NCBI RefSeq assembly: GCF_902652985.1
Contig: NC_047024.1
Span: 13,392,001-13,456,000, forward strand
DNA from: Pecten maximus
Lineage: Eukaryota
DNA length: 64,000 bases
Direction: 5' to 3'
In this document: positions 1-64,000 of the stretch, one piece after another
Layout: every line of letters starts with the position of its first letter
Position numbering within the stretch: the stretch's first letter is position 1
The notes under the pieces: model-generated
Seen by the model: only the letters and a program-made list of their open reading frames with translations
What the model was told of the DNA's origin: nothing
Database searches by the model: none
Position numbers and translations under genes: made by a program

Positions 1-1157
1 TCACCAAACAGTCTATTTTTAGTTTCCACTGATGGGATGGAAAAGTAGAATTCCCTTCAAATTAGCTCCGACTAGTAGATTGATACGACATCTTGTATTA
101 CACATATGTGATTCATACCCACTGAAAAAATAGACAGAAAGTTGTTGTATTACTATTGTGAGATTACATTGGTATGTGATAAAATGAGGCTAGTGTGGCT
201 GGTCGTGAAAAAAACATAAATCTCCAAATTTATTGCTTACTCAAGGACAAATAATTTTCTAATTAACATTTTTATAACCCATTTTTGATTAATTTCAGGA
301 AGCAATCTGTAACCCGTATTAGTGGACTATCTATTTTTTTCAAATTTGTGGCTTATTCCTGAATTGAACGACAACTGAAGGAGGTAAATTTTGAGACCGT
401 CGACATCTTTAATTTCACAGAACGCGGTTATAACCAATAAATGGATAAACGTGTTTCAATCTCAACAACCATCACCATAATGTAACAACCACCATTTTTG
501 TTATTTGCATATTTAATAAAATCAAATAAGTGCTGTTATTGTTGGTCATTAATTCCAAAATCAAAATACCGGTTAACACTAGCCAACTCTCAAAACAGCT
601 ATACAGTATTGTAAGTAGTTATAATTATAACAGTGTTCCCTGTTATATGTCAACAGCTTGGTTTTCTTTGATGTAACGCCCGACCACAAGCAATGGTCAT
701 TTTAGGACGGCATTTAGTATGTGGGTGTATGTGTTCAATATTTGTGCATTCGTATGAGTTTCCTTGTGGTAGTGGCGAACTGATGTGGTGCCGCCTCATA
801 AAGTATTGTCAATGACATCAGGAAACCACACCCGAACACACTGCCACTCCCCTTCCATATGCTATTGATAAACAGGAAGTAGAAACTTCCGTGTTAAAGG
901 TCTCTGATATATCTTTATGTAGATCAAGAAAAGAACCCAAAGCCTTCCTCACAAGGGAGAAAGCTCAACTTAAAGGTCAATTACAATGATTTTTTTTTCA
1001 AAAAGTTTAAATCACTTGAATAGAACCTTAAACTATTCTGAAAATGATTGTTCCGTTTTGTTTTATTAAATTTCACGCCAATCGCCAGGTATCGCAAATA
1101 AACAAACACCTGAGATCGCTATAGCAAAATATCACACGAGTGACTTTCCTTTGCTCG

Positions 1158-1182
1158 TGACGTCACTGATGACAGTCGAGAA
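1158..1182 (+). promoter_or_regulatory. Subterminal motif with CRE/ATF site (TGACGTCA) upstream of the THAP ATG
   Basis: TGACGTCACTGATGACAGTCGAGAA; inverted copy (23/25) at 3636-3660. Confidence 0.55.
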
Positions 1183-1235
1183 GAAACGCGTAGCCATATT
1201 GAAATCACTGACCTGTAGTAGCTGACACATCGGGC

Positions 1236-2042
1236 ATGGTTCAATGCGCTGCATATAATGGTACCGTCAAGTCGGGACAAGGGCTCAGCCTTTATATATT
1301 CCCAAAGGATAAGACACTGAGAAAGATATGGACGGCAAAGCTCAGAAGGCAGGATTTTTCCCCAAGCCAACATTCTAAACTTTGCGAGCGGCACTTCGAG
1401 GACGACCAATTTGCAGTGAACCCCATTGTATTGAAGTCACTTTCCTGGACACTGAAAAGAAAGAAATTAGTCCCGAATGCCGTGCCGACAATTTTCGATT
1501 ACAAAAGGAAGATAGTAGAAGCAAAAAGGAAGTCCACGTTTCAAGCAAAAATGACGACGGATAGAGGTAAATTAATTGGAAGGATGGAGCATTTCTTACC
1601 CCAAGGCAAGAAACGGAGAAGGAGTTGCGAAAGAAGTGAAAGTAAAAGCAACATACGGTAAGAGATTGTGGTCTCAATTTGAAACATAAAAATGCATTTC
1701 TTGATCCTTATATGTACTTCAGTGAACAGAAGGTAAAAGTAAGTTATAAGTAATTGCTCAGCAGAGGATACTTTGAAGAATAAATAAAACAAGAAAGCTT
1801 TTCAGATCAGAAAAATGTATATGTATAACATTAATTGTATCAATTTTCATTTTACAGACAATGTTGAAGAACTTTTTGAAGACCCAATTCTTCGTAGAGA
1901 ATTAAACAACACATTCACGCAAGCCAGAGCAGCATGCAACATGCAAAATAAGGAGCGCCCATCTCCACTCTCGAAGAGTTGCACCCATGAAAGGAAGGAG
2001 GACATTGTGCATAGGCATAAATCAAGATTTAATGGACTTTGA
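1236..2042 (+). pseudogene. Internally deleted Kolobok transposase: THAP-domain exon (1236-1657) and C-terminal exon (1858-2042); no DDE core
   Basis: MVQCAAYNG..FPKD..RKIW..LCERHFEDDQF..LVPNAVPTIF matches the THAP signature (second Zn-ligand Cys reads Gly). GT donor at 1658, tttacAG acceptor at 1857. Last exon ends ..PSPL..KEDIVHRHKSRF, like Kolobok transposase C-termini. Donor is phase 2 but the acceptor needs phase 1. Confidence 0.8.
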
Positions 2043-2272
2043 AAGTGCTAGAGTGAGCTTGATGGATATACGTTAGACTGACTTTTATAAGAGTGTAAAT
2101 TCAATACCCGGAAACTATTGTCTGTTTTGTTCAACTTGAACATGAATTATATTGACATTGAAAACGTTGTGAATAATGGATTGTAATTCAGTTGAAAATA
2201 AATTGCTGGACAGTTAATAAATTCTGTACATAAAACATGTTTGACTTGTTTATTATTTGTATTGATTACTAT

Positions 2273-3631
2273 TTAGTTCAATGATGGGTATTTTAATCCA
2301 CAATATTGTGCTGATGGAAATGTTTTTCTAATTGACGACACAACACACGATGGCAACACTTTTCTGTTTCCTTTCCCAAGTCTTTGGTAAAATCCATTGT
2401 GTGAGGTTCCAGTAGGCTATGTATCTGTAGACTCTACAAAATATAAAAGAATGATGATAAGAAGGAACAACATGACTTCAAAATGGACAAGTTTCTGCTT
2501 AGTTTGTGCCATAATATTATTATCATTTAGCAAACATAATACATCCAAAAATATTTGCATGCTAGTTATTGAATTAAATTCATGAGAATTTCATCATCCA
2601 TCTAAATGCAAGTCTGAAAACTGACAAACCTGACCAAGATTGTTCTTCATCTGGGAAAGTACAATGCAGGCTTGATTTTTATTGGATATGTTGACAATTG
2701 GATGTAAATTGCACCCAAAATGTTAAAGACAGTGGGTAAAAACTGTTTCTTCAGAATATAAACGTAATTAACTTACACATGGATGTCACCACACTTGCTG
2801 AGATCCTTCCTCTGTTCATTGTATCTGTAATGGCACATCTCGATGACATGCCTGTTGAGGCAGTTCCCCTTGAAACCCCCGTGATCTGTAATACAGGCCA
2901 GGCCTGCTTCCTACGCCTTTTCATGCACAAGATGTGAATATACACAACACTTATTTTCTAAGTCAGTTGGCTGTTTACACAGTTTCCACAAGTACACCTG
3001 CAATACATATAATGACTATTGAGTAGTGACTTTGACTATGACCACACAGATAATCAGTAAATTAGCGGTATATAGTAATGATATTAGTTTTCTAAAAGCT
3101 TACACGGATGTCAGAAAAGGAAACTCGTTATTGATATAAATTCACTATGAAAAAGGTGAAAAATAGTTATCGAAATGTATGGCCAATGCTAAGACGGTGT
3201 ACAGGACTTCATTCCGCCATCTTGCGGCGTCACTCCACTACAGCTCAGAGGTATAGATTTCAATAGCGATTAAAGCTTATATTAATTTATCTTATTTTCT
3301 CACATTCACTGGATAACCATGGTGAAAAATTCATATACTAATATATGTAAATTAAGTAGGAACTTTAAGAAGCGTACATCTAGATTACCACTAACCTGTT
3401 CTCGTTTGCGATCGTTGGGCCATCAGAAACGGCGAACCTGTCGGAACTGTCTAATAAGAAGTCTTCTCCGTCCGAATCTGAGCGGTCAGAATCGTCATCA
3501 GATGATTCGTGTGACTTTTGTCCTTGACCTCTTATAGGTTCATACATATATGGTTGGATTTTGACAGAAAGCTCGAAGTCAACATCGTGTATATCATCCT
3601 TGCTGTCGTACACGGGTACTAGGGCCGCCAT
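2273..3631 (-). pseudogene. KolX-like (P2X7 C-terminal ballast/nanor-like Cys-rich) gene, 3 exons: 3631-3396, 2997-2777, 2433-2273
   Basis: Spliced (all GT-AG, phase 2): MAALV..IQPYMYEP..acidic tract..|RCTCGNC..PT..ENKCC..CITDHGGFKGNCLNRHVI..|VYRYIAY..W..LGKGNRKVLPSCVVSSIRKTFPSAQYCG, the characteristic motifs of this domain. Disabled by a 1-bp deletion and TAG in exon 2 and a +1 frameshift in exon 3 (~2390). Confidence 0.85.
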
Positions 3632-3635
3632 GCTG

Positions 3636-3660
3636 TTCTCGATTGTCATTAGTGACGTCA
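3636..3660 (-). promoter_or_regulatory. Inverted copy of the CRE-containing subterminal motif, just upstream of the KolX ATG
   Basis: Minus strand TGACGTCACTAATGACAATCGAGAA; present only in copy 1. Confidence 0.55.
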
Positions 3661-4332
3661 TCAATATAGGATATCAAGAACGATAACTCGTGCCAATGCT
3701 CGATGTTCAGATGTTATTTACAGGTAAACGAGGTGACATAAAAATGTAAAAAAACTTTTCTCTCTATTCTAATATATTCTCTTATAATTGATGGATAATT
3801 TTAATTTTAATTTTCGTTAGAATTGACCTTTGAGGCTAAAAGCGAGGCAGTGTCAAGGGAGATATCAGGAAGAAAATGATGTTCAGAAAAAAACAACAAA
3901 CAAAAACAACTGGAACCTTATACATGTAGTCCCCACTTAAAATTATGCAATCGGACAGGAGGCCATTTTAGGAGAAATACGCTTCTTTTAGGTCGTGTAC
4001 CATTGATATAGGTATTATATGCTTATATGACATATACACTCTACCCTCTATCGTCCCACAGTAGTTGCGTCCGAAAAATATAATATTTCTTTGAATATTT
4101 GTTTTTCTTAATTTGTTCGCAATGTAACCTATTTCGTACTTTCAATTTTCTCTGTATTGTCAATAGAACCTTACCAAACATTATTCAATGTTCATAATTT
4201 CGATTGCTGTAGTGAACAAGGAACAATTTTTGCAATTGCATAATTTATAATTTAAATTTACGTTATATTTCCATCTGAAAAAATTCTCCCAAATAAGTCG
4301 CGACGTCAGAATAATTAACAGTTCATAGTATG

Positions 4333-5600
4333 TCATACAGTATCGTCATCGTCGCAGTCATTGATTAGAAGGATTCTTCGGTATTTCCTCGGAGATTCAG
4401 TAACTTGAGAGGAAGAAGATTGTAATGGTATTTGAAATGAAACACCGCAAGAAACATTCGCCCCGAAAAAAAAAATCCAATGGTAAGACTTGACATTCTC
4501 GGTATCGTTGTAGTTTTAACCGATGCGGCCGCATCTTCATTTCTCGAATGTCCTATTTCACAACAAGAAATGTTGATGATGCACATTTTGGTGACAGAGC
4601 TGCTTTTGGGACATTTGGTAAGATTTCACGGCGTTGATTCGTAGACACCATTGTATTATTGTTTACACTATTTACATATTTGTTGCCACTAATCAACTGC
4701 ATGATCGTTGTCGGTGCGACGCCCGAATGCAAAAGTTTTGTTCGTAGAGTTGTTCGGCTACAAGGCCAGCATTGTTTGCCATTGTTTTGAACATCACAGA
4801 AAGTTTAGTTTTCCAACTGGCTGATTTTTAAAGCACTTTTTACCGTTCTCGTTATGATTAATACGTTGTAGCGATTCGGCAGTGTTCATTTCATCAGGCA
4901 TATGATTTGTGTAAAGTTTATGGGTTTTCGTCGACCTTTCATTGAATTCAAAATTTCTAAATTCCGAGGTTGTCAAACCAGGCTGTAGCAGGCAACAGAA
5001 CAGAGGGAAATGTTTATTTCAATAAAGTCGATATATCTAAAAATGTTAGAGGAGTTATTTGTTTTCAATTATATCTAGATATAGAATATTGTTTGTAAAA
5101 TATTTCCATATCTTTAAATAAAGGTAATAAGATACAGCGGCAGTTCATTTCATCCAACCAACAGTCTATTTCAAGTTGTAATTGCTGGGATTGACAGGAG
5201 AATTCCCTTAGAATAAGCTCCGACTGGTATAGTGATACAACATCTTGTATTACACATATGTGATACAAACCCACATAAAACATGGACAGAAAGTTGTTGT
5301 ATTACTATTGTGAGATTACATTGGTATGTGATAAAATGAGGTCACTATGCTGGTCGTGAAAAAGCATGAATCTCCAAATTTATTGCTTACTCAAGGACAA
5401 ATAATTTTTTTAATTAACATTTTTATAACCCATTTTTAATTAATTTCAGGAAGCAATCTGTAACCCGTATTAGTGAAATGTCTTTTTTTCGAAATCGTGC
5501 CTTATTCCTGAATTGAACGATAACTGAAGGAGATAAAATTTTTGGCCGTCGACATCTTTAATTTCACAGATCGCGGTTATAACCAATAAATGGATAAACG
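4333..5600 (-). pseudogene. Decayed Crypton-type tyrosine recombinase (DUF3504; KIAA1958/QRICH1/ZMYM-like)
   Basis: Minus-strand fragments in the expected order: YWL..CEIKDVDG..SGI; FEFNERSTKT; KLYTNHMPDEMNTAES; CFKNQPVGK; KLSVMFKTMANNAGL; TKLLHSGVAPT(T/A)IMQLISGNKYVNSVNNN..NQRREI; and a C-terminal FFGAN..SPRKYRRILLIND.DDD tail. Many frameshifts. Confidence 0.75.
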
Positions 5601-6384
5601 TGTTTCAATCTCAACAACCATCCTCAAAATGTAACCACCACCATTTTTGTTATTTGCATATTTAATAAAATCAAATAAGTGCTGTTATTGTTGGTCATTA
5701 ATTCCAAAATCAAAATACCGGTTAACACTAGCAAACTCTCAAAACAGCTATACAGTATTGTAAGTAGTTATAATTATAACAGTGTTCCCTGTTATATGTC
5801 AACAGCTTGGTTTTCTTTGATGTAACGCCCGACCACAAGCAATGGTCATTTTAGGACGGCATTTAGTATGTGGGTGTATGTGTTCAATATTTGTGCATTC
5901 GTATGAGTTTCCTTGTGGTAGTGGCGAACTGATGTGGTGCCGCCTCATAAAGTATTGTCAATGACATCAGGAAACCACACCCGAACACACTGCCATTCCC
6001 CTTCCATATGCTATTGATAAGCAGGAAGTAGAAACTTCCGTGTTAAAGGTCTCTGATATATCTTTATGTAGATCAAGAAAAGAACCCAAAGCCTTCCTCA
6101 CAAGGGAGAAAGCTCAACTTAAAGGTCAATTACAATGATTTTTTTTTCAAAAAGTTTAAATCACTTGAATAGAACCTTAAACTATTCTGAAAATGATTGT
6201 TCCGTTTTGTTTTATTAAATTTCACGCCAATCGCCAGGTATCGCAAATAAACAAACACCTGAGATCGCTATAGCAAAATATCACACGAGTGACTTTCCTT
6301 TGCTCGTGACGTCACTGATGACAGTCGAGAAGAAACGCGTAGCCATATTGAAATCACTGACCTGTAGTAGCTGACACATCGGGC

Positions 6385-7192
6385 ATGGTTCAATGCGCTG
6401 CATATAATGGTACCGTCAAGTCGGGACAAGGGCTCAGCCTTTATATATTCCCAAAGGATAAGACACTGAGAAAGATATGGACGGGAAAGCTCAGAAGGCA
6501 GGAGTTTTCCCCAAGCCAACATTCTAAACTTTGCGAGCGGCACTTCGAGGACGACCAATTTGCAGTGAACCCCATTGTATTGAAGTCACTTTCCTGGACA
6601 CTGAAAAGAAAGAAATTAGTCCCGAATGCCGTGCCGACAATTTTCGATTACAAAAGGAAGATAGTAGAAGCAAAAAGGAAGTCCACGTTTCAAGCAAAAA
6701 CGACGACGGATAGAGGTAAATTAATTGGAAGGATGGAGCATTTCTTACCCCAAGGCAAGAAACGGAGAAGGAGTTGCGAAAGAAGTGAAAGTAAAAGCAA
6801 CATATGGTAAGAGATTGTGGTCTCAATTTGAAACATAAAAAATGCATTTCTTGATCCTTATATGTACTTCAGTGAACAGAAGGTAAAAGTAAGTTATAAG
6901 TAATTGCTCAGCAGAGGATACTTTGAAGAATAAATAAAACAAGAAAGCTTTTCAGATCAGAAAAATGTATATGTATAACATTAATTGTATCAATTTTCAT
7001 TTTACAGACTATGTTGAAGAACTTTTTGAAGACCCAATTCTTCGTAGAGAATTAAACAACACATTCACGCAAGCCAGAGCAGCATGCAACATGCAAAATA
7101 AGGAGCGCCCATCTCCACTCTCGAAGAGTTGCACCCATGAAAGGAAGGAGGACATTGTGCATAGGCATAAATCAAGATTTAATGGACTTTGA
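6385..7192 (+). pseudogene. THAP/transposase remnant, copy 2
   Basis: ORFs 6385-6810 and 6965-7192, near-identical to copy 1. Confidence 0.8.
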
Positions 7193-7422
7193 AAGTGCTA
7201 GAGTGAGCTTGATGGATATACGTTAGACTGACTTTTATAAGAGTGTAAATTCAATACCCGGAAACTATTGTCTGTTTTGTTCAACTTGAACATTAATTAT
7301 ATTGACATTGAAAACGTTGTGAATAATGGATTGTAATTCAGTTGAAAATAAATTGCTGGACAGTTAATAAATTCTGTACATAAAACATGTTTGACTTGTT
7401 TATTATTTGTATTGATTACTAT

Positions 7423-8744
7423 TTAGTTCAAGGATGGGTATTTTAATCCACAATATTGTGCTGATGGAAATGTTTTTCTAATTGACGACACAACACACGA
7501 TGGCAACACTTTTCTGTTTCCTTTCCCAAGTCTTTGGTAAAATCCATTGTGTGAGGTTCCAGTAGGCTATGTATCTGTAGACTCTACAAAATATAAAGAA
7601 TGATGATAAGAAGGAACAACATGACTTCAAAATGGACAAGTTTCTGCTTAGTTTGTGCCATAATATTATTATCATTTAGCAAACATAATACATCCAAAAA
7701 TATTTGCATGCTAGTTATTGAATTAAATTCATGAGAATTTCATCATCCATCTAAATGCAAGTCTGAAAACTGACAAACCTGACCAAGATTGTTCTTCATC
7801 TGGGAAAGCACAATGCAGGCTTGATTTTTATTGGATATGTTGACAATTGGATGTAATTTGCACCCAAAATGTTATAAGACAGTGGGTAAAAACTGTTTCT
7901 TCAGAATATAAACGTAATTAACTTACACATGGATGTCACCACACTTGCTGAGATCCTTCCTCTGTTCATTGTATCTGTAATGGCACATCTCGATGACATG
8001 CCTGTTGAGGCAGTTCCCCTTGAAACCCCCGTGATCTGTAATACAGGCCAGGCCTGCTTCCTACGCCTTTTCATGCACAAGATGTGAATATACACAACAC
8101 TTATTTTCTAAGTTAGTTGGCATGTTTACATAGTTTCCACAAGTACACCTGCAATATATATAATGACTATTGAGTAGTGACTTTGACTATGACCACACAG
8201 ATAATCAGTAAATTAGCGGTATATAGCAATGATATTAGTTTTTCTAAAAGCTTACACGGATGTCAGAAAAGGAAACTCGTTATTGATATAAATTCACTAT
8301 GAAAAAGGTGAAAAATAGTTATCGAAATGTACGGCCAATGCTAAGACGGTGAACAGGGCTTCATTCCGCCATCTTGTGGCGTCACCCCACTACAGCTCAG
8401 AAGTATAGATTTCAATAGCGATTAAAGCTTATATTAATTTATCTTATTTTCTCACATTCACTGGATATCCATGGTGAAAAATTCATATACTAATATATGT
8501 AAATTAAGTAGGAACTTTAAGAAGCGTACATTTAGATTACCACTAACCTGTTCTCGTTTGCGATCGTTGGGCCATCAGAAACGGCGAACCTGTCGGAACT
8601 GTCTAATAAGAATGCTTCTCCGTCCGAATCTGAGCGGTCAGAATCGTCATCAGATGATTCGTGTGACTTTTGTCCTTGACCTCTTATAGGTACATACATA
8701 TATGGTTGGATTTTGACAGAAAGCTCGAAGTCAACATCTTGTAT
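7423..8744 (-). pseudogene. KolX-like gene copy 2, start codon deleted
   Basis: Homologous to 2273-3592; 5' end removed by the ~185-bp deletion. Confidence 0.8.
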
Positions 8745-9292
8745 TCTCTTATAATTGATGGATAATTTTAATTTTAATTTTCGTTAGAATTGACCTTTGA
8801 GGCTAAAAGCGAGGCAGTGTCAAGGGAGATATCGGGAAGAAAATGATGTTCAGAAAAAAACAACAAACAAAAACAACTGGAACCTTATACATGTAGTCCC
8901 CACTTAAAATTATGCAATCGGACAGCAGGCCATTTTAGGAGAAATACGCTTCTTTTAGGTCGTGTACCACTGATATAGGTATTATATGCTTATATGACAT
9001 ATGCACTCTATCGTCCAACAGTAGTTGTGTCCGAAAAATATAATATTTCTTGAATATTCTTTTTTCTTAATTTGTTCGCAATGTAACCTATTTCGTACTT
9101 TCAATTTTCTCTGTATTGTCAACAGAACCTTACCAAACAATATCCAATGTTCATAATTTCGATTGCTGTAGTGAACAAGGAACAATTTTCGCGATTGCAT
9201 AATTGATAATTTAGATTTACGTTATATTTCCATCTGAAAAAATTCTCCCAAATAAGTCGCGACGTCAGAATATATTCACAGTTCATAGCATG

Positions 9293-10560
9293 TCATACAG
9301 TATCGTCATCGTCGGAGTCATTGATTAGAAGGATTCTTCGGTATTTCCACGGAGATGAAGTAACTTGAGAGGAAGAAGATTGTAATGGTATTTGAAATGA
9401 AACACCGCAAGAAACATTCGCCCCGAAAAAAAAATGCAATGGTAAGACTTGACATTCTCGGTATCGTTGTAGTTTTAACCGATGCGGCCGCATCTTCATT
9501 TCTCGAATGTCCTATTTCACAACAAGAAATGTTGATGATGCACATTTTGGTGACAGAGCTGCTTTTGGGACATTTGGTAAGATTTCACGGCGTTGATTCG
9601 TAGACACCATTGTATTATTGTTTACACTATTTACATATTTGTTGCCACTAATCAACTGCATGATCGCTGTCGGTGCGACGCCCGAATGCAAAAGTTTTGT
9701 TCGCAGAGTTGTTCGGCTACAAGGCCAGCATTGTTTGCCATTGTTTTGAACATCACAGAAAGTTTAGTTTTCCAACTGGCTGATTTTAAAAGCACTTTTT
9801 ATCGTTCTCGTTATGATTAATACGTTGTAGCGATTCGGCAGTGTTAATTTCATGAGGCATATGATTTGTGTAAAGTTTATGGGTTTTCGTCGACCTTTCA
9901 TTGAATTCAAAATTTCTAAATTCCGAGGTTGTCAAACCAGGCTGTAGCAGGCAACAGAACAGAGGGAAATGTTTATTTCAATAAAGTCGATATATCTAAA
10001 AATGTTAGAGGAGTTATTTGTTTTCAATTATATCTAGATATAGAATATTGTTTGTAAAATATTTTCATATCTTTAAATAAAGGTAATAAGATACAGCGGC
10101 AGTTCATTTCATCCAACCAACAGTCTATTTCAAGTTGTAATTGCTGGGATTGACAGGAGAATTCCCTTAGAATAAGCTCCGACTGGTATAGTGATACAAC
10201 ATCTTGTATTACACATATGTGATACAAACCCACATAAAACATGGACAGAAAGTTGTTGTATTACTATTGTGAGATTACATTGGTATGTGATAAAATGAGG
10301 TCACTATGCTGGTCGTGAAAAAGCATGAATCTCCAAATTTATTGCTTACTCAAGGACAAATAATTTTTTTAATTAACATTTTTATAACCCATTTTTAATT
10401 AATTTCAGGAAGCAATCTGTAACCCGTATTAGTGAAATGTCTTTTTTTCGAAATCGTGCCTTATTCCTGAATTGAACGATAACTGAAGGAGATAAAATTT
10501 TTGGCCGTCGACATCTTTAATTTCACAGATCGCGGTTATAACCAATAAATGGATAAACGT
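9293..10560 (-). pseudogene. Crypton-type recombinase remnant, array copy
   Basis: Homologous to 4333-5600; ORF 9293-9499 shows the C-terminal tail. Confidence 0.75.
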
Positions 10561-11343
10561 GTTTCAATCTCAACAACCATCCTCAAAATGTAACCACCAC
10601 CATTTTTGTTATTTGCATATTTAATAAAATCAAATAAGTGCTGTTATTGTTGGTCATTAATTCCAAAATCAAAATACCGGTTAACACTAGCAAACTCTCA
10701 AAACAGCTATACAGTATTGTAAGTAGTTATAATTATAACAGTGTTCCCTGTTATATGTCAACAGCTTGGTTTTCTTTGATGTAACGCCCGACCACAAGCA
10801 ATGGTCATTTTAGGACGGCATTTAGTATGTGGGTGTATGTGTTCAATATTTGTGCATTCGTATGAGTTTCCTTGTGGTAGTGGCGAACTGATGTGGTGCC
10901 GCCTCATAAAGTATTGTCAATGACATCAGGAAACCACACCCGAACACACTGCCATTCCCCTTCCATATGCTATTGATAAGCAGGAAGTAGAAACTTCCGT
11001 GTTAAAGGTCTCTGATATATCTTTATGTAGATCAAGAAAAGAACCCAAAGCCTTCCTCACAAGGGAGAAAGCTCAACTTAAAGGTCAATTACAATGATTT
11101 TTTTTTCAAAAAGTTTAAATCACTTGAATAGAACCTTAAACTATTCTGAAAATGATTGTTCCGTTTTGTTTTATTAAATTTCACGCCAATCGCCAGGTAT
11201 CGCAAATAAACAAACACCTGAGATCGCTATAGCAAAATATCACACGAGTGACTTTCCTTTGCTCGTGACGTCACTGATGACAGTCGAGAAGAAACGCGTA
11301 GCCATATTGAAATCACTGACCTGTAGTAGCTGACACATCGGGC

Positions 11344-12151
11344 ATGGTTCAATGCGCTGCATATAATGGTACCGTCAAGTCGGGACAAGGGCTCAGCCTT
11401 TATATATTCCCAAAGGATAAGACACTGAGAAAGATATGGACGGGAAAGCTCAGAAGGCAGGAGTTTTCCCCAAGCCAACATTCTAAACTTTGCGAGCGGC
11501 ACTTCGAGGACGACCAATTTGCAGTGAACCCCATTGTATTGAAGTCACTTTCCTGGACACTGAAAAGAAAGAAATTAGTCCCGAATGCCGTGCCGACAAT
11601 TTTCGATTACAAAAGGAAGATAGTAGAAGCAAAAAGGAAGTCCACGTTTCAAGCAAAAACGACGACGGATAGAGGTAAATTAATTGGAAGGATGGAGCAT
11701 TTCTTACCCCAAGGCAAGAAACGGAGAAGGAGTTGCGAAAGAAGTGAAAGTAAAAGCAACATATGGTAAGAGATTGTGGTCTCAATTTGAAACATAAAAA
11801 ATGCATTTCTTGATCCTTATATGTACTTCAGTGAACAGAAGGTAAAAGTAAGTTATAAGTAATTGCTCAGCAGAGGATACTTTGAAGAATAAATAAAACA
11901 AGAAAGCTTTTCAGATCAGAAAAATGTATATGTATAACATTAATTGTATCAATTTTCATTTTACAGACTATGTTGAAGAACTTTTTGAAGACCCAATTCT
12001 TCGTAGAGAATTAAACAACACATTCACGCAAGCCAGAGCAGCATGCAACATGCAAAATAAGGAGCGCCCATCTCCACTCTCGAAGAGTTGCACCCATGAA
12101 AGGAAGGAGGACATTGTGCATAGGCATAAATCAAGATTTAATGGACTTTGA
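11344..12151 (+). pseudogene. THAP/transposase remnant, copy 3
   Basis: ORFs 11344-11769 and 11924-12151, same translation as copy 2. Confidence 0.8.
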
Positions 12152-12379
12152 AAGTGCTAGAGTGAGCTTGATGGATATACGTTAGACTGACTTTTATAAG
12201 AGTGTAAATTCAATACCCGGAAACTATTGTCTGTTTTGTTCAACTTGAACATTAATTATATTGACATTGAAAACGTTGTGAATAATGGATTGTAATTCAG
12301 TTGAAAATAAATTGCTGGACAGTTAATAAATTCTGTACATAAACATGTTTGACTTGTTATTATTTGTATTGATTACTAT

Positions 12380-13701
12380 TTAGTTCAAGGATGGGTATTT
12401 TAATCCACAATATTGTGCTGATGGAAATGTTTTTCTAATTGACGACACAACACACGATGGCAACACTTTTCTGTTTCCTTTCCCAAGTCTTTGGTAAAAT
12501 CCATTGTGTGAGGTTCCAGTAGGCTATGTATCTGTAGACTCTACAAAATATAAAAGAATGATGATAAGAAGGAACAACATGACTTCAAAATGGACAAGTT
12601 TCTGCTTAGTTTGTGCCATAATATTATTATCATTTAGCAAACATAATACATCCAAAAATATTTGCATGCTAGTTATTGAATTAAATTCATGAGAATTTCA
12701 TCATCCATCTAAATGCAAGTCTGAAAACTGACAAACCTGACCAAGATTGTTCTTCATCTGGGAAAGCACAATGCAGGCTTGATTTTTATTGGATATGTTG
12801 ACAATTGGATGTAATTTGCACCCAAAATGTTATAAGACAGTGGGTAAAAACTGTTTCTTCAGAATATAAACGTAATTAACTTACACATGGATGTCACCAC
12901 ACTTGCTGAGATCCTTCCTCTGTTCATTGTATCTGTAATGGCACATCTCGATGACATGCCTGTTGAGGCAGTTCCCCTTGAAACCCCCGTGATCTGTAAT
13001 ACAGGCCAGGCCTGCTTCCTACGCCTTTTCATGCACAAGATGTGAATATACACAACACTTATTTTCTAAGTCAGTTGGCTGTTTACACAGTTTCCACAAG
13101 TACACCTGCAATATATATAATGACTATTGAGTAGTGACTTTGACTATGACCACACAGATACTCAGTAAATTAGCGGTATATAGCAATGATATTAGTTTTT
13201 CTAAAAGCTTACACGGATGTCAGAAAAGGAAACTCGTTATTGATATAAATTCACTATGAAAAAGGTGAAAAATAGTTATCGAAATGTACGGCCAATGCTA
13301 AGACGGTGAACAGGGCTTCATTCCGCCATCTTGTGGCGTCACCCCACTACAGCTCAGAAGTATAGATTTCAATAGCGATTAAAGCTTATATTAATTTATC
13401 TTATTTTCTCACATTCACTGGATAACCATGGTGAAAAATTCATATACTAATATATGTAAATTAAGTAGGAACTTTAAGAAGCGTACATTTAGATTACCAC
13501 TAACCTGTTCTCGTTTGCGATCGTTGGGCCATCAGAAACGGCGAACCTGTCGGAACTGTCTAATAAGAATGCTTCTCCGTCCGAATCTGAGCGGTCAGAA
13601 TCGTCATCAGATGATTCGTGTGACTTTTGTCCTTGACCTCTTATAGGTACATACATATATGGTTGGATTTTGACAGAAAGCTCGAAGTCAACATCTTGTA
13701 T
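12380..13701 (-). pseudogene. KolX-like gene copy 3, start codon deleted
   Basis: Homologous to copy 1; shares copy 1's 1-bp exon-2 deletion. Confidence 0.8.
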
Positions 13702-14256
13702 TCTCTTATAATTGATGGATAATTTTAATTTTAATTTTCGTTAGAATTGACCTTTGAGGCTAAAAGCGAGGCAGTGTCAAGGGAGATATCAGGAAGAAAA
13801 TGATGTTCAGAAAAAAACAACAAACAAAAACAACTGGAACCTTATACATGTAGTCCCCACTTAAAATTATGCAATCGGACAGGAGGCCATTTTAGGAGAA
13901 ATACGCTTCTTTTAGGTCGTGTACCATTGATATAGGTATTATATGCTTATATGACATATACACTCTACCCTCTATCGTCCCACAGTAGTTGCGTCCGAAA
14001 AATATAATATTTCTTTGAATATTTGTTTTTCTTAATTTGTTCGCAATGTAACCTATTTCGTACTTTCAATTTTCTCTGTATTGTCAATAGAACCTTACCA
14101 AACATTATTCAATGTTCATAATTTCGATTGCTGTAGTGAACAAGGAACAATTTTTGCAATTGCATAATTTATAATTTAAATTTACGTTATATTTCCATCT
14201 GAAAAAATTCTCCCAAATAAGTCGCGACGTCAGAATAATTAACAGTTCATAGAATG

Positions 14257-15530
14257 TCATACAGTATCGTCATCGTCGGCGTCATTGATTAGAAGGATTC
14301 TTCGGTATTTCCTCGGAGATTCAGTAACTTGAGAGGAAGAAGATTGTAATGGTATTTGAAATGAAACACCGCAAGAAACATTCGCCCCGAAAAAAAAAAT
14401 CCAATGGTAAGACTTGACATTCTCGGTATCGTTGTAGTTTTAACCGATGCGGCTGCATCTTCATTTCTCGAATGTCCTATTTCACAACAAGAAATGTTGA
14501 TGATGCACATTTTGGTGACAGAGCTGCTTTTGGGACATTTGGTAAGATTTCACGGCGTTGATTCGTAGACACCATTGTATTATTGTTTACACTATTTACA
14601 TATTTGTTGCCACTAATCAACTGCATGATCGCTGTCGGTGCGACGCCCGAATGCAAAAGTTTTGTTCGCAGAGTTGTTCGGCTACAAGGCCAGCATTGTT
14701 TGCCATTGTTTTGAACATCACAGAAAGTTTAGTTTTCCAACTGGCTGATTTTAAAAGCACTTTTTATCGTTCTCGTTATGATTAATACGTTGTAGCGATT
14801 CGGCAGTGTTAATTTCATGAGGCATATGATTTGTGTAAAGTTTATGGGTTTTCGTCGACCTTTCATTGAATTCAAAATTTCTAAATTCCGAGGTTGTCAA
14901 ACCAGGCTGTAGCAGGCAACAGAACAGAGGGAAATGTTTATTTCAATAAAGTCGATATATCTAAAAATGTTAGAGGAGTTATTTGTTTTCAATTATATCT
15001 AGATATAGAATATTGTTTGTAAAATATTTCCATATCTTTAAATAAAGGTAATAAGATACAGCGGCAGTTCATTTCATCCAACCAACAGTCTATTTCAAGT
15101 TGTAATTGCTGGGATTGAGAGGAGAATTCCCTTAGAATAAGCTCCGACTGGTATAGTGATACAACATCTTGTATTACACACATGTGATACAAACCCACAT
15201 AAAACATGGACAGAAAGTTGTTGTATTACTATTGTGAGATTACATTGGTATGTGATAAAATGAGGTCACTATGCTGGTCGTGAAAAAGCATAAATCTCAA
15301 AATTTATTGCTTACTCAAGGACAAATGATTTTCTAATTAACATTTTTATAACCCATTTTTGATTAATTTCAGGAAGCAATCTGTAACCCGTATTAGTGAA
15401 ATGTCTTTTTTTTCGAAATCGTGCCTTATTCCTGAATTGAACGATAACTGATCATGAAGGAGATAAAAATTTTGGCCGTCGACATCTTTAATTTCACAGA
15501 TCGCGGTTATAACCAATAAATGGATAAACG
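14257..15530 (-). pseudogene. Crypton-type recombinase remnant, array copy
   Basis: Homologous to 4333-5600. Confidence 0.75.
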
Positions 15531-16300
15531 TGTGTCAATCTCAACAACCATCCGCAAAATGTAACCACCATTTTTGTTTTTTGCATATTTAATAAAATCA
15601 AATAAGTGCTGTTATTGTTGGTCATTAATTCCAAAATCAAAATACCGTTTAACAGCTATACAGTATTGTACGTAGTTATAATTATAACAGTGTTCCCTGT
15701 TATATGTCAACAGCTTGGTTTTATTTGATGTAACGCCCGACCACAAGCAATGATCATTTGAGGACGGCACTTAGTATGTGGGTGTATGTGTTCAATATTT
15801 GTGCATTCGTATGAGTTTCCTTGTGGTAGTGGCGAACTGATGTGGACTTGATAGTGCCGCCTCATAAAGTATTGTCAATGACACCAGGAAACCTCACCCG
15901 AACACACTGCCACCCCCCTTCCATATGCTATTGATAAGCAGGCAGTAGAAACTTCCGTGTTAAAGGTCTCTGAGATATCTACATGTAGATCAAGAAAAGA
16001 AACCAAAGCCTTCCTCACAAGGGAGAAAGCTCAACTTAAAGGTCAATTAAAATGGGTTTTTTTCAAACAGTTTAAATCACTTGAATAGAACCTTAAACTA
16101 TTCTGAAAATGATTGTTCCGTTTTGTTTTATTAAATTTCACGCCAATCGCCAGGTATCGCAAATAAACAAACACCTGAGATCGCTATAGCAAAATAGCAC
16201 ACGAGTGACTTTCCTTTGCTCGTGACGTCACTGATGACAGTCGAGAAGAAACGCGTAGCCATATTGAAATCACTGACCTGTAGTAGCTGACTCATCGGGC

Positions 16301-17084
16301 ATGGTTCAATGCGCTGCATATAATGGTACCGTCAAGTCGGGACAAGGGCTCAGCCTTTATATATTCCCAAAGGATAAGACACTGAGAAAGATATGGATGG
16401 GAAAGCTCAGAAGGCAGGTTTTTTTCCCCAAGCCAACATTCTAAACTTTGCGAGCGGTACTTCGAGGACGACCAATTTGCAGTGAACCCCAGTCACTTTC
16501 CTGGACACTGAAAAGAAAGAAATTAGTCCCTAATGCCGTGCCGACAAATTTCGATTATAAAAGGAAGATAGTAGAAGCAAAAAGGAAGTCCACGTTTCAA
16601 GCAAAAACGACGACGGATAGAGGTAAATTAATTGGAAAGATGGAGCATTTCTTACCCCAAGGCAAGAAACGGAGAAGGAGTTGCGAAAGACGTGAAAGTA
16701 AAAGCAACATATGGTAAGAGATTGTGGTCTCAATTTGAAACATAAAAAATGCATTTCTTGATCCTTATATGTACTTCAGTGAACAGAAGGTAAAAGTAAG
16801 TTATAAGTAATAGCTCAGCAGAGGATACTTTGAAGAATAAATAAAACAAGAAAGCTTTTCAGATCAGAAAAATTTATATGTAACATTAATTGTATCAATT
16901 TTCATTTTACAGACTATGTTGAAGAACTTTTTGAAGACCCAATTCTTCGTAGAGAATTAAACAACACATTCACGCAAGCCAGAGCAGCATGCAACATGCA
17001 AAATAAGGAGCGCCCATCTCCACTCTCGAAGAGTTGCACCCATGAAAGGTGCATAGGCATAAATCAAGATTTAATGGACTTTGA
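16301..17084 (+). pseudogene. THAP/transposase remnant, copy 4, frameshifted
   Basis: ATG at 16301; 1-bp insertion near 16420, 10-bp deletion near 16490, 13-bp deletion near 17050 relative to copy 1. Confidence 0.8.
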
Positions 17085-17314
17085 AAGTGCTAGAGTGAGC
17101 TTGATGGATATACGTTAGACTGACTTTTATAAGAGTGTAAATTCAATACCCGGAAACTATTGTCTGTTTTGTTCAACTTGAACATTAATTATATTGACAT
17201 TGAAAACGTTGTGAATAATGGATTGTAATTCAGTTGAAAATAAATTGCTGGACAGTTAATAAATTCTGTACATAAAACATGTTTGACTTGTTTATTATTT
17301 GTATTGATTACTAT

Positions 17315-18636
17315 TTAGTTCAAGGATGGGTATTTTAATCCACAATATTGTGCTGATGGAAATGTTTTTCTAATTGACGACACAACACACGATGGCAACA
17401 CTTTTCTGTTTCCTTTCCCAAGTCTTTGGTAAAATCCATTGTGTGAGGTTCCAGTAGGCTATGTATCTGTAGACTCTACAAAATATAAAAGAATGATGAT
17501 AAGAAGGAACAACATGACTTCAAAATGGACAAGTTTCTGCTTAGTTTGTGCCATAATATTATTATCATTTAGCAAACATAATACATCCAAAAATATTTGC
17601 ATGCTAGTTATTGAATTAAATTCATGAGAATTTCATCATCCATCTAAATGCAAGTATGAAAACTGACAAAACTGACCAAGATTGTTCTTCATCTGGGAAA
17701 GCACAATGCAGGATTGAATTTTATCGGATATGTTGACAATTGGATGTAATTTGCACCCAAAATGTTATAAGACAGTGGGTAAAAACTGTTTCTTCAGAAT
17801 ATAAACGTAATTGACTTACACATGGATGTCACCACACTTGCTGAGATCCTTCCTCTGTTCATTGTATCTGTAATGGCACATCTCGATGACATGCCTGTTG
17901 AGGCAGTTCCCCTTGAAACCCTCGTGATCTGTAATACAGGCCAGGCCTGCTTCCGACGCCTTGTCATGCACAAGATGTGAATATACACAACACTTATTTT
18001 CTAAGTTAGTTGGCATGTTTACATAGTTTCCACAAGTACACCTGCAATATATATAATGACTATTGAGTAGTGACTTTGACTATGACCACACAGATACTCA
18101 GTAAATTAGCGGTATATAGCAATGATATTAGTTTTCTAAAAGCTTACACGGATGTCAGAAAAGGAAACTCGTTATTGATATAAATTCACTATGAAAAAGG
18201 TGAAAAATAGTTATCGAAATGTATGGCCAATGCTAAGACGGTGTACAGGACTTCATTCCGCCATCTTGTGGCGTCACCCCACTACAGCTCAGAAGTATAG
18301 ATTTCAATAGCGATTAAAGCTTATATTAATTTATCTTATTTTCTCACATTCACTGGATATCCATGGTGAAAAATTCATATACTAATATATGTAAATTAAG
18401 TAGGAACTTTAAGAAGCGTACATTTAGATTACCACTAACCTGTTCTCGTTTGCGATCGTTGGGCCATCAGAAACGGCGAACCTGTCGGAACTGTCTAATA
18501 AGAATGCTTCTCCGTCCGAATCTGAGCGGTCAGAATCGTCATCAGATGATTCGTGTGACTTTTGTCCTTGACCTCTTATAGGTACATACATATATGGTTG
18601 GATTTTGACAGAAAGCTCGAAGTCAACATCTTGTAT
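17315..18636 (-). pseudogene. KolX-like gene copy 4, start codon deleted; exon 2 open
   Basis: ORF 17816-18016 MPTNLENKCC..CITDHEGFKGNCLNRHVI is uninterrupted in this copy. Confidence 0.8.
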
Positions 18637-19191
18637 TCTCTTATAATTGATGGATAATTTTAATTTTAATTTTCGTTAGAATTGACCTTTGAGGCTAAAA
18701 GCGAGGCAGTGTCAAGGGAGATATCAGGAAGAAAATGATGTTCAGAAAAAAACAACAAACAAAAACAACTGGAACCTTATACATGTAGTCCCCACTTAAA
18801 ATTATGCAATCGGACAGGAGGCCATTTTAGGAGAAATACGCTTCTTTTAGGTCGTGTACCATTGATATAGGTATTATATGCTTATATGACATATACACTC
18901 TACCCTCTATCGTCCCACAGTAGTTGCGTCCGAAAAATATAATATTTCTTTGAATATTTGTTTTTCTTAATTTGTTCGCAATGTAACCTATTTCGTACTT
19001 TCAATTTTCTCTGTATTGTCAATAGAACCTTACCAAACATTATTCAATGTTCATAATTTCGATTGCTGTAGTGAACAAGGAACAATTTTTGCAATTGCAT
19101 AATTTATAATTTAAATTTACGTTATATTTCCATCTGAAAAAATTCTCCCAAATAAGTCGCGACGTCAGAATAATTAACAGTTCATAGAATG

Positions 19192-20458
19192 TCATACAGT
19201 ATCGTCATCGTCGGCGTCATTGATTAGAAGGATTCTTCGGTATTTCCTCGGAGATTCAGTAACTTGAGAGGAAGAAGATTGTAATGGTATTTGAAATGAA
19301 ACACCGCAAGAAACATTCGCCCCGAAAAAAAAAATCCAATGGTAAGACTTGACATTCTCGGTATCGTTGTAGTTTTAACCGATGCGGCTGCATCTTCATT
19401 TCTCGAATGTCCTATTTCACAACAAGAAATGTTGATGATGCACATTTTGGTGACAGAGCTGCTTTTGGGACATTTGGTAAGATTTCACGGCGTTGATTCG
19501 TAGACACCATTGTATTATTGTTTACACTATTTACATATTTGTTGCCACTAATCAACTGCATGATCGCTGTCGGTGCGACGCCCGAATGCAAAAGTTTTGT
19601 TCGCAGAGTTGTTCGGCTACAAGGCCAGCATTGTTTGCCATTGTTTTGAACATCACAGAAAGTTTAGTTTTCCAACTGGCTGATTTTAAAAGCACTTTTT
19701 ATCGTTCTCGTTATGATTAATACGTTGTAGCGATTCGGCAGTGTTCATTTCATGAGGCATATGATTTGTGTAAAGTTTATGGGTTTTCGTCGACCTTTCA
19801 TTGAATTCAAAATTTCTAAATTCCGAGGTTGTCAAACCAGGCTGTAGCAGGCAACAGAACAGAGGGAAATGTGTATTTCAATAAAGTCGATATATCTAAA
19901 AATGTTAGAGGAGTTATTTGTTTTCAATTATATCTAGATATAGAATATTGTTTGTAAAATATTTCCATATCTTTAAATAAAGGTAATAAGATACAGCGGC
20001 AGTTCATTTCATCCAACCAACAGTCTATTTCAAGTTGTAATTACTGGGATTGACAGGAGAATTCCCTTACAATAAGCTCCGACTGGTATAGTGATACAAC
20101 ATCTTGTATTACACATATGTGATACAAACCCACATAAAACATGGACAGAAAGTTGTTGTATTACTATTGTGAGTTTACATTGGTATGTGATAAAATGAGG
20201 TCACTGTGCTGGTCGTGAAAAAGCATAAATCTCCAAATTTATTGCTTACTCAAGGACAAATGATTTTCTAATTAACATTTTTATAACCCATTTTTGATTA
20301 ATTTCAGGAAGCAATCTGTAACCCGTATTAGTGAAATGTCTTTTTTTCGAAATCGTGCCTTATTCCTGAATTGAACGATAACTGAAGGAGATAAAATTTT
20401 TGGCCGTCGATATCTTTAATTTCACAGATCGCGGTTATAACCAATAAATGGATCAACG
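19192..20458 (-). pseudogene. Crypton-type recombinase remnant, array copy
   Basis: Homologous to 4333-5600. Confidence 0.75.
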
Positions 20459-20936
20459 TGTTTCAATCTCAACAACCATCCTCAAAATGTAACCACCATT
20501 TTGTTTTTTGCATATTTAATAAAATCAAATTTATGTTGCTATTGTTGGTCTTTAATACTGAAATCAATATACCGATTGACACTAGCAAACTCTCAAAACA
20601 GCTACAGTATTGTAATTTGTTATAATTATAACAGTGTTCCCTGTTACATGTCAACAGCTTGGTTTTATTTGATGTAACGCCCGACCAACAGCAATGGTCA
20701 TTTGAGGACGGCATTAAGTATGTGGGTGTATGTGTTGAATATTTGTGCTGTATGTTCGTATGAGTTTCCTTGTGGTAGTGGCGAGCTGATGTGGACATGA
20801 CCCCCCCCCCCCCCCCCCCCCCCCATGCTATTGATAAGCAGGGAAGTAGACACTTTCGTGTTAAAAGACTCTGATATATCTATATGAAGATCAGGAAAAG
20901 AACCCAAAGCCTTCCTCACAAGGGAGAAAGCTCAAC

Positions 20937-20940
20937 TTAA
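20937..20940. other. Empty (uninserted) TTAA target site of the Kolobok element
   Basis: aagctcaac-TTAA-ggccaaaagttaggcagtgt joins the left flank (aagctcaac-TTAA) directly to the right flank (TTGA-ggctaaaagcgaggcagtgt) of the filled copies. Confidence 0.95.
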
Positions 20941-21849
20941 GGCCAAAAGTTAGGCAGTGTAAAGGGAGATATCAGGAAGAAAAAGATGTTCAAAAAACCT
21001 TATAAATGTAGTCACCACTTAAGAATTATACAACGTGACAGCAGGTCATTTTTAGGAGAGATAAGTTTCTTATAGGTCGTGTACCACTAATATAGGTACT
21101 ATATGCTTATATGACATATGCCCTCTACCCCTATCGTTCAACAGAAGTCGCGTCCGAAAAATATGATATTTCTTTAAATAATTTGTTCGCAGTGCAACCT
21201 ATTTCGTACAAGAATTCTCTCGACGAATTGAGGTTGTTGGCGATATGCCATGTTTTGTGTGTATATTACAGTATTTCTATTTTCTCTGCGTTGTCAATAA
21301 ATCCTTACCAAACAAAATTCATTTTTCGTAATTTTTACATTGGTGCAGTGATACGAAGAACAATTTGCAACAATTTATGTAGTTCTGTTGTATTAAAGAT
21401 GAACATCCTAATGATAAAAGATGTTAATAAAAAAATGATGTTGTTTATTTCCACGAGGTTGTATTGATAATATTGCTGTGTAATATTTAAAAGAAAAACG
21501 AGTGTATGGGAAAATCTGTTTTGCTTTGAAATAAAACTGAAATAAAACTAAAAACTTCAGTTTCTACTTTGAAAATGGCCGTCACGTTCCCAGATAATCA
21601 CGAATAATAATTTATCTTACAACTGTGAATCAACTTTCTAACGGTACATGGTATATTTATGCTGCTTTACACATTAAACCTCCTAATCTTGAATTCAATA
21701 TGGCTTCCTCGTCCTAGAATCTGAATGGCCATGTCAGTTCTGGTCCACATCGTAGTCCTAATTGTCAAAGTCTACATACCTAATACCTGTTAGTTGCGAA
21801 ATCTATATTACTTTAGCTTTGTCTTAAACCTTTTCACTTTTGAATGCGA

Positions 21850-23520
21850 ACGCTTACTGGCTTCCAAATGTATATATTATCCTAAAAAGTATAGAATACT
21901 GGCTACGTTGGCATATACCCCATGGGTCTCTGTGAAGTAGGACACCGGAAATAATAATCCTTGATGAGATAAATGTTGTCGAAGCTGTCATGCTGGATCC
22001 AAACTTTGCGTACTTTGCGTTGCTCTTATGCTTATGCCGTGAGCGGATATGATATCGTACAATGCCCCTGTAAATGATCGCGTAGTCATGATCATCATTT
22101 AGGTGGGTACTAATGTAGCCAGCTGCAAGTGATATTTGGTACAAAGTATTTACTACAGGATATTGTGCGAGTGTATTCCATGTTTAACTTAAGAAAGTCA
22201 CAAATACCTGCAGTCTCGTCTAGTTTGACAATTAGTTACTCGGCGTTTCTGGTAAGATCGGGCTTATCTTTCATACGTTGAGCAAGGTGCTGTAAACACT
22301 AAGGCTTGCTCTCATTTTATCAGCCGTCGCCCTATCCTTTGCATCCCACTCTGGTGTTTTAACATTAACCGTTTCTCGAATGCCACTGAGATAGGCTGTT
22401 GCTATTCTAACGAGTGCCCCGTCGACATCCATGAAATAGTTGGAGGCAGGTTGAGTTTAGAAAAAAAAACAGCCATTGCTCGAATTGTCCGTGATATGAC
22501 TGCACTGCCCGTCTAGATTTAGGTTTGGGTACATCAAGGTAAGCTTGTACGTCGCTATGTTGAGTCTGCCAAGGCTTTAGTTAGGACAGCATCTTTCAAA
22601 TAACGTAATTCCAAATCTGGCAAAACATCCCTAAGCCCTCGATCAACAACGGCATTATCATCTCAGCCTGGAGAGACTACTCATGTTGGCTTTTACATCA
22701 TTGCCGCTTTGAGGAAAACGCCCTACTGTGTCAAGAATGTAGCCATCAGGTAGAGCTATGATCATGAACTTCAACTCTTCTAGCCACAGTTGGAGATTCT
22801 CTGGAGCATGTGATCAGACATCTAAAGAAGAAAGATATATGTACCGTCAAGAATAACAGTCGCCCACTTGCCATAAAAAATGTTTCGGAGAACACTGTGT
22901 TGTACTCCAGAATGTTGTATCTTGTAAAATGTTTAAGTCCAAGGAACAATGGAACAGAAGTTATGTCTAATGTTTTTACTATGGAATGAAATGTTTTCGA
23001 TATACTGGAAACTGACATGCAAAAAAGAGTTGAACACTGTTTCCACGACTTCCACATCTTCACTCAGAACGACAGTAGCACGTGCATCCTCGTGGTTGGG
23101 GTGTAAGTACCACTGTCAAAAGATGACAAACAAAGTGAATCTTTTTCTAGAAAATGTCTTTTCGTCCAACCTGTTCACTTTACAACCTACATCATCAACA
23201 GTGGAAAAATGCAGAGTAAATGAAAACTCTTGCTTTTATAGCATATCTATCATCAGTACGAATACCACCATTAGTGTTAAGAGCTTTCCCTATGAGAACA
23301 AAAACATGATGATTATTGACACGACATTTTTTTTTATAGTTTTGAAGCTCTTCATAGCAAAATGTAAAGTAGATCCTCTATGGATAATAATGGAATGTTC
23401 CAACATCAAGCAACCAATTGTGCTGGGAAGTCTGATGTTTCTAGCAGATTTCTTGGTTTTAATGTCTCTCCTAAAGATAACTTTACATACCGCACCTACA
23501 CACCTTTCTCTCATTGTTAG
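21850..23520 (-). pseudogene. Decayed DDE_Tnp_4-type (Harbinger/ISL2EU-like fold) DNA transposase
   Basis: Ordered fragments: AVCK..EHSIIIHRGS; SKTFHSIV..VPLFLGLKHFTR..NTVFS; VILDGTY (D1); SDHMLQR; LKFMIIALPDGYILDTVGRF..GND; VVDRGLRDV (D2); RRAVQSYH (E position); YQISLAAGYISTHL..IRSRH. Many stops and frameshifts. Confidence 0.8.
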
Positions 23521-25619
23521 GCGTCAGACGCTATTTTATAAATAGGATAGAAGCGCTTAATATAGTATTTAAAATCATGGACATAGAAGCCATTCACTCG
23601 AAGAAAATATAGAAAAGTAATTTTAACAGAATAATGAGATTGAGAAATCTTTGGTATATTGTTGCAAGATTGATTCAATCAATATCGGTCATGTTATATG
23701 TATCGTATTTAAAGTCTAATTATAATAAACAACGATGGTCATTAAGGATGTGGTCAGCACATGTCGGCGTTACCTGTAAGCGTGATACGGGTTATTATAT
23801 ATTATGAAAGGTACATCTGTAATAAAGGTTTGGGGTGATTGGGATGATACACACTTTGCACATATGGTAAAGTTTTGCTGTTTTGCAGGGTAAGTGATAA
23901 AGCTCTCTAAACGCTTCAATTATCTTTAATGGGCTGAATATGGATACATTCGAAACGTCACCAAAAAATTGATTTTTTTAACAAAATGCTTAAAAAAATC
24001 ATCGGTGGTATACTTACTGTTTTAGTACTTAGTATTTAATTTATGATTTAAACTTTCCTATTTTGTTACAATAAATGATTATTTTTCTTTTGTGACAGTC
24101 TGCGTTCTTAGTTTAGTAATTTAGGCACGTAATTAGTTGATTATGGCACGAAGCAAGGTGTCGGTTAGTGGTATCTAAGGGAAAACAATTATTTAGGCCG
24201 ACCCCATGGGAAATTAACGTTGCCGGAAACTCCATCTTTGACTTTTAGAATACGATAACATTGTTACAGGTTGAATATAAAAAAAACTAGAATTTAAAAC
24301 GGAAATATAAGGATTAAACTGCCTTCTCTGGAAAGTTATTGTCCTATAACTCTCACAGGATTCCAGACAAATAAATTATAACGGGCTAACGTATACACTC
24401 TATAACACAGTCCCTTACGTCATACCATCTGCCTGTGATCTGGGGTGACTCCCAAGGTATTCCCAGCACAGACGGATACTCTGTAGCCGATGTTCATAAA
24501 CAACAATTAATTATTGACTTGTTTCAGAATGTTCCAAAAATAGTTTGTAATGGCGGCTGTCTTTCGTGCATTATAATACTATCTAATTGGTTGGGGATGT
24601 GCTCTTCATCAGAATAACCATCATTAAAGAGACGTCCAGGGTATGATTTCTTCCCAATTTCCGCTGTTTTGCATTCTATTTCAATATGTCTGACATTTTT
24701 ATTATCTGATATTTATTTATTCCATAATTTTGTCATTTTTTTTTATCATCTGACGTTTATTATTTCGGAATTTACTTTCGCAGCAAATGTTGTTAACGTC
24801 ACATGATCTTTTCGAAACGCAATACAAAACAAAGCTTTTAGGAAAAAATGAACATCGCATGTGTTTGATAACAGAGCGTATGTTGTCTTCGCTATCTCGA
24901 TTGTCGATTCATTCCAAGCAAGAGCGGAGATTGGCTCCCACAGTACCTCAAATGCTTTCATAGAGTGGGGTGTGCTGCCGGCATAATTTCGGTTGGCTGC
25001 TCACGGTGCCTAGACTGTTTGTAAGGAGTGTTTTGTTTGTCTGCTAACGGTGCGGCTGTTGTTTAGTAATCACTCCATTGTCAGAGCACCTGCTAACACA
25101 GTGCGTCAAATGATTATGATTATTACGATGAAATATCACGATTTCTGTGATAAATGTCGACTGTAAACGGGAACATAACTTTGATTCTGGTCAATGAAGA
25201 AATCTTCTCACGATCGTCGAAATTTTCTGTTTTCCTGAATCAATGTAATTAGATTAAACGTGCTATTAACCGGAATCGTAAATGAATAAAAAAAAACCCC
25301 TCGAGTATACTGTACGTCCTGATGTTATGCCCCCGTACTGTTCTTTGGTATCGATGCAACTCTATCTTTTGTGCGCATTTTACCCTCGTTTTGATTATTT
25401 TTGAATTACAATCAAGGCTTGTTTTTTCTTGTCTTTTGTCTCGTTACAGGGTGGCGATAAGTTGCTTCTTGAGCCTCAGCAAATTACCTACAGAACTTCG
25501 AGGATAGTTGCCAACATACGGTATATAGCTTGCTAACAGAGTGTCATTATTATTTTGCCAACAAAGCATCATCGACAATATTTTTAAATCACTTTAATGA
25601 ACTCGTCTCTCATTAATAT

Positions 25620-28600
25620 AAATGTTTTGTTAAAGCCATTTTACGTTTTGATCTCATGCGTTGATATTCAATCAAATCCAGGTCCAAATCCAAATATTCT
25701 TCAAGAAAATATATCTATGTCACATAAATGTCCATTCACTGAGAAACAAATTACACATTCTTGAAGCTTTATATTCCAATTTTGATTGATAATGTATATC
25801 TGAGACCCATCTCACTGAATGTATTTCTGACAACGATTTATCATTTGAAAATGTTGGTAATGCTTTCAGGAGGAATACTATAACAATAGTATTGATGTTC
25901 TGATATACGCTAAACAGAATATCAATATTAAACGTCGACCAGACCTGGAATCTTACAATCTGGAGCTAATATGGACTAAAATTACTATTCACAACAAAAT
26001 CATTCTTTTTGGCTGTCTATATCGACCCCCTAATTTCTTAGTTAATTATTGAAATATACTTGACAATAAGCTTGGTAACTTTGTCGATACACAAAGAGAC
26101 ATTATTCTTGTAGGTGACATAAATCAAGACATGTTAAATCTTAATCCTAACTCACACCTTCATAAGCTTCTAGTAAAATAAAGATTAGAAAATACTGTCT
26201 CTGAGCATCTTAGGAATACATCTCTTCCCTTCCTTCCATTGCCCTGTAAGTACTGACATCAATCTTAAATCACTAAAAAAGCATACATACAAGAATTTTT
26301 TTTTATATTTTAACAATATAGACTATGAAACAGCTAACGAATGTCTTAGATCTATCGACTTGGATGCCCAAATACAAAGCTATTAACCGATTTGTACTTA
26401 ATAAAAACAGTCACTTTAAGACCTAACGATAAAATGTGGAAGATAAATGATATTCGACTAAAAATAGGTCAAAGAAATCGTCAACATTCTAAAGCAAAAT
26501 TACAAAATATGCCAGCCAGCTTCTTGGAACAAATCTAGAACTATTCGGAACCAGGTGATTTCTCTAACCCGAGCGACCAAATATCTATCTAAACTGCAAT
26601 GAGCTTTAATTGACAAATCTATACTGCCTGAAAAATGGTGGCGAATCGCAAAATATGTAATGAACTTCAAAAACCAAAGCGAAGCTGATAATCCGTTAAT
26701 CATTAATGGCGAACTGAAAATATATCCTACTCACAAAGCTGAATCATTTAATGATTACTTTACCTCCATATCCGTAACTGAGAAAAACGATCTACCCTCT
26801 GACTGTTCACAACCACCACACAATTTCAGCATCACTTTCAACATCACAGAACAAGACATCTCTGCCCAACTTCATCTGCTCAATGCTAACAAACCCGCAG
26901 GTCCTGATACCATCCCTCCTTGATTCATTAAGGCTGTTTCCCACACACATATAAAGCCTCTTCACATTATATTCAATAAGTCAATATCCTCTGGCATACT
27001 TCTTAATGTTTGGAAAAATAACCTGTTACCCTTATATATAAAGGTAATGGTTTAAGGTACGAACCATCTAAGTATAGGCCAATCTCTGTTAATCCTATTC
27101 TCAGCAAAATATTAAAAGTTCGAAATACATGCTAAATCATTTCTCTAGAAATAACATTATTTCCAAAAATCAGTCAGGTTTATTTACCTAAGGATTCGAC
27201 AACTTATCAACGCCTAGCTATATATGGAACAATTACAAATCATTTGGATAAAAGGTAGAGAGGCAAGAATGATCCTTTGTGATATCAGTAAAGCTTTCGA
27301 TGGTTTACTTTACAAGTTACAAACGTATGGCATAACTGGTAACGTATTAACATGGTTTTTATCTGATCTAAATAATAGAAGACAGAGAGTGGTCATTTAT
27401 GGATTCAAATCTACTTGGAAAACAATACAGGCAGGGAAACCCCGAGGCTCAGTTCTAGGGCCATATCTATTTCTGTTGTTTATCGATGATATTGGTGATA
27501 ATAGGAATTGAAATGTTTATTTGTTTACTGACTCTACTTCTTGATATACTCTCATTGCAGGTAATCGGCAGGAATATGCTGCCATTTCAAAAGAGGATAT
27601 GAGAAAAAAAATCTTTATTGGCTGAGAAACCGGGCATACCTTTTTTATCCTCATAAAACTGTATCTCTTCTTTTTTTTCTTTTTTTTTCTAGGCGAATTG
27701 ACTCTGTATTTCAATAACCTAGTTATTAACAATGTTACATACCATACGTACTTAGGTTTATTCTTCAACACAACGGCAAACTGGTCAACCCACATAAATT
27801 ATATCTATGACAAAGCTATCAACGAATCAACATACTTAGAATGTTAAACATCATACTTGATAGAACATCTTTCTTAACTATTTGTACACCACATTTCTAC
27901 CGATTATGGAATATTCAAATATTGTATGGTCAACTTGTAATCACTGAGTGTGACGTCTTGGAATCGATTCAATAAAAAGCAACTAGCATCATTATTGACT
28001 TAAGACGGGGAACAAACCATGCTATACTTTGTCAAGAATCTTGCTCAATACCACTTATTAAAAGTAGACATAGAAATATTGCATTTTTCATATCCATAAT
28101 AAGAACTGCCCTCTTATATTCACGAGCTTTTATAACCATTTATTGATACAGGAGGCAGCTATCATTTTCGTCATAGTAGATTGCTTAATGTTCCAGCAGC
28201 AACACATCCTCGTGAATATTTTGTTATGAATTTGCTTTGATTACTTTTAAAGCTGTAAAAAGCTTTTAAAGTCAGCTGCTGTTTGACTCTGTATCAATCG
28301 GAGATTCATCCAACTAACCTTCGTTAGTTATTGATTTAAGTATTTGCCTAAAAATGCAATACAAATGCCCATATAATAATCAGGTAAACCAGTATCTCCT
28401 TATTTACCATTTCTAATTACGACATATGTTCCATGTGACAGCGTACACAACACTGAGAAAATACTCTGAACATAATTAATCTTCTGATACAAAACAGCAA
28501 TGCAGGACTTTTATAAATTGCGACATTTGTTTCTTTAAATGATTTTTGTTTTGTCAGAAATGTCCTTAGGTCAGAGTGAACATGTCATTATCTCAAACTA

Positions 28601-28750
28601 TGGATATTTTTCTGGAGCAGTACATTTATCTCTGGTTTATCGATCTAGAGACATTTAAAATGATCAACGCGTTCAGTAAAATTCACTTGGTCCACCTCCA
28701 CGTATAGACTGTTTTCGTTTTGAATTATAAGGAATAAAATATCTTTCAAT
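25620..28750 (+). mobile_element. Decayed CR1/L2-group non-LTR retrotransposon ORF2 (APE endonuclease + RT); 3' limit uncertain (28200-28750)
   Basis: APE motifs HINVHSLRNK, ISETHL, GCLYRPPN, ILVGDIN. RT motifs KPAGPDTIP, YRPIS, CDISKAFD, NRRQRVVI, GSVLGPYLFLLFIDDI. Many stops and frameshifts. Confidence 0.9.
25645..25686 (+). other. 2A-like ribosome-skipping motif at the LINE ORF2 N-terminus
   Basis: VLISCVDIQSNPGP immediately before the APE domain; consensus is D(V/I)ExNPGP. Confidence 0.65.
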
Positions 28751-29659
28751 CATTAACATGGCTATTGTCTAGTTGTTTCAGAAATCAAATAAAATAATGA
28801 TTTTGACATCTGAAAGTCATAACACATTACCAATATTTCGTCTTTTCTCTATGAGTGTCGTACTTCATTTAGAAGTGATTGGTTTGTTCCATTCTGTTTC
28901 ATTATGTATATCTCTTGTGAGTATATTTCTACCATGATAAATGACCTACCTGATGTATGTTAATCTTGTATCGTAGATCAATTAAATCTATCATTAGAAA
29001 GAGTTTACTTTTACTGACTCTACATAATTACCATAAGAATTAAAATGCTGATAAGATATCCGACAGATCCTACTGCGTCATTAGAGGCTACACGTAAACA
29101 GACAACATGTTGATACATTATGGATCTGGCGGAAGGGTCAATAGGTCATTGAATGTCAATAAGTATGTGACAAGTGATTCTTTGTCCTCAAGACAAACAT
29201 ATTTCATCCCCTGTGGAAGCCAATGAAACCATGCAAAGAGACACACCTTTACAGTACACCTTAATGAGGATATTCACTCAACTAATTAGCACCGACCTGT
29301 CACGTGAGATCGATTATAAGAATTTAACGCGGCTAATCAATTACAGATGATTGATTTATATATAGATTGACATCCCGTGCATTCTGTTGGTAGCACATAT
29401 TCACAACCGAGTCTGTTGGGACGAAATGTCAATAGAAAAAAGATTTGGTGTTGCATTGTTTAACGTTCTTTCAACTTTTAACCTCTGTGGGCGAGCTGCA
29501 TGTGTGTGGTGAGTGTGTATTTTGTGAGGCTGTGGTATGTTGTATTCGTGTTTGTCTCCTTATGATAGCGCGGAACTGATATCATCTTTATAGTGATTCC
29601 TAAAGTGAATTATACTATCGACGACACCTAACATGACATGGAGACACCCCGTAAAGATA

Positions 29660-30840
29660 GTGAGGACTCGAAAAACACCACACAGGACACGACCGACACC
29701 AAACAGGACACGAAAAACACCACACAGGATACGACCGACACCAAACAGGACACGAAAAACACCCAACAGGACAAGAACCACACCCAACAGGACACGAACC
29801 ACACCCAACAGGACAAGAACCACACCCAATGGGCCACGAACCACACCCAACAGGACAAGGACACAAACCACACCCAACAGACCCGAACCACACCCAACAA
29901 GACACGAACCACACCCAACAGGACAAGAACCACACCCAACAGACCCGAACCACACCCAACAGGACAAGAACCACACCCAACATGACACGAACCACACCCA
30001 ACAGGACAAGAACCACACCCAATGGGCCACGAACCACACCCAACAGGACAAGGACACAAACCACACCCAACATGACACGAACCACACCCAACAGGACAAG
30101 AACCACACCCAATGGGCCACGAACCACACCCAACAGGACAAGGACACAAACCACACCCAACAAGACACGAACCACACCCAACATGACACGAACCACACCC
30201 AACAGGACACGAACAACACCCAACATGACACGAACCACACCCAACAAGACACGAACCACACCCAACAGGACACGAACCACACCCAACAAGACACGAACCA
30301 CACCACACAGGACACGAACCACACCCAACATGACAAGAACCACAGCCAACATGACACGAACCACACCAAACAGGACAAGAGCCACACCCAACAGGCCACG
30401 AACCACACCCAACAAAACACGAACCACACCCAACAGGACACGAACAACACCAAACAGGACAAGAACCACTTCCAACATGACACGAACCACACCCAACAGG
30501 ACACGAACAACACCCAATGGGCCACGAACCACACCCAACAAGACACGAACCACAAAAAACAAGACACGAACCACACCCAACAGGACACGAACCACTTCCA
30601 ACATGACACGAACCACACCCAACAGGACACGAACCACACCCAACATGACACAAACCACACCCAACAAGACACGAACCACAAAAAACAAGACACGAACCAC
30701 ACCCAACAGGACACACACTACACAAAACAGGACACAAATCACACTTAACAAGACACGAACCACACCCAACAGGATACGAAAGACAATCAACAGGATACAA
30801 ACCACGACCAACGTCACACGAACTACACTCAACAGGACAA
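29660..30840. repeat. 21-bp minisatellite (consensus CAACAGGACACGAACCACACC)
   Basis: Direct inspection; explains the long repetitive ORFs on both strands. Confidence 0.95.
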
Positions 30841-30859
30841 CATGTAATCAAGTCATGGG

Positions 30860-31100
30860 TTACCCTCCTCCACCTACCCTTCTTCAACCCAACCCTTACC
30901 CTTCTCCACCTATCCATCTCTTCCAACCCTAACCCTCCTCCACCAACCATATCCCACCCAACACTTACCATCATCCACCTACCAATCCCCTCCAACCCTA
31001 ACCCTCCTCCACTTACCAATCCCCTCCGACCCTTACCCTCCTCCACCTACCAATCCCCTTCAACCCTCCAACAACCATATCCCAGCCAACATTTCCCTTC
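30860..31100. repeat. C-rich degenerate repeat (ACCCTAACCCTCCTCCACC..)
   Basis: Several imperfect copies; G-rich on the minus strand. Confidence 0.7.
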
Positions 31101-31439
31101 ATTTCCTTTAACAACTATGATTTACGGAAATGTAATCCAAGCCAACACGTCGAAAATGGCTTTCCAGCTCCAAACAAAACGCAAGTATGGAACAAAAATT
31201 GAATCTCCACCTCCACAATACTGACTAACTATTACTTTCAGTGTGATTAAACTAGCAGAGCATACAGACAAAATCACGAAACTGTAATTCTAACTCAAAA
31301 TCGATAAAACAAAAGCAAATCAGAATAAAAATATAGATTTGCATGGAGACATTTGAAGAAAAAAGCAGAAGGCGATTAAATGTTTCCGAAAGGGTAAATA
31401 TTCTTCACTTTCGACGACACCCACCATATTAATCCGATA

Positions 31440-31740
31440 AAATTGACGACACCCGTCATACAAATCTAGGTCAAGTCGACGACACCCGTCATACAAATCT
31501 AGGTCAAATCGACGACACTCGCCATACCAACCTAGGTCAAATCGACGATACCTACTATGCAAATCTAGACCTAATCGACGTCACCTGCCATACAAATCTA
31601 GGTCAAATCGACAACACCGACTTAAAAATCTAGGTCAAATCTACAACACCCGCCATAGAAATCTAGGTCAAATCGACGAAACCTACCATACAAATCTAGG
31701 TCAAATCGACAACACCCGCCATAAAAATCTTGGTCAAATG
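31440..31740. repeat. ~32-bp minisatellite (AAATCTAGGTCAAATCGACGACACCCGCCATAC-like), about 9 copies
   Basis: Recurring tctaggtcaaatcgac core. Confidence 0.9.
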
Positions 31741-32373
31741 CGGTTAACCTCACTTCAAAAAAATGAAAACTGGGGTGATGACAACTATAAAATCATATTA
31801 GGATATCGTCATTTATTAGCATTAATGAATATGAATTATGTAATGACTATTGTTCACCCTGAAATAAATATATTTACTTCACATTAACAGGTATTGCCTA
31901 ATATCTCAAGATACATTCTTAATATGAACGTTATTTTTACAGTTCATTGTACTTGTCGTTGCATTTGAAATATAAAATATTTGTTTATAAAAAAGGTTTG
32001 AAAATTCATCACTCCGCATTAAATTTAAGGTCTAACCCCTAAAATGTGTTTGATGAAATACTGCATCTTTGGATTTAATTTTTATATTCCTAAAACCAAT
32101 GTCAAATAGAGTTTTAGCTTTAACTGTCTTGCTCCTTTGGCGTTGATTCTGATATGATTTGTAAAAAGCATGACTCTTCCTATACATGGCGTTAATGGGA
32201 TGCAAATTGCATGTCTTCAGGAGTTCACGACTAATCTGTTTCAATCTTAAAATGCAAAGTGGTTGAAAAATTCAATTGAAGTTGTAAAAATAGATTTATT
32301 TGATTCATAATTAAGATACCAACAAAACAAGAGTTAACATGAACACTTTGCTGGAGACAATAAAACTACGTAT

Positions 32374-33315
32374 CTAAGAGACCATAGGTCTGATCTTGCT
32401 GTTTCCGAGTTGTCTTCTCCTTGAGAGAACTTCTAACAATAAAAACGTAGAAAGTACAGCGACCACAGCGAAGATGGCTGTTCCAAGAGAAACGATAACA
32501 GCTATCATATATTCATTAAGGAATTCTGTCATCATCGGAAATTTCATTGTACATGAAGGAATATTTTGATACGACCACATGTTTTGTTGGTGTTGTGGTT
32601 GACCTCACCGTTGAGGTCACTGACGCATTGTTGATTGAGCCGGTGATGGACGAGCCAGTCGAATCGATTCCCGTGGTAGTATTGCTATGTAAGGAGGCGT
32701 TAGGTTCTCCTGTTGAATTTTCCACTAGATACTGTGGAGTTATCACAACGCCAGTCGAAGAACCTTTGCCTGGAAATGATTGTGAGTTCATAGATGAGTT
32801 GCACGCCGAGGTTTCGAGAGGAAAGAAACGTCCGATAGATAGGTCCTGAACAAAAACCATCAGAGGAACATTATCCTGTGTCTCCAGTACATAAGCGCCG
32901 TCAGTGAGATTCAAAATGTTCCATATATGGTATTTTCTGTCCTCAAGAACAGTAGTCCTTACGGACGCCACAGTAGTTTTTGATTTCTCACTCAGTTTTC
33001 TGATGTCTAAGTTTTCCGACATGCTCGCGCTCATGGCAATGATACAAGTACTGTTTCCGCAATTTTGAACTACGGCTACATTACAGCCTGACATAAGGTC
33101 AACTGGGAGTGGTAAATACTGGTTCCGGTACACTTGCTGGTCATGTGATGTTCCACGCTGTACCCATGTGGTACATAAAGTTTGAATTGGCTCAGCAGAC
33201 GACACAACGACTTCCGATCGACCAGTCAGGTTCACTCTCAGTGCCGTATATGCTAACATGTCGTAAAATGTGGAATTCCCTTCGCTTTTGACAGAAATGT
33301 TTCCACTCTGTGTAC
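32374..33315 (-). CDS. Terminal coding exon: end of ectodomain, Ser/Thr-rich stalk, transmembrane helix, short basic tail; frameshift near 32527
   Basis: tttcAG acceptor, phase 1, in frame with ORF 32516-33259. TM segment YMIAVIVSLGTAIFAVVAVLSTFLLL followed by SRRR lies in the overlapping frame (ORF 32374-32580). AATAAA on minus at 32300-32295. Confidence 0.8.
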
Positions 33316-34219
33316 CTGAAACACATATATATAATATAAAATGAAGGTCATTATTATCACATAACTACTCGTCAAACATCATTACATTAATTGTGGTATG
33401 GATTAAGTATGTATAGTAATGAGGGCTAGCGGAGCTGTAATTGGTGACAGGCTCCAATTGTTTAATTGACGTCATATCTTCATGGCATAAAATTCATCGT
33501 GGTGTTTCTGTCACAATGAGTGAACATATCGCCATCTTCAGTATCATATCTGTCTGATAATATTCTGTTTCTACGATATATTACATCTCGTTCCGAAATT
33601 TTCATTAAACTTTCCTAGGGATCGTTGAAATAAAAACTCTTAGACCCTATCCATCAATGTCGAATGGAACGAGTACTAATGTAGAGTCTTATATATATAT
33701 ATACGCACCAGATGTACATCAAAACAATTCCACGATTGATCAGAGTTCAAATATTCAAATTATAGCGAAGCTCTTAGCCAAGAGGAATCTAACATCTGTC
33801 ATTATTGACACCCGAAGCGTTTATCGAAAAATCCCTATAAAATCAGATATAATATGACTGTGTAGACTTGGCAGATGTCTGAGGATGTCAGTAATGGTCG
33901 GTTTCCTAGAGTTCTGATGCAGTAGTAACGTAAAAGACACGTCAAAAAGGATCGAGAGAAAATCGTATGTTAGACAAGAGTATTTTGTTTAAATAGCAAT
34001 CATTTTGAGGAACATCAGAACATACCAGTCCGTCTAAATCATATAAACTATTTATGTAAATAATATAAAATGACGTAAACAATAAATCAATCGAAAAAGT
34101 TACTATTCCTACATGTTTGTAATTAAAGCTTATTTCATTCCATAAAGACTGCATCGTGATCTACATAAACACTATCCCTTATTTAATTATAACAGATAAT
34201 AGAAATTAGATACATTGCA

Positions 34220-34563
34220 TATAATTATCTACATTGATATAGACAGTAACCCTTAGTTATAACAGTAAAGTGATATTATTATCTACATTGACATAGACAG
34301 TAACCCTTAGTTATAACAGTATAGTGATATAATTATCTACATTGACATAGACAGTGACCCTTAGTTATAATAGTATAGTGATATAATTATCTACATTGAC
34401 ATAGACAGTAACCCTTAGTTATAACAGTATAGTGATATAATTATCTACATTGACATAGACAGTAACCCTTAGTTATAACAGTATAGTGATATAATTATCT
34501 ACATTGACATAGACAGTAACCCTTAGTTATAACAGTATAGTGATATAATTATCTACATTGACA
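34220..34563. repeat. 54-bp tandem repeat, about 6.3 copies, intronic
   Basis: ATCTACATTG recurs at 34227, 34281, 34335, 34389, 34443, 34497 and 34551. Confidence 0.95.
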
Positions 34564-36072
34564 AAGTTACCCTCCGTGACAGATTATGATAAACCACTAT
34601 ACACGTGCTCTGAGTTAGCAACTCGCACTCAAATATAGAGAAACCAATCTACACTGAAATAGTGATTTTAATATTTTATTCCGTTATTCTAATATTGGAA
34701 TGCAATGACTTAAATCCAATTCCATTTTCTTTATTCACGAGCGTGTTATTGTAGCATTGGATGCACAAGACATTCATATGTCGGTGATAGAAATCAATAC
34801 ACCTCTTTGTGAGGAATCATTACTGTTGATATTACAACACCCACTTCCTGCAATCAGACAGCAGATTCTTACAACTCATCAGAAACTAGCATTATATTTC
34901 ATCATCAGGACAATATCCGGTTAAACGCGGTTAACGAGTTGACACATTAGGTTATTTTTTCAGTAAATTTCCGTTTTACTTTTATCTGTTACATGTATCA
35001 GTGCTGATTTGTCTATTGTGGAGACCTCGGAATCCGGTATAAAATATTTTTTTCATAATATAAGTATGAATTAAAAGCATTCGAAATAAGTGATGAAATC
35101 CTTTTTACAACACATGTACGTTAATTGTAATTGGGTATAAAATGATAAAGTCTATTTGATCTGAAAATTACAAGGGACGCCATGGTTTGCATTATGCGTT
35201 CATTCTAATTAAATAATATCATTATTAATTTTAGGTTGAGAATATGTTTTGATTATCGTGCAGATTATCATGCATAACATCCCGTTATAGAGTCATCCAA
35301 CAACAAGTGGGGTTCAATGAGGGGTAATGCTCATTACCTATCAATGCTACTTAGGATTGCCTTAATTTCGCAACTTACTTTAGAGAAGGACCAATAACAG
35401 ATCCATCGATATCTGTAAACTTAAACTTGATAAGATACGAGGTAATACGTTTGGTTCCTGCCCGAGACAGTTTATGTTTGTTATGAAGCTGAAGAAACAT
35501 ATCTGTCATGGTAACGTTCCTGAGGGAGAAACGTCCCATTTACCCAAGTTGATAAGAGAATGTATATGGCGGGTCTTTTATGTTGTTCAGTCATATAACC
35601 GCCAGGTATTGTAAGGGATCTTGATAGAAAATAACAAACGCCTCCCATTTCGTATATGTCTTAAACAGTGACATTTTGCAGTTATTTCGGTTTCGGCTTC
35701 TGGGGTTTATTTGATAATCATCAAATTAATGAGAATAATAACTTAGACGGTTTGAATTACAAACAAGTAAGCAGAAAGTTTATTTTCCTACAACATTTTT
35801 CATATCCGAATACATTAGACAAAATCAAGATTACAATTGTAGATTAAAAAGAAAAAGAAAAAAATGAAAATGATTAGAAAATAGGAAAAAAAGAAATGTT
35901 AAACTAATTGATATCTAGTGTGCCAACCTTAGGTAATATTTTATCACGGATAAGTATCTTATACATATTGAATATGTTTTGGTTTATTAACAATATTAGA
36001 TGTTACCCATACCTGTGGAATATTGAGTCCTTCTATCATGCGAGCTTAGTAAAACAAAAATCTGATTACTGT

Positions 36073-36104
36073 AAACCCGGGCATTTCCGCGGGTTTTAAT
36101 CTAG
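36073..36104 (+). mobile_element. Helitron-like 3' terminus (GC-rich hairpin + CTAG)
   Basis: AAACCCGGG-CATTT-CCGCGGGTTT then taatCTAG; next base is C rather than the canonical T; 5' end not located. Confidence 0.45.
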
Positions 36105-37221
36105 CAATTTCGATAGGTAATCTATACGCTGGGGGTTATTTCCGCGATCGATGTACCGTTTTCCTTTTACACGTGTTCAACATACGTCACAAATCAATAC
36201 GCCCTGGGGGAATTGCCGTAGGCATTCCAGTCCTGTTTCAAGTATTCAAGTGTTTCAAGTACATTCTATGTATTATATGCTATCAATTATGTATTTTGAT
36301 TATATCACAGAAAATGGATATGTCAACTATGTATATAATGTATGTGAACTGGGTACATTAAACACAAGTGACACTGACGTCAGGGAAGGCATTATTTAAC
36401 GGATGTTAATAAAAAGTATGGAAACACTAAACAATGTACAAAAAAAGGAATCTTCAGGTTTTCTATCTCCTGAGCAATTTTAGATCGAAATTTGATTACA
36501 AATGCCGTCAATACACAGGATGATATTAAGTATATAAATTACCAGCATCATGATTCTCTGAAAAAAGTCAACAAAACCACGAAATTCAATTACGGTTGGT
36601 CGTTGTATGAGTCCTTAAAGCATTGCAATTTTGCAAAATGTGTTTTTTTCTAATTACGTTTTATACATTTTCGTATAGATACGAGTATTCATATCCAATG
36701 AATGAGCAGTAGTCAAAGCTGAGTATTAATTATACTTTTAGATCTGCACTACAACAATTGGTTACATAATAGATAATATCTATTAAACAGCATTTAATTT
36801 CAATAGAGATTGGATGTGTGTACCCTTGGGAATTAAAACATACAAAACTAGTACTGTCATTAAAACCGTTCAGCCCATGTACTTACGTAGATGATTTATA
36901 AAAGCTTCAAACAACCTTTAATCAACGTCATCTTCACAGACTTAATTGTATCGCACATATCATCAATGTAGTAATTTAAAACAGTAGGACCAGTAATTGA
37001 CATTATAAAGAAAGTCAACGAACTTATCCAATCGAAATTCAAATACACTCAGATAAGTTCATCAAAAAGTACATGCAACCAATACATGCAACCAATATGC
37101 AGTTAACACAGATTGATTTCTTGGATGGATAATCGTACATGTAACAAATCTAGTTACATTTGACCAAATTCGAAGTTCACTCGATGGGTAGGTTGTATTT
37201 TGGAATTTTCATATAATCGAT

Positions 37222-37970
37222 CACTGTAGAGAGTTTGTCTAATATATTGTGCTGTAGAGAGTTGGTACAGGACGTTATGCTGTAGAGGGTTTGTGTAAGA
37301 TGTTGTACTGTAGAGGGCTTTTGTTAGACGTTGTACTTTAGAGAGTTTGTGTAAGACATTGTGCTGTAGTAGGTTTGTGTCAGACATTGTACTGTAGAGG
37401 GTTATTGTTAGACGTCGTACTTTAGTAGGTTTTTGTAAGACGTTGTGTTATAGAGGGTTTTTCTTAGATGTCGTGCTTTAGTAGGTTTTTGTAAGACGTT
37501 GGGTTATAGAGGGTTTTGTAAGTCGTCATGCTGTTAAGGGTTTTTGTAAGACGTTGTGCTGTAGAGTGGTTGTACAAGTCGACGTTGTGCTGTAGAGGGT
37601 TTGTACAAGACGTTGAGCAGTAGAGGATTTGTACAAGACGTTGTGCTGTAGAGGGTTTGTACAAGAAGTTGTGCTGTAGAGGGTTTGTACAAGACGCTGT
37701 GCAGTAGAGGGTTTTTGTAGTCGTTGTGTTGCAGTGGGTTTATACATGACGTTGTGCTGTAGAGGGTTTGTACAAGACGTTGTGTAGTAGAGGGTTTGTA
37801 CAAGACGTTGTGCTGCAGAGGGTTTGTACAAGACGTTGTGCAGTAGAGGGTTTGTACAAGACGTTGTGCTGTAGAGGGTTTGTAAAAGACGTTGTGGAGT
37901 AGAGGGTTTTTGTGGTCGTTGTGTCGCAGTGGGTTTATACAAGACGTTGTGCTGTAGAGGGTTTGTGAAA
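37222..37970. repeat. 28-bp minisatellite (GTAGAGGGTTTGTACAAGACGTTGTGCT)
   Basis: About 26 imperfect copies; source of the repetitive ORFs at 37154-37987. Confidence 0.95.
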
Positions 37971-38788
37971 AGCGATGTACTGTTCATGCTGACATTGTGG
38001 ACACGTCTTTCAAAACAATTACAATAATCAATCAGTCTATAAGCAATGATCTAGCCGGACGTATTCCGCTTGCTTTATCCATAAAGGATTATCAGCTTTA
38101 TTAGTACAATCGACATTACCGACATATACACCATACACATATAGGATAATCTTGATCAATTAAGTGTTATATTAACTTGAATATTAATATTAGGAGGACC
38201 TACCACTGATAACTTGGCTTTCGATGTTGTAATAACATAAATAAATACCTGCCGAGTACAATTAAAACTATTTCGGTAAAGGTTTTGAAGATTTGGTATG
38301 ATATTGTTTGTATTTACACATCTGTATTTTTCTGCTTTCATTAACTTCTCTCTTGAGCAGTAGATAATCCTCACATACATGGAACACCACTTCATAGGTT
38401 TTTATCACAGATACATATCTACTAATCACTCAAAACACTTCAGCAATAATAGTTAAAGTGTTAAAAAAATACTCATTGATTGTTTTGGTGTTCATGATGT
38501 ATAATTTATTTTCGTTCATAAAATCTGTTTGAATGAAAATTTTCGAATCTAGGGAGAGAAGTAGGCCCAGATGATAAAACCGTGTCGTTTAATTTTCGGC
38601 GTCATGAGTTTAGAGTCATCCACACCACCTAATACTAATCTAAGATACAGGCATAATTTGTTTACAATGTGGTAAACTTTTTTCAATTCCCACTTGATAG
38701 TTGGTGGTATATATACACACTCAACATACATGTACTTTCCCGGAACTATCAGTACCCGCATGTGCCACAAATACGGCTTCAGTACAAT

Positions 38789-38792
<4 letters not shown>

Positions 38793-38863
<71 letters not shown>
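38793..38863. repeat. (TC)n microsatellite
   Basis: Perfect dinucleotide run of about 70 bp. Confidence 0.99.
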
Positions 38864-38866
<3 letters not shown>

Positions 38867-39859
38867 TTTGTTGAGACTGATTCACGTTTTGTATACATTT
38901 TCACGGGAAGTTCCGTTGGTAGATATTTTTTACTATACTACTTTCAGGGACGAATGTACAGTAAACATTACACAGATCTAACCTTACGGTATACAATGTC
39001 ACAGTGATTCGTTACCAAGGACGTGCTCCAAATAGAATGATAACAGTGAAAATACCATCTGATTTGGGTTCGAAAGATGCAGGTTGTGAAGATCTGGCCA
39101 ATCAAATAATTTAATCGGAAATCAGTCTTGCGGTACATAATCCCTGGCGAGTTTGATGCCTGTTATGTTTCATTGTGACCAATGTTATTTTCCTTCTAGG
39201 GTACTAGGTATTTTATATAATTTACAATCTTGATCTCAAATATGAAATATATATACCAAACTTAAAAAAAAAAAATGAAATAAAAACAAAACAAAAAAAA
39301 CAAAAACTAAAACAAAAAACAAACCAAAACAAAAAACAAAAAAACATTTATACTAATGCAGTTCAGTTTATATGCTCTTATCTTGAACGCATTGAGAAAA
39401 ACAAGAATTACAAGTTCTTTTTTTAGTATTGTGACATATTCTATTGTGCAGTTTCCAGAATGGTTTAGCATATGTTTTGTTAATTACTACTAAGCTTCAA
39501 ATCGGATTTAATACGAATCGACAAAACCATTAAAAAATACTCAAACGCATCAATTGTACATCCAAACAATTACTAATTTTGATATGGAATGTGAATAGAT
39601 TTAGGATTTTAAAAGTATTGTATACTTCTTTTAACGCCCCAAAAGTTAGATCATTATGCCTCTGAAACAACTAAGGTTACGCCATGTTTCTGTAAGTCTA
39701 GCAATTACATCTAAGGCATTTAATTAATCTATTACATCTAATGCATTTAATCAATCTTGGTTAAGATAAAATCTAACCAATATTTCCTCTAACAAAATAT
39801 TGAGTGTTTTCCAAGAAAGGTGAACGGGCACTAAAAGTTCATTGATGTTAACTATACGG

Positions 39860-40505
39860 GAGTATTTTGCGCTAAAAGTACGACTAGGGTCCATTGAAAA
39901 TACAACGAAGACGTAAAAGCGAGAATAATTGAATTTCTGACCGTCAACATCTTTGTTGAGTTTGATAACCAGATCTTCGAACAGACTGTTGGCATACCCG
40001 TGGGATCAAACTTTACCCCTGTGTGGGACGATTTGTTTGCATACAAAGCTGATTTGTTCAAGAGTTCATCGGAACAGGTATCAGAGACCTTTCAAAGTAC
40101 TTCAAGTTGTTTATAGGTATATTGACGATGTGCCATCTTAAAACAAAAAAAGTGTATTGATCATGTTGATGGCGATACATTCTAGAACTTGAAATCAATG
40201 ATAAAACGATTTCTTTAACATTAGCCGCTCATCATGAATTCAATTTCCCAAAAGTTCCATTTCTAGCTAGGAATATTAGCAGCCTTTAGTGTCACATGTG
40301 TCACTTGATTGGATAGTCGGGGGAGAGGGATTATTATCATGATTTTACGAAGAAGGAGAATTTAACAAAACAAGGTTTCGAGAGATGTAGGTTGATGAAG
40401 ACCAAAAAAGGTTCATGGTCGAAATCATGATATCATTTACTTTTTACATTTGATAGGTGTCGTCAAGAACGCATAAGACGCTCACCCTACTGGAACACCT
40501 TGTTC
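39860..40505 (+). mobile_element. Penelope-like retroelement RT fragment, decayed
   Basis: IIEFLTVNIFVEFDNQIFEQTVGIPVGSNFTP..YRYIDDV..; KQGFERCRL; 3' motif gacgctcaccctactggaacacc shared with 48240 and 63063. Confidence 0.75.
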
Positions 40506-42374
40506 ATTTCAAGAATCACCATGCAAACCTAGAGTTTTGTTCATATTTCCCCACTTTTCTCGATTTTTTAATAACCATTTCTCATGAAATGCATGGAATT
40601 TATGATTATGAGTCCATACTATAAAGTAAACGAAACTATTCATGAAGTAAAACGGGAAAGGAAATCCCGAATATGGTAAAGAATGTAAATCGAAGTCAAA
40701 GATGGGGAGAGTGGACAATGATCTACCACCACTGTTTACCCTTTTTATATATGTTGACAGTACGAATATATTGCACATCTTCATGTATATGACGACGTCA
40801 CTTGACCACCAAACGGGAATTCATACAGCGTATCAACCATTTCAAATGACAACAAGACTTTTCAATCAATATCATTTGTTTGTCAGATCAAAATAGATGT
40901 TTTGATATACAAGTGTAGGTTGCTTTTAATAAATTCTGAATCAGCTCACAGAGTGGCATCAAATATCGGATGATCGAGTCTACCAATGGCAGCATCTCCT
41001 TAACTACTTAATACCATTGGATAACATTTTAACCAATGAAAATAGTAGGGATTAATAAAATGTTGATAAAGCTTAATGTCCATTATGTTTGTACCATTTT
41101 TTTTCTATTTTCATGTATTCTAAATTTACTTTCTGGTCACATATTTACTCGACATTTACAAATCTATTCAGTAACATAAAGAAGACAGGCTTAAAGACAA
41201 GAATAAAAGCGGAAAGCCTTTTCTCCAGTGTTTCCAATAGATTCGAGCTATATATAGTCGTGTAAGGGTAATACAAGCTTTAACGGAAATTATTTCCACT
41301 TAAACATGTTATGTTTTCCGACTCAATATGACCAAAAACGGACACTAGGAGATAACGAAATAATTAATTATGTAATCGTATAAAAATCCATATATTTCGT
41401 CTGAATAGTCAATGAGCGTGATTCATTACATTCCTATAGGTTATTTTAGCACATAACGACAATTCGTGTATTATATTAAATTTATTTCCTTATCAACATG
41501 ATAATTTCCTGCTTCTTTTATTTTGATTTCAAATAATGAAAGCCTTGTGTTAGTGCCGGCCTTTTTTGCATTGTACCGACATTATTTAAAAAGACTTCAT
41601 GTTATGACAATAAACGTCCATTGTTCTGATCCATTCTTTATGTGCTGTTTGGCTAGTGTCGTGGGCCTGGGAAGTATTTACACCATGCATATCGATTTAG
41701 AATTAGTAAACATAGTAATAGGATTGGTATACTGTTTTGGTGACATTCGTTGACAAGGAATGGTTGCCAAGCAATGTCTCCTAACAATTATGACCGGATT
41801 GACACAATTTATTTCACAAGGTGACATGCATGTATGTGAATGTCATAAATGACTTCAAAGGTATCCGGGACCGTTCACATGAATTTCTTCATCAACTCGG
41901 GTGTTAAATGAATGGACGACAGCATGGTTTAGATGAAGACAGTCGCATTTCACCGTGAAAGAGCAATCAATAGAGGATCAATGTTACTTCTCGGACCATT
42001 TCACATGTAAATTATCCTTATGTGACGACGTTGGATTAAGCAACAATCAAGCTCAACATCGGTTGATATTTATAACGTAGTCAATACAAGAGAAAACATG
42101 GATATACAGAGCCTAGAAGCCATCGCAATTTACGACTTAAATGTAAGACAGTAAAGCTAATGTAACATTAAAAAAGGGTAAATTTCACCTGAATTCAGAT
42201 GCAATAATATTAAGATTACTCGTTAAATTGTGATTCCCTGCCTTTCGTTTCATTTACAACATTGCTTGATATTAACCGGCGCATATCTATCAAACATTGC
42301 CGAATATCATGAGTTCCGCTTAACAAGTTGCATATATATATATATATTTTCGCTGCGTATCGGATTAAACTCAC

Positions 42375-42846
42375 CTATAAATTTACATATGTGGACAGTG
42401 TCGTTTGACGGCGACATGATGTGGAACTCATGACCCATAGAGTTGGTGGATGGAAGTCGTTCCCACGTAAAGTCTGTACTGAAATTGCAGTGGCTCCCCT
42501 GCATCACCTGACATTACAACGATACCAAAACACTGGCTGCTGTTCATTCGGACACCATCGAGTGTATACGTAGAGTTCAACAATACCGTGTCGTAATTGT
42601 TGAATTGCATAGAGGCGACCATCTCCATGGAAGTATTCGAAGAGACGTTAGTATTCATATATACATTGACTGTTGTATTATCGTTCATCCCCACTAAATA
42701 AACACCTTGTTCGCCGTGTTGACTTGCGTCGTCTAGCAGAAGCAAATAAGATGTCGCACGTTGATGTGATGATGGGATATACATGACATCACCCTTGTCT
42801 GACAAGATCTGCATATTAGGGCGAGCGTCTGATGTGAATCGGTGAA
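42375..42846 (-). CDS. Coding exon 3 (IgGFc-binding-like N-terminal part), with a +1 frameshift at 42496-42499
   Basis: ttttttcAG acceptor and G|GTGAGT donor. YLVGMNDNTTVNV..LDGVRMNSS..VMSG then, one frame over, HCNFSTDFTWERLPSTNSMGHEF, resembling FCGBP-N motifs. 472 bp = 157 codons + 1. Confidence 0.8.
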
Positions 42847-43340
42847 CTGAAAAAAAGAAGATATTGTGCATTAATCTGTCTTTACTTACCGATAACAAAA
42901 GTACAGAAAAGAAATAAAAAATAAAATCAGTTCGTCATATTTCGGTGGTCAATACAACTGTTAAATTGAATCCGATCGTTCGAATTAAACACTGCCAAAG
43001 TAACATGTACCACCAATGACCAGTAAAGGGATATTATTGACTAGTGGAATGTTTCCTGTTTTTTTTTTATCCGGAGAAAACGACCTCCCATACGCAACGC
43101 AAAGGCAATCAACCAATGCATTCACGATTAAAGCTTCGAATGCATTGAGAAAATAAACCTAAGAGGATAAACTTCACATTGTAAAACACTTCCTCCAACA
43201 TATGGTTTAGTAACCTGCATTGATTTGAACAAAATGCAAGTAAGACGGATAGTTATTGAAGAATAAGCAGCTGAGTATGAACATGAAATATATCTCTCGA
43301 CTGTAAGAAATGGTTTTAATGTCAAATACCCGGCACGTAG

Positions 43341-43470
43341 CAAAGCAGGTGGTGTGAGGCGCCTCGGCGTTTTACATAGCAGGTCGTGTGAGACGCCTCG
43401 GCGCCTTACAAAACAGGTCGCGTGGGACGACTCGACGCCTTACAAAGCATGTCATGTGAGATGCTCCAGA
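43341..43470. repeat. 34-bp GC-rich tandem repeat, about 4 copies
   Basis: CA(A/T)A(G/A)CAGGT-like starts at 43341, 43375, 43409 and 43443. Confidence 0.85.
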
Positions 43471-44559
43471 GCCTGGAAAGTAGGTCGGTTGTGATGCCCT
43501 AGTGGTATTTGCATCACTCGGAAGATCGTTATATTTTGTCCGATATACGACTTTGAATCCGTAATCTGACTGCTGAAATGGGAGAAGGCCAGATCACAGA
43601 CACAGTTTAGAAACAATTGACCTCTAAATCACCGAATAAATAGCGAAAAAAAACCCGTCTTAGTCGGGCTTGGATAATTATCGTTGCTGTCCAGGGGAAA
43701 GCATGGCTCTGGTGCATCACATTGAATGCCGTCATAAGTGGGAATACTTATATGATCTCCATACTGAATCGGATATTATACTCGGTGTTCCCGGATCAAT
43801 GATGACACCAACACCGACTAGCTGTCCCTGTTGTAACCCTTATCTTTAAAATTTACTACCTCGGCGGTGTCGTACCCAGCATTTGTCTATTTGACCCTTG
43901 CTGTTACAGTTGATGCCGAGGTTGACTGGTACAATCTATTTTAGAATGCTTCGGAGATTATCGATAGTACTAGTTAGATGGTTCGTTTACCATCTTAGTA
44001 ATTAGAACACCAAATTAAATACGCGAGAGAACTGCAGCGACAAGAGTAACGATGTTTTTTTTTTTATATATCGGTAAACAGGACGATTTCGGGATTACAA
44101 CCTGAGTAGGTTTCGACGTTATTTTATTTCCTTATATCATTGGCACTATTCGAATTACAAATGGACAACCGACTCTGTTGAACATCTTCTAGGCTAAGCA
44201 ACCAAAGTAGAATATGTTATCAATTATCATTAATATATGGACACAACTCACTTCTTAGAATCCTATGATAAGACCAACAGTAATACTGATGGGAACCTCC
44301 TACCTTATATTTGATTTTGATTATATTTATGCGTATATGTGAGTTTACAGTGAAGAAAAAGTATCATATACATGTCACACCATTCACCATCCATAAAAAA
44401 AAAAGAAAAAAAAGAAGAAAAAAATGGAAAAAACTGCCAACAGCAATACATTCAAATAAATTCATATTTCTGAATTAGGAGCTGTAGATATCTGTATATC
44501 CTATCAGCTCATTGAACATCATGACTGCTATATCCATATTAGAGCTGATAATGTTTTTG

Positions 44560-45310
44560 TACCATGAATTATTACTATTGTTATCTATGAACAACATAAA
44601 TAATTTTTATTATTATCAATCAACAGCTAAAAAGATTATATTTAGTTATCAATCAACAAAAAAACTCTATTATTCAATGTTATCAATCAACAACATAAAT
44701 GATTATTTTTATTTATCAACTTACAGCAGAAATGGTTATTTATTGTTATATCAATCAACAACATAAATGATTTTTATTGTTATCAACTTACAGCAGAAAT
44801 GGTTAATTATTATTATCTATTAAAAACAGAAATAATTATAACTATTACCAATCAATAACACAACCGATTAATAATTGTTATCAATCAAGAACACAAACTA
44901 TTTTTACTTGCAACCAATCAACAACAGAAGGTATTATTTATCATTATCAATCAACAACAGACATGATTATAATTATTATCAATCAACAACAGAAATGGTT
45001 ATAGTTGATATCAATCAACAACAGACATGATTATAATTGTTATCAATCAACAGCATGATGGAATATTGAGTGTTGTCCATCAACAACACAAATGCTTATT
45101 TATCGTCATAGGTCAAATGCAACAATGTTTTTTGTTATAAATCAGCAAGAGAAATAGAAATAATATTGTTATCTTTCACACACACAAATCATTATGTATT
45201 ATTTTTGATTGATAACAAAAATGAGTATTATTACAAACAAAAAACATGATCTATTGTTGTCTATCAACCACAGAAATGAATATTTATCGTAAGCAGTAAA
45301 CAACATTGGT
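44560..45310. repeat. Degenerate AT-rich tandem repeat (TTATCAATCAACAACA core, ~32-35 bp)
   Basis: Core recurs about 20 times with increasing divergence. Confidence 0.8.
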
Positions 45311-47079
45311 TATTTTTCAAAAGTACCTATGATATCAAAGTATCACGTCATCCTGTTGATGAAAGTGGGACGCGGTGTTGTTTATGATGGTAAGACACTG
45401 TAGTTCAGTAATGACATATTGTTGGAATATAAATTATTGTTGTTGCAAGGAATACTTATCAATGTATATCATGTGCTTAAAGAATAATCGCTCTATGCAA
45501 ATGATCAACAAATGGATCGCAAAGACAAAGAATAGAAAATATATATATATATATATATATACTATTAGTTTGTGTAAAAATGTAAAAATCTAGTGATAAC
45601 CTGCCAATATGGACTTGTAAACTTAGTCAATATACGCTATAAACCTCAGCAAATAATGGTATCTTACAATGTACAATGTAATTGTGTTAATATAAAAGGG
45701 AAGATATTCTACAGAGACAATTGCGCGATATCATTTAATTTTACGTCACAGTAGTGTTGTTATTACAATGATATTGCTATATTTATGATATTGGCGCATT
45801 ACATAGCAGAGCAGACAATTTATATGAAAATTTGTTTTACTACAAACTACAATATATTATACTTTCGACACATTTCATTATTAAAAAAATAAATAAATAG
45901 AAAATAATATAAAAAACCATCATCACTGCGAATTAGTGTCTTAATTTTTGAATGTAAAATCAGTAATGATATTGACATTTGACTTATACGGTATCAGTAT
46001 TTCTTTCACAGTGAAAGCTCTACTGTATGTATGATATTAGGACAGAGCGATCACCGGATGAAACCTAACTTGCTAGACATTCACCAACATATCCCTAATT
46101 GCCCAGTATCTGATATCGGCGAAAATAGCACCTGCGCTCTGAAACGGCTATCTGACGCAATATCCTTCTCGGGTAGTTAATACGTTCCGTTTATAATCCG
46201 AGTATCTAGCAGACAAAATTAATTTATATTGATACATTGCCATCTTATAATTCGAATAAGCAGACGAATATTTCATTGATTCTTTCTGTATTAAATATGT
46301 TATCAGAAAAGTCTTCCTGAGCGGCTTAACACCGGAAATGACTGTCCTTGACCTTGTGTAGCCTTTGACACGACTTATATCAACTATACATACGCAATGC
46401 GAAGATGTAACGAGATTGTGTTTCGGACTGGATTGGATCTTTACATATAATAGTTCGGTTCAATGAGCTTGGTAATCTATTAGGTCTAGCGGCTTTCCTT
46501 GATAAGTATACGTAGAATTGCATTCCGAAAGAAAGTCTACAGGATAAGAGGAAACATTGGCTAGCAGCCTGTGTAAAACCTTGTCCGATTAAAGTCAACA
46601 TGTTCATATTATTTTTATTGCTATGATATAGCGTCCAACAATTGGTATCGCAGAACATCCTTGTGCAACATGCCTGCATTTATACCGTAAAGAAACTCGT
46701 AATTAAAACTTTTTTCGGTTTAATTTCAAAGAAAAAAATCTTTTCCGTGTAATGAAAGCTGACTAGATCACGCGAAATCCCAATATGCATAGTAATTAAG
46801 CGAACATGGCAGCATACCACTGGTAATCACCTAAGTAAGGCGACACTATTATAACTTCTTTCAATTAACAACCTTTGCATAAAGGCATACGGTCATAATT
46901 ATTGAAAAGTCCGAGAACACGCTGTGATCAATCGCTAATAGGTAGATGCTGCCGGTTATAGGGAGAAATTAATGTAGTTTATTCTATATGGAATATTCCC
47001 TTTCTGTGACTTCAATATTATCACCAACATCAGGAATACTTGGAAAAACTATATGTTTCAAGCGAGTAATTGGTACCTA

Positions 47080-47430
47080 ATTGGTAGGTACAATAACAAG
47101 GATAATCATCCTTGTTATTGTACCTACCAATCTGTGTTCCTTTTAAACCATCCTGGTTAGTGTATCGACAATGTGTGTTCATTAAAACGCATCCTGGTCA
47201 ATGACATACTTATTTTTAAAACTATTCTGGTTAGCGTACCTACTTTAAAATCATCCTTGTTAGCGTACCTACTTTTAAATCATCCTGGTTAACGTACCTA
47301 CCAATATTTGTTCCTTTTAACTTATCCTGGTTAACTTACCTACCTATATGTGTTCCTTTTAAATCATTCTGATAAACATATCACCAATTTGTTTTCCTTT
47401 TAAATCAGCACGGATACTTTACCTACCAAT
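47080..47430. repeat. Perfect 24-bp-arm hairpin (47080-47131) leading into a degenerate ~30-43-bp tandem repeat
   Basis: ATTGGTAGGTACAATAACAAGGAT-aatc-ATCCTTGTTATTGTACCTACCAAT, followed by atcctggtta..tacctac..ttttaaa units. Confidence 0.85.
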
Positions 47431-47590
47431 CTGAATTTAGATATTTGTATGCATCTATTTGTATGATTCGTACTCTTGATACTTTGGATTTCTCGCAGCA
47501 CCAGATAATGCTTTTTAGTGACGTCATCACCGATTGATGAAGCTTCTTATCTCTAACAAAATATAAGTTCAAGAAAGGTTAAGTACATAC

Positions 47591-47809
47591 CACGTGATAA
47601 AATACGAGATGATCTATACATCACGGAAGAGTCCAGTGTTAGGTTTGTGTCGTCTGTATAGGTTTCGTTGTATCTAGTAGACATAGTTATATACAGTGCT
47701 TGTCCATCTGCGACATTAGGGTACGCTTGAAGTGTCATCTCACAACCGGAACTAGCTGAACCGTATGCAAGAGGTGCGTAGTAATATTCGCTCACGTCGC
47801 CGGAATTAA
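47591..47809 (-). CDS. Coding exon 2
   Basis: ttcacAG acceptor and G|GTATGT donor; 219 bp, phase 1-1; (V)NSGDVSEYYYAPLAYG..SSRILSR. Confidence 0.8.
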
Positions 47810-47989
47810 CTGTGAACATAAAAAAGAAATGTCTGAAAATTTTTCTGAATTATTTTCATATAGTTTGTATATCTAGGAATTAAATGAACACATATTTTAT
47901 TACATCACTGCTTCCTACACACGGTGTTTAAATGTCTCAGTTGATTCTGTAATCGTGTTCCCTGTATGACGATTCCCGTGACACATGTA

Positions 47990-48270
47990 TACTTCTAACG
48001 GAGAAATTAACAAGAAAAGGTTTCGAAAGATGCAGGTGGATGAAGAATATGGGGCAGTTTTAGGGTCGAAATTATGTACTTAGTTTATAATGTTATATTT
48101 TTTTTACGATATGAAGCCAGACATGATCAATATTGGTTGATTGCCCAATTGTTCCAATCTCAACACCATTAATCCCATTTTAAAAAGGGGTGTTTCCCGT
48201 ATCTATGTTTGTATTGAAGAAGTCGTCGATGAGGCAGAAGACGCTTGCTCTTGCGGAACACCTGGGTGTT
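47990..48270 (+). mobile_element. Penelope-like element 3' fragment
   Basis: LLTEKLTRKGFERCR is homologous to 40360-40430; same downstream gacgctt..ggaacacctgg motif. Confidence 0.6.
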
Positions 48271-48796
48271 ATCTTCATTTATTTTCTCAATGCAAATATA
48301 GATTTTTTATACGTTGCACTCGTCTCATTTTATCGATTTTTATTTGGAATTATGCTTTCGTTATCATGTTGATGTTCCTTGCTTTTATGACGAACATTTT
48401 CTAGAACCTTTTTTTTAGAAAAAAAAAATGAAATACTTATTCAAAACCAAAAATTTAATTCTAGAGTTTTTGAATGAGACTCCTATATGTTTGGAGAAAT
48501 AAGGTAGAGAGATAAAACACAAACAACAGTTTAATCTGATTACATATCGGTTGAGAAACGGAAAGAGAAGAAGGACCCCCTAAGAAGGCTTATAATTTAC
48601 ACTCATGATGCCACATTTTACTGTAGGACAATCAATACCTACTACAAGATTGATCAAATCCTGTCAATTACTTCCATCATAAATTCTAGAAGTAATGTGC
48701 TAGGTACATGTACTTGTGCTATAGATACATTTATGTACTTTAAACATACCTATATGTATTTGTTAGGAAATGGAAGTGACAGACAAGCATTCCTAC

Positions 48797-48872
48797 CTCT
48801 AGTCAGGGAAACCATCCACATGGCTGCCATGAAGCTGAGTGCCGCTGAAAAAATCAAAAGGATGCTTGTCAT
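48797..48872 (-). CDS. Coding exon 1 (signal peptide) of the IgGFc-binding-like membrane protein gene
   Basis: MTSILLIFSAALSFMAAMWMVSLTR + G|GTAGGA phase-1 donor; joins in frame to the 47809 exon. Confidence 0.7.
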
Positions 48873-49964
48873 TATTCCTGATATATTTCCCTCTCTACAC
48901 TTCTTTTGTGAACAAGTTTTAATACAAACAGCTTTTACTACAAGTTGACATTAATACGTGTACATACACATTCATCACGAATATACATTCCGTATGCAAA
49001 TGATCCCTTTAACAGAACAAACCATTGTTATGTATTCATATCAACGTCAGTGAATCAATTGCTCAAAACAAGGATGTATTTTTATTTCAACAGTAGCAAC
49101 ATCATTTTATCGATGTAGGGCTCAATCTGTAGATTTCCTACATAGCCATATAATTAACAATATCGTATCTTCATTTATCGATCTACTAAATGCTACTTAT
49201 ATTTCTAATATGAACGACACCGCAGTGTCATATCATAGGCTATTGAAGGTTCTACTATACTACTATAGGTTTAGTATAGCGCGTTACCGAAGGGATAGGA
49301 TTTCCTATATCTGGCAAGGTACTGGTGCTATCTAACGTCTCAAACTACAGTACTTAGGACGCTGGCTTCTTGTGACCTTTTTTTGGCTTTTTTGTGACCT
49401 TTTTTTGGTTCGGCAAAGATTAAAAAAAAAAAATAATGATTAAGATTGTACATGATTATGATAGGTTTAACAATTAAAAAAAAAAAATATTTTGAGATGT
49501 CCAGTGGTGTTCTGGACATTTTAGTCATTTAATAAATTGACAAACACTCTCAATTTTATTTTGGTATTATATTCACATGTATGTCTACAAAATGTTTAGA
49601 GAAAAAAACCCTGAGCTTTAATGGCAGTCGGTGTACTTCTATTCAATTATAATCTAACCCAGCAAACACAACCACATTTGTGCCATTCGCAAAACCACAG
49701 TTTTTCCCATCATAACAACAATGTGCCCCGCTGATATCAACAAATCAGCGTCCCATTGAAATGGACAACACAAAATTGACCTGTTCTCATACACACGTAA
49801 ATGTCATCCTCTGTTATGAAGAAAACAGCAGTATACCACTAGCATAGACTGCAAGACAGTTCCGCACCATCAGAAACAACATAGCGTTCCACTGTTAAGT
49901 ACTACACGACAATACCTTGCCATCAGAAACGACAACATAACGTCAACTGCTTAACGGTACCATG

Positions 49965-50737
49965 AAGTGACTTACCATAGGAAACAAAAACAAAGTGCCT
50001 TACCACAGGAAACAAAAACAAAGTGCCTTACCATTAGAAACAACAACAAAGTGCCTTACCATTAGAAACAACAACAAAGTGCCTTACCATTAGAAACAAC
50101 AACAAAGTGCCTTACCATAGGAAACAAAAACAAAGTGCCTTACCATTAGAAACAACAACAAAGTGACTTACCATAGGAAACAAAAACAAAGTGCCTTACC
50201 ATTAGAAACAACAACAAAGTGCCTTACCATTAGAAACAACAACAAAGTGCCTTACCATTAGAAACAACAACAAAGTGCCTTACCATTAGAAACAACAACA
50301 AAGTGCCTTACCGTTAGAAACAACAACAAAGTGCCTTACCATTAGAAACAACAACAAAGTGCCTTACCATTAGAAACAACAAAGTGCCTTACCATTAGAA
50401 ACAACAACAAAGTGCCTTACCATTAGAAACAACAACAAAGTGCCTTACCATTAGAAACAACAACAAAGTGCCTTACCATTAGAAACAACAACAAAGTGCC
50501 TTACCATTAGAAACAACAAAGTGCCTTACCATTAGAAACAACAACAAAGTGCCTTACCATTAGAAACAACAAAGTGCCTTACCATTAGAAACAACAACAA
50601 AGTGCCTTACCATTAGAAACAACAACAAAGTGCCGTACCATTAGAAACAACAACAAAGTGCCTTACCATTAGAAACAACAACAAAGTGCCTTACCATTAG
50701 AAACAACAACAAAGTGCCTTACCATTAGAAACAACAA
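49965..50737. repeat. 28-bp minisatellite (AAAGTGCCTTACCATTAGAAACAACAAC), about 28 copies, some 25-bp variants
   Basis: Direct inspection; period 28 (e.g. 50221 to 50249). Confidence 0.97.
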
Positions 50738-50805
50738 TACATCGCTCCACTGTTAAGCACTACACGACAACGCCTTACCCGCATAAACAACATAGCGCTC
50801 CACAC

Positions 50806-50942
50806 CACAGGCGCTTGCATAGAAAATGTTATTTTCATTTTTTTTGACAGTGGTATGTGTAATCTGTGTACTTAACAGATTACACATACCACTGTCATAT
50901 AAAAAAAAAATGAAAGTCATATTTTCTATGCAAGCGCCTGTG
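50806..50942. mobile_element. 137-bp palindromic MITE with 8-bp TSD (hAT-like)
   Basis: CACAGGCGCTTGCATAGAAAAT...ATTTTCTATGCAAGCGCCTGTG; whole element folds back around a 7-nt loop; TSD CTCCACAC at 50798-50805 and 50943-50950. Confidence 0.9.
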
Positions 50943-52094
50943 CTCCACACCTGACCTCACCAAACACATGACCTCATTCATTACACACAACACTGAAGTG
51001 TAATTAAACACACTATTATCTCGTCATTGGATACACTACGATAGTATTTATTAATAAATGTTTGACTATGTGGTGTATTTTGCTACTTATTTGACACCAC
51101 ACCCTGGAAATAGAATACATACAGTAACCTTAACAAAACATAATGCAGCTTTCTCATCAATTGATATTTGTCTGATTGATATTATAAAATAATCTTAAAA
51201 TAAAATTTAGTCATATTGATAGCTTTAATGATTTTAAAAATTATCTTAACTATGATGAAATTAAATTGAAGCCTGCAGTCTTTATGCTACATTGAGCTTC
51301 CTGTAGTGGACCATGTATAATTGTCACCAAGACGCTGATTGGGACCAACAGGTTTCCTTTTCCGTGCACGAGAGATGATTAATTGTCTCACGCATGTATG
51401 CTTGGAATTTCAATTGATTTTTTTAAATTCTTTTTATTCTAATTTAATTTTGGCATGTTTAAGGCATGAGTTTAATTAAGAGCATGGCATTTCCGTTAAA
51501 TTAATCTAAGATCATGACCACAGAGCTCAGAAAAACCGTCACACGAACCCACGGCTTAAGTGATCTCCTGCTGAATTCTACCGCTGAATTGTTCCTAGTT
51601 TTACACATAGTTAATTCATAATAATCTCCTAAATAGTTATTACAATATGTTAGTCTGTATCAGATTTTTTCTGGCGAACACTATTCTGAAGAGAAAAAGC
51701 TACTGTATTTGTAATGACATTAAACGATCACCTGAGATATATTAGAACCAGGCGCCACGTAAATCAATAGGGTATTCTTGTATTTTACACTTGAAATTAA
51801 CAAAACCTCATTTAGTAGTACCACCATTGTAAATGCATCCATTGATTTAGATAATAGAGATGATTTCACCAATATAACGTGTTTGCACTCTTATATTTTG
51901 TTCTAAATCCGTACACCAAATCGTATCTGCCGTGTAAACAATTCAATATAGACAATTAGCACGTGCTGAAGTGAAGCTAACCGTACTTGAGACACACAAG
52001 TCCTGATCAATACGTACAAGATGAGGTTGATGAGGATAGTAAGTAGGCCATAATATCTTGACAGATTGACAATGGATCTCATTGTCAGCCTAGT

Positions 52095-52103
52095 CTATTT
52101 ATA
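52095..52103 (-). promoter_or_regulatory. Candidate TATA box for the minus-strand membrane-protein gene
   Basis: TATAAATAG with a CC-A-TT initiator-like A 30 nt downstream (52073) and GT donors near 51985; inference only. Confidence 0.3.
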
Positions 52104-52214
52104 ACTTATCCTAGGATTATAAGGTTTAAATACACAGGTGAGTTTGAGATAAGAACCGGGAGTTATACAGGTACTGATTAGGTAGAGCGCCAATGATGCC
52201 ACCTCACTCAGGTG

Positions 52215-52670
52215 TCATGGTACAGGTATAGGTAAATGTAGAGCATTTAGGTTATATATACCATTATAGGCCTTACAGCATAAGGTACAGGTAAAGGTAA
52301 ATGTTGGGAGAATGATGTAACCTTACAGGAAAATGTACAGGTATAGGTTAATGTTGTGAGAATGATGTTCCCTTATAGAATTAAGGTAAAGGGATAAGTA
52401 AATGTTGTAGGAAAGTACTCTTACAGGATAAGGTACAAGTAAAGGTTAATTTTGGGAGGTAGTACCCTTTCAGGATAAGGTACAGGTATAGGTAAATGTT
52501 GGGAGGTACAACCCTTTCAGGATAGGGTACAGGTATAGGTAAATGTTGGGAGGTAGTATTCTTATAGGATAAGGTACAGGTAAAGGTAAATGTTGGGAGA
52601 TAGTACTCTTACAGGAAAACGTATAGGTAAATGTTGGGAGGTAGTATTCTTATAGGATAAGGTACAGATA
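52215..52670. repeat. Degenerate ~46-bp tandem repeat (CAGGATAAGGTACAGGTATAGGTAAATGTTGGGAGG..)
   Basis: About 9 imperfect copies. Confidence 0.85.
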
Positions 52671-55600
52671 ACATATTCGGTAACACAAGGTATAAGTAGA
52701 TATATGTATTTTTTTTCATTTCATATTTCTACTCAATTTAAACAACAAGAATATTTCTTTTTCTTGCATGACATCGAGCCTTGTTTGTTCAGTCTGATTT
52801 AACACTTGTTACACTTGTTTAATTTAGCTTGTGTCTAATCAATTTGTACATATTTAAAAAACAATCAAATTAAATAATGTCTAGACCACGCTATGATAAA
52901 TAGCACATCACCTATTGTACATTGACTACCGTGATCTTGGAAGTATAGTTTTCATTAATTAAGCAAGTAAATAATGTATAGTTTGGAAAATCGGGTTTTA
53001 TTCTCCCTGTCTTTTTTCCAGAATGTCCGTTTACATCTAATATTTTTACAGAGTGTCCGTTAACATTTTATATTTGACCGTTGTCTTGTTGACAGCGACA
53101 GAGAATTGCGGTATATTCATGCTTTTTACCAATTTTAATGCAATCAAATAAAAGGAGTGAAATCAATTAACTTCGCAAACAAAACCTATGTTATTCGGAA
53201 ATGCAATGTTCAGAGAGCACTGATTTATGACTTTTAACGCCCGTTCTCTATAAGTTTAAAATAATGCTTATTTATTTCAGTGACGAAAAAGCAAATATCT
53301 AAAATACAACAGTACCACTATATCACAAAGGACAGTAGCTGATCCGTGTTTGTGGTGTACGACAGCAACAGTTAGTCATTTACATGTACCATGTATATAA
53401 TACATATTAATTCCACTGAGAACTCTTCATTTTTGTAAAATCCTGAATAGCAAAACTAAGAACATTCACCCTCAAGCGGAGGCGATAATAAGGTAATGGG
53501 CTATGAGTCGATAGTTAACCCTGTTGTGACCGCAGGGGTATGTCTGTCTGGACGCGTATCCTGGACTGATAAATTTACAGCTTCCTCAGATGATGGAAAC
53601 GTTCCAGTCTGGTAGGCCAGTGTATTTATGACGGCAATAATTCAATGTCCGATTCATATGTACATGGACATGGAAATTTCGACAGCGGGAATTAGCCTTT
53701 GCCCGTGGAAAATCTATACGGTATGGATCTGATGGTCCTTGATCTATTCTCTAAGGTTTCTCCTGAGGGACGTGGACAATACAGAAGACGTATTTATTGT
53801 CTGGATTCTGAGGCTTAACAACTGCTTAATACATTAGCTACTAAAATGGATGTTTGTATGATACGTCACCAAGCAAATCTATATTCAGCTTTCTTGATAA
53901 AGACGCTCTTTAAATAAAAAAAGACATCACATTTATAACAAGCAGAATGTTTCAAGGTTGTTTTTATATTGGAAGTTTTTTTAAGACAGAATTTTGGGTT
54001 TCCTAGATACTCTAATTTTTGACTTAATCACGATTATTGACGAGTCCTTGACACTTGGCTATGTGATACATTAATTATCACCGGTAATGTACCGATCAAC
54101 AAATTCCTATCTAATGGGGCTGAATTCATTAGTGTGTCTATTTTACACCCATTTCAAATGGGTGTTAATCGAGATATCACCATAGCAAGTAGATAAACTA
54201 CGGTACTGACATAATAAAACAATCTGATGCACGCGCATAGAATAGATACACAAATATTGTATATCTGTTTATGCACGTTAGTGATTTCTAGCTAAATGAT
54301 CCGGCATTTCTGAAAGTTGGCATGTTGTCCTACAAGCAATGCTCAAAAATCTTAAAAAAAAAGCTAGTGTTAGTATTTGAATTCATATTTTCAAATAATG
54401 CATTCCCGCTAAAACAGGCATTTCTACCGACCGAAACTTCCTTTGCAGTCACGTAACCAATACAATTAAGTTAATATTTGAAATGTTTCTTACTGTCTTG
54501 ACAAACAATCAACAATTACACTCGGAACTCTATGAATGTGATCCACATCCGAGGAGCCCCAATTCCGATATTCGATACATTTTTAAGTAAATTTGCAGTT
54601 GACTGTTTTTTGTTTGTTATCACATTACATTCCTATTGCCTTTTCCTTCAAAAGAAATCGAAACTTTCCACTGTTATTTTACATTGGAAAGGACGAAATT
54701 CATTTTTGATATTCGGTAATACAGATTTTATTCCTATCTGATATATAACATATTAATGCTATTCGGAACAATTGACTCCTTAACTAGTCAACATGATGGT
54801 ATACGCATTCTTAGACATATTTTTACAAACTGACGGACAATCTTTGTGTTTAAGGTAATATAGACGGTATATGGAACTTCTGCCTATAATGACTACTGTA
54901 CACATGTACTTAAAATGGCCTCATATAATCGTTTTCTCTTGCTCATTAGCTAATCGTCCGCTGTGCTTTGTTTGATTTATTGAACCATACTGATGCCTAG
55001 CAACGAGATGAAGGTAGCTGATATAGGGTAATCCATAATCTATTTGTGATGGAAAGTCATTGTAATCAGATCCATGACCATCGCACGGTCCAGTAAAACG
55101 AAGTTTACTTTTATCAATCAGAATAATACGATAAAACATGTCTTTTATCGCCAATGTTGGAAATGCTCTTCGTAAAAATATCGTTGTATTTAATAGGTCA
55201 GCATATGTATTCTATATATTCGTCTCTGTTACTATTACAGTATGACCATTATCAGAAATGGGGACACAATAAATTGCTGCAAGTCTGGATTTTTCTTCAT
55301 TACTTGTTTTGCTTTTTTTCAAATAGAAATTAAAACGATAGAATTCCTTTTCATAGTGTAAGCCTTAAAAATAAGTTACTTATTAGATAACAAAATCATT
55401 ATCAGACAAATACTTCAAGAAAAGAAATGTCAGAAAATCGAACAGGTATACGTACAAAATGTACATGTGTAGGTATCATTGAGATAATCTATGAATGCAT
55501 GAAGAAATTCAAAGGTATCGGTGTCCCAACTAAGAACTCATGAATAGATGAACTCTTTGAATCATATCATAAAACACATTTTAATGAAACAAACTGGAAT

Positions 55601-57220
55601 CATTTAACTAGAAAAAAAATGTTTTATCTAAGATATCTAATGCTACACGATTGACTTGTATCTTTCTCCATTTCACCGATTTGGTAAAGACAAAATTCGA
55701 TGATTGTACTCGATGACCTACTTGACCGGAAGCTATATTTCCCAAGATTTTAATAAATATCTAAATTAATGCTTCATTAAAAATCACACACATAGATATA
55801 TATATCAACAAGATCTGAAGTAAACAATATAGAAATGAATGTCTGATTTAAAGATTTTTCATTTGTTTTATTCACCCTTGATATGTTCCCATGACATGTG
55901 GAGAAAATAGACGCGAGCATTTCAATTTAAGGATATAATTCCAGGATAGAATTTACCCTCTTGTTTTGGATACTTTGTCATATCCTCAAGGCAGGAAAAG
56001 ATTCTATTAGCCCACAGGTCAACCAAACAGACGAGCGTGCGGTAAAACATCACATATTTATCGTAAAAGTTTGTGTGCGTTGCTGTCTAGACAGTTTCTA
56101 GTCATGAGTAACATACATTTATCTTTTATTAGGATTGTCCAGGCATGTTGTACTTATCTCAGGCATGTTTTCGGTACGTCGAATGAGCTACGCACAACAG
56201 GATACAATATGTGTCTACCATTAAATGACTGGGGACACACATGATGTACCTGGTAAAGACGACGGACTTCTGTTATTTATAGGATTTGATATATTTTTCT
56301 CATGCTATGATTTCTGGAAATTCGGTGGGTACGCTACGCTTTAGTTAACAAAATGCAACAAGAAAACAAATAAAAGCAGAAAATCTGACACCCAATCGAT
56401 GAAATAAAGGCATTTGATAATAGAAAATGTGTAACTGGTTTTTTTACATTAAGTAGTTACCATTTATCATAGTTATCGTGGTATTAGGAGAAACTATTTT
56501 TCTCTTAAATCATATGCGAAACACCGCGTGGGTAGGAGAAGCAGGTATACCATTATCGAGAAAGGGAAAGTTCTCTTAAGGGAAATCAGTCTGAATTAAC
56601 CAGACATGTCGTTATTCACCAACATGTATATGCCACAATCAGAATATATAACATGACATTTAAGGTAAAAGATACGTGCTTTGAATCTTTCGTTACATCT
56701 ATCTTTTTTGAAAAGGAAAAAAGAATAATGCAGGGCTACAGTAATAGCGGTCGTATATTCCTGATGGTTTTATGAGATTGATATTTATGTTAAATATCGG
56801 AAGCAAAAAACACACCTGTCGCACGATAATCATTAATAGTCTATTGGGTAAATTTCTGAATTCAAATACGCTAAAACTAGATAGACATATTAAGAACAAA
56901 GACAAACCACAACAAGTTGGAAGGCATAGTCCATACAGTCACTGGAGGCACTGCTATATATATACAACCATATTTAGTGTGAGTAAGCTATACTCAATTA
57001 CTAAATATGTACGGCTATACAATCGACATCTAGAGGACATCGAGAAATAAGTGTGATATATTCTATATTTATAAATGACAACGCTATACACCCTAAAGGA
57101 AACCATTTAAAAATGTTATATTATCTTCGAGCTTTCTGTTTTTTCTCAACACATCCATTTCTACTCAGGATTTTCCGATGTAGCGTCGAAGTAGTATGTA
57201 TTTCCAAGAATGGTGTTTTC

Positions 57221-59138
57221 ACTGTTTGTTGACGTTGTCGTATAGCTCTACTGTTTGTTGACGTTGTCGTACACCTCTACTGTTTGCTGACGTTGTCGTA
57301 TACCTCTACTGTGTGTTGACGTTGTCGTATATCTCTACTGTTTGTTGACGTTGTCGTACACCTCTACTGTTTGTTGACGTTGTCGTACACCTCTACTGTT
57401 TGTTGACGTTGTCGTACACCTCTACTGTTTGTTGACGTTGTCGTATACCTCTACTGTTTGTTGTCGTTGTCGTACACCTCTACTGTTTCTTGACGTTGTC
57501 GTATACCTCTACTGGTTGTTGACGTTGTCGTACACCTCTACTGTTTGTTGACGTTGTCGTATACCTCTACTGTTTGTTGACGTTGTCGTACACCCCTACT
57601 GTTTGTTGACGTTGTCGTACACCCCTCCTGTTTGTTGACGTTTTCGTACACCTCTACTGTTTGTTGACGTAGTCGTATACCTCTACTGTTTGTTGACGTT
57701 GTCGTACACCTCTACTGTTTGTTGTCGTTGTCGTACACCTCTACTGTTTGTTGACGTTGTCGTATACCTCTACTGTTTGTTGACGTTGTCGTACACCTCT
57801 ACTGTTTGTTGACGTCGTCGTACACCTCTACTGTTTGTTGACGTTGTCGTATACCTCTACTGTTTGTTGACGTTGTCGTACACCTCTACTGTTTGTTGAC
57901 GTTGTCGTACACCTCTACTCTTTGTTGACGTTGTCGTATACCTCTACTGTTTGTTGACGTTGTCGTATACCTCTACTGTTTGTTGACGTTGTCGTACACT
58001 TCTACTGTTTGTTGACGTTGTCGTACACCTCTACTGTTTGTTGACGTTGTCGTATACCTCTACTGTTTGTTGACGTTGTCGCATACCTCTACTGTTTGTT
58101 GACGTTGTCGCATACCTCTACTGTTTGTTGACGTTGTCGTACACATCTACTGTTTGTTGACGTTGTCGTACACCTCTACTGTTTGTTGACGTTGTCGTAT
58201 ACCTCTACTGTTTGTTGACGTTGTCGTATATATCTACTGTTTGTTGACGTTGTCGTACACCTGTACTGTTTGTTGACGTTGTCGTACATATCTACTGTTT
58301 GTTGACGTTGTCGTATATATCTACTGTTTGTTGACGTTGTCGTACACATCTACTGTTTGTTGACGTTGTCGTATACCTCTACTATTTGTTGACGTCGTCG
58401 TACACCTCTACTGTTTGTTGACGTTGTCGTATACCTCTACTGTTTGTTGACGTTGTCGTACACCTCTACTACTTGTTGACGTTGTCGTATACCTCTACTG
58501 TTTGTTGACGTTGTCGTATACCTCTACTGTTTGTTGACGATGTCGTATACCTCTACTGTTTGTTGACGATGTCGTATACCTCTACTGTTTGTTGACGTTG
58601 TCGTATACCTCTACTGTGTGTTGACGATGTCGTATACCTCTACTGTTTGTTGACGATGTCGTATACCTCTACTGTTTGTTGACGTTGTCGTATATATCTA
58701 CTGTTTGTTGACGTTGTCGTACACATCTACTGTTTGTTGACGTTGTCGTATACCTCTACTATTTGTTGACGTCGTCGTACACCTCTACTGTTTGTTGACG
58801 TTGTCGTATACCTCTACTGTTTGTTGACGTTGTCGTACACCTCTACTACTTGTTGACGTTGTCGTATACCTCTACTGTTTGTTGACGTTGTCGTATACCT
58901 CTACTGTTTGTTGACGTCGTCGTACACCTCTACTGTTTGTTGACGTTGTCGTATACCTCTACTGTTTGTTGACGTTGTCGTACACCTCTACTACTTGTTG
59001 ACGTTGTTGTACACCTCTACTGTTTGTTGACGTTGTCGTACACCTCTACGTTGTCGTATACCTCTACTGTTTGTTGACGTTGTCGTATACCTCTACTGTT
59101 TTTTGACGTTGTCGTACACCTCTACTGTTTGTTGACGT
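57221..59138. repeat. 29-bp minisatellite (CTCTACTGTTTGTTGACGTTGTCGTA[C/T]AC), about 66 copies
   Basis: Period 29 (57362 to 57391); head-to-tail with no unique spacers. Confidence 0.98.
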
Positions 59139-60744
59139 GATGGTATGCCTTTTTCTGTGTGGTGATGTTATGGTATGACTTTCATCGTGTGTCGACATAC
59201 TGGTATTCCTTTTACTGTGTGTCGACATTTTCACAGATTTTCCCTTACCAATGTGTGTCGATATTGGGCTATGCCTCCTGTTCCCTCCTTATATTGTAAA
59301 TGCTATGCAGCCCTTTTTTGAAAGTAAAGATACCCGTTGATGATAATTCCTGTTGTTGCCTTTGATATATGTCCTTTAATCGTCTGTCTGGCAGCTGCTC
59401 TCTCTACATTGTTTCCACTGTCGTCGGCGACCAAGTTCGAAAAAAAAGCAATAAAACCCAGACACATTCTTTCGTTTGACAGTATAGGGGTTCGAAAATG
59501 GTGTTTTGTCCCCGTTGTTTAAAAAATAACCCATCGAGGTACGCAACCTTTTGGACCATGTAATTATGAAATATTGACATTAGAATTTAAATAATTAATT
59601 TTGTTTATGTGTATGTATAATGGTATCCGACCTAAAACAGGAGTTTACTTTTCCCTCTTACTTTGTATCGTTATCAGACGTTTTGTTATATCTGTGATGG
59701 TAACACTATTACTTGTCATACCCTTCAGCATTCTCTGATGGTAAAACATTTTCACTTGAATACGATCGACCTTTAATAACATCCGCCGTCAGAATAGACT
59801 GACTGAAGTTTATTGCCGCGCTCTGTCAGATAAATGTCACCCGCCATACCGGCGTCGTTCGCATAACACAACATACGATAAAAGGCCCGGTTATATAATA
59901 CAAACTGTATATTGTGTTGTGCCTATGGAATTTGAAAAGGTTTCCTGTACATAAATGATATGAGGAAAACTCGAGATATAAGCAATATAACTTTGTATTG
60001 TATTTCCTTTACAACTGATTCAAATATGTATGAATTGCTTCCAAAATAGCAACTTTTGTCGTAAGATAACGATAAAATCTTTCTTATTGAAATTAAAATT
60101 CTTCAAAATATGTTTTATTATTGATTAAATAAACCAAAATTTTCTGAATGTGTCCCTGTATGCAAATCAAAGTCATGTTCCCTATGTTACCTATCTGACA
60201 ATATTCCATCAGTTTCTTTTCTGTGAGCGACGACTGAAAAAGATGGCACAAAGCGATCTTAGTCGCCTTGGAATAACGCACTAATGGAACTTCACGACAT
60301 TTTACTGTCAGCATTCATGTTCAGATTCCGTAAGGCATGGCATCTAGCGATTTAATTGAATTAGCATCAATCAGATGGTAGTAGGTTTCCCTTCACACTG
60401 ACCGACCAGCATACGGCCCTAGACAAGTCACAGAATATCGGTTATACTGCCCCCCCTCAAACAAACACAGACACGGATTGAATAGCATGCCGGTAACATG
60501 GTGGTGGCTCAGATGGACCAACCAGCATGTCAGTTATATTTGGATACTAGTCCCGGACCAATTGGCTTGTCGGTTATATAGTGGCCCTCACACAAGGTCC
60601 AACAACCATGTCAAATTGAAGTGATACACGGTTACATGTGCCATAAATTGTATTATGAAAAATACCGGATTCCTTTTAATTGGAATCAGATCATGTGTTC
60701 CAAAGGTCAATTTTATCATTTATTGGAACTTCTGTGATAGTATA

Positions 60745-61395
60745 GCCCACATGTCTGTTACATAACGACCTAGCACAAGGACTAGCCGTATGGACTAACC
60801 CGCATGTCTGTTACAAAACGACCCACCACAAGGACTAACCCGCAGGTCAGTTACATAGCGACCTAATACAAGGATTAGCCCGCATGTCTGTTACAAAACG
60901 ACCCACCACAAGGACTTACCCGTTAGTCTCTTACATAGAGACCCAGCACAAGGACTTACCCGTTAGTCTCTTACATAGAGACCCAGCACAAGGATTAACC
61001 GTATGGACTAACCCGCATGTCTGTTACAAAACGACCCAATACAAGGATTAACCCGTATGTCTGTTAAAAAACGACCAAGCACAAGGACTAACCCGCATGT
61101 CTGTTACAAAATGACCCTCCACAAGGACTAACCCGCATGCCTGTTACAAAACGACCCACCACAAGGACTAACCCACATGTCTGTTACAAAACGACCAAGC
61201 ACAAGGACTAACCCGTTAGTCTCTTACATAGAGACCCAGCACAAGGATTACCGTATGGACTAACCCGCATGCCTGTTACAAAACGACCCAATACAAGGAT
61301 TAACCCGCATGTCTGTTACAAAACGACAAAGCACAAAGACGAACCGGTATGTCTCTTTAATAATAACCCAGCACAAAGACCAACCCGCATAACTG
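60745..61395. repeat. 40-bp minisatellite (ACAAGGACTAACCCGCATGTCTGTTACAAAACGACCCACC)
   Basis: About 15 copies in two sub-variants; related degenerate units at 60390-60620. Confidence 0.9.
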
Positions 61396-62539
61396 CTCAA
61401 TGTGATACACGGTTACATGAGCCATAGGTTACCGGAATACCGGAATCCTTTAACTTGAATCGGATCAGGAGTACAATATTTACTCGTTAGTTGTGTAATA
61501 CGACATATCAAAGCATCTTAATTCACACTGATCGATGATCGATCGCACTGACGAAAATAACGAAAATTCAATATTCAGTTTCCGCTTTTTTTTTTTGTGA
61601 ACACAGCTCAGTTTGGGATGCACTTGCACATCATAATTCGTAATGGCAATAACGTTTTTTTTTTTGAGGAAATATATTCCATTCCCATGGCAAAGATATT
61701 TTCTGATTTTTTGAAAATGTTTTAATCATTGACAGGGAAATAAGAAAAGGAACCAACGAAATATGACGGGAAAACAAATCTATAACATCTCTAATAGGGT
61801 AGGATAGAGACTTCCTGATTATAATTCATCCATGTATTGTGTAAGTACCATGATACTGAGGTATAGATCAGTAAGATATCACTACGTCATATCCTGGGAC
61901 ATCAACTAGAGAGGTTACAGAATGCTGATGTTCTGTTTTATTTATCACATATATAACTGCTTTCATTGTTTTCCTTGGATACAGTATTCTTTTGGTTCAC
62001 CATGGAGGCCTCATTGTCAGTCATTAAATCGAAGAATTAATGACTAAAATGGCTTTAAGATGCCTGCTATTCCCTTAATGATACCAGGTATCTGTGTTAT
62101 ATTTCGGTTCATTAATTGAAGTGAATATGACATACAGAACCTAACTAGAGGTATTGAAACGTGTAGTTGCTTGGTAGCATTGAACTGCGGTTGTGTTCGT
62201 GTATTCGTGGCAATGAAAAAGTCTCACAGCGCCAACTGAAGACATGTTCGTAAGAAGGGGTTGTTCTCGTAGGTATATCGTTTTGCCAATTTGTCACAAA
62301 TGCTTCTGTCTGGGAGCATGCTGCGATTTGTCACGAACATTTTGTCATAATCCAGGTCAGAGAAGCACTAATGAAGAATCTTCTATTGTCAAGTCAGTTT
62401 GCTTGTACCTTCCGCAATCATCATACATTTAGAACAAATTTATAAAATAATAACTCGTTAGGCATGTCAGATTATACTCGGCAAAAAGTAAAAAGAAAAT
62501 CAATGTTCTGAAAATGCCGTCAGTTATAAACATCAAAAC

Positions 62540-63100
62540 AAACAGGCGAATCATTATCCTTGGATCTTCCAACAGACTTTTGGCATATATATGGAAACAA
62601 TTTGTGTCCTTCTGCTGATAAACTGGTTTGTGTTCTCAAACAAATCTGATTACACAGAAGAACTAATCAGAACAGGAAATAAATACAAAGTTCTTTCATT
62701 TCACCTATGGGTATATTGACTATGTGTTTCTTCAAATAGCGAAAATTGCACTGACCATGTCGATCGGGTATCGGTATACCCTGTAGAACTTGTAATCAAG
62801 GACACGGAAGACTCCTAAACATCAGCTCATACCTCGATACTTCTCACGACTAAACTGTATGGCAAACATGATGCTTTAAATTTATCAATTGCTAACTTTC
62901 TATCTATTGATGGTAAGATGGTAAGAGCTCTGCTTTCCCCATCTAGAGTGTTCACATGTTCCATTCGATTTCCAAGGATTTGTTCCCAGTTTCACTTTCT
63001 TTTGCGTGACAGATGATGACTACTGACGAGAGAAACAAGTTGATAACGTCGAAGAAGCAGAATACGCTTACTCTTCCGGAGCCTCTGGTCCTATTCTCCT
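62540..63100 (+). mobile_element. Penelope-like retroelement RT fragment, decayed
   Basis: IFQQTFGIYMETICVLLL..YGYIDYV..YPVELVIKDT..TTKLYGKHDALNLSIANFL; same 3' motif at about 63063. Confidence 0.75.
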
Positions 63101-64000
63101 TGTATTTTTACAAATGTCTCTATGCAAATCTTTATGATTGTTTACATTTCGTCCTCGTTTGATAGTACTATGGTTCAGTTAATACGTCAGTTGTTTTGCA
63201 ACTGTGACTTATCTCCATTAAAACTAACTACCGTTCATTATATACTGGACCATCTGTTTTCACTACCAGTTAAGTCTTGTTTTTATACATATATTTGATA
63301 CTTTTAACGATTTAGTTAAGAACTTGTCGGAGGTAAACCTTTTCGCAAGCCGATTTTTGTTTGTCTAACATTCTCCTTTAAATTGCAAACGTGGGACTCA
63401 AAATGTTATCATTTCATGCTTAAAGATACTTCTACATTTGGCTCCTATCTCATCAAAAAGTCATAGAAAAAAAAAAGAAAAAAAAGTTGCTTAATGCAGT
63501 TTGATATAAGGGCGATTGTGTAAAAGTAGCATACTCTTTTTGCCTAGGCGATCGGTACTGAACATGTATGAGGGGCGCCTTGGTGATCACCAAAACATTT
63601 TCCTCGAGTACACTTGTTTCGTCTGAAGGACCCATCGCGCAAGTCCGTGCGGACCGACAAAAATGACTAATATCATTTTACATAATTTGCTTGGCAATAG
63701 TGATAAAACAAATCACTTCCAAAGCTTAGTCGTATAATATATCCATCACGAATTTCACATTTAAATATTTTCTCTAATGAAGACATATTTATTACAACAA
63801 ATTACGTCATTGGCATGCACACATTATTAAAAAAATATAATGTACACATAGATCGACATCAACAGCAATGTCGATATCTTATTGGATAAAACAATTTAAC
63901 CTTCTCTCAGATGAAAATCAAAATGTCAACATACGTATCTCTTACGCTGATGGTAGCAATATGAATACATAAATGAAATGGACTATGTTCTTTCAGTGTT

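What the first reader, a model, noticed from the sequence alone, without database searches (positions are those of the whole stretch)
970..20940. Nested transposon-in-transposon macro-array: Kolobok inside a Crypton relic, amplified four times, with its own empty site next door
Seen: four ~5-kb head-to-tail units, each a 2.3-kb host plus a 2.65-2.86-kb TIR element. The fifth host copy has a single TTAA (20937-20940) exactly where the others carry TTAA-element-TTGA. All four filled copies share the mutated right TSD (TTGA), so one insertion was later amplified, rather than four separate transpositions. Known: TTAA TSD, AG..CT ends, THAP and a convergent KolX gene define Kolobok. Inference: the window records the full order of events (host duplication, insertion, TSD mutation, array expansion), i.e. 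a macrosatellite forming from two dead DNA transposons.
Basis: partly seen in the sequence, partly recalled or inferred. Interest (0 to 1): 0.8.

Follow-up and report, generated by a model that had tools for sequence, protein, structure and literature searches.

The report
Dead Kolobok transposon amplified fourfold
In what is evidently the king scallop genome, one dead Kolobok DNA transposon that landed between two old duplicate stretches of DNA was later copied into a four-unit, 5-kb tandem array by unequal recombination: a tidy but ordinary case of transposons seeding tandem repeats.

Summary
Window 3-20940 is a head-to-tail array of four ~5-kb units. Each unit has a 2.65-2.86-kb element with AGGTCAATT... 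inverted ends, flanked by TTAA on the left and TTGA on the right, plus a 2.3-kb host segment. A single TTAA sits at 20937-20940.

The element is a Kolobok of the KolX-bearing (Kol0) lineage. A 7.3-kb relative on another chromosome has perfect TTAA duplications, a THAP exon, Kolobok-type DDE blocks and a convergent P2X7-ballast-like gene.

The window copies are dead. They lack 4.49 kb of catalytic core, a THAP zinc ligand is mutated, and KolX is frameshifted.

- The TTAA target lies in an old copy of a high-copy ~0.5-kb repeat, not in Crypton sequence. The Crypton-like recombinase relic covers about 1 kb of the host unit, 0.5-0.8 kb from the site.
- The "empty site" is paralogous. It belongs to the second copy of an ancient 2.29-kb tandem duplication.
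- Diagnostic sites switch sharply (44:4 then 1:40), which maps one founding unequal crossover between those two paralogs.

Copy number 4 rests on the assembly. Short-read contigs from other animals confirm the empty junction, the element-to-host junction and more than one copy, but not four.

Ordinary biology, unusually well recorded.

The parts
3..969 (+). P0: right part of the older host paralogue D1. Its left 485 bp are private 'alpha' type. Its right ~480 bp are the type found left of every element copy.
970..973 (.). Left TTAA target-site duplication of E1. The same string is at 6119, 11078 and 16036.
974..3830 (+). E1: internally deleted Kolobok copy of 2857 bp. It is the only copy that keeps the ~185 bp at about 3590-3775 that E2-E4 lack.
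1236..1661 (+). THAP-only ORF of 141 aa. It is open in E1-E3 and frameshifted in E4. The second zinc-binding Cys is Gly in all four window copies.
   Evidence: Pfam THAP E=3.3e-15. Compared with the C18, C3953 and C17 copies.
1574..1579 (.). Junction of the 4.49-kb internal deletion that removed the DDE core. It lies at element position 607/608 and shows 2-bp TG microhomology.
2276..3673 (-). Remains of the KolX gene, convergent with the THAP gene. Exon pieces lie at 3383-3673, about 2744-3004 and 2276-2477. The last exon is frameshifted and the middle exon has a stop in E1-E3.
3831..3834 (.). Right duplication mutated to TTGA. The same string is at 8798, 13755 and 18690.
3835..6118 (+). H1: recombinant host unit, made of Q, then beta-left, then alpha-right. 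H2 is 8802-11077 and H3 is 13759-16035.
4330..4928 (-). Crypton-like tyrosine-recombinase relic. It repeats at about 9290-9887, 14254-14852 and 19189-19787. DNA similarity to the dispersed family spans host positions 480-1505.
   Evidence: tblastn E=4e-27. Dispersed relatives carry DUF3504 and Phage_integrase.
5636..5677 (.). Interval of the founding unequal crossover, host positions 1802-1807 or at most 1802-1843. The equivalent points are 487-528 in P0 and 20494-20531 in H4.
6123..8797 (+). E2.
11082..13754 (+). E3, which differs from E2 by 0.15%.
16040..18689 (+). E4, which has the most private changes. Its THAP ORF is broken and its KolX middle exon is still open.
18694..20936 (+). H4: Q plus beta-left of the array type, then a private, older 'beta-right' from about 20498 onward. 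It contains a poly-C tract at 20801-20824.
20937..20940 (.). Unoccupied paralogous TTAA.
   Evidence: Contigs 20911-21715 in runs X1 and X2 contain this junction, reaching only 26-30 bases left of it.
20941..21366 (+). Q': end of the ancient duplicate D2, 77-80% identical to host positions 1-395.
20835..20996 (+). Old copy of the high-copy dispersed repeat 'S' that spans the TTAA. The filled counterpart is split between the end and the start of each host unit.

Best explanation
The locus records a five-step history.

1. A stretch of locus-specific DNA already carried an old Crypton-like recombinase relic and an old copy of a short high-copy repeat, S. A 2.29-kb piece of it was tandemly duplicated long ago into D1 and D2, which are now 76-89% identical.

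2. A Kolobok transposon of the KolX-bearing Kol0 lineage inserted into the TTAA of the S copy in D1. The paralogous TTAA in D2 stayed empty.

3. The element lost 4.49 kb (its DDE core), and the right target duplication mutated from TTAA to TTGA. The deletion happened before or just after insertion.

4. One unequal homologous crossover between D1 and D2, about 480 bp left of the TTAA, duplicated the interval 'alpha-right, element, Q, beta-left'.

5. One daughter element lost ~185 bp. Further unequal exchanges between units then raised the count to four.

The array does nothing: every coding part of the element is broken.

Shown directly: the junctions, the shared lesions, the mosaic of diagnostic sites, and the family identity. 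Inferred: the recombination mechanism and the order of steps.
For: Genome identity. The assembly statistics (918,306,378 bp, 3,983 contigs, contig 10 = 44,824,366 bp) equal those published for Pecten maximus (PMC7191990).

Kolobok identity.
- TTAA lies next to AGGTCAATT termini at both ends of the 7.3-kb C18 copy, at the C3953 left end and at the C5 right end.
- THAP scores E=3.3e-15.
- Blocks in the longer copies line up with Kolobok_1_BF in the published alignment: GDGRCCSPGH, AME..E, TDR, FDCWHVAK, W..NH.YW, EKW.S..NH..N.H...C.H and LEAFH.
- The KolX last exon of the C18 copy scores 27.6 bits on P2RX7_C, over the cut-off, and matches P2X7 residues 546-592 at E=0.002.

Single insertion. All four copies share TTGA, the deletion at element position 607/608, the THAP Cys-to-Gly change and the KolX frameshift. 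No other genomic copy has that deletion.

Ancient duplication.
- Host positions 1511-2176 and 66-476 occur only at this locus.
- The homology ends at host position 408 upstream and 395 downstream, as expected for a two-unit duplication.
- Both paralogues have TTAA where the S-family consensus has TAAA.

Founding crossover. In host positions 1320-1802, P0 has 44 private sites and H4 has 4. In positions 1807-2288, P0 has 1 and H4 has 40.

Expansion order. E2-E4 share the 185-bp deletion that E1 and the C18 copy lack. Pairwise distances are E2-E3 0.15%, E2/3-E4 about 1.2%, E1-E2/3 about 0.9% and E1-E4 1.8%.

Independent samples.
- Contigs in X1 and X2 cover 20911-21715 across the empty junction.
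- In X1, separate beta-right and non-beta-right (alpha-right-like) contigs exist, at depths 27 and 59.8.
- A 2185-bp contig of organism B runs from the element's right end through Q and beta-left.
Against: - No long reads were available, so four copies rests on the assembly.
- In three other animals the host-region contigs sit at only about 2-3 times the depth of the flank. Each animal also shows a single variant at three sites where the assembly's copies differ.
- The contigs at the empty site reach only 26-30 bases to its left, under the tool's 31-base rule for bridging.
- The left 650 bp of H2 carries about 27 private differences, half of them matching the outgroup Q'. A simple crossover history does not explain this; it may be a haplotype switch in the consensus or a gene conversion.
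- D1/D2 identity is uneven, from 76% to 89%.
- The Kolobok DDE match was judged block by block against a published alignment, without an E-value.
- Precise excision from D2 cannot be formally excluded.
Confidence: 0.85

Rival explanations
1. The tandem structure is partly an assembly artefact. The real locus would have fewer units, for example two, and the assembler stacked haplotypes or over-expanded the repeat.
For: - Contig depths over the host units are only about 2-3 times the unique flank in runs X1, X2 and X5.
- Each run shows a single variant at 19188, 19214 and 19215, where the assembly's copies differ.
- The assembly is a wtdbg2 PacBio CLR consensus of a highly heterozygous animal.
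- H2 carries an odd block of private variants.
Against: - The window has no gaps.
- The copies differ in a structured, tree-like and mosaic way, not as identical clones.
- The recombinant host unit followed by an element can only exist if at least two elements are in tandem.
- Those three runs are other individuals, so they bear on polymorphism rather than on the assembled animal.
- The assembly is shorter than the estimated genome size, which suggests repeats were collapsed rather than expanded.
Confidence: 0.1
2. The duplication was made by the transposase itself, through aberrant or alternative transposition using ends of sister copies, or by multimer formation as proposed for KolobokP, rather than by host homologous recombination.
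For: Kolobok multimers, and unequal crossover between their long direct repeats, are discussed for KolobokP (PMC9587614). Alternative transposition can create tandem duplications (general knowledge).
Against: - The novel junction lies in host homology about 480 bp from the element end, not at a terminus.
- The elements keep identical flanks, including the mutated TTGA.
- This family has short inverted ends, not long terminal direct repeats.
Confidence: 0.03
3. There were four independent insertions of the same non-autonomous Kolobok into four pre-existing host repeats.
For: Kolobok targets TTAA, and each host unit offers the same TTAA.
Against: - All four copies share the same mutated TTGA, the same unique internal deletion, the same THAP Cys-to-Gly change and the same KolX frameshift.
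- Host units and elements diverge together.
- No copy with this deletion exists elsewhere in the genome.
Confidence: 0.01

Closest known systems
Kolobok superfamily, Kol0 lineage (Kolobok-1_XT, Kolobok-1_BF; Kapitonov and Jurka 2007 as cited in PMC9587614 and PMC6004289)
   Same: - TTAA target duplication and 5'-AG...CT-3' termini.
- An N-terminal THAP domain.
- DDE core blocks with the H2CH-type motif.
- A second, convergent KolX gene resembling the P2X7 cytoplasmic ballast.
   Different: The window copies are a 2.7-2.9-kb deletion derivative with no catalytic core, a broken THAP zinc site and a broken KolX. The family appears to be a scallop family that I could not match to a named Repbase entry, because no Repbase or Dfam was available here.
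Tandem arrays of transposons made by unequal exchange between flanking direct repeats, such as tandem LTR retrotransposons sharing one LTR, and KolobokP multimers (PMC12628747, PMC9587614)
   Same: Direct repeats on either side of an element recombine out of register and duplicate 'element plus one repeat'. Repeated rounds give (repeat-element)n-repeat.
   Different: Here the recombining repeats are not part of the element. They are two ~89%-identical copies of an older host duplication, and the founding crossover can still be placed to within 5-41 bp.
Crypton tyrosine-recombinase transposons and DUF3504 (Kojima and Jurka 2011, PMC3212892)
   Same: About 1 kb of the host unit is 67-79% identical to a dispersed family whose copies encode a ~300-aa DUF3504/Phage_integrase protein.
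   Different: Only a degraded fragment is present. The element boundaries of the family were not defined, no catalytic tetrad was checked, and the Kolobok did not insert into this part.
piggyBac, the other TTAA-targeting superfamily
   Same: A TTAA target-site duplication.
   Different: The termini are AGG...CCT, not CCC...GGG. The protein blocks are Kolobok-type with THAP. This option is rejected.

Membership tests
Kolobok (Kol0 lineage) | [quoted passage not shown] | tested here: met
   The C18 copy has TTAA on both sides. The C3953 left end and the C5 right end also have TTAA. The window copies have TTAA on the left and TTGA on the right.
Kolobok (Kol0 lineage) | Termini 5'-RR ... YY-3' (AG...CT) | tested here: met
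   AGGTCAATT...AATTGACCT in all copies examined. The criterion is taken from PMC9587614 and PMC6004289.
Kolobok (Kol0 lineage) | DDD/E transposase with Kolobok-type core blocks and the H2CH motif | tested here: inconclusive
   The window copies lack this part altogether. In the C18, C3953 and C17 relatives, the exons show GDGRCCSPGH, TDR, FDCWHVAK, NHIYW, EKWCSILNHVVNIHEGHGHLFPHCEH and LEAFH, in line with Kolobok_1_BF of the published alignment. The match was judged by eye, exon by exon, with no E-value. Pfam has no model that hit.
Kolobok (Kol0 lineage) | N-terminal THAP DNA-binding domain | tested here: met
   PF05485 E=3.3e-15 in the window copy and 1.7e-16 in the C18 copy. The AVPTIF box is present. 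The second Cys of C2CH is Gly in the window copies.
Kolobok (Kol0 lineage) | Second gene KolX, similar to the P2X7 cytoplasmic ballast | tested here: met
   The C18 copy scores 27.6 bits on PF20478, over the 23.5 cut-off, and E=0.002 to P2X7 residues 546-592. The window copy scores 18.6 bits, below the cut-off, and is frameshifted. The middle exon shows the C-x-C-x2-C...CC...CIT pattern of the published KolX alignment but gave no Pfam or PDB hit.
Crypton | Encodes a tyrosine recombinase (DUF3504/Phage_integrase type) | tested here: met
   Dispersed relatives score DUF3504 4.1e-24 and Phage_integrase 1.7e-9. The window relic aligns by tblastn at E=4e-27 on the minus strand at 4330-4928.
Crypton | The recombinase is the only enzyme, with no reverse transcriptase (which would indicate DIRS or Ngaro) | tested here: inconclusive
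   Other open frames within 1.5 kb of the recombinase ORF gave no Pfam hit. Full elements were not delimited.
Crypton | No terminal inverted repeats; short direct repeats at the ends | not tested
   The family boundaries were not determined.
Tandem array by unequal homologous recombination | Head-to-tail units in one phase, with a recombinant junction inside pre-existing direct repeats | tested here: met
   diagnostic sites run 44:4 and then 1:40 on either side of host positions 1802-1807.
Tandem array by unequal homologous recombination | Copy number confirmed by reads that span the units | not testable with these tools
   Only short-read contigs of other individuals were served. They show the empty junction, the element-to-host junction and a depth of about 2-3x.
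piggyBac | CCC...GGG termini and a piggyBac-type transposase | tested here: not met
   The termini are AGG...CCT, and the protein blocks are Kolobok-type.

The most novel reading that the evidence does not exclude
The array may not be inert. Four tandem copies carry a sense THAP gene facing an antisense KolX gene. These could be transcribed convergently and act as a small-RNA (piRNA-type) source, or as a decoy, that silences the Kolobok family. In that case the expansion would have been favoured and would vary in copy number among scallops.
Probability: 0.04. Interest if true: 0.55.

Novelty: new member of a known kind. Interest (0 to 1): 0.25.

Why it matters
It is a clean worked example of how a tandem repeat with a long unit can start. 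An old local duplication supplies the homology, a transposon lands between the two copies, and one out-of-register crossover, still placeable to within a few bases, begins an array that then grows and homogenises.

It also documents a KolX-bearing Kolobok family in a scallop, with a 7.3-kb near-complete relative. In addition, it shows that the genome carries dozens of P2X7-ballast-like KolX genes.

None of this changes current understanding. Its value is for annotation and teaching.

Tried and rejected
- TRF found no array because the period exceeds 500 bp. Self-BLAST was used instead.
- The KolX middle and first exons gave no Pfam hit and no PDB hit. Only the last exon is detectable.
- Pfam gave nothing for any DDE-core exon. 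A first motif search for the second-D block failed because the local motif is FDCWH. It was then found.
- I considered that the host units are similar only because each contains copies of dispersed repeats. I rejected this because host positions 1511-2176 and 66-476 exist nowhere else in the genome.
- I considered that the S repeat is part of the Crypton family. The other Crypton-like loci held here lack S. One locus on contig 4 (L040) does have both in the same order. This is unresolved because no more loci could be fetched.
- I tested whether H2's private block was converted from Q'. The result was 6 of 13 sites matching, which is undecided.
- My first element distances were inflated by a misplaced gap. 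They are corrected.
- A KP-repressor-like role for the THAP-only ORF is made unlikely by the Cys-to-Gly change at a zinc ligand.
- Contig depths are not copy numbers, as the tool itself warns, and I use them only as a hint.
- Exons were searched one by one.
Full report
WHERE THIS IS

The tools place the window at contig 10, 13,392,001-13,456,000, of a 918,306,378-bp assembly in 3,983 contigs. Contig 10 is 44,824,366 bp long. These three numbers are exactly those published for the king scallop Pecten maximus assembly, which was built from PacBio Sequel reads with wtdbg2 and polished with Arrow and freebayes (PMC7191990). The identification rests on that match alone. The window contains no N.

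THE OBSERVATION

A self-comparison of the window shows four collinear units of 5154, 4959, 4965 and 4935 bp from window 3 to about 20800. TRF missed the array because the period exceeds its limit.

- CTCAAC-TTAA-AGGTCAATTA at 970, 6119, 11078 and 16036.
- AATTGACCT-TTGA-GGCTAAAAG at 3831, 8798, 13755 and 18690.
- CTCAAC-TTAA-GGCCAAAAG once, at 20937-20940.

The elements are E1 974-3830, E2 6123-8797, E3 11082-13754 and E4 16040-18689. The host units are H1 3835-6118, H2 8802-11077, H3 13759-16035 and H4 18694-20936. A partial host copy, P0, lies at 3-969. Thirty kilobases upstream hold no further unit.

THE ELEMENT IS A KOLOBOK, AND A DEAD ONE

A search of the whole genome with E1 found three longer relatives, on contigs 18, 3953 and 17. 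In all three, element positions 1-607 and 608 onward are separated by 3.6-5.2 kb. The window copies are therefore internal-deletion derivatives, and no other genomic copy has this deletion.

The contig-18 copy is 7.3 kb long. It is flanked by TTAA on both sides, directly next to AGGTCAATT termini. The contig-3953 left end and a contig-5 right end show the same.

The published criteria for Kolobok are (PMC9587614; PMC6004289):
- a TTAA target,
- RR...YY termini,
- a DDD/E transposase, usually with THAP and an H2CH motif,
- and, in the Kol0 lineage, a second protein, KolX, that resembles the cytoplasmic ballast of P2X7.

How the family measures up:
- THAP is clear, at E=3.3e-15 in the window copy and 1.7e-16 in the contig-18 copy.
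- The exons of the longer copies contain GDGRCCSPGHTAKYSSYTVMD, an AME..E block, TDR, FDCWHVAK, NHIYW, EKWCSILNHVVNIHEGHGHLFPHCEH and LEAFH.
- These blocks line up one by one with Kolobok_1_BF in the published transposase alignment.
- I compared exon by exon and by eye. Pfam has no model that hits. I did not build or search a joined protein.
- On the opposite strand, the last KolX exon of the contig-18 copy passes the Pfam P2RX7_C cut-off at 27.6 bits. It also matches P2X7 residues 546-592 in solved structures at E=0.002.
- The window copy scores 18.6 bits, below the cut-off.
- The KolX middle exon shows the cysteine pattern of the published KolX alignment, but it gave no hit in Pfam or the PDB.

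The window copies are dead in every part:
- The DDE core is deleted, at a junction with 2-bp microhomology.
- The second zinc-binding cysteine of THAP is glycine in all four copies, but cysteine in the three relatives.
- The last KolX exon is frameshifted in all four copies.
- The KolX middle exon has a stop in E1-E3.
- E2-E4 have lost the start of KolX in a shared ~185-bp deletion.

THE HOST UNIT IS NOT SIMPLY A CRYPTON RELIC

Host positions 480-1505 are 67-79% identical to a dispersed family with hundreds of candidate copies. Copies of that family encode a ~300-aa protein with DUF3504 (4e-24) and Phage_integrase (1.7e-9). This is the signature that Kojima and Jurka tie to animal Cryptons (PMC3212892). 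A degraded remnant is visible on the minus strand at 4330-4928 and in each later unit.

The Kolobok did not land in it, however. Laying public contigs on the region showed enormous depth at the two ends of the host unit. A pattern search then found at least 490 genomic copies in which the host end and the host start are contiguous. The TTAA therefore lies inside an old copy of a separate repeat, here called S. Young S copies are about 0.5 kb long and 93-97% alike. The S consensus at that point reads TAAA, whereas both local copies read TTAA.

The remaining host segments, positions 66-476 and 1511-2176, occur nowhere else in the genome. They are locus-specific DNA.

AN ANCIENT TWO-UNIT DUPLICATION SUPPLIES THE 'EMPTY SITE'

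Host-like sequence continues at 76-80% identity on both sides of the array:
- upstream, from window -506 to -106, matching host positions 408-794;
- downstream, at 20941-21366, matching host positions 1-395.

The outer ends map to almost the same host position, 408 and 395. That is what a single old tandem duplication of a 2.29-kb segment predicts, giving copies D1 and D2.

The similarity covers locus-specific DNA, and both copies share the derived TTAA. The paralogy is therefore local and is not due to independent repeat insertions.

The unoccupied TTAA at 20937 is thus the paralogous site in D2. It is not an allele, and it is not a unit made during the expansion.

THE FOUNDING CROSSOVER

I aligned P0 with H1-H4 and classified the variable sites.

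| Host positions | P0 private sites | H4 private sites |
|---|---|---|
| 1320-1802 | 44 | 4 |
| 1807-2288 | 1 | 40 |

So P0 keeps D1's own left part, H4 keeps D2's own right part, and H1-H3 are recombinants with D2's left part and D1's right part.

This is the product expected from one unequal homologous crossover between D1 and D2. The crossover falls between host positions 1802 and 1807. If H4's 4-bp CCAT deletion is a later event, the interval widens to 1802-1843. The exchange duplicated the interval 'alpha-right, element, Q, beta-left'. Because it lies about 480 bp from the element's end, it points to host recombination rather than a transposase-made rearrangement.

LATER GROWTH

E1 keeps ~185 bp that the contig-18 relative also has and that E2-E4 lack, so E1 shows the ancestral state.

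With the gap placed correctly, the substitution distances are:

| Pair | Distance |
|---|---|
| E2-E3 | 0.15% |
| E2-E4 | 1.16% |
| E3-E4 | 1.24% |
| E1-E2 | 0.96% |
| E1-E3 | 0.88% |
| E1-E4 | 1.81% |

For scale, the element differs from its dispersed relatives by 7-10%, and D1 differs from D2 by 11-24%. The order duplication, then insertion, then expansion fits these figures.

The history is not purely tree-like. A few sites group E1 with E4 or E1 with E3. H2 also has about 27 private differences confined to its first 650 bp, half of which match the outgroup Q'. These may reflect gene conversion, exchange with another haplotype, or a haplotype switch in the consensus. I could not decide among them.

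IS THE ARRAY REAL?

Only short-read contigs from other individuals were available. There were three samples of the same species label and one of a second label. These contigs show the following:
- Contigs in two samples cover 20911-21715 and so contain the empty junction. They start only 26-30 bases to its left, where the sequence branches, which is just under the tool's 31-base rule for bridging.
- In X1 there are separate contigs of the beta-right type (depth 27, no differences) and of a non-beta-right, alpha-right-like type (depth 59.8).
- A 2,185-bp contig of the second organism runs from the element's right end through Q and beta-left.
- Host-unit contigs sit at about 2-3 times the depth of the unique flank.

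The tool warns that these depths are not copy numbers. Each sample also shows only one variant at three sites where the assembly's copies differ.

My reading is that more than one copy exists in several animals and that the number may vary. Four copies in the assembled animal remains unconfirmed. In its favour are the structured differences among the copies and the absence of gaps. The assembly is also shorter than the estimated genome size, which points to collapsed repeats rather than expanded ones.

COMPARISON AND VERDICT

The element is a new, unnamed member of the Kolobok Kol0 lineage in non-autonomous form. The amplification follows the known route by which direct repeats flanking a transposon recombine out of register (reviews PMC12628747; KolobokP multimers).

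What is slightly unusual is that the recombining repeats are an older host duplication rather than parts of the element. It is also unusual that every step can still be read from the sequence.

This is a sound finding of low surprise.

Two earlier notes from this scan on the same window describe the minimal Kolobok and the Crypton fossil. They agree with what I found.

Noticed in passing
window 20835-20996, and split across each host end and start; young copies at L040:2590-3125 and L062:3585-4089: A high-copy dispersed repeat, here called S, about 0.5 kb long. It has at least 490 exact-pattern copies genome-wide, and young copies are 93-97% alike. One young copy sits inside the 7.3-kb Kolobok on contig 18. 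Its type (SINE, MITE or other) was not determined.
   Followed up: partly
window 20801-20824: A 24-base poly-C tract sits where the other host copies have ordinary sequence. A contig from another animal agrees with this copy apart from 15 gap positions, so the tract appears real but variable in length.
   Followed up: partly
window 8802-9450 (first ~650 bp of H2): A block of about 27 differences private to H2, roughly 4% divergence, with none further along the unit. Half of the testable sites match the outgroup Q'. This could be gene conversion, exchange with another haplotype, or a haplotype switch in the assembly.
   Followed up: partly
L040 (contig 4, about 11.32 Mb): A second locus carries Crypton-like sequence followed by an S copy, in the same order and orientation as the host unit, at 73-78% identity. 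The host composite may therefore have an older relative elsewhere. No more loci could be fetched to check.
   Followed up: no
window 1147-1182 and 3636-3671: A 36-nt subterminal inverted repeat with a TGACGTCA core lies about 175 bp inside each end of E1. These may be binding or promoter sites. The right arm is lost in the deletion shared by E2-E4.
   Followed up: no
whole genome: Fifty-three P2RX7_C-like matches are spread over many contigs, many with open frames of 100-175 aa. This suggests numerous KolX-bearing Kolobok families in this scallop.
   Followed up: no
window 29663-30839, 34219-34563, 37224-37966, 49965-50737, 57221-59049, 60746-61390: The rest of the window is dense with minisatellites: 21 bp x55, 54 bp x6 at 97% identity, 28 bp x26, 28 bp x28 at 94%, 29 bp x63 at 93%, and a 40/80/253-bp nested array. 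The long ORFs at 29.6-31.0 kb are artefacts of the 21-bp repeat.
   Followed up: no
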